From NCBI RefSeq assembly GCF_006345805.1, contig NC_043002.1, forward strand, positions 100,874,001 to 100,938,000: a stretch of DNA of 64,000 nucleotides. The letters are read 5' to 3'. The translations under genes and the position numbers were made by a program. This DNA comes from Octopus sinensis. Lineage: Eukaryota. The notes beneath the pieces were generated by a model. That model was not told the DNA's origin. It searched no databases and was given only the letters and a program-made list of their open reading frames with translations. Below are positions 1 to 64,000 of the stretch, in pieces (position 1 is the stretch's first letter; the number at the start of each line of letters is the position of its first letter).

Positions 1-1030
1 ACTCAATATGGTTGAATATCTGTGTAATATCATCTTCCGCCAAGTCAGTGAACTTTTCACAGTATTCTTCACTTAATTAATCCAGAACACCTGCATGTTC
101 ATCAACGGTTTCAAGCGGATGTTCGTGGTCATAAATAGCCTTAGCTAAATGAGGAAAGTGTACAGTTAAAATTTCATTTTAAAGGAAAAAATCTTTCAAA
201 ATAGAAAGTTTTTTTCGGAAATGCTTGAACTTTTGCCACGTCATAAATTTTGTTTTACCCTACAAACAAATATTCAAGTCATTTTGCTTTGGCATGATAT
301 ATCAAAGAAATACAGTATTTGTATAGAAATATTCATCTAATAATTCACATTGTTTATTCTGTTCCTAATAAATTTTATTATCTGTCCTTGCAAGTCAACA
401 CACTAGAGAGATACATCAAATGCACACCGAATACTTCATTGTCCAACCGCAGCACGTTATGTAAATAACGTAGCATTGTTGCATTGGTACGAATATAGTT
501 AACAATATAGTTAAAAAAGTAAATTTTGCTGATGATATATACGAGGAAAATTTATGAGAACATCTGGATCTAATACAACTTATCTAAGCAATAAATCTTT
601 TACGTTTTCCAGTCATGGAAGGAGTACCATCTGCACATATACAAGTGTGAATTTGCTCTGTTACATTGGGGGATAACTTATACTGCTGTTCAGTTATGGT
701 TCTCTTCGAAAGAGGTAATTGTTTATATTTTGAAATCTTATCGGAGTTTGAGCATGCTTTGACTTCAGTAATACACTGTTTCATAATTCCCACATCCCTG
801 AAAGGCTTACTTTTTTTCCTCAGTATAATAGCAACTGTACAAGTTGCTTCTGTGACATAATTTTCAGATTTCGGCACAGACTGAAATAGCTGTATTTGCT
901 TTTGTTTTCCATTCTTTAAATATTTGCAGACCAAAATTTCGTGTCTCTTCCTCTAAATTGAAATATTTATTATCTTTATGAGTCGTATAGAGTTGATGAG
1001 CATTAAGTGTTAATGTCGTTATCGCAATAT
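1..1030 (-). mobile_element. Degenerate hAT (Charlie/SPIN-like, GTF2IRD2/EPM2AIP1-type) transposase fragment
   Basis: ORF 584-934 reads KKSKPFRDVGIMKQCI...LSKRTIT...DGTPSMTGKRKRF, typical motifs of this transposase group; aligns to the second copy at 35.8-37.1 kb. Confidence 0.8.
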
Positions 1031-1462
1031 CACAAAGAAAACAAACCTTCTTAACTTTCCAAGGTACAAATTAATACTGCAGTCCCTAATCTTCATTAAT
1101 GACCCTGTTTTCTTCCTGCATTGTGGTCTTGGTCTTTTTTTTTACGTAAAAGTTTCCTTAGAATTTAAGAAATACGAATCTGCGATGATGCTGTGTAAGT
1201 ATTGTCCCTTTTAATAGAGAGTCACAATACATCACTGTCACAAGTGGACGAAACACTGTCATTCTGGAAAACCCTTCACCGTTGCAATCTAGCCCGGTTT
1301 CCAGATAGTGCTATTTGCATTATTAAATTTCTCATTTAGTTCTTGATATCATTATTTACTTTGCTGTCTTAAACAACGAAAACCAAGACCCCATATCAAA
1401 TATTCTTTTAGGACTACTACCACCTACTATCTATTGCCTACAACTAAGCCTTCACCAGTAAA

Positions 1463-1468
<6 letters not shown>

Positions 1469-1510
<42 letters not shown>
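1469..1510. repeat. (AG)n microsatellite
   Basis: Seen directly. Confidence 0.95.
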
Positions 1511-1513
<3 letters not shown>

Positions 1514-1619
1514 TAAAATGACAATTACAAAGAAAGAATGTAAAAGAAATATGGAAACTGATTTTATTAACTGAATTGTTTTCTACTCGAAGAACAAAAC
1601 CGGAAATTTTGGGGAAAGG

Positions 1620-1790
1620 TGCCAGTTGATGAGATCGACCCCAATACGCAACCGGTACTTAATTTATTGACGCCGAAAGGCAAAGTCGACCTCGGCGGAA
1701 TTTTGAACTCAGAACATAAAGACAGACGAAATACCGTTAAACTTGTCGCCTGGTGTGCTAACGATTTTGCCAGGTCGCCGCCTTGGATTT
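1620..1790 (-). mobile_element. tRNA-derived SINE (family 1), partial
   Basis: Reverse complement matches the copies at 20.2, 58.7 and 61.7 kb (AAGGCGGCGAGCTGGCAG...GAGTTCAAATTCCGCCGAGGTCGACTTTGCC). Confidence 0.8.
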
Positions 1791-1949
1791 TATTTACTGA
1801 ATTACCTTAAAGATGGAACGATATGTGCGCGGGGAAGACGATAGAGCGGGAAGGAGAATTCCCTTTCATTAAAACTTGAGGAATAACAATTTCTAGCATT
1901 TTCTCTCTCACTTCACTTCATTTAATATTTTTGGATACACGTTCACCAC

Positions 1950-3420
1950 TTTTTTTAATTTGCAGGTCTTTGCATTAGAAACATATCAAGATAAGCCTGC
2001 TTTTTCCTGCCTTCCAAAATGTTACGAAAATGCGCCAGAGCAGAGTCATTAAATTAAACAGCTGTACGATCTGTAGCTACTTTTACAGGATGATATTTAT
2101 CTACAAATTCAGAAACTTACTGCGACTTTGCAAACACTGCATGTATGTCACTCGGCATTCTCCGCTACACTCTCCTCGGCATTTCCCGCTTCACTGTCCT
2201 CCTTTGGGGAACCTATCTCTTCCACCGCATCCAAATGCTCCTGCTCCTGAAGCTGTAGGAGTTCATCTGTCGTCAGCTTCTCTGAGTGCTCCTCGATGAG
2301 ATCGTTAATGTTCCCCATCAACCTCGAGGCCCATGGACTTCCTATGAGAAACTATCTCCTCAACTACAGGTATCTCAGACTCAAACTCTTCGAAGACTTT
2401 TTCAGATACGCAGTTAGACCACTGTTTCCTCCATGCAGAATCCAGTGTTCTCGCTACACCCTGCCAGGCTATATCGATGATTTTCAGGCAGTATACAATG
2501 CTGCAGTGCTCCTTTCAAAACTCACGAAGGGTTAGATTTGTATTTCCGATGAATCCAAAGGACCGAGGAAACAGGTGTTTGGTATTCAACTTTTTAAAAT
2601 TAAAAATCACCTGTTGGCCTCTAGGCTGCAAGATAGGGGTAGTGTTGAGTGAAAGGTACGGAAAATAAATTTAAGAAGAATTGCCTGGTTACCCAGGGTT
2701 TAACGTTTGTCCTCCACATGACCTGCAGCTTCTCCTTCGGGACTTTGTGCGACTTGAACGCGCAGGGGTTTCGGAACGGTAAACAAGGAGTATCTTAATC
2801 TTCATGTCTCCACTCACATTGGCACGAAGGACGATATTTAGCCTGGAATTTTTTCTCGTCTAAAGATATGTATGTTCTGGTCATTTCTTTCCAAAAAAGG
2901 TCAGTTTCACCACAGTTGACTACCAGTTGTGTACCCCTCGGCTGCGATGAGCTGACGGAACTCACGCACGAAATCTTCAGCTGCTTTCGTGTCAGAACTC
3001 GCTGCCTCTGTATACTTGACGACGCTATGAACACCAGTCCTATTCTTTAAATTATGACAGCAGCCGTGACTGGTCTCATATGCGTCTGCTAATGTCTCCT
3101 CTGTTGATGTTCCAGGGTTCTTATTCAGGAGATTTCCATACAGCGCCCGTGCTTTCCCGCAGATGATGGTCTATGTAATCGTATCCTCTGCGAGTTGCTT
3201 CAGGAGATGCAATTTTCCCGTCCTTTCGTGGACAGAAGTGAGTTACTTAGAGAGCCTGGAGACAGACACCCTTTACTACTGTAACAGCCTTCATCTTGTC
3301 GTTTTTCTTCAAGATGGAGCAAAACGTCGATATGCTTCGGTCGAATTCCCGTGCTATCTCCACTGCAAGCACTCTTCTCATATTTATCTATGATTTCGTT
3401 CTACCAGGCTTAGTAAAAAG
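1950..3420 (-). mobile_element. Tigger/pogo DNA transposon relic
   Basis: Minus-strand translation gives TGVHSVV..EAASSDTKAAEDF, VVNCGETDLFWKEMTRTYIS, PILQP.GQQVI.NFKK and MGLEVD; many stops and frameshifts. Confidence 0.8.
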
Positions 3421-3429
3421 TAAGCAACG

Positions 3430-3850
3430 TTTTGAAACATGAAATTCATCACAATATATCTATACAATTCGGAAATTTTAGTCACCAAAGTAAGGACCAT
3501 TACAATCAACATAATTTTGCCAACGAGTTCCAAGTTTGTTCATTCTGGTAACATAAAAAGCTGGAGTTTCGGAGCTGATGAACTCTTTGAATTCACTTTC
3601 AGCATTGGTTTGATTTTTGAACTCCTTCTCTCTCAGGAAACCATCGGTAGAAGAAAACTCTGTGGAATAACCTGCGCGGGGAAGAACTTCTTAGCTAAAT
3701 TCCCTCGACATCTGGTGCGTCATTAGTGAAACATGTCGTCGGGCCTTGTCATAAAAAATGATTGGCCTTCTTCTGTTGACCGGTCTAGAATGGAGGAGTG
3801 GCAGTTTTTCGTTTATTTTGGCAATTTCATGGCAATATGATTCTTCAGTA
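3430..3850 (-). mobile_element. Mariner transposase C-terminal fragment
   Basis: Minus strand NRRRPIIFYDKARRHVS and FYVTRMNKLGTRWQNYVDCNGPY resemble mariner HDNARPH and the C-terminal RWQKC..NG.Y motif. Confidence 0.65.
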
Positions 3851-4789
3851 ATGTATTTTTCCGTGTTTTAAGAAGTTATAGTGGATGAGTCAAGCAGTGC
3901 ACCACCAAATAGTCAACATAACTTTCTTTTTGAAGAGCTCGGGCGTAGGGAAGGCTTTCGGTGTTTCAATTTGGTCCAGCAAGTGTTAAAACGTATAGTT
4001 TTTCAAGCACTTCATGCTTTTTTAGTATTAGCGAAGGAAGAAGGAGTTTAGCGAAGCGGGGGCGTGTGTGAGTGCGTTGCAAGTTTTTGTGTCGGTCCGT
4101 GCTTGTATTACGCGACTTGAAATATCAGTTGGAAAGATTAATTATTGTCTTGAGCAATTGTTGATCCACGGATGAATAATTAAAGGACAGCTGTAAAGCA
4201 CAGAGGAAATGATGGTATGTGTGCGAGGTGTGCATTCTAGAACAGGTATGGGGTTTTATGTGGGTTTACGGTAGAGAATAAGTGCAATTTATTACGTGTG
4301 TGTCTATGCGAATGGGTGTACGTGAAACAGAGAGCCGGTATGTCTGGGTAGATACATCATATCATTAGAGTGTAAGACATTATGTATGTGTGGACGTGTT
4401 GGTGTATGTAGAGGCGGTAGTCAGGTGGAGAACAGGTTGTATGCGTATGCATGTGTGTAAGCGATAGCTGTGAGGATGTGCTGGGCAGTGGCGTCTGTGT
4501 GTTTGGGTATTGGATGTAAGTGATAGTATGGTGATGAGATAAAGTTGGTCGGTGGAGCATCGGTCTGAGTGGGGTACGATGGATGGTATACTGAAAACAA
4601 GGGGCAGTTGAAGAAAAAGAAAGGCTGAAGATTGACTTGGTGGCATTGAAGAATACCGGTAAGGGTCACATGAATGATCGGCAGAGCGAAAGTAAATGTT
4701 GCGTGTTAATCAAATTTTTGTTGTTACGGTTTCTAACAAGCATAAAGATCACAGTATATATAGGAAAAACAAAACAAAAAGAAACTGAA

Positions 4790-4905
4790 GAATTGGCTCT
4801 GAAACTAGTTTATTACATTAGTTACTTAAATGAGTTTATTCCTCATCAATTTATTGTAAACTGGTTTGGCGTTGGTTTCGGTTTTCAACTGGTCAGTCTC
4901 TCTAG
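4790..4905 (-). other. Gene A exon 5: last coding base, TAG stop (4904-4902) and 3'UTR with AATAAA
   Basis: Acceptor tttatAG at 4907-4906; AATAAA at 4814-4809 followed by a T-rich tract; paralogous exons with the same acceptor and AATAAA lie downstream of B and C; 3' end position approximate. Confidence 0.7.
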
Positions 4906-5199
4906 CTATAAAAGTGAAGATATACAAAACTTTTACTTATATACAAGAACAAATATTTCCAAATATAATTGTCAAGAGATGTTAATTATAAAGTAAAGAT
5001 TTTAATAGAATATAAATAAAACCTTTGCAACTTTACAGTCATTCAACAATACAATTAGAATGTGCTGAGTTCGATTGCCCAGGGAGGTATGAGACAGAGT
5101 AATCGCGCTGACAAAGCAAAATGTATTTATTTATTTTTCCGGTTTAATATATAGACAAATAGAAACGCATAAACAAATATGGATCCTTATGTAGAGACA

Positions 5200-6600
5200 C
5201 CCATTTTGATTAAGATGTACTGGGTAAAAATCTTCCAAAAGCACTATTCAATCTGATCGGGATGAGTTTTAACAGGTGCACCACTTTTGCGCGTCTTCTC
5301 TTGCTAATTATGTGTATTAAGATGGTAGTCTGTAACAATAAATTTTCATTGCAAATGGATCGTCGTCGTGGCAAAGTTTGAAATAAGCTGTTAGAGTAGT
5401 TTCTTTAGGAACCAATGACTGTTGAGCGGCGATTGCAGCTGTGATATAGAGACGTTGCTCATTTTTCAGACAAACAGCCGACTGTTGAATGTTTGCTCTT
5501 CAAAGGCAGGATGTTTATGATAAAGTCTGTATATATGAATATGGTAGAAACCTTCAGCATCAATAAAGCATTTTGGAGAATATTCAGATTTCCAATATAT
5601 GAACAATAACGGTCCTGTAATGGAAGTGCAAGTATTCTCCAAAATGCTTCCTTTCTGCTGATGCATCTACCTTGCTTTCATATATTCTGACTTCATCTTG
5701 AACATCCTGTCTCTGTAGAGCAAACATTGCAGTATCGGATCCTTTGTTGACATATTTGCAAACATATTTTATGGATTTCACCCGAGTTGTAAAATTCAAA
5801 ATTGATATGAACATTAGATATTTTGAGTAACAATGGGTTATATGGAACAGTCCACCTATTGCCAATTTGAAATTGTCCAACTTTTGTTTGAGAATCTAAT
5901 TCTCAAGGATTCCTTCTTTTTTAAGTTACATATCTATCGTTGAGTGTCTTTCAAACATGATAGCCTTTCAAAGAACTTCGTTGATATTTCTCTGTGGTAT
6001 CTATTGTCGTGCATACAGGGTCAATTATTGTTAAGAGCTCCACATGGGCCATGTACCATTTGAATCTTAACTATTTCATACAATGCTTTGTCTTTAGATG
6101 GATTGGGTAGATTTGCAGATATTATTCTGTCAATTTGGTCAGAATGAATTTTTTCATGAAGCCAAATAAGAATGAATGCATGAGGTTACTGCCATTCAGT
6201 TGTGTGCGTATGACAACTGATCGGTCCAAAGATATTTCCCTTTGTCATGACATCCATCACTTTCAACACTTTCTGTCTGGAAGACCTATGAGTGAGGTGG
6301 TATATATTTACATGTGTTTGACCTGGAAGCAATCCATTTTGAATCTCTTTCCACTTCGGAATACATTTCAGAGTTATGAATAGGTCTGATCTACCAACGT
6401 TCCTAATATATGTCATGGCACATATCTGGGTCTACCAATAAACATGAGTGGAAGGATGGACAATTTCTCAATGTCTTCATCAGCAATTTTGTTATCGATG
6501 TCATCACGTAAATTAATGTATGACTCAGATCTTAATTCTTTCCGGTAGGGTTTTATGAATACTAACCATTCCGCTTGTTGTCTTCTTTTTTAAAAAAGCA
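5200..6600 (-). mobile_element. Helitron Rep-domain fragment
   Basis: MTYIRNVGRSDLFITLKCIPKWKEI...LLPGQ and KSIKYVCKYVNKGSD are Helitron RepHel motifs. Confidence 0.85.
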
Positions 6601-6849
6601 ATGTGGTTGATGGCAGCCAACCTCAATCCAAATCCAATCCAGTCAAAATGAATGGGAGATCATCCACGATTTAAAAAACAATAATGATGTCATAATGAAG
6701 GGAGGGATTAAGGGAAGTACTGCTTTCATTGTGAATAATAAATACTAAAACAATTCTGTCTCTCACCTCTTAGAAGATACTACTCACCATGAAAGTATAG
6801 ACAACAACCAGCAAAATCAACGATCAAATTAAACGCACCCGTTTTCTAA

Positions 6850-7960
6850 AATCAAAAAGTAAGGAAAAGAATGTGCCCATTTAACACATGCTAAATGCAA
6901 AACCAGCAACCTCTGCGGACATCCGAAAATCCACAGGAGCAAAATGATTAACAAAGCTTGCAAAAGTGCACCTCCACCTACGTCAATGCACCACATCCCA
7001 CTGACTTCAAACTGAGACCAATTGTGGCAGACCAAAATTGTGAAGCACACAGTTTAAGCAATTTTATAGACATACTGCTAAAACTAATTGTCAAACACAT
7101 ACTAAGTATTATATGAGATGACCAGGATTTTCTAAACCACCTCCCCAAACAGGCCAGCAGGGACATTTTCATCTTCTCTTTTGATGCGATAAAACTCTAC
7201 GCTACTATTCCACACTAATACGGACAGGAAGCAATACAATACTGTCTGGGAAAATATTCCAGTATGATTCCGGGAAGAATAGAAAAGATCTTATCCTCGA
7301 GGGACCTAAGTTCATTTTGCAAAAGAACTATTTTAACTTTAACGATAAAACCTATAAATAGATATCAGGGACTCTGATGGGTATAAAAGTTGCTCCAAAT
7401 TACGCTAATATAGTTATGGCTTACCTAGAAGTTGAAAATATATGAACAGTCAAAATTAAAATACGGCCTGAATTTCTACAAGTGTTTGAAAATTGGAAGC
7501 GCTACTTGGATGACTGCCTCATTCTATGGTCTCACACATTCGACCAACTCAATGAAATCAAAGACCTAATAAACAGCTTCAATAATTATATACAATTCAC
7601 AATGGAATATAGTCAAGACAAACTGCCATTTCTAGATAACTTAATCATAAAAATGACAAAAACGTTGAAGCTGATGTCCTCTACAAACCGACTGATTCTA
7701 AGCAATATTTTCTGTTTACCTCCAACCACATGAAGATAATCATTCCTTTTGATCTAGTGAGAAGAATTTGTACAGTTGTCTCAAATTATGACGCGCGCGA
7801 GAAAAGACTCCAAGAATTAAATGGAATTCTAATGGAAAGATAGTACCCATCATCATTAATTTTTAATGGAATAGGACGGGCTAAGGGCAATCGACAACCA
7901 AAATACATACCACAGTTAAACCTACTCTTATATCTTAAAAAATATATTGGACTATCGAAC
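6850..7960 (+). mobile_element. Penelope-like retroelement RT fragment (degenerate)
   Basis: Translates to IVADQNCEAHSLSNFIDILLK, DD.DFLNHLP, FD..KLY..IPH and WKRYLDDC, i.e. Penelope RT motifs. Confidence 0.8.
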
Positions 7961-8059
7961 GGTGTCGGAGCAACTCGGTTATAGTCTAATTCCTATACAC
8001 ACGCACACCACCTACACGCATTCACAAACACATATTCGTGCGGTAACCCCCAACTTTAA

Positions 8060-8504
<445 letters not shown>

Positions 8505-9249
8505 TACCAGATACTGCCGTCGTCGACAGGGGTCAAAACAGCTGCCAAACGTGTACTATGAATTTTGAAGTTTACTCATTTCGATTGTGGTGAACATAAA
8601 TAAGAAATGGGTATTAACTTTCGTGTAGGAGAGCGAGCTCTATCTTTCTGGCAAACATATTAGAGATGACTATGGTATTCCATGCTTTTCTTTCGGAGCA
8701 GCCTTAGTCACATGTCTGAAACAAAAGAATAAAATATAAGATGCTGCACCAGTATGACCGCAGCCGACTTCGGCTTTCTGAAACGAGTAAAAGAGTAATG
8801 TATATAGACTGTACAAAATACAATATATAAATCATTCTAAATTTTGGATATAAATTTTCCCCTGAACCTTTAATACCCATTTAGATCTTACTCTGACCTC
8901 CTTTGTCTTCTATTTTAGGACCCTTTCAACTGACAATATTAAAATAGTTTATGTCACCATCACCCTCCCTATTTCTGGGGATAAACACCTATCTTACTGA
9001 CATCTTCTGAGACTTGTTCCTTAATGTGGCCATACCGAATTTATAGCCACAGTATATTAAGGGTAGGGAAGAATATCTGGCATTAATTAATTCATGATCA
9101 GCAGCAAGAACTTAACTCTTAATTTCCCGTTGTTTTAATTCTTAGTGGACGTGGAAAATTAGCTGCATTAGAGCTTTTGATGGTGATAAGGAGATAGATA
9201 AATGTAGCAATGTTACCATCTCATGATCCCCATTATGATTCTCTTCTCT

Positions 9250-9675
9250 TTTCTTTACTACCCACAAGGGGCTAAACGCAGAGAGGACAAACGAGGACAG
9301 ACAAACGAGGACAGACAAACGAGGACAGACAAACGGATTAAGTCGATTATATCGACCCCAGTGCGTAACTGGTACTTAATTTATGAACTGAAAGGCAAAG
9401 TCGACGTCGGCGGAATGAACCGTAGCGGCCGACGAAATACCTATTTCTTTACTACCCACAAGGGGCTAAACACCGAGAGAACAAACAAGGACAGACAAAC
9501 GGATTAAGTCGATTATATCGACCTCAGTGCGTAACTGGTACTTAATTTATCGACCCGGAAAGGATGAAAGGCAAAGTCGACCTCGGCGGAATTTGAACCT
9601 AGAACGTAACGGCAGACGAAATACGGCTACGCATTTCGCCCGGCGTGCTAACGTTTCTGCCATCTCGTTGCCTTG
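9250..9675 (-). mobile_element. Two tandem family-1 SINE copies
   Basis: Two successive units with GGATTAAGTCGATTATATCGACC and AAAGGCAAAGTCGAC; mirrored at 61657-62070. Confidence 0.85.
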
Positions 9676-10110
9676 AAGAAGGCGTTCGCCACTCCAAATT
9701 ATGGTTGGGATATTTTCTCCCTATGTTCAATCTGCTATGATAATAGGAAGAAGCATGTAGTTATTTTACTCTCTAGTTCTGATGAAAAATTGGCTAAGAA
9801 AAACTATAATGGAATATCCTGTATATTGAAAATATAGCAGCAGTCATGATCTACTTGAGAAATAGTAAACAGTGTGATATGGGCTTCTCTGACAAACAAA
9901 AAGACAAGCACATTATAAATTTTTTAAAAAAAAGGTATTTTAAATGTATTTTTAATGTTCAACTCGAAATCCTCAGATTTGTATCTTCACTTCAAAGTTT
10001 GAGCTAAATTTAGAACAGAAGAGGAAATGTTGCAAAAAGGTCAACGCAACAATGATATTGAGAAAATGTAATATATGAAGTAATTTTAATAGCTTCACAT
10101 AAATACTCAC

Positions 10111-10261
10111 AGAGGTGAACATTTTCCGAGAAATTTCTTTTCGGCTCTAACGTCTGTTTTTCCTTTATAGTCGCAGGTGTAAGACCAGCAAGACCCGCCG
10201 GCCCTGATGACACTCCATTTTGTACTTTTAGCAACACATCCACCATCATCCCACTTACAAT
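10111..10261 (-). CDS. Gene A exon 4, second Cys-rich domain: (Y)CKWDDGGCVAKSTKWSVIRAGGSCWSYTCDYKGKTDVRAEKKFLGKCSP(L)
   Basis: Acceptor ttttcttatcaacaacAG, donor CT/GTGAGT, 151 nt open in phase 1 to 2; same framework in B, C and D. Confidence 0.85.
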
Positions 10262-10364
10262 CTGTTGTTGATAAGAAAATATATTAATTATTCTATTAAA
10301 ACTATTTTTATGACATAATTATGCCTACACTAGTCTAAGACTTTGGCAAAATATCAGCAATTTC

Positions 10365-10535
10365 AGGGGGACTATGAAATCGATTACAATAACTCTAATG
10401 TTTAATTGGGACTTATTTTATCGACCTGGAAGGGATCGAATGCAAAATCTAAGAGAAATTTAAATTCTTGTCAGAAAGGTAGAAAAAATTCCGATAAGTG
10501 AATATGCCCGACGTGCTAACAATTTTGCCCTCTCA
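10365..10535 (-). mobile_element. Ancient family-1 SINE in intron 3, shared by paralogs A, B and C
   Basis: Same decayed SINE at the same distance from exon 4 at about 47285-47470 and 58085-58250. Confidence 0.7.
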
Positions 10536-11876
10536 TCGTTTCAATTAGTGATATCCTGGTATATATGTTTATTTAACGTAAATTATTATTCACTTTTTTA
10601 TATTGAGTTCATATTCCTAAATCGGAATAAAGTAAAATAATCGTTTTCATACCTTGTATGCAATCAAAGTACGTGTGATCACTTTAATTTGGTACAAGAG
10701 AATTAGCATTTTACTACATCATTTATATGGTATATTAAATTCTGATAATTCTAAACATTTATTCTTTAAATATTTAAACGTACTATTCACTTCTTAATAT
10801 ATTTTTATAATTTATAATTTTTATATACACTTACTTGTAGGTTTTGTTAATAATTTTTAACTTTCTATATTTTATCCCAATCCTGTCCTTCTGCAGTCCC
10901 CTTTATAGGGCTGTTCTATCTTTATTCCTTCTTAACTATCATTTATCACTCACTTTGTCCCATCAACTCCTCTATTAATAAAATATTAGCAATTTATTGC
11001 ATAACTTATATAATATTTTACTTCTACTAATTATAATCTTCTTTTCTTAATTCTTAATCTTAACACTATATATTTTACGCCAGTTTCTTTCTATTCTGTA
11101 ATTAATTCGGAATTTATTTTTCCAATATTTTCCTTATTCCTCTATTTCCTGTATTTTATTTATCTTCAATTCACCTAAGCTATATTCGTTCAAAACGATC
11201 AGAGTTTGTAACTTTCTTGGCCATCTTTGTCTTCGATTCTAAATTCTACTTTACTGCTTTAACTCTTCAGGGCACACGCACCCCATTAACATTCTCCCTT
11301 TTTTGATTTCATTTTCCCTTTTATGTCTCACCATATCACATTCTAAGTCCACCAGGATACGTCCGCTGCTAACAAGTAGTTTACGGCATTCTCCTACTAT
11401 CAACATCATCCTCTCCCAACACGTATCACAAATGTCATTATTCTTATAATTTTTAGTTCTTCTAAATATCCTCTCACTATACTTATTTGTTGTCTTTGTA
11501 ATCAGTTTTGTCCGTCGTTTCTTGTGTCTGCCTAACGTTATCTCTAGAGGTAAATTAAAATAATTATATACCCCTGAAATGGTATTTGGTACCGGTGAGG
11601 ATGTTGTACAGACTGACCGTTCTGAGAATATTTTTTAAAAAATTTTCTCTGATATAAGCAAAACAAAAAGTAAAAGAAGAAAATGATTGGAAGACATGCA
11701 ATGTAAGAGTGCATTATTGATGAAAGTCTGATGAAGTGCCACACTAATGTCTAAAAGCGCTATTACTACGTAAATCTCCATTTCGATTATCGCTTAAGCT
11801 GGAGTCGCAAAGAGAGTTGGTACAGAAACAATTGTAGCGAAACAGTGATCACTTGTTGAAAGATTGCTTCAACTTA

Positions 11877-12165
<289 letters not shown>

Positions 12166-12169
12166 CATG

Positions 12170-12725
12170 GTGGCTGTCCTCTCGTTATTGAGTATGGCCA
12201 TTGCACGAAGCTTAATCAATGTTGTTATCGTGCAATGCCTGCGCAAGAAGATATTTTTTTTAAGTGAGGAAAGACTGTGCACTGAGTCAATCCCACTCAC
12301 TAAGCAACAGCAGCCATAATCCCAAAAGAAGAACAAGTCAACATAATCGGTACACACTGAGCCGCAGGTTTTATGTCGGAGTTATCCCAGTTACCTGAGT
12401 TGCCTTCTCCTAGAAGGATGCCCTAACAAAGGCTAGGAGTCCTTCACTCCCGATGGTTTAACTGCGCGATCGGGTATTCAATCCGATTATTTATATGTCC
12501 CCGCGCATGATACAGCTTTAAGACATTTATTGGATGGCCGTTGACTCTCAAGAGTTCCTCCGCCCTTTGACGGGTTTTGTTTTTCATCCCGCAGGGTGAC
12601 CAATAAACACCCTCCTCACCAAGCGAGCTTAGTGGGGTTGCCGGTTTAGTCGCCGACGACCCGACCATGCAAAAGGGAGTACTGGGTTACATGTTACCAG
12701 TAGCACTCGAAAGTGACCTGACATA
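12170..12725 (-). mobile_element. RTE-BovB-like LINE 5'UTR without ORF
   Basis: Reverse complement of 30866-31530, which leads into an RTE endonuclease ORF. Confidence 0.75.
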
Positions 12726-12749
12726 CATACATACATACATACACATTTT

Positions 12750-13920
12750 TTGTAGTTTCAGCTCAAAGCTGCGGGGCACCACCGTTTTGCTACACTGTTA
12801 TTATTGAGAGCCTTCTCTAATATGTGACATGTAGTGAATAAGAGTGATTGATGTCACTACCTTCATTTGAACCCCTTGCCGCGAGGTAGGTTCACCTAGG
12901 ACACTCAAAAGGAAGAGGTCCAGTTTTGATCTGAAGTACCTACATCCACTTTGTGTAGGTCCCTCACACTCTTTGGGAGAATATTAAAAAGCTGTTGGCC
13001 CCTGAAACCCAGGCTGTTGCAGTAACTGGTCCTGAAGCGTGATGGCGTTGCTGCCATTTTGGCACTCTGCACTTTCGACTCGTTCTCTGCATTGGTGTAG
13101 CTTTGAATGACAAAATTTGGCACAATTCCTTCAAGGATCTTCCAGATGTATATTATTGTATACCTCACCCACCTTCGCTCCAGGGAGTGGAGTCTTAGCT
13201 GTTTCAGGCTTTCTCAATAGCTGAACTCTCGCAACGAGACGATCTACTTTGTGAAGCTTCGCTGGATTGCGTCAAGGCCTGCTGTAATTTTACACTGTTG
13301 GGTGACCGTAGTTGGGAGCAATAGTGCAGGCAGCTGAGGACGAATGTCCTCCAGAGAATAATCACGGTTTCCTTCTCTCTGTTTCTCAACGTTCTCAGGT
13401 TCCATCCAGCCAGTCGTCTGCAATTTGTCACCATGCTGGGAATGTGGACTTGGAAAGAAGTATCATCATTCATGTCGTACCCATGTCCCTCGCTGATTTG
13501 GGCCCTGGGATTGTAATTCCCTGTGTACCAGTCTACCCTGTCAGTATTATATTCGGTTTTGGACGTTGGTAGTGCAGGGCTTGGAATTTTTCAGCACTAA
13601 ACTGCATATTATTGTCTTCAGCCCATCTGTAAATTGCCTCCAACTTCTGCTGCAGGTGTGCAACATCGCTGGTATTCTGTATTTTCTGTGAGACTTTTCT
13701 CTGATATAAGCGTATCGTCTGCGTAGGTAACAAGGATGGCTATCCGGGCAGTTGAACGCATATCGGAGAGGGCCACTATGAAAAGTAGTGGTCGCAAGAC
13801 AGTGCCCTCTAGAACACCGCTGAATATTTGTGTTTTCTTTGAGGTGGTTCCGTTGGCCTCCACTGCCTGACTTCTTTCAGAAAGTCATGTAACCTAACCA
13901 CTCTTCAAGTTTTCCAGCTA
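12750..13920 (-). mobile_element. CR1-clade LINE, 3' part of RT (5'-truncated, degenerate)
   Basis: [52 protein letters not shown]. Confidence 0.85.
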
Positions 13921-14074
13921 TGTATATATATATATATATAATTTTTAGTGAGACACAACTGCATCAATGTACCTGATGAGACCCAGACTGCAAGGACGAT
14001 GCAACAGAATCTTTTGAATGCAGTCACACACATAAAGTTTAATATCAAAATCCTTCTTGTCGTTAGTTAATTAA

Positions 14075-14076
14075 TA

Positions 14077-14166
<90 letters not shown>

Positions 14167-14300
14167 ATACATATATATACATATATATATACATATATAT
14201 ATATATGTACATATATATATACATATATATATATGTATATATATATATGTATGTATATTTATGTATATATATTTATATATTATGTATATATATACATATA
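14075..14300. repeat. (TA)n/(TG)n compound microsatellite
   Basis: Seen directly. Confidence 0.95.
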
Positions 14301-14853
14301 TATAAAAGCAATTAAGATTCAAGTCAATTCCATGTCTCTTTTCTCCTTTTTCCTTTCTTTTCTTTTCTTTGCTCCACAAAAAATTCCTTCAACCTTTAGA
14401 AGTCATAACATAGCAGTTGTGCGTGGAGAACAGTAATGTGACAAATACCTTATCATATAGCATGAAATGATTGTGGATTAACCATGGATAAATTCATCGT
14501 CTGTGAGTATGAAATTCCTCCTCATATCTCTGGAAATTTACATCTACACTACGGATTAATTCACCTTCTCTGTGAAGCTAATAAGGTTTTAAGAACCTGT
14601 GATAAGACTGTACATCATCATTAAAGAACTTTGGAAATCTGTTTGCAACCTAAATCTGCCTTTAATGAAATTATCTCCAATACTTCATGAGTATAGCCTC
14701 ACCCACTAAGATGTTTGGAGAACTCATATGTATTTTAGCTGATGAGTACGGGACACTTTTATCTGCTGCAATTTTTGCAACTTTTAATAAAGCCTGTCTT
14801 TGTATGAAACAATTGTACTAAAAACTAATCCATTCTTGTTGCTTCTTTCTCGT

Positions 14854-14913
<60 letters not shown>

Positions 14914-14974
14914 AGGAGAGATACTTCTGAGTTTAAATCACGCATTTAATGTTTTAATTAATTAAGTTGCATTC

Positions 14975-15200
14975 TCTTTTGTATTGGGTTGGCAACTAAG
15001 TTCACCTCCGTTTTTTTTAATTTTGGAATCTATTTTTTACGAGTTTTCTATTTTTGAATAATTTTGGAAAATATTTTGTTTTTCTTTCTAGTTAATTTTA
15101 GTCAATTTTTATTTATTTTCAGATCATTAAAATGGAAAGTCAAGTTAAGAAAAATGAGCATTTTCGACACCTCTTTTTTGCTTTTAATCAAGAATTGACC
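14975..15200 (+). mobile_element. Mariner 5' end (TIR plus transposase start)
   Basis: TATTGGGTTGGCAACTAAG TIR-like end followed by MESQVKKNEHFRHLFFAFNQ. Confidence 0.6.
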
Positions 15201-15378
15201 TTCTGGGAGCTAGGGTACATCAATCTCACAATTAACGCTAGCAGATGGTCAGTAATTAAGAGCTACCGAACAAGGCCTATCCCATTTGAAACAAAGCAAA
15301 TATAAACCTTCGTTGGGATTTTGATACATTAAACACGCAGTGAAGGGAAGAAAGGAAATTGTTTTTTTGTCGACTTAC

Positions 15379-15519
15379 AGAACTCTTTTACCTTTATTTT
15401 CAGTTTACCATCAAACTTGTCGCATATTTGCTTGGCACATATATCGGATTTCGTTTCCACCCATTCTTCTTTAAAATCGCGGCAAAAAAAAATGTCGTCG
15501 ATACATCCTCCCGGACAAC
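15379..15519 (-). CDS. Gene A exon 3, first Cys-rich domain: (S)CPGGCIDDIFFCRDFKEEWVETKSDICAKQICDKFDGKLKIKVKEF
   Basis: Acceptor tttttctttAG, donor T/GTAAGT, 141 nt phase 1-1; lies in ORF 15329-15535; paralog at 60723-60857 with alignable flanking intron. Confidence 0.85.
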
Positions 15520-15960
15520 CTAAAGAAAAATACATGCATTATAATAGTTTCCACTAACGAATATTAGATATTTTACAAGACAGATTTATTATAAGTTAGC
15601 ATAGGTAAAGATGGTTTCAATAATATCCAACTTAGATCATAACTTTCATTCTAATTCATATATCGTTTACCTCCTTTCTCAGTTCTGTCTCCATAAAACG
15701 AATACGTATGAAGAATATATTGAAACCAATTCAACGAACAGGTACGTACTTCTACAACGGTTTCTTCTAATCAAAGGCGTGGTTTTGGCAAACCAAAAGG
15801 TTTCGGTGTGAAGTGATAAATCGCATAAAGTATAAGAAACACCGGATTTCAGGTTGGTATAGGCGTTTTTGCTGGTAATAAATCATGAACGCCAAAACAA
15901 AATAAAGCTAATAGTGATAATGATAATGCTATTATTATTATTATTATTTATTATTATTAT

Positions 15961-16422
15961 TGAGTGAGAGAGCAGTGCATGCCATCAAAGTGACACTGGG
16001 GTAAAATATACGAAGCCCAGTATACCCATCATGACCACCCGTCTGATAAGGGTACACCAGGCACATGCATCACAACCATATGTGCGCGACATGGTGATCT
16101 CACATCAAGATAAACAGCACATGACCTTGCAGGTGGGGCCCACTTAAAATTTTCTTCAGGTCGAGTAGCCCATCCCGCTCAAACGGTCCTTGAATAAGGG
16201 TTGTTTAAGGATGTTGAATGAAACACCCATGTTTCCAGAGGTGAATTATTCAAACCCCAAAGAATCCCTCTCAACACATGGCTATGATGCTCCCCCACTA
16301 CTTCTGCTCGTGATCAGAGATGCACATATCGTCAGCGATTAAGGGACATGCTCAACTGGTTATGGTCAAACAACTGACAAGCAAATCTGTGGTATTGAGC
16401 AGAATATTTGCTGTAGCCCATC

Positions 16423-16455
<33 letters not shown>

Positions 16456-16920
16456 GAGTGAGCGAGCAGAGCATGCCATCAAAGTGACACTGGGGTAAAA
16501 TATACGAAGCCCAGTATACCCATCATGACTACCCGTCTGATAAGGGTACACCAGGCACATGCATCACAACCATATGTGCGCGACATGGTGATCTCATATC
16601 AAGATAAACAGCACATGACCTTGCAGGTGGAGCCCACTTAGAATTTTCTTCAGGTCGAGTAGCCCATCCCGCTCAAAAGGTCCCTGAATAAGGGTTGTTT
16701 AAGGACGTTGAACGAAACACCCATGTTTCCAGAGGTGAATTATTCAAACCCCAAAGAATCCTTCTCAACACATGGCTATGATGCTCCCCCACTACTTCTG
16801 CTCGTGATCAGAGATGCACATATCGTCAGCCACTAAGGGACATGCTCAACTGGTTACGGTCAAACAACTGACAAGCAAATCTGTGGTATTGAGCAGAATA
16901 TTTGCTGTAGCCCATCTTTT
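15961..16920 (-). mobile_element. Two tandem copies of a ~460-bp non-coding element embedded in (ATT)n
   Basis: 15961-16415 and 16456-16920 are near-identical; third copy inverted at 21648-22110; (AAT)n tail suggests a Dong/R4-associated retroelement. Confidence 0.7.
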
Positions 16921-16945
16921 ATACCAAGACAAAACAATGTACATG

Positions 16946-17005
<60 letters not shown>

Positions 17006-17169
17006 TCCTTCTTTCTTCAAATCTTCTTCCGTTTCTCGCCGGGTGTTTTCCATACACCTAGGGCGGAGAAGCTCATTGTATGCATTCCCAGATTACCCAC
17101 GCAAATTCACAGGTAAAATATGTATTTAAAACATTAATAAGCAAATAAATTCATGAATGGATGTTGTTT

Positions 17170-18060
<891 letters not shown>

Positions 18061-20214
18061 GGGAAATCATAAAAACAGTTTGTATTGAAACATGTGTCAA
18101 TGGATTTTGATGTCAATATGATTTCAAATCTTCTTTGTAGACGATATTTTGTGTGTGGATTACTGGATTTCGTTGCTCTACACACAGCGACGTATAACTA
18201 GACGTGTGAAAACATTAGAGTGGGTAAGAATACACCTACACGAACTAAACTCTTGCTCTGTGCCTTGTTTGCTGTAAATGAGAATGTCAGTTGTATAGGA
18301 AACTGCCTGTGTCTAAATGGGAACTGAAACTCCTTATCGGTTGGTATAAGGGTTATCCGCGTTTACCATTGCGGGGGGTCAGTTACAATCACTGCTTCGA
18401 TAACACTGGAATTTAGTTCTGATACTGTGTATCTTGTTCCACTGCAGTGTCCACTGGCCGGATCAAAATTCCTAAGGAACATTATCGGACAGTTATTTTT
18501 CAATTTGATTTTATGGAGTGGCAATCCCAATCGATTTAAATTGTTCATGAAATTCTGTGTGTACTGGTGGTAGCTCTCGTCATCTATTTTATCCGAACAA
18601 CAGTACTCTCTACTTTCCCCAGGTAAGTTGCTAACCATGTACTCATTCACACTGGTCGAGGCGATGACAACTCGCCAACACAACTATGATGCGATTTTGT
18701 AGTATTCACTTAAATCATTAAAGACGAATTTGCATATTTCGGAAATAGATGAAGTCTCGAGTACAAAATCTGGCCTAATTCGAATCACTTTTCTCAGTGG
18801 GTCAGTGAACGAACATTGTCCGGAAACAATGTCGCGAAAGTTATATCTGAAGAATTTCGTACCCTCATGTTTTTCTTTAGACTAAACTCCATCACAGACC
18901 TGCAGATGTACGATTTTTCCAAGGTGGCTTCTACTATTTGGGCTCGTCTACCACGTTTAACAACAGGTAGAATCTGCTTCCAGTTGCCTACAAAAAGAAC
19001 ATATACTCCGTCAAACGGATTCGTTCGATCTGATATTGCGTAGGGAACGATCCAAACATTCATATATGGGCTTGTCGCCTTGGAAAACTTCATCGACTAT
19101 TATTAGACTGTTCATTCTGAAGAGTTGTGCAGTTTAATCGAGTTGGGCATTTTGAACCGAGAAAGAAATGTCCGGTCACTGTGCAGCAATGTTGCCGCAA
19201 TCCCAGATAGAGCTGTAGCGAGTATGATTTTTTTTCTCCGAAAGCAGAAAATCTATGATGGCATTGATAAGATATGTTTTGCCAGTTCCACCACTCGCAC
19301 TCAAGGTGAAAATCAGTTTGGTTGACAGCACCTAGCAGCCATGAGTATTTTTCTGCTCTGATTGTCGTTTGATGGATTTCCGCCCATCTGCTCCGTTCTA
19401 CTTTCGCCCACTGATCTACCGCATATTGCTGTAAAAGTTTTCTACTTCAAATATTATTATTGTCAGAATTAGTTCCTACGTGCAGTTGGCAAGCGTAAAA
19501 TTTCATAACTGTTAATGTTTGTCCATTTGATTTCTTCATACTGAGATGCCAACTATCTGTTCGCTCCGGTAGTAGCAGAACATATCGATGGATAGAGTAT
19601 GTTCGATGATCATGTCCATTACGACAGTATATGTTTACGTCTAAAGGGTTCTTAATATTACCCGGAACCAATGCAGTCACCTCCGAATTCATAAGCAAGT
19701 TGTACTGGTGACAGTGAGCCTTGGATGGTTTGAGCATTTTGTCATGATATTGAAGGATGAAGATATCCTCAGTTGCCTAAAGTTCTATAGCAGCTTGAAA
19801 TGATACTACGTATGGATTTACTTGCCGAATATCACCTTGTACTTTCGTCAATATATCCGCCTACAGATCATTCATGTTTCGTTCGATTTTTGGTCTAATG
19901 ATGTGTATCAAAAAGGTACAGCTGTGCAAATGATGGCGGTTGATTGGCATCTGGCATTAAGCATCCAGTGGCGTGATACACTTTACTTTGGATTTTGAAT
20001 GTGAGATTAAATACAGTTATCGAGGTTATCAGCAACACAACCAATGGATGCAAATGCGGGCGCGTTATTATACGCTCGAATATTTATGAACTTTTTATCG
20101 TTCCATAACGACACAATGTCTGCCGACAAATTATGGATGGATTCCAGCTGGATTTTGCTGTTTTCGCAGCAGAGGGAAGGTGGTTTTGCTGGCCAGTGCT
20201 TTGAATAACAATGG

Positions 20215-20435
20215 GCATTGGCAGAAACGGTAGCAGGCCGGGCGAAAAGCGTAGCCGTATTTCATCTGTCGTTACGTTGTGAGTTCAAATTCCGCCGAGT
20301 TCGACTTTACCTTTCATCCTTTCGGGGTCGATAAATAAAGTACCAGTTACACACTGGGGTCGATGTAATCGACTTAATCACTTTGTCTGTCCTTGTTTGT
20401 CTCCTCTATGTTTAGCCCCTTGTGGGCAATAAAGA
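20215..20435 (+). mobile_element. Family-1 SINE inserted in the Helitron
   Basis: TGGCAGAAACG box A-like and GAGTTCAAATTCC box B-like head with the family tail. Confidence 0.85.
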
Positions 20436-20649
20436 AATATATATATAATATATATAATCACCCAGGCAGCCGTAGTAGTGAGAACGGTATGATAACGGAA
20501 TGTTACTTTCAATAAAGTTTTCCTGCATCGCCATCAAATTCTAATCTGTAATCCGCTCATTGTCCTATTCAGCGAAACAAAAATGCTTACCAAGGCATCA
20601 TTTTCCACTTGTACTTGTACTTATCTTGATTTTCGGAAAGCTAAAGTGT

Positions 20650-20880
20650 TCGTTATGTGTTCCGAAGCTCTCACTTGAGGATTTTGAGTGTCACTTGGCG
20701 AGCTAAAGTGTCCCTGCTCTGTTCCGAAGATCTCACTTGAGGATTTTGAGTGTCACTTGGCGAGCTAAAGTGTCCCTGCTCTGTTCCGAAGATCTCACTT
20801 GAGGATTCCTCCCTGTTATTTGGCGAGCTAGCGTATCCCTGTTCTGTTCCGATGCTCTCACATCCCTATCACGGCGAATT
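20650..20880. repeat. ~62-bp tandem repeat, about 3.5 copies
   Basis: GTTCCGAAG recurs at 20659, 20721 and 20783. Confidence 0.85.
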
Positions 20881-21429
20881 TTATGAGCTTCCATATCCTT
20901 ATTCTGTTGGGTTTGTCTGTATTCACTGTTCGATTGTCTCTTAATTTTTATACCGGTAGCTTTCCTGGTAGTCCTACCCATTCCAATTCTTGATTTCCGT
21001 TTCCAGGTCATAATGGCGTGGAAGGAAGGAAAATTTAATAAGGCATTACACAATTTTATGCATACAATTGCTATTGACAAAGACCCTAGTAGTCATACAC
21101 CGATTAAAGATAAGCTCATACCCTCACAATCATTCCTTAAAGCTTATGGTATAATTCAGTGGAGAAGTAAATTGAATTACTTCCCTTCGCTTCTTATATT
21201 AGGAGTTATTTCCCCTAAATTTTTATTTACTTTCAGTAAGCCCGTAAATTCAATAATCATCTCCAATATCCAAGAAGTAATCATACTTTTCGCATCTTTG
21301 TTTTCGCTAAACACCTGCCTGATTACCTCCTTCGTAATCCCGGAATATATCGTGACCATTGGACCAGCTGTTTGACCATCAGTGAGGGACAGACAGACTG
21401 ACTGAAATTACGTCCACTATAGTATAATT

Positions 21430-21645
<216 letters not shown>

Positions 21646-21647
21646 AA

Positions 21648-22110
21648 AAAGATGGGCTACAGCAAATATTCTGCTCAATACCACAGATTTGCTTGTCAGT
21701 TGTTTGACCTTAACCAGTTGACCATGTCCCTTAATCGCTGACGATATATGCATCTCTGATCACGAGCAGAAGTAGTGGGGGAGCATCATAGCCATGTGTT
21801 GAGAGGGATTCTTCGGGGTTTGAATAATTCACCTCTGGAAAAAAGTGTTTCGTTCAACATCCTTAAATGACCCTTCTCAGGGACCTTTTGAGCGGGATGG
21901 GTTTCTCGACCAGAAGAAAATTCTAAGTGGGCCCCACTTGCAAGGTCATGTGCTGTTTATCTTGATATGAGATCACCATGTCGCGCACATATGGTTGTGA
22001 TGCATGTGCCTGGTGTACCCTTATCATACGGGTAGTCATGATGGGTATACTGGGCTTCGTATATTTTACCCCAGTGTCACTTTGATGGCATGCACTGCTC
22101 TCTCACTCAA
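21648..22110 (+). mobile_element. Third copy of the ~460-bp (AAT)n-associated element
   Basis: Reverse complement of the 15961-16415 unit. Confidence 0.75.
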
Positions 22111-22119
22111 TAATAATAA

Positions 22120-24900
22120 TAATAATCACTTCGGTATGGAGCAGGTATTATAAAATGATAAAAGAATGAAATGAAGAAAATGGATACAAAGACGAAGAAA
22201 ATGGTAAGAGCACACGGAACTTTCCACCCTAAGCGTGACACCGGTAGGCTGTACTTGTCCAGAAGAAATGGATTATGGTGAAACAATGTGGTGCAGAAAG
22301 GGAATACAATGTGGATAAGAACTATCAATATAGAATTATAAGGAGGAAAGAAACAAATATTGTCATAAGCACGAGGGATGTGAAAGAGCAACTGGAAAGC
22401 CCTCGAACCGGATGGGATTCATGATTTCTGGCTGAAGAGATGCTACGCGGTGCAGGGAAGACTAGCAGAAAGGTGCATTCCCTCCGTGGATGGTGACATT
22501 TAAAAGGAAAGATAGATGAAAGGGGATTATTATGGGTTGTGGGAATCTACCGTCCCGTAGCATGCCTAAACATAATCTGGAAAGATACTCACTGGAATAT
22601 GTACGACCAAGACATACTTTTCTGACACAGGAAGAAATACTACTAAGGGAAGAGTTCTCGTGGTTACAAGGATCACCTGGTCATCGATAAAACAATTTTG
22701 AGGCGTTGTAAAAATCATTATACAAACATGTCTATGGCTTATATTGACTTTAAGAAGGCATATCATATGATGCGTCATTCTTTGATCGTTGAAAGCCTGC
22801 AGATGTTTGTTGTTGCTGACAATATCACAAATTTTGTGATGCTTATCATGAAAGAGTACAAAACCAAACTGTACTCAAGTAATGTATTCCTTGGAGCAGT
22901 TAATATTAAAGGGGGAATCTTCCAATGTGATTCGTTTTCTCCGTTACTATTTGTAATTCCACTAATACCTATAACAATGGCCCTTAGGAAAGTTAAGATG
23001 GGTTACAGATGTGGGAAGAAAGACCCACCATTGAACCGCCTCGAGATACGATACATAGTCAAGGACAAAGAATTTGGGACAGTAAAGGATGCGATGAAAT
23101 AGCATATCATAGCAGTAGCATACAAGCTCTCCAGATACCAGAAAAAATAGATCTATACGAACACAGTAGATTATTTGGGAAAGACCAGAGGAGATTCTAT
23201 AAGCAAATAAATATTGGAAAACGAAGTATTGAAGATGAGATAGCTAATGCAGACGAAGATAGAATGTTCAGAAATAATATTTTCGATGAGCCAGTCAATT
23301 ATAATGGAAATGCAGTATAGTCAAAGAAACTGAGGGAAGAATTAGTATATGAGAAGCAGCCAGATCAAAGAGTAACTAGTTCATTAATGAGTAAAGTGTT
23401 AGGAAAAATGACGAATTGGAAGTGCCAAGTTTCAGATTTAGTTCAAGCATATTGGTTAAAAAATTTAGTAGTTGACATAGGAGGCTGAGGGAACAACTTC
23501 AATATTGCCTTAATAGAGGAATAATACCAGATTGGATGACTAGATGGAGAACAATATTCATCATGAAAGACAAGAGCAAGGGTAATACAGCTGGCAACTG
23601 TAGACCAATCACTTGCTTACCATTAGTGCGGAAGCCGCATAGGAACTCTTTCAGGAAGCATTTACCAGCACATTCACAGCCAGAATTTACTGCCAGCAGA
23701 ACGGAAAGATGTCTAGAAGAACGCATGATCTATTATACAATGATAAAGCAGTTCTAAATGAAGTAAAAGCTAAAAGGAAAACTCTAACAATAGCATGGAT
23801 AGATTACAAAAGGTGTATAAAATGATTCCATACTCATAGATTAGTAATTTTTTGAGTATATTCAGTACTTCAGACAACAATGGAATAAATTAATAAATTA
23901 GCTGTAGTGTGAAGAAATGGAAAGTTTATCTCCACTCAGGTGACACAATGTTATGGAAAGTTAGTATCAAACGAGTAATTTTCTAGGCGGGGGGATTGTT
24001 CCCTTTAATATTCGTTTTATGTTTGATCCACCCCAGTTTACTATTAAGAAAGGCATAGGCAGTGTATCAGTTCAGATATAGTAAGGCAAACAAATAATGT
24101 TTTACATGGATGGTCTGAAGCACTTTGGTGAGAATGAAGAAGAGATCCATTCCTTAATACAGACTGTGAGACTCTCCAGCAAAGATATAAAGTTGGAACG
24201 TGGCATAGATGTGAGCACAATATTAGTCAGGAGAAGGGGACAGTGTCAAGAGCGAAGACATCAATGACTATTGGATTTCTGACAGGGTACTAACTGCAGC
24301 AATGAAACCGAAAATTATGAAGGAGTACATCAGGTGTGTGAGGATGCTTATGAAGACAAAGCTAAATGGTCCGAATCTAGATAAAACCTGAATTAGCAAA
24401 GTCAGAGAGAAAACTGGGAAGGAATTCAGTATGAATGGAGGTCTCTAACCAAAGGCAGGAGTAGTAAGATTATACTTACAGAGAAAGAAAACCGGAAGAA
24501 TGTGACTATCAGTAAAATACTACGTGGAGTTAGCTACAGTAGATATAGACTCCTATGTAGGTAATAGCGAAGAAAGTTTATTAAAAGCCGCTAGAGTCAC
24601 AACAAGACATAGGGAAAAACAAAAAGTGAAACAAACTTAAAAACCAGAAAACAGAACATATATTATCTAAATGGCAGGAGGAGGCATTGCATGGTAGATT
24701 CCCAAACATAGTTGAAGAAAATAATTGTACTAAGACATGGTTATGGTTGCAGATAGGAAAGCTGAAAAGGGAAACAGAAAGTTTGTTAGTAACTGCATAA
24801 AATCAAGCATTGGATAAAAACCAAGATAGACAAAAATCAACTAGATTACTTACGTAAAAAAATAATAAAATGCTGCCAGACTTATATTTCGCACATAGCT
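22120..24900 (+). mobile_element. Dong/R4-type LINE, two nested or rearranged degenerate RT fragments
   Basis: MSMAYIDFKKAY, GIFQCDSFSPLLF, GKDQRRFYKQIN and NCRPITCLPL motifs; RT region occurs twice. Confidence 0.8.
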
Positions 24901-24949
24901 CTAAGTGGGACACAGGAAAGTCCACACAGAAAAGACAGTAAGATAAGGA

Positions 24950-25055
24950 AAAGTCGCGAACATTTCACATGCGGTTAGTTTTTATGAACTCAGCGAAATT
25001 GGAAGGAGACGGAGAAAGTGGTTTCTGGGACAAGAAATGCTGTAGATGGGCGGTA

Positions 25056-25097
<42 letters not shown>

Positions 25098-25820
25098 TGG
25101 TAGCGTGTGTATGTATGATAGTATAATAGCGTATGTGCGTGTGCTAATAAATGTGGTGGGGTATTTGTCTATGTGGATGTGAGTATATGTGGAAGTGTAC
25201 GTACTTACGCGTATATGTGTGTTCGTTCTTCCTCTTTGGACATTCCTCTTTCCAGCGGAGAGATATACTCGAAACGTGAGCAACAATGGCCAATTATAAA
25301 AGTGAAGATGTTTCACTAGACAAGAACAGATGCAAAAACATCCAACATACAGAAATAAAAAGGAATAAATAAAATTAAATTTAAATAAATATCTTGATGA
25401 ATACTGCAACCAAATCGAAAATGTTTCCCACCACACTTTGCATAAACAAAAGATCATTTCAAACTTCAGCGCCACCAAATGGAAAGTACGAAGTGAACTG
25501 TAAACAATGAAGAGATAACAATCAAAGAAGCGGATAAAGTGAGTGTGATAGTGACCACAGAAATATTTAACTACAAGAATCTGGTAGTATCCATGTTAAA
25601 TAATGACTAACACCACAAAAGAAAAACAAAGATTACTCCCCCACCTATAAAAACAAATAATGATAAAGCATTTTTGCCAAATCGAAACCCACGGAAAAAT
25701 CCAACAAAAAAGAAATCGATTATTTAACAAGCTTTAAATGTAAACCCAGCCTATTCTATGGTCTACCGGAAATTCACAGAAGCCAAACTATAAACGACGC
25801 CTTCAAAAAATCATCAACGG

Positions 25821-25852
<32 letters not shown>

Positions 25853-27420
25853 GACTCCAGGAGACCTAACATGACGACCCATTATTGCTGGACCATCCTG
25901 TGAAACACATCGATTAAGTTGCCTCATGTACATCTTCGTGATACCATTTCTAAAATACAGCAAAAACTATATTAGGTATGATTTAGATATGTTAAATCAC
26001 CTACCAGAAAAGGTTAAGGACGAAACACACATTTTTTGATGTGATGTGATAAACCTGTACACTAATATACACCCATAAATTTGGAATAGGAGCGATCCGG
26101 TTCTGGCTGTTCAAATATCCAGAAGAAATACCACAATGGATCAACAAAGATTTCATGATCGAATCAATAAAATTCATCCTTCAAAACAATCATTGTCACA
26201 ACTGTTTATCGCCAAAAATCCGGAATTGCCAGGGGAACCAAGACGGCCCCGACTATTGCAAATCTAGCAATAGACTATTTAGAAATAATATTATATCAGG
26301 AGCCATTTTCAAAATTTAGAAACACTCTCTTGCTATACGTAAAAATACATTGGAAAAGAGTTTTTATGGATTGCTTCATCGTCTGAATGAAAACATAATC
26401 TCCTGAAGTTCAAAAGACTCCTCAATAGCATTAACACCAGCATAAAATTTACAACGGGACACAACCAAGAGGAAATCCCATTCCTTGACATATTGGTTGA
26501 AACAAAAAGCAAAATGCAGAAACGCACATATTCTACAGAACTACATACACTAAACAATACCTATTATTTAGATCATGCCAACCGAGGCATATCCAATAAA
26601 ATATCCACTTCAGCTTTGCAAGAAGGATTTACAACATATTGTCCGAATAAATACCAGAGAACTAAGACTGTAATCATACTCAAAGACAAAGCGTACTCTA
26701 AGATTAAAAACGTACTCAAAGACAAACACTGCCCAATTCAACTCATACATGAAGAGATTAAACGTGCAAAATCGATTGACATAAAACATTAAGAAAAGTT
26801 GAAGAAAATAACACACCTACTCTGAAAACAACCCCAGAAACAAAGAAGCGTTTTACATCATTGTCCAAAATCTCCCAATACCCCATAAGAACCCCAGACC
26901 GCAGGAAATTGTACGTATCCATAAAAATAGTAAAAGCAGTAAACAGCTAAGGACATTAAAGAAACCTCTCGCAAATGCTAAATTATACTTCAAAATAACA
27001 GACGCAAGAGGAAAAATGAGATCATCCTAACAGCGAAATATGTCCCAATCTTTTGGAAGGATCAGAGTTCCATTTTAGACAAGGTCAAAAATTCAAATTT
27101 AAATGCAACTTCACTTGCGCCTCTGAAAATCTCATTTACGTAATCTGATGTTCCGGCAGTCATAAAAACTATATAGGGCCGACACGAATGTCTGTCCGAA
27201 GGAGATGTGCTGTGCACAGACAACAGATATCTTCCCCACAATACTGCCAGAAATATGTCAGTGAAAACATTTACAGATATACAGAACAATTTCAACCACA
27301 TTTCCTCATATTTTCATTATATTAATTTGATATTTGGACCTCAACACAAGTACAACTAAATAAAGAGGCATCATTTATCGAAATATATAAGCCAGACTTA
27401 AATATAAATCTTGTGAGTGT
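24950..27420 (+). mobile_element. Penelope-like element (RT plus GIY-YIG), degenerate
   Basis: FYGLPEIHRS, PIIAGPSCETHRLS and NLIYVI.CSGSHKNYIG.T motifs. Confidence 0.8.
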
Positions 27421-27444
27421 TTATTGAGCGAAAACACCTAAACA

Positions 27445-27632
27445 TCCACGAGGCTCCGGCAGGGTGGTGGTGGCGATCCCTGCTGTACTCTTTCGCCACA
27501 ACTTTCTCTCATTCTTTCTTCTGTCGGCCTGCTCGCTTAGCCAGCGGGGTGGCGTCATTTGAAGGCTAAAACAATGCGAAGTGCATTGTGACCAGCGATG
27601 TGTAGCAACATCTGATAGCCTGGTCGGTCACG

Positions 27633-27637
<5 letters not shown>
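27445..27637 (+). repeat. Dispersed repeat (partial second copy at 29450-29570)
   Basis: GGCCTGCTCGC..GGGTGGCGTCATTTGAAGGCTAAAAC..CATCTGATAGCCTGGTCGG present at both sites. Confidence 0.7.
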
Positions 27638-27675
<38 letters not shown>

Positions 27676-28206
27676 TAAGATTCCGTTAAATTGGGTACTG
27701 CGATTAAGCCACTTCGTTCTGTTTGTATAATCCGCTCAAAACAATTTAATATCAACATGTATTCCTGCTGCTTTCCCTCTCTAAATTATTGTAAACTTGG
27801 CAAGGTATGCATTACTTTCTAAATTCATACTACCAGAGAAACTGTACATGTTTTGTGTTCCATTATTCTTGCGAATATTTTAAAGCAGTGGCTGTAACCT
27901 TTTTGTTTGAAGTCTAAGCGGTCATCTGATAAGAACGGCTTCTTTGAAATGTTTTAATGTTTTTATTAATCAAATAAAACGGTTGCTTGAAACGGCCGTA
28001 ATGGGTTGATAACTGTACATCTTCGTTACTCATTTACATATGTGCGTGTGTGAGTGTGTGTGGTTATTCATATATATATATATTCATCTGTGTAAACATA
28101 TTGTGCTTAAATCCTTAAATCCTTAAAAATGTTTCAGCCCGAAGGCTGCGGCCATGCTGGAGCACCACCGCTGAAAAACATTCAAGAATAAATTCCGAGC
28201 CGTAGA

Positions 28207-28278
28207 GGAGGGCAGCCGGGATTGAACCGGAGACCCCTCGATATGCAGTCGAATGCTCTCCCACTGAGCTATACCCCC
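28207..28278 (-). tRNA. tRNA-Cys (GCA), variant or pseudogene
   Basis: GGGGGTATAGCTCAGTGGGAGAGCATTCGACTGCATATCGAGGGGTCTCCGGTTCAATCCCGGCTGCCCTCC folds as a cloverleaf with a GCA anticodon; atypical T37, T49:C65 mismatch and C73. Confidence 0.75.
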
Positions 28279-28321
28279 GACTGCTTAGGAAATATATTTT
28301 CATATATGAAAGGAAACTTAC

Positions 28322-28391
28322 TTGGGTCTCCTGACATAACATCTTTCAATGCAACCAAAATCAGCAAACAAGAAGGAAGTAGTCGTGTCAT
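28322..28391 (-). CDS. Gene A exon 2 coding part, signal peptide MTRLLPSCLLILVALKDVMSGDP
   Basis: Acceptor tttgtatttccAG (exon starts 28397), ATG at 28391, donor A/GTAAGT in phase 1 joining exon 3 in frame; hydrophobic core with small-residue cleavage region. Confidence 0.8.
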
Positions 28392-28717
28392 ATTGATCTG
28401 GAAATACAAATGTAATTTAACGTAACAGAACTGGTAACTGCTTTCTATTTCAAGGAAGAAGAGGAACAGCGCATTCACTGATATACGCGTCCTGTATGAC
28501 AAAATGTCATCATCCCAATTGCAGAGCATAAAATCCACAGATTTGTCTCCCCTTACTCAAAGGAACAGGATAACTCCAACCCCATTTCCTGTCTTGACAC
28601 TCTTTTACCAAACACTTTAAACTAAGCACCACGTTTAATCACATGGATCTTAATCTTCCAAAGAAATTTTCCAAGGACTATTATTGAACTCAAAAAGCAT
28701 AAAGACTCTACAATGTA

Positions 28718-29171
28718 CGAGGGGCGTTCAATAAATAATGCCCCTGACCCACTTCCCATAGCAGTAGAGCAACGAAACTTGGCACAGTTATTAGTCTTTT
28801 TCTACATAGGAACCATCCAGAGTTACGCATTTCTCCCATCGTTTGATGCGGCTCTGGAGACCGTTTTTGTAGAAGAACCCAGCTTGGTCCTCCAACATCA
28901 ACGTGACTTCAGAAATCAAGGCTTCATCATCTGGGAAACGCTTTCCTTTCAAAAACAACTTCATGATTGGGAAGAGGTGAAAATCAGACATTCAACAGGC
29001 TCCATTTCACACTTGACTCGGTTCAAACACCTGTAAATCAGAAACCACAATTAATTCAGAGCTGTAATTTGGCACTTACTCTATAGAGATATAAATAATT
29101 GCACATGCAAATTTCAGCTAGATCAAACAACTGCAAGTGGGTCAGAGGCATTACTTATTGAACGTCCCTCG
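28718..29171 (-). mobile_element. Internally deleted mariner (454 bp) with ~37-bp TIRs and TA target duplication
   Basis: TA-CGAGGGGCGTTCAATAAATAATGCCCCTGACCCACTT versus inverted copy ending CCCTCG-TA; ORF SDFHLFP..K.FLKGKRF..RWEKCVTLDGSYVEK. Confidence 0.9.
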
Positions 29172-29419
29172 TATCGGTATACTTATTTATTCATTTTTGT
29201 ATATATATTATTATTATTTTTTTGAAAAAAACATTGTAAATTTCTTTTTTCCCCTTCCCCAATAAAAAAAAATTATTTTCCCCTTTCAAATCTTGAAAAT
29301 TTGCTTTGCGATAAAAACTGGTTTGATCTAATATTTTTTAAAAATTTTCCATACACACACCCATTTTTATTAAAATTTACTTTCAAGTTAGCATTCCGCC
29401 TTATTATAATTTTTCCTCT

Positions 29420-29453
<34 letters not shown>

Positions 29454-29824
29454 CTGCTCGCTCAACCAGCTGGGTGGCGTCATTTGAAGGCTAAAACTAT
29501 GCGAAGTGCATTGTGACCAACAATGTGTAGTAACATCTGATAGCCTGGTCGGTTACGGTGATCACGGTGATATATATATATATATATATTATGGAGATGC
29601 ACTTGCATAGTAAGTAACTCCTGATCTGAGATCCTGTGCTGAAACAAAAACAATTGCAGTATGGAGGGTGTTTAAAAGCCATTTCAAAAAAAAAAACAGA
29701 CAAAAACCGTTAGATTTACTTCAACATTTAAATTTAGTTTGCTAAAATATCTTCGACGCTTTGAGACCGCGAGCCGATCAATAACAAAATTACGTGCTGC
29801 ATCTGTTTATATATATATATATAT

Positions 29825-30556
29825 TTTTTTTTTCTCTAGTTTCAGCTCAGAGCTGTGGCCATGCTGATGCACCGCCGTTTTGCTACACAGTTATTACTAA
29901 GAGCCTCCTCTAATATGTGACATTTGGTGAAGCATGAAGTTTGATATAGCTACCCTCATTTGCACCTCTTGCCGTGAGGTAGGTTCATCCGGGACTCTTG
30001 ACAGGAAGAGGTCCAGCTTTGATTTAAAAAGCCCTACATCTACTTTGTGCAAGTTCCTCAGACTCTTTGAAGAATATTGAAAAGCTGTGGGTTCTTGAAA
30101 CCCAGGTTGTTGCAGTAACTGGTTCTGAAGCGTGATGGCATTGCTGGGACCTTTGGCACTATGCAGTGTCGTCCCGTTCTGGCATTGGTGTAGCTTTCAA
30201 TGCCAAAATTTGGCACAATTCCTTCCAGGATCTTCCAGATGTATATTACTGCATACCTCTCCCGTCTTCTCTTCGGGGAGTAGAGTCTTAACTGTTTCAA
30301 CCTTTCCCAGTAGCTGAGCTGTTGCAAAGAGACGGTATTCTTTGTGAATCTTCTCTGGATTGCTCCAAGGTCTGCTGTTAATTTCACACTGGTGGATGGG
30401 CATAGCTGTGAGCAGTAATCCAGGCGACTGAGGATGAATGTCCGCCAGAGGACCATCATGGTTTTCATATCTCTGGTTCTGAATGTTCTTAGGATCCGCC
30501 CATAGCCAGTCGCCATCCTGGTAATGTACGCTTGGAAAGAGGCATCATCACTCATG

Positions 30557-30563
<7 letters not shown>
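29825..30563 (-). mobile_element. CR1-clade LINE 3' fragment
   Basis: ORF 30058-30555: [16 protein letters not shown]...[20 protein letters not shown]; same family as 12.75-13.9 kb. Confidence 0.85.
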
Positions 30564-30835
<272 letters not shown>

Positions 30836-30865
30836 CGACATGAGTGATGATGCCTCTTTCCATTT

Positions 30866-32695
30866 ATGTCAGGTCACTTTCGAGTGCTATTGGTAACAAC
30901 CTGTTGCATGGTCGGGCCGTCGGCGACTAAACCGGCAACCCCACCAAGCTTGCTTGGTGAAGAGGGTGCTTATTGGACACCCTGCGGGATGGAAAACAAA
31001 GCCCGTCAAAGGGCGGAGGAACTCTTGAGAGTCAATGGCCATCCAATAAATACGTAATCATATGTTTACTGTATATCTGCCTTTTTCTGACTAATTTTTA
31101 TATATTGTATATTTTTATAGCTTGCTCATTATATAAATTCTATATATACTTCACATCATATATTTTATGTATATTTTGTATTTCAATGTTCTTTTTCTTC
31201 TCCTTATATCAATTTTATCCAGATTAAGGCTGTATCATGCGCGGGGACAGAAATAATCGGATTGAATACCCGATCGCGCGGTTAAACCATTGGGAGTGAA
31301 GGACTCCTAGCCTTTGTTAGGGTATCCTTCTAGAAGAAGGTAACTCAGGTAACTGGGATAACTCCGACATAAAACCTGCAACTCAGTGGTTACCGATGAC
31401 GTTGACTTGTTCTTCTTTCCGGATTATGGCTGCTGTTGCTTGGTGAGTGGGATTGACTCAGTGCACAGCCTTTCTTCACTTTAAAAAAATCTTCTTGCAC
31501 AGGCATTGCACGATAACGACGTTGATTGATTGATTAAATTGATTAACAAATTCATGATTGTTGATAGTGCTGTGAGTCTCAACTGAATGGCTGGCTGTAG
31601 CCTTAAAAAGCAAATGATGTACCAAACAGTATATAAATAAATGGCAGTTAGGACTCTGGAACCATATCAGATGAAGGAGTCTGGCCCGGCAGGGGCTCCA
31701 GAGCATCACAGTTTGAACCCGGCCGTCATCATGCTACTGTGATAGAACCAAATGAAATATTGAATATTGGCTGCTGGAATGTACGGATACTGCTTGACCG
31801 CAAGTCCTCTGAATGTCCCGAACGAAGGACTGCCCTTGTTGCGAAGGAGCTTCAACGCTATGATCTTGACGGCGTTGCTTTATCTGAAACGAGATTAGCC
31901 GGAGATGGTCATCTTACAGAATCTTGTGAAAAATATACATTCTTTTGGAAAGGGAGGAATGAAGAGTTTAGAGGAGAGGCTGGAGTGGCATTTGCTGTTA
32001 AGACTACTCTTGTGGACAAGTTGGAAGAATTCCCAGTCGGAATTAACGAGCGTCCATGAGAATTCCTTTGGTTAAAGGAAATTATGTGACCTTGGTGAGT
32101 GTGTATGCTCCAACTATGTGCTATACTGATGACGATAAAAATTTCTTTCTACCATGCTTTGAAGGGCATTATAAGAAATATCCCTCGGGCAGACAAAGTC
32201 ATCGTACTGGGTGACTTTAATGGTAGAGTGGGTAGGGATTTTAACACATGGACTGTAATTGGAAAGTACGGGGTGGGAAAGTGTAATAGTAATGGCATGC
32301 TTTTGCTGCGGAAGTGTGAGGAGCTGCGTCTAGGTGTTACCAATACCATGCTTCAGCAAAAGAATAAATTCAAGACCACATGGCATATTCCGGATTACAG
32401 GTGCGTGACAGGCAGGATGTGCAGTGTGTTCGTGTTCTTCGTGGAGCTGAGTGTTGGACTGACTACCGCCTAGTACGTACAAAAGTGAAATTAGTCACAA
32501 AACATAAAATCCGAGCTGCAGGGATTACCCTGCCTAAAAGACTGAGTGTTGATCGTCTCAGGTGTAATAGTGTGAAGAGAACTTTACGAGAGGAAATGAA
32601 TGCTGCAGATATTGGGGAGGATTGGCTGACCCTTAAAAAGTCCGTTTATGATATAGGCAAGAAAGTTCTGGGATTGATACAAAGAAAGCATAGAT
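30866..32695 (+). mobile_element. RTE-BovB-like LINE 5' part (5'UTR plus AP endonuclease), 3'-truncated
   Basis: LNIGCWNVRILLD...PERRTALVAKELQRYDLDGVALSETRL, IVLGDFNGRVG, GVGKCNSNG. Confidence 0.9.
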
Positions 32696-33015
32696 AGATA
32701 GATTATACGTAGATGGATGGATACTTACATGTATAGATATAAACGAACACAGACATATATTCACACACAGAAACAGAAAGTACAATTAGTCTAGATTTCG
32801 ACTTTATATCTTTTTTCTTTACCAAAAGAATCAAATGAACACATTGACAGATATCTTTATATTAGACACGTTTCCGATTTTATGTTCTATAAGAAAACAT
32901 TGACGAACAAATTCAGTTTTTAAAATCACATCTGAGTTATATTGCAAAACAAACATTTAGATATTTCATAGAAATTCCATTAAAAAAAATAAGATACTTT
33001 TAGAAGTTCACTTAC

Positions 33016-33056
33016 GTATACGAAAAGGACAATGCTGAGAAGAAATATAAAAGAAT
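33016..33056 (-). other. Putative non-coding exon 1 of gene A
   Basis: 41 nt from the initiator A to a GTAAGT donor at 33015-33010; contains no ATG. Confidence 0.6.
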
Positions 33057-33085
33057 GAAGAATGCGAAAGCGATGAGTATTTATA
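33053..33085 (-). promoter_or_regulatory. TATA box (TATAAATA, 33085-33078) and initiator (TCATTC, 33058-33053) of gene A
   Basis: First T of the TATA box lies 29 nt upstream of the initiator A; upstream 33160-33430 is paralogous to 47745-48020, 5' of gene B. Confidence 0.65.
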
Positions 33086-33429
33086 AGTGAATTTAACACC
33101 TCCAACACTAGTAAACAGCTGGTGACAATATATTTCAGTCCCAAACATGAATTTGATATTAATGACATTTCATAAAACACTTGCTGAGAACTAAAGATAT
33201 TTTATGGCTCGTAGAGAAGTGCAAACAGCGGTGTCTTCTACTACATCTGAACTTAATAATCTAACTAAAAAAAAGTTGCTTCGATCGAAGCGATAGAATA
33301 GATAATATCCAAGAGAGATCAATCGACAGATAGATACATATGCGCATATAGAGCTACGTCAGGTTTTTGACGATCCACGTTTCAAGAGTTTTAATTGTCT
33401 TGCCAATTCAGTTTCTAAAACCTCACATT

Positions 33430-33830
33430 TCAAATAAGTAATGTCAGACACAAGGATGTCTCAGCAAGGAGATAGTTTATCTCCTTTTCTTTTTTGCACC
33501 TTGCATGAATCCTGTGATTTGGTGACGAGGAAAGTGAACCATGGATATCAGTTAAAGAGGAAAACATAGAGAGTCAACCATCTCCTTTTCATTGATGATT
33601 TTATGTAGTATGGAAAGGATGAAGTACAAGCGAGGTCTTTGGTAAACATGGTTCACGGATATTACGATGGAATTCGGAATCTCGAAGTGTGATATATTGA
33701 GCCTGGAAGGAAGCAAGGTGAAGTCCTTAGCAGGGATAGGTTTACAAAACTGAGAAATAATGGATCAAATTAGATAGGAAATCTATAAGCACCATGGAAT
33801 ACGAGAGTTTATTGAGACATAGAGCAGGAA
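33430..33830 (+). mobile_element. Dong/R4-type RT fragment
   Basis: QGDSLSP, GYQL and RVNHLLFIDD motifs. Confidence 0.65.
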
Positions 33831-34299
33831 ATGGGTTGGGTAGTATCTCGTAGACATTGTGGGACAGCTGCACTGGTATAGGTGAGCCGATATTTTCTGT
33901 CTCAGCATGAGATTTTGGTATTAATTTTGTGTTTCTTTCTGTAATGAGGTATTTAATAGCTCTCTCCTGTTCTTCGTTAGCACAAAAATATATCTTCCTA
34001 GGTGAGATGTAATGTATCTATGACAGGTGAAAATGAGGCTGTCTTTCCTGCCAATACTCTTCTTATCCTCTACCTTACAGGATATATACCCATGCATCTA
34101 ATTTTGGTGGTATGCTTCCTGCCCCCCCCCCCCCCCGCCAAGCTTGTGCTTAGGTTAATCCAGTTTTCGTTGGTTAGGATGTGTTGTATCTTCAGGGTAC
34201 TCTCGCAGTTGTTCTCGAACTCTGAATATGTTGTTGCTCTCATTTACAGTATTCATGGAATGTACACATTCCTTTCTTCACACACACACACACACACAT

Positions 34300-34393
<94 letters not shown>

Positions 34394-34419
34394 AGGCGCA
34401 GGAGTGGCTATGTGTTGTG

Positions 34420-35130
34420 TTTGGCACTGAAGCGGTGAGACATACTTTTGAAGCCGTCTCGAAATGAAAAATTTGAAGCTCTATTGTAAGGTACGGTTCT
34501 GCCCTTTGGGTCCAATGGAATTTTTGTTGAGAATTTTTTTGTACAGGCAAACCAGGAAGTCCTACTGGCTTCAGAATTCTGGTTGTGCCTGACTGGAGCG
34601 AATATTTTTTTCCTCGCTTAATTGTGAGAATTTTGTTTGTGGGCGTATTCGTCTTCCTAGTTAACGGCTTATGTTGAGTGACTATTTTTCTCACTTAATT
34701 ATGAGAATTGTTGCTTGGAGGAGAATCGTGCCTACTAAAAATTTGTTCATTTTTGAAGAATTTCAAAATAATTGTGAGAACTGTTGTTTGGGGGAGCGTC
34801 TTTACCTCCGAAGATTGAACAATTTTTCTTCCGCCTTTATTGAAGACGTGTAGTTGGTCGACGTCAGGGTGAGCGATTTCTTTTTCTGAGCTGGGTAGAA
34901 TTATTGCCTTATTTTTATTGCAGTATATTCTGCCCTGCTCTGGGGCAATTTCGCTTACTTTTAGCAGTGAATTTGTTGCTTGTTTTGCAAGCAAAGCGTG
35001 TGTGGCTTGTTGCCGGTGAACTTGTTTGAACAGCCGGAGAAGCAAGCCGTAATTTTTTAAAGTAAATTGGTGATTTTCTACAGTGGAGAAAAATTGAAGA
35101 AGAATTATTGTTGTTTTCAAACCAACTAAG
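34420..35130 (-). mobile_element. Degenerate Penelope-like GIY-YIG/3' region
   Basis: Remote resemblance to the Penelope C-terminal C.LC..EK..I region; heavily decayed. Confidence 0.4.
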
Positions 35131-35749
35131 AGGTTTCGAAAATTACGGATTTTTTTTTTGCTTAGTTACAAGCAAAGAACTGGATTTTACCATCAAACTG
35201 AGAGCTGCAAAGGAGTCGGGATCGAATAGGGCTGGTGTACCATTGTGGCCTGAATTTTGTTTTCTGCCTGGTACTATATATTTTTATTTACTCTTTATGA
35301 ACTATTTAGAAAGACATTCAACTATTTAAATTATTAATTATATTCTTTTATTAATTATTTTGTAATAAAGTTAATTCATATCAAAATGTTTAATATCATG
35401 AGTAAGTAATTAATTATAGTGATGTAATGTATCTAAGCTTCGATTAAGCATAACTTAGAATGCTTATTCTTTAGTAATCTACCGAGATCACCAAGAGTTT
35501 AATCGTAATTAACAAAGCCGCAACAACAGTTACATTATTATTTTTTAAATCCATATTTTGTAATAAATCACAGTACTAAAGTGTAGTGATAAATTTGAAA
35601 ATAGTGTTTAAATATTTTTAAAATGTAACATCGAGGTTCGTAGATGGAGCTCAGCTTATACATGGGAGTATTCTACTGCATTTCCTTACTACAGCTGAAT
35701 ACTTTTTAGCGTTAAATAACGACTTTTAAATGTCATCTTCTGAGAGCTC

Positions 35750-37110
35750 AATTAATTCCAGCTGCAACTCCTTAGAAGCCTTGCAGACATCGTTGAAATA
35801 TTTCAGTGAAATATCATGGTCCTGAAATGAGTGATCCTTTCACAGTATTCTTCAATTAAAAATTCCAGAACATCTGCATATTCATTAACGGATTCATATG
35901 GATTTTCATGGTTATAAATGACCTTAGCTACCTGGGGAAAGTGTACGTTTCAAATTTCATTTTGAAAGAGATCTTTAAAAACAAAGCTTTTTTCCGAAAT
36001 ACTTCAAGTTCTTGCCACATGCCATGAACTGATGTTGCCTTTCTGTGCAAATAAATATTCAAGTCATTTTGTTTTGATAGGATATCACAAAGAAATGCAG
36101 TATTTCCATAGAAATCTTCATATAATAATTCACATTGTTCATTCTGTTCTTCATGAAATGTCATTATCTGCCCGCGTAAAGTTAAAACATTTTCCAACAC
36201 ATGTCTTTATGATAGCCAGTATACTTTACAATGATAAATCAAATCCACACTGAATAACTCGTCCAACCGCAGCATGTTACGGAACTCACGATGCATTGTC
36301 GCATTGGCAAGAAATATAGTTAACAATGTTTATGACTTTCTACAGTCATAAAGTGGTCGATTTCGCACAAAGGCTTTTGCTTTTGCAATATACGATGAAA
36401 AAAACATGAGAACATCTGGATCTGAAGGGACTTCTTTTTAACTGGACAATAAATCCTTCGCGTTTTCCAGTGATCGATGGAGGACTGTCAGTACATACGC
36501 TAGCTAAAATATCCAAACTCAACACAACTTCTCGGCATATATTTTTAAAGTTTATGAAGATATTTATTCCCCGTGTTCCACAGCCAGTAATTCTTCGTAC
36601 TAAATGAAATCTTCTGTTACGGCATGAATAAAATATAAAACATAAGCCGAATCTGTAGTATCAATTGATCTAAAGCGACTGAATAATATACATTTTCTAT
36701 CTGAAGTATATAACGAAGTTGTTCTGTTACATTTAGGGCCAATTCCTGCAGCCGATCTGTTATGGCTCTCCTTGAAAGAGATAATTGTTTGTACTTCGAA
36801 CCCTTATTGGGGTCTAAGCATCCTATGACTTCAACGATACATTCTTTCACAATTTCCACCTCCCTGAAAACCTTACCTTTTTATTCTTATGATACAAGCA
36901 ACTTTATGAGTTGCTTCCATTAAATTATTTGCAGATTTCTCTACAGTCTGAAATAGCTATCTTTGCTTTTATCTTTCATTTTTTAAATTATTGCAGAGGA
37001 AACATTCGTGCCCGTCCCTCTAAATTGAAATAGTCTTATACTGCGTTAAACTTTATTGTCGTAATCGCAGCATCAAAAAGCAAACAAATCATTTTGTCTT
37101 TCGAATTCAC
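35750..37110 (-). mobile_element. Degenerate hAT (Charlie/SPIN-like) transposase
   Basis: EIVKECIVEV...LSLSRRAITDRL..YYSVALD and AFLCDILSKQNDLN motifs; aligns to 1-1030. Confidence 0.85.
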
Positions 37111-37299
37111 GAAGTAATACCTCAGTTCCCAATACTCATTATAGATGCACCACCTACAAAAATCAGCATTGCTTCGAACTGCATGAGTTCTCTGATCAAT
37201 AAAACCGTGATATCTCTAGCTATGATCAGCGGACATTTTCCATAAGATCCAGCAAAATATGTTGAGAATTTTCGCCATGTATTAATAACCATACGAAGA

Positions 37300-37510
37300 A
37301 GAATGGGGTGAAGGAGAAGTGGAAGTAGAGGAAGATGAAGACGAAGAAGAAGAAGTGAAAGATGAAGAAAAGCAAGAAGAGGAAAAGAAGACGATGAAGA
37401 AGAATAAGAATAAGAATAAGAACAACAACAACAACAACAAGACAAGAAGATGGAGAAAAAGAGGAAGAAGGAGGAAAAGAAGAATAAGAAGACGAAGAAG
37501 AAGAAGAATA
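37300..37510. repeat. (GAA)n/(AAC)n purine-rich low-complexity tract
   Basis: Seen directly. Confidence 0.9.
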
Positions 37511-37870
37511 TATATATATATATAAATCATTAAGGATTTTTACAACGTGGTTAGAGCGGAAATAAAAACCTCATAGTTAAATTTTCAAAATATTTTATAA
37601 TTATATATACACTATTATATAAAAGAGCTTGGTTTGCGCCTCACCACGCACTGTAAAAGAAACGTCAAAAGACATTATTACCACCATAAATTCTCCGAGA
37701 ATAACACAACACATAATGGGCTAGTATGGATAAACGTATACTTTTGCGTATGTTTGCATGTGTATATACATGCATACATACAGACACACAAACACACACA
37801 CACACACACACACATATACCTATATGTATATATATATATATGTATATATGCATATATATATATATATGTG

Positions 37871-37964
<94 letters not shown>

Positions 37965-38499
37965 CTCAGGAGTGGCTGTGTGGTAAGTAGCTTGCTTACT
38001 TCCCATGAGTCTATGTTGTCAGTGTACGCATGCGTCATTGTGTTGCGCACCGAAGAAGATAGCTGGCTGTGTTTACCCAGCGAAAAGTTGCTGCTGCAAG
38101 GTAAGACTTTTTGTCTCTTGGGTCCAGTGTGTGTTGTTGTCTGTGGTTATACTTTTTATAAACAATATTGTTCATATTAAGTGAAAAAATGTTTTTCTCA
38201 TTGTGAGAAGTAGAGTTTGGGGGCATATCCTGCCACCAAAAGTGGTTACGTTTTTGTTAATAATATGTGCTTTTACAACAACGTTTACCAACAATTGGAA
38301 AGCTGTATTTCAAATGGGGCAGTCCAGGTTCTGAATGCCCAGAATACTTTTTTGCTGTGTTTTGTTGAACTGTTGTTTTCTTCTTCCCTTGTGACTCTCT
38401 TTATTGAACTGTTTGCTTTTTCTCGTCTTCCCTTTTGTTTCCTTTTGCTTTATCCCTTTTCTTTGTGAAATTTGTGAACTATTGTTTTGCACATTTTAC

Positions 38500-39900
38500 T
38501 TTTTAATTTAAAACATGGCAAAAAATACGGGTGAGATTGTAGAATGGGGAACTGTCCCGCCTAAGGAGTGGCTCAGACAGCAAGAGGGGAGAACGGTGCT
38601 GTTGAGAACATATACAAAGACTCTCGACACCATTGCCGTCTACTCTAAGCAGCTGATTGAGCAGGAGTTGGCGGAACATCTGCCAACCATTAAGTATATC
38701 TCTAGAGGTGTCAAATATGCAACTTTGTGGTTGCTATTTGACAATCCAGAGGAGGCTCGCATTTTGCGAGCCAGACCTTAGAGGGTAGAGAAATTTTGTC
38801 TCTTCCCACTTATTGTGGGAAAGAATTGACGAGGGCTTGGGTCAGTGGTTTGCCACCCGGAAATGAACCCGAGTAGATATAGGATACTATCCGTCGGGGT
38901 CTGGGTGGCAGCGGAGCCAGGTTCCTCAATGTGAAAATTCTTCCTGCGGCTTATTGGGTTGGGTCAAAAGCTGTTTTGACCCTGTGGACCCAATCAGCCA
39001 TGAATCTGGTTATGCCAGACATTTCGAAAATGATCAGGGTGCAGGTACCCGGTGATTCTTGAGGTTTTCCCACCACCCAGGCGTCATCGGTGCCTGGAGC
39101 CTGGCCATATAAAGAAAAACTCCCCTCGGGAACAAAGCAAAGTCCTGGAGCAGTTGATTGAGACCTTTGTAGAAGAAGGAACGAAGGCAGCCGAAGAGGC
39201 TGAGACTCCTCATAGAAGGGCTGCAAGAGGAAGAAGATGAGCAACAAAGGGGGCTCACCGAAGGATCCTAGGGATGAGGGAGGGGAGTCGAATCTTCCGG
39301 TCACGGAGGAGATGCATTCTCCCTTAGTTGAGAAGACAAAAAAGAGGAAAAGAAACGGGGCATTGCTGGTAGTCGGTGACATAGCACCAGAATGTCCCGG
39401 AACCTTTCCGGTAGGTGTTCTGTCACAAGCAGGGGAAGAGACACAATTAGGGGGAATTGTGCCGCCAACGGTAGAATTGGCTACCTCGAACCCGGAGGAA
39501 GACAAACTATTGGTCTTCTTCTGTAGAAGCGGAGATATAGAAGAGGTGGTGGAAAAGCACCATATGGGAGTACCTTTAAACTTCACACAGGATCCCGAAT
39601 GGTCTCCTTCAGATAGGTGAAGAGGTCATAACGTTGCCCATAATGCTTAGGCTGCAGGGACTCAATGAGGAATATCGCTTGTGGCCGGGTGACACCGACT
39701 CGGATCCCGCCTTGGTCTTGAATGAGGAGTGGATGATGGCGGAGAATATGGGCACAAGGGATGTTGGGAAGGTTGAAAAGCTTCAGTGTTATAATATTTA
39801 TTGTATAACGTTTAATGTTTACTGTATTGTGTTTAAGAGGCTTAACGCCCCAATTTTTAAATGGATTATTAGTCCAATAACTGTAAAACTGAAGTAAGAG
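38500..39900 (+). mobile_element. L1/Tx1-like ORF1 (gag-like) relic
   Basis: Interrupted ORFs with a CCHC-knuckle-like HRCLEPGHIKKNSP and a K/E-rich tail; GC-richer than the flanks. Confidence 0.5.
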
Positions 39901-40094
39901 GTTCAATACCTCGTTTTGTGTTTCTTCTGTGAAAAAATAAAGAAAAGAAGGGAATAATATTTTAGAGAAGCAAAATATCGGTGGACGTTTTTATCTTCTC
40001 CCATTAATATCATCCTTTTTTCATCATTCACCTCATCAATGTTTTTGTCCAGCCCGCAACCTACTCTGTGTCATGGCTTTATGGCAAAATTTTT

Positions 40095-40480
40095 GAAATG
40101 AAGTAGCTTGCTTACCACCACATGGTTCCGGGTTCAGTCCCACTGCGTGGCACCTTGGGCAAGTGTCTTCTACTATAGCCTCCGGCTGATCAAATCCTTG
40201 TGAGTGGATTTGGTAGACGGAAACTGAAAGAACACACACACACACACACACATATATATATGTATTTGTGTGTATATATTTGTTCGTCTGTGCTTGTCCC
40301 TCCAACATCGCATGACAACCGATGCTGGTGTGTTTACATCCCCGTAACTTAGAGGATCGGCAAAAAGAGATCGATAGAATAAGAACTAGGCTTACAACGA
40401 ATAAGTCCTGCGGTCGATTTGCTCGACTAAAAAGGCGGCGCTCCAGCATGGCCGCAGTCAAATGACTGAAACATGTAAAA
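40095..40480 (+). mobile_element. tRNA-derived SINE (family 2), with internal (CA)n
   Basis: GTAGCTTGCTTACC..GGTTCAGTCCCACTGCGTGGCACCTTGGGCAAGTGTC head and GCTCCAGCATGGCCGCAG tail; head fragments at 34395 and 37962. Confidence 0.75.
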
Positions 40481-41086
40481 TAATATACACACACTTTATA
40501 TAATTATGGTTCTGCAAAAAATATTTGCTTTACCACATACCGAAATTTTAGAAATAGCAGCCAAAAAATTTAGCTATTTCTTCTACTATAAGAAGAGTCT
40601 CCCAGACAACGTATACTCAAAAACAATTCACGTAGGCATAGAGGGAAAAATAACGAAAGTTCACTCGAAATTAGATTACTTGTGAACGCGTTTCTGGGTT
40701 AGTCAGATATAGAGATGCTAGAAATACATCCCTATTCTAACATTCCCGTCATCAGCACAGAAATTTCATTAAATTTAAATTTGAGAGCACTAAAAATCGA
40801 ACATACTAATCTGATTTGAGTAACCTCAGACAAACCATCTTCGACATCCAGTACTAACGAATTCAAAACATACGAATGAGGCTACGCATCTTCCCCTGTT
40901 CACCCACGTGAGTGATAGACCAACAAATTCCTACAGAAGAATCTGTAGTTTATTATCAGGGAGAGAATTATATTGTCAATATAATTAATTAATTAATTAA
41001 TTAAAGATCCTTGGATCTTCCATTTGTATATATGTATGTGGGTGTATATATACATGTATATCTATATCTATACCTATATCTATATT

Positions 41087-41183
<97 letters not shown>

Positions 41184-41189
41184 ATAGAT

Positions 41190-41745
41190 AGACGCTCGAG
41201 AAATTTCACCAACGCTGTCTTCGGAAGATCCTCAACATCAGCTGGGAAGACAGAAGAACTAACGTCAGCGTGCTACAAGAAGCAAAAATGACCAGCATCG
41301 AAGCCTATGTCATGAAAGGCCAACTAAGATGGAGCGGCCACGTGGTTAGAATGACTGACGAACGACTTCCCAAACAGATCTTGTACGGCAAGCGTACAAA
41401 AGGAGGCCAGGAGAAACGCTACAAGGACTCCCTGAAATCGAACCTCAAAAAGTGTGACATTGACTTCACCAACTGAGGAGAAAACGGCAAAAACAGACCA
41501 CTCTGGAAAACCACCATCCATGAGGGAACGGCGAATTTCGAGTCGAAAAGGTCTGCAGAGCTGGAGGAGAAAAGACGACGACGGAAGGAGCGCCAACAAC
41601 AACCACGTGCGACTCTCCCTTCCGGCACTAGGTGTCCGCACTGTGACCGATCTTTTCGAGCAAGAATTGGTCTTATCAGTCACCTGCGGACTCACCAATA
41701 AATTTGCGCGAAGACCATCATCCTCGACCTTGAGGGATTGCCATA
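41190..41745 (+). mobile_element. RTE-BovB-like LINE 3' end
   Basis: QLRWSGHVVRMTDERLPKQILYG..GGQEKRYKDSLK and terminal CPHCDRSFRARIGLISHLRTH. Confidence 0.9.
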
Positions 41746-41748
41746 GTA

Positions 41749-41818
<70 letters not shown>

Positions 41819-41845
41819 GAAAAAAGCAACAAGAATGGATTAAAA

Positions 41846-41934
41846 TCTCGGTACGATCGTTTCGTACGAGGACATCTTTAATAAGCTACAAAAAATGCAG
41901 TGAATACAGATGGCTCGTACTCGTCAGCCGAAAA
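41846..41934 (-). ncRNA. Type I hammerhead ribozyme (mirror copy)
   Basis: Reverse complement of the plus-strand copy; core TCGTCAG at 41921-41927 on plus. Confidence 0.85.
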
Positions 41935-42024
41935 AACATCAGAGAATTCCCAAACATCAAAAGGGGTAGATACAAAAGAGGTTTTGTATCTACCCCTTTT
42001 GATGTTTGGGAATTCTCTGATGTT

Positions 42025-42113
42025 TTTTCGGCTGACGAGTACGAGCCATCTGTATTCACTGCATTTTTTGTAGCTTATTAAAGATGTCCTCGTACGAAAC
42101 GATCGTACCGAGA
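42025..42113 (+). ncRNA. Type I hammerhead ribozyme
   Basis: Stem I TTTCGG/CCGAGA; CTGACGA 42032-42038; stem II GTACGAG/CTCGTAC; GAAA 42096-42099; palindromic stem III ACGATCGT; GUA cleavage triplet. Confidence 0.85.
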
Positions 42114-43819
42114 TTTTAATCCATTTTGTTGCTTTTTTCCTATTTGTAATCACCCCACTTGTCGTATGGTTAACACCATATAGATTTCCGGTGCATCCTA
42201 GTTAAGGACCATATTCAAGTGAATTCTTTAGAATTCACTAGAATCTCAATTACTTAACCGATATATATATATATATATGTACTGTACATACTTGCATGCA
42301 TACATACCGGAAGAAGAGTCCAGTTCCTCGTCCTTGTTCTATTATCTGCTGATGCTGTATTAGGATAACAGCTGTGGTCAGTCTGCATTTTTACTGAACC
42401 ACTGCCGAGAGAGAAGCATTCCCTTAATGGCCCAACTTCATTTTCGCTGTTACAACCAGAGCTTTAGGAAGCTCCTGTCTCATTAACTGAGGTAAGGTAA
42501 TTGTCGTCCCCATCGTTATCACCACTATTATTTCTCGACATCTGAATGTTTCAAGCAACTTTGTATTGCGCCATTTGCTGTACCTTTGTGATCGAGGGGA
42601 TATTGTGGTTGGTTTTGAGTCTTCTGTTGTATTAGTTTTAATATTGTGTAGCGCAGGTTGTGCTCGGGTATCGGCCTTCTATGTCACATCTTGTGGGTTT
42701 TGATCACATTGTTGGGTATTTACTGTATTAGATTATTCTTATATGTTTTGATGGGGGATGGGGATAGGGGTTGCATAGTCGTGTGTATAAATCATAGATC
42801 GACTATTTCGTAGTATCTATGATTACCTATCTGCCGTTGTTACCTCTTTGATTGAATGTGCTCTGGGTTCAAATTTTTCAGCGTTTACTTTTTTAACTGG
42901 ACACCGCCTATGGGCATGTGTTGATGTTTCTATAGTAGTTATAAACATGATTATAATTGTTATTGATGTATCATTAATCATCTATTTCATAGTATTTATG
43001 ATTATCTGGCCGCCGTTCTTAACAATATAAATATTTTATAAACTTACGAATGGATGCAAAATCTTTTGTTTTGAAACATTGATTTTGGGGCGCATTCTGA
43101 GTATATAGATAATGAAATTCAAACAGTAGATTGAAAAACCCTTCAGCATAGAGTTAGAAGTAGACCAAGCATGAGACACGAAGCAACATTTCATGTACAC
43201 TTTGACAGGTGACCAATCCGTGGATAGAAGCAATCCTTCGAATTTCTCCGTTCATTAAAGAATTTCTATTTTCTCCAGCTTGTTATTTATAACTTGATGG
43301 TATGTGTGCCAAAATAATTGTAAAATATATATGTATGTATTGGTGTATATGTAGATGTATGCATGCGAGTGTGCGTACGTATGTGTGTGTGTGTGAGTGT
43401 GTACATATATATGTATGTATATATTTGTACATAGAGACATACGAGCGAATACTGAAAAGAAACCGAAATTTTACAACATTTTATTCAATTAGTTTTACAT
43501 GTTTACACTTTTACCGCCTTCAAAGTATTGTCCTGGCGCGGTTTCCACGATTCGAAGCACTTCTGGAATTCTTGCGAAGTGATGCCTTTTAACTCGTCCG
43601 TCGTTGTTTTTATTCACTTCTTATACAACTGCAAATTCCGAAGCACCAGCTTTCGTCAGCTGTGATGACCTTGGAAAAAAACATCAGGATAATCTTCCAT
43701 CAAATAGCAGCAGAAAAAAACCCCGAGAAGTGACGCCTAAATTCTACGGAGAAGTAACGCATTATGAAGACAACAGAAAACGTGGAGGGCGAAACAACGG
43801 GTGATAAGGAGGAAGAGGT

Positions 43820-44930
43820 AGAGAAAAGTGCGTGTGTTAGCGAGGGGAGTTATAGTCCAGAGTAGCCGGGGCGTGTGTCTTTGTGCGGTTGGAAGTATCA
43901 GTGAGTTCTTTTTTTTTTTGTTTGTATAAGCGACATGAAGTGTCAGTGGCAAAGATTAACTATGGCCTTGAGCAATTAAGCAAGTTAAGGAGAGTTATAA
44001 AGCACAGTGGAAATGTCAGGTATATATGAGCGAGGTGTGAATTCTAGCACAGGTATGGTGCATGTGTGGGTTTAAAGTAGAGACAAAGTGCAATTTAGTA
44101 CGTCTGTGTGTTTACGCGGATGGGTGTACGTGGACAGGGAGCAGGTACGTTTGGCTATAAATCATACCCCGATAATGTAAAACATTTTGTATGTCTGGAC
44201 GTGTTGATGTATGCGGTAATAAGGTGGAGGAGAGGCTGTATGTATGTGTGCATGAGTGTAAGCGTTGGCTATGAAGCTTTGATGGGCAGCGGGGTTTGTG
44301 TATTAGAGTACTGAATGTAAGTGATAGTTTGGTGATGAGATAAAGTGTGTCGGTGTGGTGTCTGTCTAAGTGAATTACGATTGAAGGTGCGGTAAAACGA
44401 AGGGGCAATTGAGGAGAAAAAGAACGGTAGGGGATTTTGTTATGGTGGCCTTGAAGAATTTTGAAAGGTCTCAGATGAATGATTGGCGGAATGGAAAGAA
44501 ATGTTGCATTTTAATCAAAACTTCGTTGTAACGATTTCTAACAATCATTAAAATCCTAGTGGATATATAGGAAAAACAACACAAAAAGAAGCTGTTGGGT
44601 TGGCTCTGTAATTAGTTTATTACATTATTTCTCACTCGTAGTTCAGTGATGATTTGTTTTTCTCTCTAGTTTCAGCTCAGTGCTGCGGCCATGTTGATGC
44701 ACCATGACAAAAATTAAATCTTAGCCCGATATAAATATTATCTCCTTCTTTATCAGTTCATAGTAAACTGGTTTGATTTTGGCTTCGGTTTCCGATTGGC
44801 AAATCTGTCGTTCTATAAAAATATAGATACACAAAATTATTATTTACATAAAATGGAATCAAATATTAACAAATAAAATTGCGTAGAGATGTTAATTATA
44901 AGGTTTAAAATTTTACTCCGATATAATATC
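43820..44930. repeat. Old paralogous segment of 4000-5030 (3' flank plus last exon of the gene family)
   Basis: Collinear blocks such as TTGAGCAATT, GAGGTGTG.ATTCTAG.ACAGGTATG and GGTGATGAGATAAAGT at both sites. Confidence 0.85.
44600..44812 (-). pseudogene. Gene B exon 5 (terminal exon)
   Basis: Acceptor tttttatAG at 44814-44813; in-frame TGA at 44760-44758; AATAAA at 44621-44616; SINE-tail fragment inside the UTR. Confidence 0.6.
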
Positions 44931-45815
44931 CAGGCTGCGGTGAATAAACTGTCGTCTAAATTAGGCAAAAATGAAAATAACAGACATCTCATTTTAACAG
45001 ATATATTTACCAAAATTACTAAAGAGTAAATTTCTTCAATAAAACCGCTATTGGCTTCAACCATGGCCTCCAGATGACTTCGAAATCTCCTGCAAATCTT
45101 CTGGGCGGTCTCCGTGTTTAAGTTGGTGAATACTGCCATAATCCTTGCCTTCGGTTCATTTATGATGTTACGAGGAGTTTTGTTGGTCTCCCGCTTTAAT
45201 TGCGCCCCACAAATTATAAGAAATAGGTTTGCTGCCTGGGGAGTTAGGTGGCCAGATGTTAGGGGTGATGTGGCCGCAGAAATTTTCTGACAAGCATGAA
45301 CGGGTTCTACTGCTTGTGTGGCATGGTATAGAGTCCTGTTGCCAGACGTAGAGTCTTTCACTAGCTACCCTTTTGACCCAGGGCAGCACTAGCTCCTCCA
45401 GGCACTTGATGTGGGCGTCAATGTTGAGTCTGAGGCCGTTTTGGAAGATGAATGCAAGCACAATATCGCTATCACTTGTGATCGTTCCAAACACTATGAT
45501 GTTGACTGGATATTTCATTTTTATCAATCTCGGTACATATCACACTTATATTGCGCTGTCTTCAGATTCATACGCAATTACTCTGAAAGGTTCGTATTGG
45601 AGCTTCCGGCGCAGCTAGTAGAGTATGTAGAACAGCAAGCAGTACAGCATGTCGATTCCTAATTCCAGGCAGAGTGAAATGTGTCATGGTGCTGTTCTTC
45701 TCACAGACGTTGCCCAACTGACCCTACGATACTGTGTTGGCGTCAAAATCCAAAACAAACGATGTGTATGCGCGAAATTAAAAATGTAAAATGTAGACAA
45801 TTCACCTCGCTCCGT
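44925..45815 (-). mobile_element. Tc1/mariner (maT/DD37D-like) transposon relic
   Basis: ORF 45168-45527: YVWQQDSIPCHTS...WPPNSP...YNLWG. Confidence 0.75.
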
Positions 45816-45824
45816 ACGTTGTAT

Positions 45825-46250
<426 letters not shown>

Positions 46251-46670
46251 GTTTTTATATAATGTGCCTGTGTATATGTGTGTATTTTCATTGCTTGGTA
46301 TTATTCTAAATTTATTTACTGAACGTGTGAATACTGTTAGAAGAAAGGATTCTAAAAATTAGTCTTATATTATGACCCTCAGAGATATTGATGAATTTTC
46401 TGGAAATAACTATCCAACACCAGTGTGCAGAGTACTCCTGTGTGCATAAATTTCCAGCAAATATGACAAATATTCTGAATTGTTTGAAAGTGTACGACAT
46501 CTCTAAGAAAATGACTAGCATAACGAATTCAAGGTCAAGTTTTTGCATATTTTGATATCATTAGTTTAGTTTAAAATATACGTAGAAATGTACGTCCAGC
46601 AATGGCGAAAACAAGCTAATTGCATATATATATATATATATATATATATACGAGAAACACAGTAAATCCA

Positions 46671-46920
46671 CAACACACGCCAGTCACATATATCATCTCA
46701 AAAATAGAAATATTCCCTACATCTTGTCATGGTTCATAAGACTCAGGGCCTACGTACAAAAGGTCAACGCTCAGTCTGTAAGTTATGCCTAAAAGAGGCA
46801 TTCCACATATTAAAACAACGCTTCAATACTAGTAAATATATATAATGAGGCCCTAGGTACATGCAACCCTGACTTTTTCATACTTTCAAATTTTGCCCAA
46901 ATTTAGATGCTGCCTAAACA
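46671..46920 (+). mobile_element. Penelope GIY-YIG fragment, close copy of 53323-53586
   Basis: Direct sequence match. Confidence 0.8.
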
Positions 46921-47043
46921 ATGAGCTAACTGGAGTAAAATTTAGAACTGAATGCGAAGTATTTATTACAAGGACAACGCAACTGTAATATGGAGAAAAT
47001 ATACTACATGGGTTAAATCAAATAGCTTAAAATATATACTCAC

Positions 47044-47191
47044 AGACTTTTACATAATCCGGCATATGACATCGCGGTTTCAATGTTTTTATCTCCCTTA
47101 TATATGCAGGTGTGATTTCAGCAGATGCCGACACTGATGGACAAATCATCTGTGTTTGCCTTAGAACATGCGCCATTAGACAACCGACAAT
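47044..47191 (-). pseudogene. Gene B exon 4: CRLSNGACSKANTDDLSISVGIC*NHTCIYKGDKNIETAMSYAGLCKS(L)
   Basis: 148 nt, splice sites intact, TGG to TGA at 47120-47118; exons 1-3 absent upstream. Confidence 0.85.
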
Positions 47192-47534
47192 CTATTGATC
47201 AGAAAACGATCACTTTATTGATTATTGTATTTAAACTATTTCGGTGACATAATTATGCCTATACTGGCCCAAGACTTTGGCAAAATGTTAGCACTTTCAG
47301 GGGAACAGGTAAGTCGATTACAATGACTCTAATACTTAAATGGTACTTATTTTATTGACCTGGAAGGGATCGAATACAAAATCGAACTCCGAGAAGTTTC
47401 AATTCAAGTCAGAAAGCCATTAAAATTTTCGGTAAGCGAAAATGCCCGGCGTGCTAACTATTTTGCCCTCTCATCGTTTCTATTAGTGATATTCTGGTAT
47501 ATATATATTTATATACACCAGAATATCACTTGTT

Positions 47535-47740
47535 TAGCCCTTTGTGGGTGGTAAAGAAATAGGTATTTTGTCTGTTTGTATGTTCTGAGTTCAACGTCCG
47601 CCGAGGTACACTTTGCCTTTCATCCTTTCGGGGTCGATTAAATAAGTACCTGTTACGCACTCGGGTCGATCTAATCGACTTAACCCCTTTGTCTGTCCTT
47701 GTTTGTCACCTCTGTGTTTATCCACTTGTGGGTAGTAAAT
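47535..47740 (+). mobile_element. Family-1 SINE at the gene B deletion junction
   Basis: Matches family-1 consensus body and tail. Confidence 0.8.
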
Positions 47741-47744
47741 ATAA

Positions 47745-48020
47745 TAATGACATTTTATAAAATACTTGCTGACAACTATAGACTATTTTATGGCTCGTAG
47801 AGAAGAGGAAACAATGGCTTCTTCGTCTGCCCCTGAACTAAAAAATAAAAAATAAAAACAAGTTTGCACCGATCCACACAACACAAAGGATAACATCGTA
47901 GGTAGATCGATCGAGAGATAGATAGATACTCTCATATAGAAACCTAAGTCAGTTTTTAGAAGATACATATTTCAAAGCTTTAATTTTCTTACAAATTATA
48001 TGTTTTTAAAACCTTACTTC
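47745..48020 (-). promoter_or_regulatory. Paralog of the region upstream of the gene A promoter (33160-33430)
   Basis: AATGACATTT.ATAAAA.ACTTGCTGA.AACTA.AGA.TATTTTATGGCTCGTAGAGAAG shared. Confidence 0.7.
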
Positions 48021-48789
48021 AGCAACTTAAAAGGCACGATATAATCGTTGCCTTAAAACTGGAGCATTGTGACACGGATATAAATTGCCATATGAAAGGT
48101 TTTCTTTATTGATTGTACACAAGTCTTAGAAATAATCGATAAAACCCTCAGAAGTCACAATATTCAGACCATTTTGTATCAACACAATACTTCTTCCTTT
48201 TTTCAAATTTCCCATCATTTTTTCAATGCTCCTTTCCTTCTTCTGTCAAGTATCGACACTAAACTGCTCAGGAAACTTGTAACATTTTACATTTTCCTTT
48301 TCCTCCAATATTGTTTATTTCCTTTTCTTTCCGTCAATGCTCTCTTCTCATGCATCTTCAATCCCATACCTTCTGCAACTGTTTTATTTGCATTACAATC
48401 TGGCTCACCCCGTTGCAAAATGGGACACCTGCTAGACGCGGCATCTCCAGCATTGGCTCTAGTCCCGTTCACATCGTTATCGGTAGCATTTACTCTCATA
48501 AATGAGGCGCGATTTTAGCTTGCCACCGACCGGTATTTTTATCGAGACACCATCTGTAGCAAGGTTGCCCACGAAGATGTATCAGATAATTCTGAGCATA
48601 ATAAATCCTTAATAAATCTAAACCCATTAACATATAGTTTTCAACCCAACCTTAAAATTGGAGAGAAAATATTTACAAAAAGTAAATGTTGCCTTTGAAT
48701 CAGATTTTCCTCCTAATGGTTTCTAACAATCATAAAGATCACAGAGTATCCATCAGAAAAAAAGAAAACAGAGCAAAACAAATAGCGCA

Positions 48790-48971
48790 GTTGGCTGTGA
48801 AATGAGTTTATTGCGTTATTTATTACACGCGTTTCTGTGAGGATTATAAGAGAGAAAGATTAAAGCTTGACCCGGTATAAGGATTATCTCCTTCTTCATC
48901 GGTTTATTGCAAATTGATTCTGGCATCGGTTTCGATTTCGTTTTCGGTTCTAGACTGGTCAGTCTCACTTT
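48790..48971 (-). other. Gene C exon 5: (L)K, TGA at 48967-48965, 3'UTR with AATAAA at 48812-48807
   Basis: Acceptor tttttatAG at 48973-48972; paralogous to the terminal exons of A and B. Confidence 0.7.
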
Positions 48972-49193
48972 CTATAAAAATATAAATTATATAAAATAAT
49001 TATTTATATATAGCGAAATGCAAATATTACCAAATAAAATTGGCTAGCGTTGTTAATTATCTTTTTTACTATAACAGCATTTAAATCTTTACAAATTTAC
49101 AGCCATTAAAGGATAAAGTAATGATAACTTCGATGAATTTAATTGCCAGCTGTTGAGATCTCTCGTGCAGTGTAATTTCGATGACAGCACGAA

Positions 49194-49238
<45 letters not shown>

Positions 49239-49699
49239 TATAGACAAATACTATAACATTCTCACTTTGACTACTGTAATTAAATATACAAACATTTATA
49301 CAAGCCATAAACAAAATAGGTATAAGCATACATACATAGTTATATATATAGATACATACATACATACATACATAATTTCCACATAAGCAGTGACGTAGAT
49401 GGCCCCTACTTAAAACGAAAACAATGCGGCAGAGGCTTAACATCGATCTAAAATGCCTTTGTATGTCGCATCATATCCCTTCGGCAATATTTTTAAGCGA
49501 CACACTTGGTCGTTAGTGTATCGCTTGACCAAGTTTGCATACACGAAACTGATAAAACCATAAGACTTGGAAGGCAGCTCCTTGAGCAACACTTTGTCTG
49601 GTAATGTAGAATACAAGCTCAAAAACGTTGCATGACTACCGCAACGTAATGAAATGAAAGGATGAACCTATATGAGGAGAAGATATGTTAATAGACGGC

Positions 49700-50420
49700 T
49701 CCGTGATAATAGTAGCATTCGATCGTCAAAGCAGTTTATCATGGAACAATAGCCAGATTACTACCTCCTACTTTGAAGGATAAGATTTTGCAATCCAGGA
49801 ACAGGAAATATCAACCAAGTACCTGATGCACAAAATGGATAACGATGCAGGAAAAGCCGTAAAATGTAACAACCGATGCAGACTACGTGGAGTTCACACT
49901 GAAGTTCACACCCACATCATAAGCAGTTGCCCAAAAATGTCATCAGGGTATTATCTACCGTTGAGTTATGGCGATGTAGCTAGAACACTCTATAATTAAA
50001 TCTGTCGGAAGGATAATCTAGAGGACAAACAAACAAGAACCCACAATATGGTAGAAACCGTTGCCACTCATAATATAATGTAAGCACAAAAGACCTGATA
50101 TAATTATTTGGAATAGAGGAGAGAAACTGCACACTGTTGTGGAAATTAGCTGCCCAGAAAAAGCTGAAGATCAGTGAAAGAGAGAATACCTATGCTGAAC
50201 TATTGAGATATCAGCAGTTGCTCTATCCAGATTACAAGTTCAGGTTTCAACCTTTAAATCTGGGGGCCCTGGGATATGTAACGTAATACTTAATTACCAA
50301 ACTTGAGGAATTAGGCTTCTCAAAACTAGAAAGTAGAAAGCTAATTCGAAGACAACAGATCCAGTCCATCACTGGAACTCTAAAATTCTGTAAAACTTTC
50401 CAGAAGTTTATCATTTAAAT
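49700..50420 (+). mobile_element. Dong/R4-type LINE 3' end (CCHC plus restriction-like endonuclease)
   Basis: NRCRL..HIISSCPKMS..YYLP and PDIIIWNRGEKL.TVVEISCP motifs. Confidence 0.8.
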
Positions 50421-50534
50421 ATATACGAGCATGTCTATATAAGAAACTACATACACCAGAATAGATACATAAGACACACAAATCTGCACAATCTTGAAAT
50501 AAACTGAATAATGATATACATACGTACATACACA

Positions 50535-50599
<65 letters not shown>

Positions 50600-50615
50600 A
50601 TAGAGATATGTATAT

Positions 50616-50692
<77 letters not shown>

Positions 50693-50815
50693 GGAGTAAG
50701 CACACAAATGTGAAAGTACACAAAGTAGAAAGAAGAGCACTCAAATACCAAAGGTAGAGTAATATGCTCTAAAAGCAGCAGAAATATAACAAAAGCTGAT
50801 ACTCAGAGTATATAA

Positions 50816-50867
<52 letters not shown>

Positions 50868-51326
50868 ATACAACAATTTACGTCGTTAATTGGTTCCAAG
50901 AGACACGACTGGAGTCGAATTAACTTGTCTCTAGGCTAAACCGATAATAACCATTCCCAGTTCTGTACTTTATTTATGAATACATTTTCAATAAAACTTG
51001 GTTAAGGAAAATCCATGTATGCTAAAATCTTATCCTTATTAAGTACAATATTCAATACAGTTGTCCGACTCATCCCAAAAGGTCATGGAATTGGTACCAT
51101 TTATTCACCTTTCTCATGCCGTTTTATCATAGCCATTTAGCCTTCCAGCGTTATGGCATGACGCTTAGCATTTTCATAATGAATATTTTAGGAGTCCTGG
51201 GGACAAAGGTAAAGCTACAAATGTATAAAAATGAGAAAGTAGCCAATAAACAGACGTAAAAAAATCTGAGTCCGATTTGGGTGGGCTAGTCAATCTAGTG
51301 GCTATTCATCAAGGGATTCATACGCA

Positions 51327-51359
<33 letters not shown>

Positions 51360-51823
51360 GTAAAGCTAAACTAGCACAAACACAAACACAAACACACAAG
51401 CACGCACACACAGAAATACATAAATATACAGAATATAACCATACATACGTACATACACGCATACATACATGCATACATGCATATATACATTATATACATG
51501 CACAAACACACGCACACGTTCTTATGCATACACGTATGCAACAAAACCTCAAAGAAACAAAAATATGCCGCCTGTATAACGGACTAAATCAGTGAGAAGT
51601 TTGCAAGAAGCTACCAAAGAGCATTCACAAACAAAAGAAAACAACTGGAATGTGCTAGACGAGTGTGTGTGTTAATTATATTGTAGATGTTAATTGTACC
51701 TTGTTAATATATTGTGTCTGTTAATAATATGCGTTAGACACAACAAACTTTCTTTCAACACAAGAATTCCGATTAAGAATCTAGCAAAGCAGATACAAAA
51801 GCAATACACACGCACACACATAC

Positions 51824-51875
<52 letters not shown>

Positions 51876-52199
51876 TCTCTCTCTCTTTCTCTCTCTCATA
51901 CACGCACACATGTTAAATAAATGAGACAACAAAGCCAAAGCTGTCCGAAATTTTCAGCACATTTACAAAGAGAAATATAGTCTTGCAACTGTTTCTGGGT
52001 AGTAGGAATCTCCCTTCACCAGAGACAATGTGAGATGTTTAAATAGAGGGAAATATTAGAGTTCAATATAAGGAGTCATTTGGGAAAAGAATGGAACGTA
52101 ACCCCACTAGAATTTAACATAATCCTTAATGCACGTAAAGCACTTAGTCTTTTAGGACAAAAATTGCTGATCCACTATAACTAACATTAACCATAGTAA

Positions 52200-53700
52200 A
52201 TTGTTTGACATTACAATAGGATCATCCGACTCCGTCCAAGTCACTGACTTCGTTGGACTATACATACTCCACTAGCTTCAACTACATTTCCCTAACACCA
52301 AGGAAAGCCTCTTTAGAGATGATGTCTAGCTCGTCACGAAGAGCGTAAATAAATCCTCTTTATAACGAGTTAGGAAAGATCTACACAAGTTTTTCTCTCG
52401 CATCCACTTTGCTAATCCTTTTGAAAATTTCCACAAATCCACTAATTTTTAGTCGTAACTCTAAACTTAGGAATGTCGCAATACTCTCCATATCACAAAC
52501 CTAACCTTAATTACTTAAACATTAATTCCAATCAGCACAAATCCACCTTTGATAATATAGTTAAGGATATCTCGATTCGTATATCTGACAAATTATCCAC
52601 TGAGGAAATATTCAGTAACCAGACCCACATTACATCCAAGAACTTACTGCCAGCGGCTTCTGCCGACAAATAAAATACACCCCTAATACTAGGTTCAAGC
52701 AACATATATCTCAATTCATAACACAACGACATTCCAACCAGCAGAATCACACATACATTATACTAAAACTCCAAGACATATAACTCTAGATCAAAAGCTA
52801 TAACGGCTAACAATAACGTGCCATATTACTACCTCTAATTTCTAAAAATATAGATAATACTTCCCCTAAACAACCAACATAAAAGCGGCCAACGCTCTAT
52901 GGTATACACCTACCTTCACACGAAAAGTTAAGAACTTAGCTAAATAATTTTTTAACATACTAGAGACCAACTTTCCTGTGTCAACATATATATCACTCTA
53001 TCTTTAACAGATTTACATTAAAGTTATCCTACCCTTCCCCACCCAAATTTGAATTTATCATAACAGCCTCTAATAAACGAAAACATTCTCTCTATTATCA
53101 AAACTCACATTGTAACATATCTGGATACACGTGCGCCCAGTGTATACATAGCTGCCGTTCTGGAAACATCTGCCCTCTACAAAACCATTGCAAAATGTCT
53201 AATGTAATTTATAAATGCATCCTCCTAAAAACGTTACACAATACTACAACCATATATGTAGGATCAACTATTAATTTTTAACAGAAATACCCCGTACATG
53301 TCAATTCTTTTAGGTACGATAAACACAGTAAATCCACAACACACGCCAGTCACATGCATCACCTCAAAAATAGAAATATTCCCTACATCTTGTCATGGTT
53401 CATAAGACTCAAGGCTTCCATACAAAAGGTCAACGCTTAGCCTGTAAGTTATGCCTAAAAGAGACATTACACATAATAAAACACAACGCTTCAATACTAG
53501 TAAATATACGCAATGAGGCACTAGGTACATGCAAACCCGATTTTTTCATACTTTCAAATTTTTCCCAAATCTAAATGCTGCTTAAACAACACTTAATCCG
53601 AACACCACTCAGGTAATCCTTAACAACCCTATTTGGCTTTCTATTGTCTCCGTTTTTAATTTCTTAACTCTCCAATCTTCTTTTAATTGTTTAATACTAT
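52200..53700 (+). mobile_element. Penelope-like element 3' half with GIY-YIG
   Basis: NVIYKC..IYVGST..H..SF..LSW.I..Y..C.LCL.E pattern. Confidence 0.75.
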
Positions 53701-53749
53701 ATAAATGGGCACGCATGCGGATATATGTGTATATATATATATATATATA

Positions 53750-54441
53750 AGAAGCGGAAGCCACATACGGACCCAGGTTTCAAGGTGTTTGCCTATTATC
53801 AACGTATGGTAGGCACCGCTCCTCGACAAACAACTCCCCATGCAGGATGAAACCTGGGTCCGTATGTGGCTTCCGCTTCTTCGGTGAATGATCTCCCTTT
53901 GCAGGATAGAGGACGCCGTGATGGTGTCAAGCCTTTCTGGTGACGTTGATGTTCGCCTGGGGCTAAATGCAACAGTAACACCCCCACCACCCTGCCCTGT
54001 CCCTAGCCATATCAGATGGCTAATGCCTCTTATGTTATGGAGCAGTTACTGTCGATATCTCATTTAGAGAATTATTATTGCTGTCGAACAGATTTTCGAA
54101 ATCAGTAAATGTATTTACTTGAAAATCTTTATATATATATATCCTGCATGGGGAGTTGTTTGTCGAGGAGCGGTGCCTACCATACGTTGATAATAGGCAA
54201 ACACCTTGAAACCTGGGTCCGTATGTGGCTTCCGCTTCTTCGGTGAATGATCTCCCTTTGCAGGATAGAGGACGCCGTGATGGTGTCAAGCCTTTCTGGT
54301 GACGTTGATGTTCGCCTGGCGCTAAATGCAACAGTAACACCCCCACCACCCTGCCCTGTCCCTAGCCATATTCAGATGGCTAATGCCTCTTATGTTATGG
54401 AGCAGTTACTGTCGATATCTCATTTAGAGAATTATTATTGC
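53750..54441. repeat. Local inverted plus direct duplication (P, Q, spacer, inverted P, Q)
   Basis: 53750-53846 reappears inverted at about 54141-54240; 53848-54082 is repeated at 54206-54441. Confidence 0.9.
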
Positions 54442-54491
<50 letters not shown>

Positions 54492-54647
54492 AATGTATAT
54501 ATGTATGTATGTATATATGTATAAATGTGTGTGTATGCTTGTGTCACGTGCATGTGTGTATATGTACGCACGTGTATGCGCGTATGCATTTCTGTATTGG
54601 TGTGTGCGTGTGCATGTATATATATACATACATACATACATATATAT

Positions 54648-54720
<73 letters not shown>

Positions 54721-55029
54721 CAACATGCGTACGTGTCCAAGTGCACAGCTACGCAGGCCTACATAATAGTGAATATACACACACATATGTATGTGTGTGC
54801 ATGCGTGGATATATCAATATACACTTCTTTCTTTCCCTCTGATAACTCATCCCACACTAGCCAGCTCAATATATCTATTTATAGAAATTTGACCATGACA
54901 TCTTAGTATTCTTCCCTTCCCTTTTGTGATCTACTACTCACTTTAGAACACCCTATATATCTTTTGGTACCCACCTTTAGTGCCATTCTAACATAACAGC
55001 CCTCCTCATAATCCTCATGCATATTCATG

Positions 55030-55510
55030 TCTGGAATGTCTGGAATGTCTGGAATGTCTGGAACGTAAGGAATGTTTGGAATGACAGGAAAGTCGGGAAT
55101 ATCAGGAATGTCTGGAACGCCTGGGATGTCGGGAATGTCAGGAATATCTGGAATGTCAGGAATGTGTGAATGTCAAGGATGTCTGGAATGTCTTGTCTGG
55201 AATATCTGGAATGTCAGGAATGCCTGGAATGTCTGGAATGTCAAGAATGTCAGGAATTTCTGGAATGTTGGGAATGTCTGGAATGTCAGCAATGTATGGA
55301 ATGTCAAGAATGTCAGGAATATCTCGAATGTCTGGAATGTCAGACATTTTTGGCATTCCAGACATTCCACACATGACATTCCATTCCATTCCATGACGTG
55401 ACTTGACATTCCGTTTAACGTCACGTCATGTAACGTCATTTAACGTCACGTCATATAACTTCATTTAACGTCCTTTAACATCAAGTCATTTAACGTGACG
55501 TTATATGACT
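55030..55510. repeat. 9-bp minisatellite (GGAATGTCT/A) to about 55370, then 10-bp TTTAACGTCA-type repeats
   Basis: Seen directly. Confidence 0.9.
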
Positions 55511-56052
55511 CGAATATTCCAAAGTAGATCCCCTGGGTAGCTCTCCCAGGATAGCCCCTTTCCTAAAGGTGAAGACACATAGCACACTATCTTCACACGA
55601 AGAAGGAGTACGCCCTAATAACGAACTCCCTCATTATACAAGAACAAGAATCCAAGGACAGAACAAAAACAAAATAATAAAAAATAATTCAAAAAATTAA
55701 TCATAAAAAAATTTACTTCTAAAGACAAATCCAAGGGAGACAAACATAAAAAAATGGCACTCAAGAGTAACGTCCCTTGATCCATTGTTTTACTGACTAG
55801 AATTTACAAGAATGAACGATTCGAGACTGTTTTCTGCAATGGAGGTGAACACCTTTCTCCATGTGATCGCCTTGGGAAATTGTTAAGACACTACGATATT
55901 TCCCTACTTTTCTTAGCATGAAATCAATGGTAGCCTTAATTCACAAATATAGAGATTATTATTCACCAATGTGGTGTTGAGCAATCATTTCATTGTTCGA
56001 CATTTACGCATACGTACACACACATATACAAGCAAACACCCACACACACACA

Positions 56053-56139
<87 letters not shown>

Positions 56140-56149
56140 GCTACTACTA

Positions 56150-56945
56150 CTAATATAGGATGAAGTTTTTTTACAGAAAAAAAATTCCATAAAAAAATGT
56201 GGCAGCATATTCAAATACCTTTAAGGTTAAAATTATAAACAACTTATAAACAAGGGATAAAGTACCCCAGCTATATCTAACTATAAAATCCTAGGTTTCC
56301 TCGATTGTTGGCTAGCTTTCCTCAATTTCAGCTGTACGTATTTTCTGTAACGAATAAATAATATGTGGAAATTGACGATTTAAAAGTCTGTTATCAGCAT
56401 ATTGGCATAGAAATTATTTTCTTTAGCACTTGTTTATAAGTTGTTTATAATTTTAACCTTAAGGGCATTTTAATATGTTGCCACATTTTTTTATGGAATT
56501 TTTTTCTATAAAAAAACATCATCCTATATTAAGTAGTAGACTTATTACCTTTCGCTATAGGGACTGGTAACCACTATAAGCTGTAGTGGAGAATAGTTCA
56601 CACGGGTGCTGAGGCTGACCAAAGAATTTTATATTTAGATATATCTGTAGTACTTATATGTATTCATGATTTTTTTTCGGCTTTTTTTCCATGGGCACAT
56701 ATAAGTATTTCATTTATTTCTTTTCGTATTTTCTACTGAGGAGGAAAAAATCTATTATGAGAATAATTCCGAATTTGATTCAATACAGAATTAACGAACG
56801 TTCTTAAAAGATCCTGTTGGCTAACATTCCTCGATTTCAGCTCTACGTGTTTTCTGTAGCGAATAAATAATACGTGGAAATTGACGATTTAAAAGTCTGT
56901 TATCAGCATATTGGCATAGAAATAATTTTATTTAGCCCTTGTTTA
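56150..56945. repeat. ~115-bp inverted repeat (56150-56272/56421-56532), interior re-duplicated at 56810-56945, with a decayed hammerhead at 56731-56790
   Basis: Direct comparison; CTGAGGA-GGAA..TTCC-GAAT-TTGATTCAA-TA-CAGAA. Confidence 0.75.
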
Positions 56946-56947
56946 CT

Positions 56948-57004
<57 letters not shown>

Positions 57005-57827
57005 AATAAATATATATATGTATATATATACGCATATATATATTTATATATATTTATATACACATGCATATATATATGCATGTTATGCATGTTTGTTAAC
57101 GGGTATTCGTCTTGATACTAAAAATGTTTCGTATAATAATTTCAGTTCTTAATGTTATGACAAAACTATTAGAACTATTTGAACCCCGATAATCTGTTTC
57201 AAACCACGTGCAAACACGTTCAGTCTCACTGGACGTTTCCGTGCGCAAGTTTAGTTTCCTATAGATCTGATTCGATCATAATGAATTTAGATAAATTCTG
57301 TAGAAAGAAACTTTGTCAAAATCCGTCATATATATATATATATATATGTATGTGGGTGCATATGTATATATATGTATGCATATATATACACACACACTCA
57401 TATATATATATATAATGTGCTTGTATGTTTGTTTGTTTTATATTTTGTCCGTGTATTCGGTGTCCCACAAAGAAACCGATGGAATGAGAACCGCATTTAA
57501 AAATAGATAAATACATGTATCTATTTGTTCATGTAAACCATTCAAGCGGCCGTAATCATGCTCAACTTAACAAATAGAAAGCAGCTTGACATGGGTTTCC
57601 CTGAAAGAGAAACAGACACGTTTTAAATTTCAAAAAATATAAAATAGCGATTTTAACAGTTTTATCATTCTACTGGAAATGTTAAGATTTGTATTTCCAC
57701 ATCTAAATTCGAGCTAACTGGAGTAAAATTTAGAACTGAAGAGGAAGAATTACAAGGACAACGCAACTGTAATATGGAGAAAATATACTACATGGGTTAA
57801 ATCAAATAGCTTAAAATATATACTCAC

Positions 57828-57975
57828 AGACGTGAACATTTTCCGGCATATGACACGTCGGCTTGAATGCGATATTTTGAATGATATATGCAGGTGTGAT
57901 TCCAGCAGATGCCATTTTTGATGGTTATATAATCTGTGTTTCCCTTAGAACATACGGCATTAAAGAACCGACAAT
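57828..57975 (-). CDS. Gene C exon 4: (Y)CRFFNAVCSKGNTDYITIKNGICWNHTCIYHSKYRIQADVSYAGKCSR(L)
   Basis: Acceptor ttttcttatcaacAG, donor CT/GTGAGT, 148 nt open. Confidence 0.85.
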
Positions 57976-58574
57976 CTGTTGATAAGAAAACGATCACTGT
58001 ATTGATTATTCTATTTAAACTATTTCGGTGACATAATTATGCCTATACTGGCCCAAAACTTCGGCAAAATGTCAGCAATTTCAGAGGAACGGGTAAGTCG
58101 ATTACAATGACTCTAATGCTTAAATGGTAATTATTTTATCGATCTGGAAGGGATCGAATACAAAGCCAACCTTGGAGAAGTATGAATTCAAGTCAGAATG
58201 CCATTAAAATTTCCGGTAAGCGAAAATGCCCGGCGTGCTAACTATTTTGCCCTCTCATCGTTTCAGTTAGTGATATTCTGGTATATATATTCATTTAACG
58301 TAACTTATTACGCATTTTGGATATTGAGTTCATATTCCTAAAATCGGAATAGATTAAAGTATTTGTTTGTATCGTTTGTTGCTGGTTTTAAAGGACAGGT
58401 AGAACACATTTCTGTTTCTATATACACCAGTAACATGAAAGGTATTTGGAAGCATTATATTCGGTTATATAGGTAAAACTGACACTACGCCGGTCACAAC
58501 ATCGAGGGTTTCAGTTTTGTGCCCTTAACTTAGTTCTGAGGGTGTTTCATAATATGATAATTACAGGTAAGACT

Positions 58575-59290
58575 CATTTCTGCTAGTTGAATGGACTGGG
58601 ACAATGTGAATTAAAGTGTCTTGCTCAAGAACACAACACACTGCCAAGAATCGAACTCACGACCATGAGCCGAATGCCCTAACCATTAAGCCACGTTCCT
58701 TCAAACGTTATAAAAGTTATCAAAGCGGCGAGCTGGCAGAAACGTTAGCACGCCGGGCGAAATGCGTAGCCGTATTTCGTCTGCTGGTACGTTCTGAGTT
58801 CCAATTCCGTCGAGGTCGACTTTGTCTTTCATGCTTTCGGGGTCGATAAATTAAGTACCAGTTACGCACTGGGGTCGATATAATCAACTTAATCCGTTTG
58901 TCTGTCCTTGTTTGTCCTCTCTGTGTTTAGCTCCTTGTGGGTAGTAAAGAAATAAGAATCGTAAGCACGCCGGGCGCAATGCTTATCGGTATTTCGTCCG
59001 TCTCCATGTTCTGAGTTCAATTTACGCTGAGGACCACTTTGCCTTTCATCCTTTCGGGGTCGATGAATTAAGTATCATTGGCGTACTGGTGTCGATCTAA
59101 TCCACTTGCCCCTCCCCACAAATTTCAGGCCTTCTGCCTAAAGTAGAAAAGTTATAAAAGTTATCTTTTAGTGAACCTACTGCGGCAACGTGCATTAAAG
59201 TGTCTTGCTCAAGAACACAAAGCGCTGACAATAATCGAACTCACGACCGAGAGCCCATTGCCGTAACCTCTAGGCCACGCGCCTTCACAC
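58575..59290. mobile_element. SINE cluster: family-1 copies on + (58723-58955, 58958-59150) and heads of a third SINE family on - (58575-58700, 59195-59290)
   Basis: Family-1 consensus; TTAAAGTGTCTTGCTCAAGAACACAA..AATCGAACTCACGACC duplicated. Confidence 0.75.
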
Positions 59291-59689
59291 CTTATAAAAC
59301 TTATCTTTTAGTGAACCTACTGAACACCTTAATGTGTCCTCAATGTCGCATGAACAAAATACTACGGATTAAGCCACGCTAGGTAATGTTACTGACTGTT
59401 GTTCTTTTCTAAATTCTAGTTGATTTTGTGAGGGCTGCTAACATGATGACAAAACTGAATATTATATTGATTGAAGTTTAATGTAACAGCGTAGAATAGA
59501 GGTGTTGTGCATCAAATTTATGGAAGTAACTTGGGTATATTTTTTGTGCTTATTTGGGTCGAGGTGTTGTCGTATGTAGGCATTCGTATTCGAAAGAGTG
59601 TGTGCATCAATACGTGTGCCTAGCTTTCATTTATAAATTGTGTGTATGGAACCATAGTTTGTATAATAGTATCGTTATACGTTTAGTTG

Positions 59690-59729
59690 TAACGTATACA
59701 TACATATATATACATATACATACATATAT

Positions 59730-59773
<44 letters not shown>

Positions 59774-59925
59774 AATGTATGTATGTATGTATGTATGTAT
59801 GTATGTATGCATGTATGTATGTATGTGCGTATGTGTGTGTGTATGTATGTATGTATGTATGTACGTATGTGTTTGTATGTATGTATGTATGTATGTATGT
59901 ATGTATGTATGTATGTGTGTATATA
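59690..59925. repeat. (TA)n/(TATG)n microsatellite
   Basis: Seen directly. Confidence 0.95.
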
Positions 59926-60722
59926 TTGTTAATGCCAAGCTAATATGGCAGTCCAGAAAAATAGGACGAATGCTGCCGTTGAATAACTCCAAGAGGCCGT
60001 TGCCTCTAGCTAGCTATGTAACACACAAACCTGTGTCCATTATAAACTTCGAATAGGGGAAGTCAGCCGCTTCCACTTACTGGTCTGGCACCTACAGACT
60101 AATTTCAGGGTATTTGTCCCTTATCAATGCAGAGCAGCCGAACCACCCAGATGTTGCTACTGACCGTCTCTTTGAAGGATTATTTACCTAAATTCAGTGG
60201 AATACATCCACCGGTTTTCAAAAATAGAAATATTAATATTTCTAAGTCTCTCTAAGGGAGACTACGGCAGCAGTACTTGTTATTAATAGTTATCGCCAAG
60301 CTAACATAGCAGTCAGGAAACATGGCAGGCGCAGTAGCGACACATGCCTGGTACAGCCGCTCTGCATTAATAAGTGACAAATACCCTGAAACTAGACTGT
60401 AGATGCCAGACCAGCAAGTGATACATTAACTTCTGAAAGCGGAACCACTGCGTTAATCTTAATTTCGATTATTGCGTAAACTGGAATCACAATCAGATTT
60501 GGTACAGAAACAATTGTTACGAACCATTCAAGATGTGTTAAAGATGTCTTCATATTATCTGTGTATAAGTCTCACAGTTAACGCTGCTCAATAATTAAGA
60601 GTTACTGAACAAAGCCTATCGCATTCAAAACACAGCAAAGCAAATATAAACTTTCATTGGGATTTTGATACATAAAAACACGTAGTGAATAGAGGAAACG
60701 AAAGTTTTCTTTGTCAACTTAC

Positions 60723-60857
60723 ACACTTCTCGTTCAGCTACTTGCAATTTACCATCAATACGCATGCATTGGTTCCTGGCACATTTATAGGAATACTTTT
60801 CCAACCATCTTCTTCCCTCCTCATGGCATTTTTCCTTGTAGTAACATCCACTACACC
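60723..60857 (-). CDS. Gene C exon 3: CSGCYYKEKCHEEGRRWLEKYSYKCARNQCMRIDGKLQVAEREV
   Basis: Acceptor poly-T-AG at 60859-60858, donor T/GTAAGT, 135 nt phase 1-1, joins exon 4 in frame; aligns to A exon 3 (W.E..S..CA...C...DGKL). Confidence 0.85.
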
Positions 60858-61074
60858 CTAAAAAAAAAAAATCGTATATTATAATAATATCTATCCAGCA
60901 CTTTTGTACAGTGGGTATTTTCGAAGGAACTTTTTTTATAAACTAGAAGGTAATCGATTTCATAGTTCCCCTGAAATTGCTGATATTTTGTCAAAGTCTT
61001 AGACAAGTGTAGGCATAATTATGTCATAAAAATAGTTTTAATAGAATAATAATATATTTTCTTATCAACAACAG

Positions 61075-61225
61075 ATTGTAAGTGGGATGATGGTGGATGT
61101 GTTGCTAAAAGTACAAAATGGAGTGTCGTCAGGGCCGGCGGGTCTTGCTGGTCTTACGTCTGCGACTATAAAGGAATTACAGACGTTAGAGCCGAAAAGA
61201 AATTTCTCGGAAAATGTTCACCTCT
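61075..61225 (+). CDS. Copy D exon 4: CKWDDGGCVAKSTKWSVVRAGGSCWSYVCDYKGITDVRAEKKFLGKCSP(L); 5' exons not found
   Basis: Intact acceptor and donor; 5 nt and 3 aa differ from A exon 4; may be a non-expressed orphan exon. Confidence 0.65.
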
Positions 61226-61656
61226 GTGAGTATATATGTGAAGCTATTAAAATTACTTCATATATTACATTTTCTCAATATCATTGTTGCGTTGACCTTT
61301 TTGCAACATTTCCTCTTCTGTTTTAAATTTAGCTCCAACTTTGAAGTGAAAATACAAATCTGAGGATTTCGAGTTGAACATTAATATATTTAAAATACCT
61401 TTTTAAAAAAATTTATAATGAGCTTGTCTTTTTGTTTTTCAGAGAAGCCCATGTCACACTGTTTACTATTTCTCAAGTAGAGCATGACTGCTGCTATATT
61501 TTCAATATACAGGATATTCCATTATAGTTTTTCTTAGCCAATTTTTCATCAGAACTAGAGAGTAAAATAACTACATGCTTTTTCCTATTATCGTAGCAGA
61601 TTGAACTTAGGAAGAAAATATCCCAACTATAATTTGGAGTGGCGAACGCCTTCTTC

Positions 61657-62070
61657 AAGGCAGCGAGATGGCAGAAACGTTAGCACGCCGGGCGAAATGC
61701 GTAGCCGTATTTCGTCTGCCGTTACGTTCTAGGTTCAAATTCCGCCGAGGTCGACTTTGCCTTTCATCCTTTCGGGGTCGATAAATTAAGTACCAGTTAC
61801 GCACTGAGGTCGATATAATCGACTTAATCCGTTTGTCTGTCCTTGTTTGTTCTTTCTGTGTTTAGCCCCTTGTGGGTAGTAAAGAAATAGGTATTTCTTC
61901 GGCCGCTACGTTCTGAGTTCAAATTCCGCCGACGTCGACTTTGCCTTTCATCCTTTCGGGTCGATAAATTCAGTACCAGTTACGCACTGGGGTCGATATA
62001 ATCGACTTAATCCGTTTGTCTGTCCTCGTTTGTCCTCTCTGCGTTTAGCCCCTTGTGGGTAGTAAAGAAA
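61657..62070 (+). mobile_element. Two tandem family-1 SINE copies
   Basis: Mirror of 9250-9675. Confidence 0.85.
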
Positions 62071-62814
62071 AGAGAAGAGAATCATAATGGGGGTCATGAG
62101 ATGATAACATAGCTACATTTATTTATCTCCTTATCACCATCAAAAGCTCTAATACAACTAATTTTCCACGTCCACTAAGAATTAAAACAACGGGAAATTA
62201 AGAGTTAAGTTCTTGCTGCTGATCATGAATTAATTAATGCCAGATATTCTTCCCTACCCTTAATATACTGTGGCTATAAATTCGGTATGGCCACATTAAG
62301 GAACAAGTCTCACAAGATGTCAGTAAGATAGGTGTTTATCACCAGAAAGAGGGAGGGTGATGGTGACATAAACTATTTCAATATTGTCAGTTGAAAGGGT
62401 CCTAAAATAGAAGACAAAGGAGGTCACAGTAAGATCTAAATGGGTATTAAGGATACAGGGGAAAATTTATATCCAAAATTTAGAATGATTTATATATTAT
62501 ATTTTTACAGTCTATATACATTACTCTTTTACTCGTTTCAGAAAGCCGAAGTCGGCTGCGGTCATACTGGTGCACCATCATATATTTTATTCTTTTGTTT
62601 CAGACATGTGACTAAGGCTGCTCCGAAACAAAAGCATGGAATTTCATAGTCATCTCTAATATGTTTGCCAGAAAGATAGAGCTCGCTCTCCTACACGAAA
62701 GTTAATACCCATTTCTTATTTATGTTCAACACAATCGAAATGAGTAAACTTCAAAATTCATAGTACACGTTTGGCAGCTGTTTTGACCCCTGTCGACAAC
62801 GGCAGTATCTGGTA

Positions 62815-62851
<37 letters not shown>

Positions 62852-62884
62852 TACACCACATACACATACATATGCATATATATA

Positions 62885-62992
<108 letters not shown>

Positions 62993-63071
62993 TCTGTATG
63001 TGTACATATAGATATATTCATATATATATATATATTCAAAAATATAAGGAATGACCATAATAGGACATCCG

Positions 63072-63180
63072 ACTCACTCTGCTGAAGAGGCACGCCAGTT
63101 GTAAATAAATTTAATTTAATTTAATTAATTTGTTTACCAAAGTTGGCCGAAACCATGCATAGTCCAGAGATGAAAGGAGT
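63072..63180 (+). ncRNA. Type I hammerhead ribozyme inside a 261-bp element with 45-bp inverted ends (63034-63078/63250-63294)
   Basis: Stem I CTCTG/CAGAG; CTGAAGA 63082-63088; stem II GGC..GCC closing a long AT hairpin; GAAA 63149-63152; near-palindromic stem III; GUC triplet. Confidence 0.7.
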
Positions 63181-63403
63181 AAATGTTTTTATTTCTCTTT
63201 CAATTTCAGAATTATAATTATTAGCGGTTTGAGTTTGGCTGCTCTTTCTAGTGTGTCGAATGTCCTATTATGGCCATTCCTTATATTTTTGAATGTATTT
63301 TATATAGTCTTAGACTATCTTTTCTTTCTCGCTATATATGTATGTATATATACATACATACATATATATCCGTATATATGTATAAGCATATATGTATATA
63401 TAT

Positions 63404-63475
<72 letters not shown>

Positions 63476-64000
63476 ATTAAAGTTGGGTGGCTACCGCACG
63501 AATATATGCTTGTGTATGTGTATTATGATTGTCAGGGTGGTGTGCATGTGTGCGTGTATGTGTGTGTTTGTTCGCATGTGTGCTATAATTTGTCAGGGCC
63601 GTGTGTGTGTCCGTATGTACACGTGTGTGTGTTATATTTGTCAGGGCGGTGATTGTCCATGTGTAAGTGTTACGTGTATGTGCCTGTGCATGTGTGTATA
63701 TGTCTGAGTCTGTGAGTCATTGTTGTTACTGTTAAATTTTCTTGCGTATGGATGTGCGTTCCTGGGAGGTGAGGTATTGTGTTTGTGAATGCGTGTGGGT
63801 GGTGTGCGTGCGTATAGGAATTAGACTATAACCGAGTTGTTCCGACACCGTTCGATAGTCCAATATATTTTTTAAGATATAAGAGTAGGTTTAACTGTGG
63901 TATATATTTTGGTTGTCGATTGCCCTTAGCCCGTCCTATTCCATTAAAAATTAATGATGATGGGTACTATCTTTCCATTAGAATTCCATTTAATTCTTGG

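Follow-up and report, generated by a model that had tools for sequence, protein, structure and literature searches.

Pairs of fibronectin type I (FnI) modules bind ligands by strand addition, and the N-terminal subdomain of VWC modules is FnI-like. To our knowledge, FnI is regarded as chordate-restricted, and a literature search for FnI outside chordates gave irrelevant papers only. The beta-microseminoprotein family (MSMB/PSP94) has known molluscan members, including cephalopod ones (PMC3268785). The gene described below shares with MSMB, including Loligo beta-MSP, a contact pheromone of squid egg capsules, a two-domain product of ~10 kDa with ten cysteines that is predicted to be secreted, a gene layout of non-coding exon 1, signal exon, N-domain exon and C-domain exon, rapid evolution that spares cysteines and signal peptide, and lineage-specific tandem duplication (PMC3268785).

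The window analysed here, a 64,000-nt stretch of the Octopus sinensis genome (NC_043002.1, positions 100,874,001 to 100,938,000), contains a minus-strand locus, gene A, which we consider with a probability of roughly 0.7 to be a real gene encoding a secreted, FnI-like member of a ten-cysteine family.

Exon structure and precursor of gene A

An earlier note on this DNA had proposed five minus-strand exons with GT-AG borders, all of which were found at the coordinates given there. The features of the locus are as follows.

33080..33085, minus strand: TATAAA box, ~25-30 nt before the putative start of transcription
33016..33056, minus strand: exon 1, putative non-coding 5' leader, proposed from conservation, 5' end approximate
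28322..28397, minus strand: exon 2, start codon (28391-28389) and signal peptide, encoding MTRLLPSCLLILVALKDVMSGDP and then the first base of Ser
28104..28284, minus strand: tRNA-Cys-derived SINE inserted into intron 2, with 37 nt separating it from the donor of exon 2 upstream
15379..15519, minus strand: exon 3, CxGGC motif and N-terminal module, five Cys (family profile E = 1.7e-17)
10111..10261, minus strand: exon 4, final cysteine of module 1 together with the C-terminal module, five Cys (family profile E = 1.2e-21)
8670..8715, minus strand: alternative last coding exon, homolog of the exon used by NCBI in O. bimaculoides
4790..4905, minus strand: exon 5, one coding base, TAG stop, 3' UTR and three AATAAA

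The splice product matched the 121-aa sequence first written letter for letter, and the exon phases were compatible, with phase-1 junctions after exons 2 and 3 and a phase-2 junction after exon 4 that is directly followed by TAG, exon 5 contributing one coding base and the stop only. Donors were GTAAGT for exons 1-3 and GTGAGT for exon 4, every acceptor consisted of a polypyrimidine tract followed by AG, and read-through at the exon-4 donor gave an identical C-terminus (CTG TGA). The start codon is the first ATG in the spliced RNA and carries an A at −3. The expected transcript signals were present as well, with TATAAA at 33085-33080 and AATAAA inside exon 5 at 4855-4850, 4840-4835 and 4814-4809. 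Compared with per-exon family profiles, the three coding exons scored E = 1e-12 to 1e-21, far beyond chance, given a best background E > 0.4 among 3168 six-frame segments of the window; exon 2 (E = 1.3e-12) was the sole signal-peptide-type exon in the window.

The precursor contains 11 cysteines, one in the signal peptide and ten in the mature part, which upholds the ten mature cysteines of the earlier note and corrects the precursor total to 11. The hydrophobic N-terminus, conserved above the mature part, and an all-beta AlphaFold model agree with the two-module secreted protein proposed there, and we infer secretion, signal-peptide cleavage and five disulfides in the mature protein. In agreement with the transposon-filled introns of the earlier note, the introns contained interspersed repeats, among them the species-specific tRNA-Cys-derived SINE (Rfam tRNA 51.6 bits; ARAGORN tRNA-Cys(GCA) at 28207-28278). 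This SINE has 'taag' on either side, and O. bimaculoides lacks all 181 bp of it at the orthologous position. Pfam detected only a weak reverse-transcriptase match among the intron transposons (E = 0.0097).

The Octopus family and the O. bimaculoides ortholog

As judged by alignment and collinearity, gene A has its syntenic ortholog in LOC128248175 (P0001) of O. bimaculoides, an "uncharacterized protein" at NCBI, with 68% amino-acid identity (E = 1e-46) and collinear blastn blocks of 80-90% identity running from exon 2 to past the 3' end, introns included. The coding exon borders are identical in the two genes, with the phase-1 borders of exon 3 at matching positions; exon 2 is 89.7% identical in nucleotides, and exon 4 is 77.6% identical in amino acids over 49 aligned residues. 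Both species have an uninterrupted reading frame and canonical splice sites at the three coding exons.

Using this ortholog and the per-exon translations of the window as queries, also for the structure searches, we ran an exhaustive profile search of 1.84 billion representative proteins, which found nine related models, all from O. bimaculoides (LOC128248175, LOC128248056, LOC128248057, LOC128248060, LOC106872088 and A0A0L8IDP9) or O. sinensis (LOC115212787, LOC118763691 and LOC118763783) and all labelled "uncharacterized". The family profile recovered P0002-P0006 at E = 1e-10 to 1e-20, and no member outside Octopus was found in the 1.84e9 representative proteins or in a 5.8e9-cluster collection. 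The family that the earlier note did not recognise is unnamed, but its nine Octopus models were already present in NCBI/UniProt as 'uncharacterized protein'. Gene A differs from these nine in that its sequence is absent from the protein collections searched, and on present alignments it is a previously unlisted member of a tandemly duplicated, Octopus-only family; catalogues of repeat-rich cephalopod genomes therefore still miss small long-intron genes. The nine scattered entries are now tied into one defined, Octopus-restricted family, for which the cysteine framework is clear and the fold is predicted with confidence.

Members comprise ~95-130 residues once the signal peptide is removed and share a build of conserved signal peptide, CxGC motif (CPGGC in gene A) and two similar four-cysteine beta modules, each with the pattern C-x6-W-x7/8-C-x4-C-x15/17-C, although the two-module repeat is marginal by sequence (hhalign E = 0.037). 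In an alignment of ten sequences, whose paralogs are 25-40% identical, all ten mature Cys columns and two Trp columns were invariant, giving the family pattern C-x-G-C-x5-C-x14-C-x4-C-x15/18-C-x6-C-x14/15-C-x4-C-x17-C. Gene A shares with the nine models these columns, a signal peptide of the type MTRLFPFCLL... and the exon plan, in which signal, N-module and C-module exons with phase-1 borders precede a common last exon (compared at family loci L001, L002 and L003). Long repeat-rich introns are also common to gene A and its relatives, with O. sinensis LOC115212787 spanning 29 kb; between the window and the O. sinensis loci L002 and L003, sequence similarity is confined to repeats.

Across the family, the signal region has a mean identity of 58%, compared with 34% at mature non-Cys positions. 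A conserved signal peptide with a variable mature part, tandem duplication and fast evolution are typical of toxin and antimicrobial families, so that gene A might encode a salivary (venom) or mucus toxin-like peptide for which the FnI-like fold merely serves as a scaffold. We regard this as quite unlikely, as Pfam and PDB sequence searches revealed no similarity to any described toxin family and a literature search with the locus names, accessions and signal-peptide strings of the family found nothing.

Duplicates, gene ends and evolutionary rates

Besides gene A, the window holds further copies of family exons.

60723..60857, minus strand: paralog gene B, exon-3-type exon, five Cys in register (E = 4e-19)
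57828..57975, minus strand: gene B, exon-4-type exon (E = 6e-21)
60950..62931, plus strand: inverted 2-kb duplicate covering exon 4 of gene A and the beginning of intron 4 (93.35% identity with 8375-10387 across 2030 bp)
47044..47191, minus strand: dead exon-4-type copy, in which the Trp codon of the CW motif has become TGA

The window yielded no signal-peptide exon that could belong to gene B, and gene B had no match in a word-index search for homologs. The inverted exon-4 copy (61075-61225) is intact and differs at 5 of 151 nucleotides, all of them amino-acid-changing, and the window contains no plus-strand exon 2 or 3 to go with it.

The two ends of gene A were also compared with its relatives. 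At the promoter, TTATAAATACTCATCGCTTTCGCAT at the TATA box is identical in the O. bimaculoides copy (L001 26058-26344), and the core of promoter and exon 1 retains 88% identity over 288 bp, compared with just 72-75% in the paralogous flank further upstream; the GTAAGT donor of exon 1 is conserved. This O. bimaculoides module sits upstream of the next paralog rather than of LOC128248175, and it was absent within 10 kb upstream of that ortholog. At the other end, exon 5 is by homology the usual last exon of the family, corresponding to the coding last exon of the annotated paralogs P0004 (O. sinensis, L003 31894-31995) and P0003 (tail DLPIANRSENQTSLL), with a conserved polyadenylation signal and with AATGTAATAAACT invariant across four copies in two species. 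Because its stop falls at the first codon of this family exon, as it does in the O. bimaculoides ortholog, gene A is without the basic C-terminal tail of some paralogs. The exon at 8715-8670 is a possible alternative last exon competing with exon 5: its acceptor TTTTGTTTCAG is intact, and the predicted tail, ...CSPLHVTKAAPKEKHGIP*, shows no conservation relative to QVIEDTQNKTA, the tail in O. bimaculoides.

The dead exon at 47191-47044 and the stranded inverted copy at 61075-61225 are in keeping with another explanation, that gene A is itself a decaying or silent copy which, in a young cluster rich in duplicates, happens to have kept its open frame but yields no functional protein in this species. 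The absence of the promoter/exon 1 module near the ortholog points the same way, as do the rates. dN/dS between gene A and its ortholog is ~1.6, a value statistically indistinguishable from 1 (binomial p = 0.18), and the exons, ~85.5% identical in nucleotides (51 differences at 351 aligned sites), fall inside the 80-90% range of the collinear introns and thus diverge about as fast. Judged by rates alone, gene A may be under relaxed constraint, since dN/dS does not significantly exceed 1 and exons diverge like introns. However, all ten cysteines are kept, an outcome with a chance of ~0.006 at the observed non-synonymous rate, and they are likewise kept in the distant paralogs. In addition, the open frame, the coding-exon splice sites in both species, the exon 1 donor, the promoter core relative to its flank and the invariant polyadenylation signal all argue against decay, making a silent copy very unlikely in our view.

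Predicted fold, possible function and comparison with known systems

An AlphaFold2 model built with the family alignment, which rests on 12 sequences, was all-beta with a pLDDT of 80.9 and a core above 90, compared with a pLDDT of 43 in an earlier run with a 6-row alignment. In a Foldseek search of the PDB with this model, ranks 1-10 and 12-14 were all FnI module pairs (probability 0.91-1.00, target-normalised TM 0.44-0.54, ~90 columns aligned), with E = 0.01-0.2 and a likeness at fold level only; the loose recall of FnI in the earlier note thus coincides with what the fold search returns. No fold match comparable to the FnI pairs was obtained from a viral structure library. The predicted structure resembles a tandem pair of FnI folds, each consisting of a hairpin and a three-stranded sheet. 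At the sequence level, the fn1 profile (PF00039) gave no match at E <= 10 in gene A and 11 family sequences, Pfam gave nothing above threshold for gene A and all family members, and PDB searches with the single sequence and two family profiles yielded only chance matches or none.

Two further likenesses raised in the earlier note were not supported. The idea that gene A is a divergent cephalopod beta-microseminoprotein was rejected as highly improbable despite the common traits described above, as PSP94 (PF05825) had no match at E <= 10 in gene A or 11 family sequences (human MSMB control, 148.9 bits), a comparison of the family profile with human MSMB by hhalign gave a probability of 0.2%, the CxxCxC and adjacent-CC spacing of MSMB is missing from the octopus family, and no MSMB structure was among the best 50 Foldseek matches. 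The VWC profile (PF00093) matched weakly in P0010 only (14.5 bits against a gathering score of 27.6, E = 0.044) and in none of the other 10 of 11 family sequences, the VWC CxxCxC and CCxxC motifs were absent from all ten aligned sequences, and VWC structures were not among the best 50 fold matches.

For gene A as a secreted FnI-like protein, we consider the most probable mode of action to be that of a small extracellular binding module, locked by five disulfides, whose sheets would be extended by a further beta strand as it takes hold of its ligand, be that an extended peptide, the matrix or a surface; by their titles, the PDB entries of the matched FnI pairs are complexes with collagen and S. 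aureus peptides. Taken alone, binding by strand addition is a tentative proposal by analogy, and we would not bet on it. Rapid change of the mature surface, constancy of the cysteines and signal peptide and turnover in copy number together suggest that the protein acts at a changing interface, which may lie in defence, reproduction, chemical signalling or saliva. Defence, mating and chemical signalling frequently depend on such families. We further speculate, as an unlikely but consequential case, that gene A encodes a true FnI-like finger pair whose existence outside chordates, by origin or by survival there, takes the form of a free-standing secreted protein that evolves fast and serves species-specific recognition in octopuses, for example as a pheromone acting on contact, as a ligand on gametes or egg coats or in binding pathogens. 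If so, the family would be a new class of molecules for extracellular recognition, restricted to this lineage. Should the reading as an FnI-like pair be correct, finger-type modules would extend to molluscs, and a lineage-specific, fast-evolving secreted family would gain a concrete, testable binding mechanism.

Among known systems, VWC and single-VWC proteins resemble the octopus family in having ten cysteines in a secreted module, and P0010 carries a Y-x2-G-E-x-W motif. The octopus family differs from FnI pairs such as 2-3FnI, 4-5FnI and 8-9FnI of human fibronectin in its C-x4-C rather than C-x-C spacing, in an extra N-terminal CxGC pair and in forming a free-standing protein of 100 aa rather than part of a mosaic protein; like them, it is predicted to consist of two small beta modules in succession, in each of which a hairpin is combined with a three-stranded sheet, with four cysteines per module and a conserved Trp after the first.

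Exon structure and product of gene A

The five minus-strand segments proposed as exons of gene A (33056-33016, 28397-28322, 15519-15379, 10261-10111 and 4905 to about 4790) were read individually and then joined in a script, and the spliced sequence translated into the identical 121 residues claimed in the earlier note. The canonical GT-AG borders described there were confirmed by reading, the window sequence giving the donors GTAAGT for exons 1-3 and GTGAGT for exon 4, and each acceptor having a pyrimidine tract and a terminal AG. The start codon is the first ATG of the spliced RNA, at 28391 with A at position −3, and the reported promoter and polyadenylation motifs are present as TATAAA at 33085-33080 (−) and three AATAAA in exon 5, at 4855-4850, 4840-4835 and 4814-4809 (−). 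Ten cysteines lie in the mature part as claimed, while the precursor has 11 in total, one of them in the signal peptide. The coding share of exon 5 is one base plus TAG, and read-through of the exon-4 donor yields the same C-terminus (CTG TGA), so the protein is independent of the splice between exons 4 and 5. The observation of gene A is confirmed, and the first interpretation placed on it is supported.

Among 5.8 billion protein clusters, a word-index search found a single relative of gene A, "uncharacterized protein LOC128248175 [Octopus bimaculoides]", a protein of 129 aa that is 68% identical to gene A with ten of ten cysteines aligned. Neither gene A itself nor any match more than 68% identical was found in this collection; gene A is therefore unlisted there, consistent with its description as a hidden gene. 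The O. bimaculoides locus of LOC128248175 (L001, on chromosome CM046606.1) is collinear with the window minus strand from exon 2 to past the 3′ end at 80-90% identity, introns included; the window thus derives from a different Octopus species, and gene A is the ortholog of LOC128248175. The three coding exons have identical borders and phases in the two species, with a coding span of 18.3 kb in the window vs 9.6 kb in O. bimaculoides and an intron 2 of 12.8 kb vs 3.7 kb. The introns of gene A, described earlier as transposon-filled, indeed carry interspersed repeats that recur at unrelated O. bimaculoides and O. sinensis loci, a weak reverse-transcriptase remnant and the following element.

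28104-28284 (−): tRNA-Cys(GCA)-derived SINE, 181 bp, Rfam tRNA 51.6 bits

This SINE lies 37 nt from the donor of exon 2, on its downstream side, with 'taag' on both flanks, and is species-specific, being absent from the orthologous O. bimaculoides site. Separately, two multi-copy interspersed repeat families lie at 15930-16919 and 21620-22126, and also at 9314-9674, 20219-20453, 58720-59107 and 61655-62070; one family has a 494-bp unit in tandem and an inverted copy, the second is SINE-like with a unit of about 183 bp, and both occur at unrelated O. bimaculoides and O. sinensis loci at 85-96% identity. Three self-complementary stretches of 330-420 bp (41810-42148, which is 97.6% complementary, 30533-30862 and 56144-56539) may be foldback or MITE-like elements.

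The two ends of the proposed transcript

At the 3′ end, the exon 5 region and its O. bimaculoides counterpart share 87% identity, and paralogous copies of it occur in both species, with AATGTAATAAACT invariant in four of four. Two annotated paralogs use the homologous exon as their last, coding one: it supplies the tail DLPIANRSENQTSLL in P0003 and lies in P0004 at positions 31894-31995 of the O. sinensis locus L003, 10.6 kb downstream of the C-module exon; exon 5 is thus the canonical terminal exon of the family. In gene A and its ortholog it opens with an in-frame TAG. The NCBI model of LOC128248175 ends instead in a nearer exon, which has a counterpart in the window.

8715-8670 (−): candidate alternative last exon of gene A, homolog of L001 19588-19620, acceptor intact

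Splicing to this exon would give a product ending in ...CSPLHVTKAAPKEKHGIP and a stop, adding the tail HVTKAAPKEKHGIP. The exon competes with exon 5 as the 3′ end of gene A, the cysteine core being the same either way.

At the 5′ end, the promoter and exon 1 core matches L001 26058-26344 at 88% identity along 288 bp, TATA box and donor being intact, whereas sequence further upstream is 72-75% identical to its O. bimaculoides counterpart, the level of a paralogous copy. This conservation of the core beyond its flank argues for function. However, the O. bimaculoides module sits 3 kb upstream of the signal exon of the next paralog, and the 10 kb preceding LOC128248175 yielded no copy, making exon 1 of gene A plausible but unproven. 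The matched blocks span 33467-32737 in the window and 25835-26559 in L001, a mismatch of module and gene which implies either that O. bimaculoides has undergone a deletion or that the lineage of the window was rearranged.

An Octopus family gaining and losing copies

We built a family profile from the ortholog and per-exon window translations and scored it against 1.84 billion representative proteins; a second, richer profile was put through the word-index search, and a cluster look-up was added. Together these gave nine related models, each "uncharacterized" and each without a Pfam domain.

O. bimaculoides: LOC128248175, LOC128248056, LOC128248057, LOC128248060, LOC106872088, A0A0L8IDP9
O. 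sinensis: LOC115212787, LOC118763691, LOC118763783

No member outside Octopus was found in the profile search of the 1.84 billion representative proteins or in the word-index search. Apart from these models, only two matches fell below E = 0.001; both, a low-complexity repeat protein of 260 aa and a repeat protein of 990 aa, lack the family cysteine framework and were rejected. Gene A is a newly found member of an Octopus-only family that was present in databases but had not been described: the earlier note did not recognise it as a named family, and the family is indeed unnamed, but nine relatives were already in databases.

Ten cysteine columns and two tryptophans are invariant in the family alignment, which follows the pattern C-x-G-C-x5-C-x6-W-x7-C-x4-C-x15/18-C-x6-C-x6-W-x7/8-C-W-x3-C-x17-C. 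As a sequence pattern, this may be divided into a CxGC motif and, after it, two alike modules, each C-x6-W-x7/8-C-x4-C-x15/17-C, although an internal two-module repeat is marginal by sequence alone (hhalign E = 0.037). In several paralogs (P0002, P0003, P0004 and P0010), di- or polybasic sites (KKRR, RQKR, KK) stand right after the last cysteine, which suggests cleavage of a C-terminal tail in these proteins; owing to the early stop, gene A and its ortholog have lost this tail.

Family-profile scans of the window detected a single signal exon, two exons of the exon-3 type and four of the exon-4 type. Within the window only gene A is complete, in agreement with its designation as a complete gene. 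The remaining copies are as follows.

60857-60723 and 57975-57828 (−): gene B, a partial paralog with good splice sites and all ten cysteines, about 34% identical to gene A
47191-47044 (−): dead exon-4-type copy, Trp of the CW motif changed from TGG to TGA
60950-62931 (+): inverted 2-kb duplicate, 93.35% identical, of gene A exon 4 and the beginning of intron 4

The scan revealed no signal-peptide exon for gene B within the window, and gene B had no match in the protein collection. The inverted duplicate abuts gene B exon 3, its edge about 90 bp away, and arose after the divergence from O. bimaculoides; its exon copy at 61075-61225 (+) is intact, with 5 changes in 151 positions, all five non-synonymous, and the scan of the window gave no upstream plus-strand exons for it. 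Downstream of the dead exon, a last-exon copy of the family at 44805-44761 (−) has kept the reading DLPIGNRSQNQTSLL, with 87% likeness to the LOC128248056 tail of O. bimaculoides.

Gene A differs from its ortholog by 44 non-synonymous and 7 synonymous changes, a dN/dS of 1.6 that does not significantly exceed 1 (p = 0.18). At this rate, the chance of all ten cysteine codons remaining unchanged is about 0.006, and the cysteines are retained even in paralogs of 25-40% identity. Mean pairwise identity is 58% in the signal peptide vs 34% at mature non-cysteine positions. The picture is one in which disulfide frame and signal peptide stay fixed and the surface changes freely or adaptively, in a cluster gaining and losing copies.

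Predicted fold, possible action and known systems

The family searches, one of the checks proposed earlier, gave no sequence match above threshold: Pfam matched neither gene A nor 10 of 11 family sequences, P0010 reaching a sub-threshold 14.5 bits against von Willebrand factor type C (VWC; cut-off 27.6), and PDB sequence searches with any profile gave no match. Another check proposed there was structure prediction with a fold search. AlphaFold2 reached a pLDDT of 43 with six alignment rows and 80.9 with twelve (core 86-96), the latter giving an all-beta model. Foldseek against the PDB placed pairs of fibronectin type I (FnI) finger modules (2-3FnI, 4-5FnI, 8-9FnI) at ranks 1-10 and 12-14, with probability 0.91-1.00, E of 0.012-0.2 and, over ~90 columns, a target-normalised TM of 0.44-0.54; a fold search of a viral structure library gave nothing like these matches. 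Given these top ranks, the predicted protein is best described as two FnI-like finger modules that form a free-standing pair and are joined by an additional CxGC motif. The loose likeness to VWC, FnI and beta-microseminoprotein (MSMB) noted earlier thus survives for FnI at fold level, is sub-threshold and confined to P0010 for VWC, and is rejected for MSMB on four grounds. The PSP94 profile of MSMB had no match to the family, the cysteine spacing differs, hhalign of the family profile against human MSMB (its sequence verified by a PSP94 match of 149 bits) gave a probability of 0.2%, and no MSMB structure was among the top 50 Foldseek matches.

Gene A protein is probably secreted: the precursor is hydrophobic over residues 1-15, and the likely cleavage site, judged by the small residues at −3 and −1, is near Ser20/Gly21. 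The mature protein would be oxidised to five disulfides and could work outside the cell as a small binding protein. Beta-strand addition is how FnI pairs bind extended peptides, and by analogy the same surface could serve gene A protein for binding. The fast-changing surface and copy turnover suggest a possible role in defence, reproduction or chemical signalling, or in saliva; a literature search on family members found no description of any.

MSMB proteins include molluscan members, and one from squid is a contact pheromone (PMC3268785, PMC4500399). The gene A family resembles them in size, in its two-domain plan with ten cysteines, in gene layout, and in evolving rapidly and expanding in tandem, but differs in cysteine spacing. 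What is new here is the definition of the family and its predicted FnI-like pair fold: the family is like FnI at fold level but not a member of the fn1 family, and compared with FnI pairs, the free-standing pair with the extra CxGC is its own feature.

What the first reader, a model, noticed from the sequence alone, without database searches (positions are those of the whole stretch)
47044..57975. Toxin-like hyperdivergence: every differing codon between B and C exon 4 changes the amino acid, while the introns are nearly identical
Counted directly over the 148-nt exons (47044-47191 vs 57828-57975): 35 nt differences (about 76% identity) in 23 codons. All 23 alter the residue (one to a stop). 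The 26 conserved residues, including all 5 Cys, use identical codons, so there is no purely synonymous difference. Next to the exon, 83 bp are identical (46965-47047 vs 57749-57831, mostly intron) and the other intron differs at about 8 of 110 bp. Established knowledge: exons diverging faster than introns around a fixed Cys framework is the pattern of conotoxins and snake venom genes. Inference: this family is under diversifying selection as a venom, defence or recognition effector.
Basis: partly seen in the sequence, partly recalled or inferred. Interest (0 to 1): 0.9.

Follow-up and report, generated by a model that had tools for sequence, protein, structure and literature searches.

The report
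Fast-evolving octopus secreted cysteine-rich gene family
Two nearby copies of one exon of an uncharacterised, apparently octopus-only gene family for small secreted cysteine-rich proteins have changed their amino acids about four times faster than the surrounding non-coding DNA has changed, a sign of natural selection for diversity like that seen in venom, immune and mate-recognition genes.

Summary
On the minus strand, 47044-47191 (B) and 57828-57975 (C) are copies of one 148-nt exon. They differ at 35 nt in 23 codons, all of them amino-acid changing. Surrounding non-coding DNA differs at 7.7% (Fisher p=1.5e-7).

The window is octopus DNA, collinear with Octopus bimaculoides chromosome CM046606.1 at 80-90% identity. 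The exon encodes the second of two about 47-residue, 5-Cys modules of a small secreted protein. I found only seven relatives, all "uncharacterized protein" of O. bimaculoides or O. sinensis, with no Pfam domain. The AlphaFold model resembles pairs of fibronectin type I modules.

Adding two further window copies (A, D) and two O. bimaculoides orthologues, a codon model gives omega of about 5.5 (p about 1e-6). Synonymous divergence matches intron divergence. The first-module exon shows the same pattern (22 nonsynonymous, 0 synonymous changes between orthologues).

Diversifying selection is therefore well supported. A venom role is not: no expression or activity data exist.

Three caveats apply. 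B carries a TGA at the invariant Trp and has no upstream exons of its own. The B-C high-identity block is only about 1.2 kb. Some differences may be compensated indels.

This is a new, undescribed example of a known evolutionary pattern.

The parts
47044..47191 (-). It is 148 nt and has TGA in place of the invariant Trp codon.
   Evidence: frame, 5 Cys, and the stop at codon 24; tblastn finds no first-module exon belonging to B.
57828..57975 (-). Copy C of the R2 exon, 148 nt with an intact frame: CRFFNAVCSKGNTDYITIKNGICWNHTCIYHSKYRIQADVSYAGKCSR.
60723..60857 (-). First-module (R1) exon upstream of C, 135 nt. Its phase matches R2: a split codon gives Tyr.
10111..10261 (-). R2 exon of gene A (151 nt), the orthologue of O. 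bimaculoides LOC128248175.
15379..15519 (-). R1 exon of gene A (141 nt).
28322..28391 (-). Signal-peptide exon of gene A (MTRLLPSCLLILVALKDVMSGDP plus 1 nt, donor GTAAGT, phase 1).
   Evidence: One search found it. Searches show it matches the signal peptide of P0001 and L001 9934-10105 at 90% identity.
8670..8715 (-). Coding part of the tail exon of gene A: (L)HVTKAAPKEKHGIP followed by a stop. It has diverged by indels from the O. bimaculoides tail QVIEDTQNKTA.
33010..33133 (-). Element conserved upstream of the signal exon in every family locus. It is probably an untranslated first exon or promoter-side sequence, which would make R2 'exon 4'.
   Evidence: tblastn with the N-terminal extension of P0007 hits the window and L001, L004 and L005.
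61075..61225 (+). Copy D of the R2 exon. It lies inside an inverted partial duplicate of gene A (7810-10387 vs 64000-60950). It differs from A at 5 nt in 3 codons, all nonsynonymous.
44761..44814 (-). Intact tail exon downstream of B (RTTDLPIGNRSQNQTSLL followed by a stop), 89% identical to its O. bimaculoides counterpart.
48932..48973 (-). Degenerate tail-like piece downstream of C, with in-frame stops.
47192..47506 (-). Conserved intron upstream of B's R2 exon. It is 8.3% different from C (57976-58290) and 17% from A.
46923..47043 (-). Conserved intron downstream of B's R2 exon. It is 3.4% different from C (57711-57827). Its proximal motifs are shared by almost all family members examined.
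46649..46921 (-). Further non-coding block shared by B and C (53315-53589), 8.8% different. In C it is separated from the exon by a 4.1-kb insertion.

Best explanation
The window carries part of a tandem cluster of a gene family found here only in Octopus. Each gene encodes a 117-154 residue secreted protein made of three parts: a conserved signal peptide, two about 47-residue all-beta modules with five cysteines each, and a short variable tail. Each module is encoded by its own exon.

The exons at 47044-47191 (B) and 57828-57975 (C) are duplicates of the second-module exon. The duplication is younger than the split from O. bimaculoides, which has a single copy at that place.

Since the duplication, amino-acid replacements have accumulated in both copies at roughly 2-3 times the neutral rate. 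Synonymous sites, introns, cysteine codons and splice-proximal intron sequence have changed at or below the neutral rate. That is positive, diversifying selection on the exposed loops and hairpins of a disulfide-stabilised scaffold.

By inference, the protein is an extracellular binding or recognition molecule whose partner keeps changing or differs between paralogues. The partner could be a prey, pathogen, gamete or conspecific target. The fibronectin-type-I-like fold suggests binding by beta-strand addition to an extended peptide.

Shown: the gene structure, the family, the orthology, the rate excess and omega above 1. Predicted: the fold. Inferred: secretion (from the signal peptide), the binding mode and the biological arena.

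B is now a dead or orphaned exon copy, with TGA at the invariant Trp and no first-module or signal exon of its own.
For: Rate excess, B versus C:
- Exon 0.236 versus non-coding 0.077, p=1.5e-7.
- dN 0.362 versus dS 0.071, with dS equal to intron divergence.
- Changes by codon position are 15/11/9, so the third position changed least.
- GY94 M0 on six R2 exons gives omega 5.2-5.7 with LRT 22-23 (p about 1e-6). This holds under three codon-frequency models and after dropping a possibly mis-aligned patch (omega 5.3-6.1, p<=7e-5).

Polarity: against the O. bimaculoides orthologue, 13 changes are unique to B and 19 to C. Among codons changed in a single lineage, 19 are nonsynonymous and 1 synonymous.

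Other comparisons show the same pattern:
- A versus B or C: R2 exon 56% identical, introns 82-84%.
- R1 exon, A versus C: 58% identical, intron 86%.
- R1 exon, A orthologues: Nd 22, Sd 0 (p=0.013), introns 9-12% different.

Family and structure:
- A profile search of 1.84 billion proteins gave five true relatives (a sixth hit was a low-complexity repeat protein). A profile search of 5.8 billion gave seven in all, every one an Octopus 'uncharacterized protein' with no Pfam domain.
- All have the same exon structure, the same cysteine codons at each position, and conserved proximal intron motifs in almost all copies, across 10 copies from three genomes.
- The window is collinear with O. bimaculoides CM046606.1.
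- The AlphaFold2 model has pLDDT of about 90 in the mature part and is all-beta. The top 14 Foldseek PDB matches are all fibronectin type I module pairs.
Against: - The sample is small: 48-49 codons and six sequences.
- B has a premature stop, lacks upstream exons, and may never have been expressed as part of a protein after the duplication.
- The O. bimaculoides B/C-type copy has TAA right after the last Cys and no protein match in the databases searched, so the whole B/C lineage could be decaying.
- Many differing codons carry 2-3 changes. At least one patch in C looks like a 6-bp deletion plus a 6-bp insertion, and single-step codon models over-count such events.
- Exon distances among B, C and the orthologue are star-like (35, 34, 40), whereas introns group B with C. 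That would also fit flank homogenisation by gene conversion.
- For the A-D pair the exon is not more divergent than its flanks (3.3% vs 2.4-4.0%).
- The A orthologue R2 exon has omega of about 1.1.
- There is no expression, proteomic or functional evidence of any kind.
- The fold match is weak in E-value (0.012) and TM-score (0.4-0.5).
Confidence: 0.75

Rival explanations
1. Concerted evolution of the flanks. B and C are old paralogues whose introns, and the conserved parts of the exon, were recently homogenised by gene conversion. The variable patches escaped, so the exon only looks accelerated.
For: - The B-C high-identity block is only about 1.2 kb (46649-47560 vs 53315-53589 plus 57711-58368).
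- Tail-region homology between the two loci is much lower, at 79-82%.
- Exon distances among B, C and the O. bimaculoides copy are equal (35, 34, 40 nt), whereas intron distances are 0.08 versus 0.11-0.15.
- A promoter-side-like fragment lies upstream of B (47741-48017 vs 33156-33423). This hints that B was once a separate gene.
Against: - O. bimaculoides has a single copy at this place, collinear with C upstream and with B downstream.
- Old paralogues under constraint should differ most at third positions. Here third positions differ least (15/11/9), and single-lineage codon changes are 19 nonsynonymous to 1 synonymous.
- Escape of five or six patches of 30 bp or less inside 148 bp would itself need selection against homogenising the variable residues.
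- The identical intron run is not longer than chance allows (P about 0.06).
- The same exon-versus-intron contrast is seen between orthologues in different species, where conversion cannot act.
Confidence: 0.12
2. Neutral decay of pseudogenes, together with purifying selection on functional intron sequence such as splicing elements. On this view the exon shows the true neutral rate and the introns are the slow part.
For: - B has a TGA stop and C's tail-like piece has stops.
- The O. bimaculoides B/C copy has an early TAA.
- D is a fragment.
- Proximal intron motifs are conserved across almost all family members, which suggests some constraint.
Against: - Synonymous sites inside the exon (0.068) and a block a few hundred bp away in B (4.2 kb away in C) (0.088) diverge like the introns (0.083), not like the replacement sites (0.287).
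- All five cysteine codons and the reading frame are kept in all copies, and 26 B-C codons have no change at all.
- omega=1 is rejected at p about 1e-6.
- A pseudogene cannot exceed the neutral rate.
Confidence: 0.05
3. A mutational artefact. Clustered multi-nucleotide events (compensated in-frame indels, template switching, or patchy ectopic conversion from distant paralogues) confined to the exon mimic many independent replacements.
For: - 11 of the 23 differing codons carry 2-3 changes.
- Exon ts:tv is 11:24 against 15:11 in the intron.
- In C, codons 31-35 re-align to the orthologue as a 6-bp deletion plus a 6-bp insertion (reading of the alignment).
- The A-D differences are two adjacent dinucleotide changes plus one single change.
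Against: - Dropping the suspect 10 codons leaves omega at 5.3-6.1, p<=7e-5.
- No donor for the B- or C-specific patches was found in the window or in five related loci.
- A purely mutational process would not spare the cysteine codons, the frame and the synonymous sites. It would not stop exactly at the splice sites either.
Confidence: 0.08

Closest known systems
Conotoxin genes of cone snails (accelerated evolution of the mature-toxin exon)
   Same: - Secreted, disulfide-rich product with a conserved signal sequence.
- Hypervariable regions between the cysteines.
- The cysteine codon is conserved position by position. PMC3823881 reports this for conotoxins; here it is TGT, TGT, TGC, TGC, TGT in 10 of 10 copies.
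- Ka/Ks above 1 (PMC10561478).
- Long, TE-rich introns next to the variable exon.
- Mollusc host and tandem multigene family.
   Different: - No sequence or fold relation to any conotoxin superfamily was found.
- The product is about 100 residues with two repeated modules, not a 10-40 residue peptide.
- No propeptide exon.
- The family is tiny, with seven proteins found in two species.
- No venom-gland expression or activity is known.
Snake venom phospholipase A2 and three-finger toxin genes (introns conserved, exons accelerated; Nakashima, Ohno and colleagues, recalled from my own knowledge, not checked here)
   Same: Protein-coding exons diverge faster than introns between recent duplicates. 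Nonsynonymous changes are as common as, or commoner than, synonymous ones. Cysteines are fixed.
   Different: Different phylum, fold and function. In snakes the venom role is experimentally established. Here nothing is known.
Mussel hypervariable cysteine-rich peptide families (MgCRP-I, myticins)
   Same: [quoted passage not shown]
   Different: Those are short peptides with 6-8 Cys and a different cysteine pattern. They have immune-related expression data. No homology was detected.
Fibronectin type I (FnI) modules and the FnI-like N-terminal subdomain of VWC domains
   Same: - Each module is about 45 residues, all-beta and disulfide-stabilised, with a conserved Trp after the scaffold's second Cys.
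- One module per exon.
- Modules occur as a tandem pair.
- The AlphaFold model's best 14 PDB matches are FnI pairs.
   Different: - No Pfam fn1 or VWC match, even at E=10, and no PDB sequence match.
- Five cysteines per module with spacing C-x6-C-x14/15-C-x4-C-x15/17-C, not the four-Cys FnI pattern.
- TM-scores are only 0.4-0.5.
- As far as I recall, FnI modules are otherwise known from chordates.

Membership tests
Octopus LOC128248175-type family (uncharacterised secreted two-module 10-Cys proteins) | Significant sequence similarity to annotated members | tested here: met
   A profile of the window's exon peptides hits P0001 at E=2.3e-20 and P0002-P0005 at 1.8e-7 to 1.4e-5. The family profile recovers seven Octopus proteins at E<=1e-44.
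Octopus LOC128248175-type family (uncharacterised secreted two-module 10-Cys proteins) | Same exon structure: signal exon, one exon per module with the same phases, optional tail exon | tested here: met
   tblastn of the family proteins on L001-L005 and the window. The splice contexts match.
Octopus LOC128248175-type family (uncharacterised secreted two-module 10-Cys proteins) | Orthologous genomic position | tested here: met
   The window is collinear with O. bimaculoides CM046606.1:106998605-107028227 at 80-90% identity. Gene A corresponds to LOC128248175.
Genes under diversifying selection with conserved introns (conotoxin or snake-toxin type of evolution) | Exon divergence significantly above intron divergence between recent duplicates | tested here: met
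   0.236 versus 0.077, p=1.5e-7. The same holds for A versus B/C and for the R1 exon.
Genes under diversifying selection with conserved introns (conotoxin or snake-toxin type of evolution) | dN/dS significantly above 1 | tested here: met
   omega 5.2-5.7, LRT p about 1e-6, from my own implementation of GY94 M0 on six sequences. Site models (M7/M8) and models with multi-nucleotide changes were not run.
Genes under diversifying selection with conserved introns (conotoxin or snake-toxin type of evolution) | Invariant cysteine framework with position-specific codons | tested here: met
   10 of 10 R2 copies read TGT, TGT, TGC, TGC, TGT. 3 of 3 R1 copies read TGT, TGT, TGC, TGT, TGC.
Animal venom toxin | Expression in a venom or salivary gland, presence in the secretion, and toxic activity | not testable with these tools
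   No expression or proteome data are reachable. No paper mentions these loci or accessions.
Fibronectin type I module (Pfam PF00039) | Match to the family's sequence profile | tested here: not met
   No fn1 hit at E<=10 for the window peptides or for any of the seven family proteins.
Fibronectin type I module (Pfam PF00039) | Fold: a two-stranded plus a three-stranded antiparallel sheet of about 45 residues, in tandem pairs | tested here: inconclusive
   The predicted model (pLDDT about 90 in the mature part) has FnI pairs as its top 14 Foldseek matches, with probability 0.93-1.00. However, E is 0.012-0.17 and TM is 0.40-0.53.
Fibronectin type I module (Pfam PF00039) | Four cysteines forming two disulfides (1-3, 2-4) | tested here: not met
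   Each module has five cysteines with different spacing. Disulfide connectivity could not be read from the tools.

The most novel reading that the evidence does not exclude
The family could be a previously unrecognised class of octopus effector or recognition protein, built from two FnI-like modules that arose or were recruited outside chordates. Its variable hairpins would be tuned by an arms race with prey targets, pathogens, or sperm-egg or conspecific partners.

In the window species, the duplicated second-module exon (C and B) lies between one first-module exon and one intact tail exon. It may be, or may have been, used as alternative mutually exclusive exons to diversify a single gene's product. 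The exon phases (1 at the start, 2 at the end) forbid including both and allow either one.
Probability: 0.12. Interest if true: 0.8.

Novelty: new member of a known kind. Interest (0 to 1): 0.62.

Why it matters
Cases where exons clearly outrun their own introns are few, and they mark genes locked in molecular arms races or recognition systems. This one is in cephalopods, whose lineage-specific genes are mostly uncharacterised.

It picks out a small, tractable cluster (about 170 kb in O. bimaculoides) of secreted proteins with a confidently predicted scaffold. That gives a concrete candidate for octopus venom, mucosal defence or reproductive recognition, testable by expression mapping and binding assays.

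It also adds a probable FnI-like module outside chordates. And it shows that gene annotation misses members: the B/C-type copies and the window's gene A had no protein record in the databases searched.

Tried and rejected
- Pfam on single exon peptides and on the spliced two-exon domain gave nothing. The only hits were chance ones (CILP_5th at E=0.033, SWIRM at E=0.068).
- Word-indexed protein searches with exon peptide C and with the spliced A domain found no candidates, although P0001 shares many 5-mers with the A-domain query. Two of the three searches were lost this way.
I did not try to get round this. I used contiguous exon translations and proteins returned by the database instead.
- phmmer of the domain against PDB gave one chance hit, a chromodomain at E=0.28. 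The family profile against PDB sequences gave nothing.
- Rfam and tRNA scans, run to see whether the conserved introns hold an RNA gene, found only a tRNA-Cys at 28207-28278.
- An antisense ORF in the conserved intron (ATG...CAG|GTAAGT at 47257-47310, plus strand) was rejected, because copy A has a stop there.
- I considered whether exon 4 is the last coding exon, since the frame reads CTG TGA through the donor. It is not for gene A's orthologue, which splices to a tail exon. It is for P0008, which ends that way.
- A search for a first-module or signal exon belonging to B found none.
- A search for donors of the B- and C-specific patches found none.
- Literature searches for the family, its accessions, the octopus sperm attractant and salivary-gland novelties found nothing relevant.
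- The look-up of P0007's locus failed.
- The O. sinensis loci L002 and L003 share only repeats with the window, so the window's species was not identified.

Full report
**What is at the coordinates.**
The window is AT-rich eukaryotic DNA, full of microsatellites and retroelement fragments. The two 148-nt stretches lie on the minus strand between an ...ACAG| acceptor and a |GTGAGT donor. In the frame at offset 2 both encode a 48-residue peptide with five cysteines. C reads CRFFNAVCSKGNTDYITIKNGICWNHTCIYHSKYRIQADVSYAGKCSR. B is homologous but has TGA where C has the Trp codon TGG.

**Check of the counts.**
- 35 of 148 nt differ.
- 23 of 48 full codons differ, and all 23 change the residue.
- The 83-bp identical run is exact.
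- The first 110 bp of the other intron differ at 9 positions.

**More copies and the neighbouring exon.**
A self-comparison shows four copies of this exon, not two. A is at 10111-10261 (-). D is at 61075-61225 (+), inside an inverted partial duplicate of A's region (7810-10387 vs 64000-60950).

Upstream of A and of C lies a second cysteine-rich exon: A at 15379-15519 and C at 60723-60857. Its phase joins the first exon through a split Tyr codon. The two exons are internal repeats of one about 47-residue unit, C-x6-C-x14/15-C-x4-C-x15/17-C, with a Trp seven residues after the second Cys. I call them R1 and R2. The finding's 'exon 4' is R2.

**Identity of the family.**
Pfam, PDB sequences and two word-indexed protein searches found nothing. 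A profile built from the five intact exon translations of the window was searched against 1.84 billion representative proteins. It returned five real relatives plus one low-complexity hit.

A family profile then recovered seven proteins in 5.8 billion. All are 'uncharacterized protein' of Octopus bimaculoides or O. sinensis, mostly 117-154 residues (one isoform, P0007, is 205 with an N-terminal extension), and none has a Pfam domain. They share:
- a conserved signal peptide (MTRLFPFCLL...);
- ten invariant cysteines in two modules;
- variable tails, several with dibasic sites.

No paper in the searchable library mentions these loci.

**Orthology and gene models.**
The locus of P0001 (LOC128248175; L001 = O. 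bimaculoides CM046606.1:106998605-107028227) is collinear with the window at 80-90% identity. The window therefore comes from another Octopus species, which I could not identify.

The resulting model for gene A, all on the minus strand:

| Part | Coordinates |
|---|---|
| Conserved upstream element, probably an untranslated first exon | 33133-33010 |
| Signal exon | 28391-28322 |
| R1 | 15519-15379 |
| R2 | 10261-10111 |
| Tail exon (coding part) | 8715-8670 |

O. bimaculoides has only one B/C-type R2 exon (L001 1998-2145). Its upstream side is collinear with C and its downstream side, including an intact tail exon, with B. So the B/C duplication is younger than the species split. That agrees with the intron distances: B-C 0.03-0.08, each against the orthologue 0.11-0.15.

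B has no R1 or signal exon of its own. C's tail-like piece has stops. Upstream of C's R1, the inverted D segment begins at 60950.

B and C are therefore best described as a duplicated R2-containing segment of about 1.2 kb within one locus, not as two whole genes. A promoter-side-like fragment at 47741-48017 leaves the history unclear.

**Is the exon really faster than neutral?**

For B versus C:

| Sequence class | Divergence |
|---|---|
| Exon | 0.236 |
| Upstream intron | 0.083 |
| Downstream intron | 0.034 |
| Further non-coding block | 0.088 |
| All non-coding pooled | 54/705 = 0.077 |

Exon versus pooled non-coding gives p=1.5e-7.

- Nei-Gojobori gives dS 0.071 and dN 0.362. dS is indistinguishable from non-coding (p=1.0), while dN exceeds non-coding with p=4e-9.
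- Third codon positions changed least (15/11/9).
- Neutral simulations rarely give zero synonymous-only codons (0.7-1.2%).

With six R2 exons (A, D, B, C and the two O. bimaculoides orthologues), my own implementation of the Goldman-Yang M0 model gives omega 5.2-5.7. The likelihood-ratio statistic against omega=1 is 22-23 (p about 1e-6) under three codon-frequency models. The B/C clade alone gives omega of about 8.

Polarising with the orthologue gives 13 changes unique to B, 19 unique to C, and 18 on the orthologue or stem. Codons changed in only one lineage are 19 nonsynonymous to 1 synonymous. Per lineage the exon changed by 9-13%, against about 4% for introns.

The pattern recurs in other comparisons:
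- A versus B/C: R2 56% identical, introns 82-84%.
- R1, A versus C: 58% identical, intron 86%.
- R1 between A orthologues: 22 nonsynonymous and 0 synonymous differences (p=0.013). Replacement-site divergence is twice that of the introns (p=0.001).

Not every comparison is extreme. The A orthologues' R2 has omega of about 1.1. A and D differ no more in the exon than in the flanks, although all five differences are replacements.

**Family-wide features.**
In ten R2 copies from three genomes the five cysteines use the same codon at each position (TGT, TGT, TGC, TGC, TGT). The 25-100 bp of intron on each side is as conserved as, or more conserved than, the exon. This holds even between paralogues only about 30% identical in protein. 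Shared motifs include TAGGCATAATTATGT upstream and GTGAGTATATATTTTAAGCTATTT downstream, present in almost all copies. Position-specific cysteine codon conservation is a known trait of conotoxin genes (PMC3823881).

**Structure.**
AlphaFold2 was run on P0001 with the seven-sequence alignment. It gives a confident all-beta mature domain, with pLDDT of about 90 over residues 30-110.

The 14 best Foldseek matches in the PDB are all pairs of fibronectin type I modules (probability 0.93-1.00, E 0.012-0.17, target-normalised TM 0.40-0.53). Sequence profiles of FnI or VWC do not match, and the cysteine count and spacing differ. I treat this as a fold resemblance, not as membership.

FnI pairs bind extended peptides by strand addition. 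That statement is from my own knowledge, and it is the basis of the inferred binding mode.

**Rivals.**
1. *Neutral pseudogene decay.* This cannot exceed the neutral rate, and omega=1 is rejected.
2. *Constraint on introns as the cause of the contrast.* Synonymous sites and a more distant block contradict this, since both match the introns.
3. *Clustered mutational events.* These are a real concern. 11 of 23 codons carry 2-3 changes, the exon is rich in transversions, and one patch in C re-aligns as a 6-bp deletion plus a 6-bp insertion. However, removing that patch leaves omega at 5.3-6.1. No donor sequences were found.
4. *Gene conversion of the flanks.* This is the strongest rival. The high-identity block is short, and the exon distances among B, C and the orthologue are star-like. 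Against it stand the single copy in O. bimaculoides, the codon-position pattern and the between-species results. Even this rival needs selection to keep the variable patches distinct.

**Verdict.**
The functional label is open: venom, defence, reproduction or signalling.

The phenomenon is a known kind. The gene family is undescribed and apparently restricted to Octopus among the sequences searched. I rate it a new member of a known kind, with moderately high interest.

Noticed in passing
window 7810-10387 vs 64000-60950: An inverted duplication of at least 2.6 kb. It is 93.6% identical over 8379-10387 (gaps counted; about 96% by substitutions alone) and 98% over 7810-8032. It carries gene A's R2 exon and downstream intron (copy D), runs off the window end, and abuts C's R1 exon region at 60950.
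   Followed up: partly
window 28207-28278 (-): A tRNA-Cys (GCA) gene about 45 bp downstream of the donor of gene A's signal exon, that is, inside its first coding intron.
   Followed up: no
window 53589-57711: A 4.1-kb insertion in copy C relative to B. It contains a perfect or near-perfect inverted repeat (53749-54082 vs 54442-54141, 99-100%), a tandem array at 55025-55343 built on a repeat of about 9 bp or a multiple of it, and microsatellites.
   Followed up: no
window 9250-9676, 20219-20439, 47531-47747, 58720-59113, 61655-62070, 1624-1785: An interspersed repeat of about 180-235 bp (80-93% identical copies, both orientations, sometimes in tandem). It also occurs in the O. bimaculoides and O. 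sinensis loci and is probably a SINE-like element.
   Followed up: no
window 4857-4898 and 48932-48973 (-); L001 about 20255-20562: Degenerate copies of the B/C-type tail exon, with stops, lie downstream of gene A and downstream of C. This suggests older rearrangements of gene ends within the cluster.
   Followed up: partly
L001 29414-29497: The signal exon of a further family member (MTRLFPFCLLIWATLKVHMTVADKSKCP) about 10 kb downstream of LOC128248175 in O. bimaculoides. It matches none of the retrieved proteins exactly, so it may be unannotated.
   Followed up: no
L001 1998-2145: The O. bimaculoides B/C-type R2 exon has TAA directly after the last Cys, while its tail exon (L001 about 4953-5009) is still intact. 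No protein for it was found in the databases.
   Followed up: partly
window 18366-18683 (-), 22647-23099 (+), 31652-32056 (+): Fragments of mobile elements in gene A's introns and upstream region: a Pif1 2B domain (Helitron-like, E=3.8e-11), and weak reverse-transcriptase and endonuclease matches of LINE type.
   Followed up: partly
(tool behaviour): The word-indexed protein search reported no candidates. Yet the query (A's spliced domain) shares eleven 5-residue words with P0001, which is in that database. The exhaustive HMMER search found P0001 at once.
   Followed up: no
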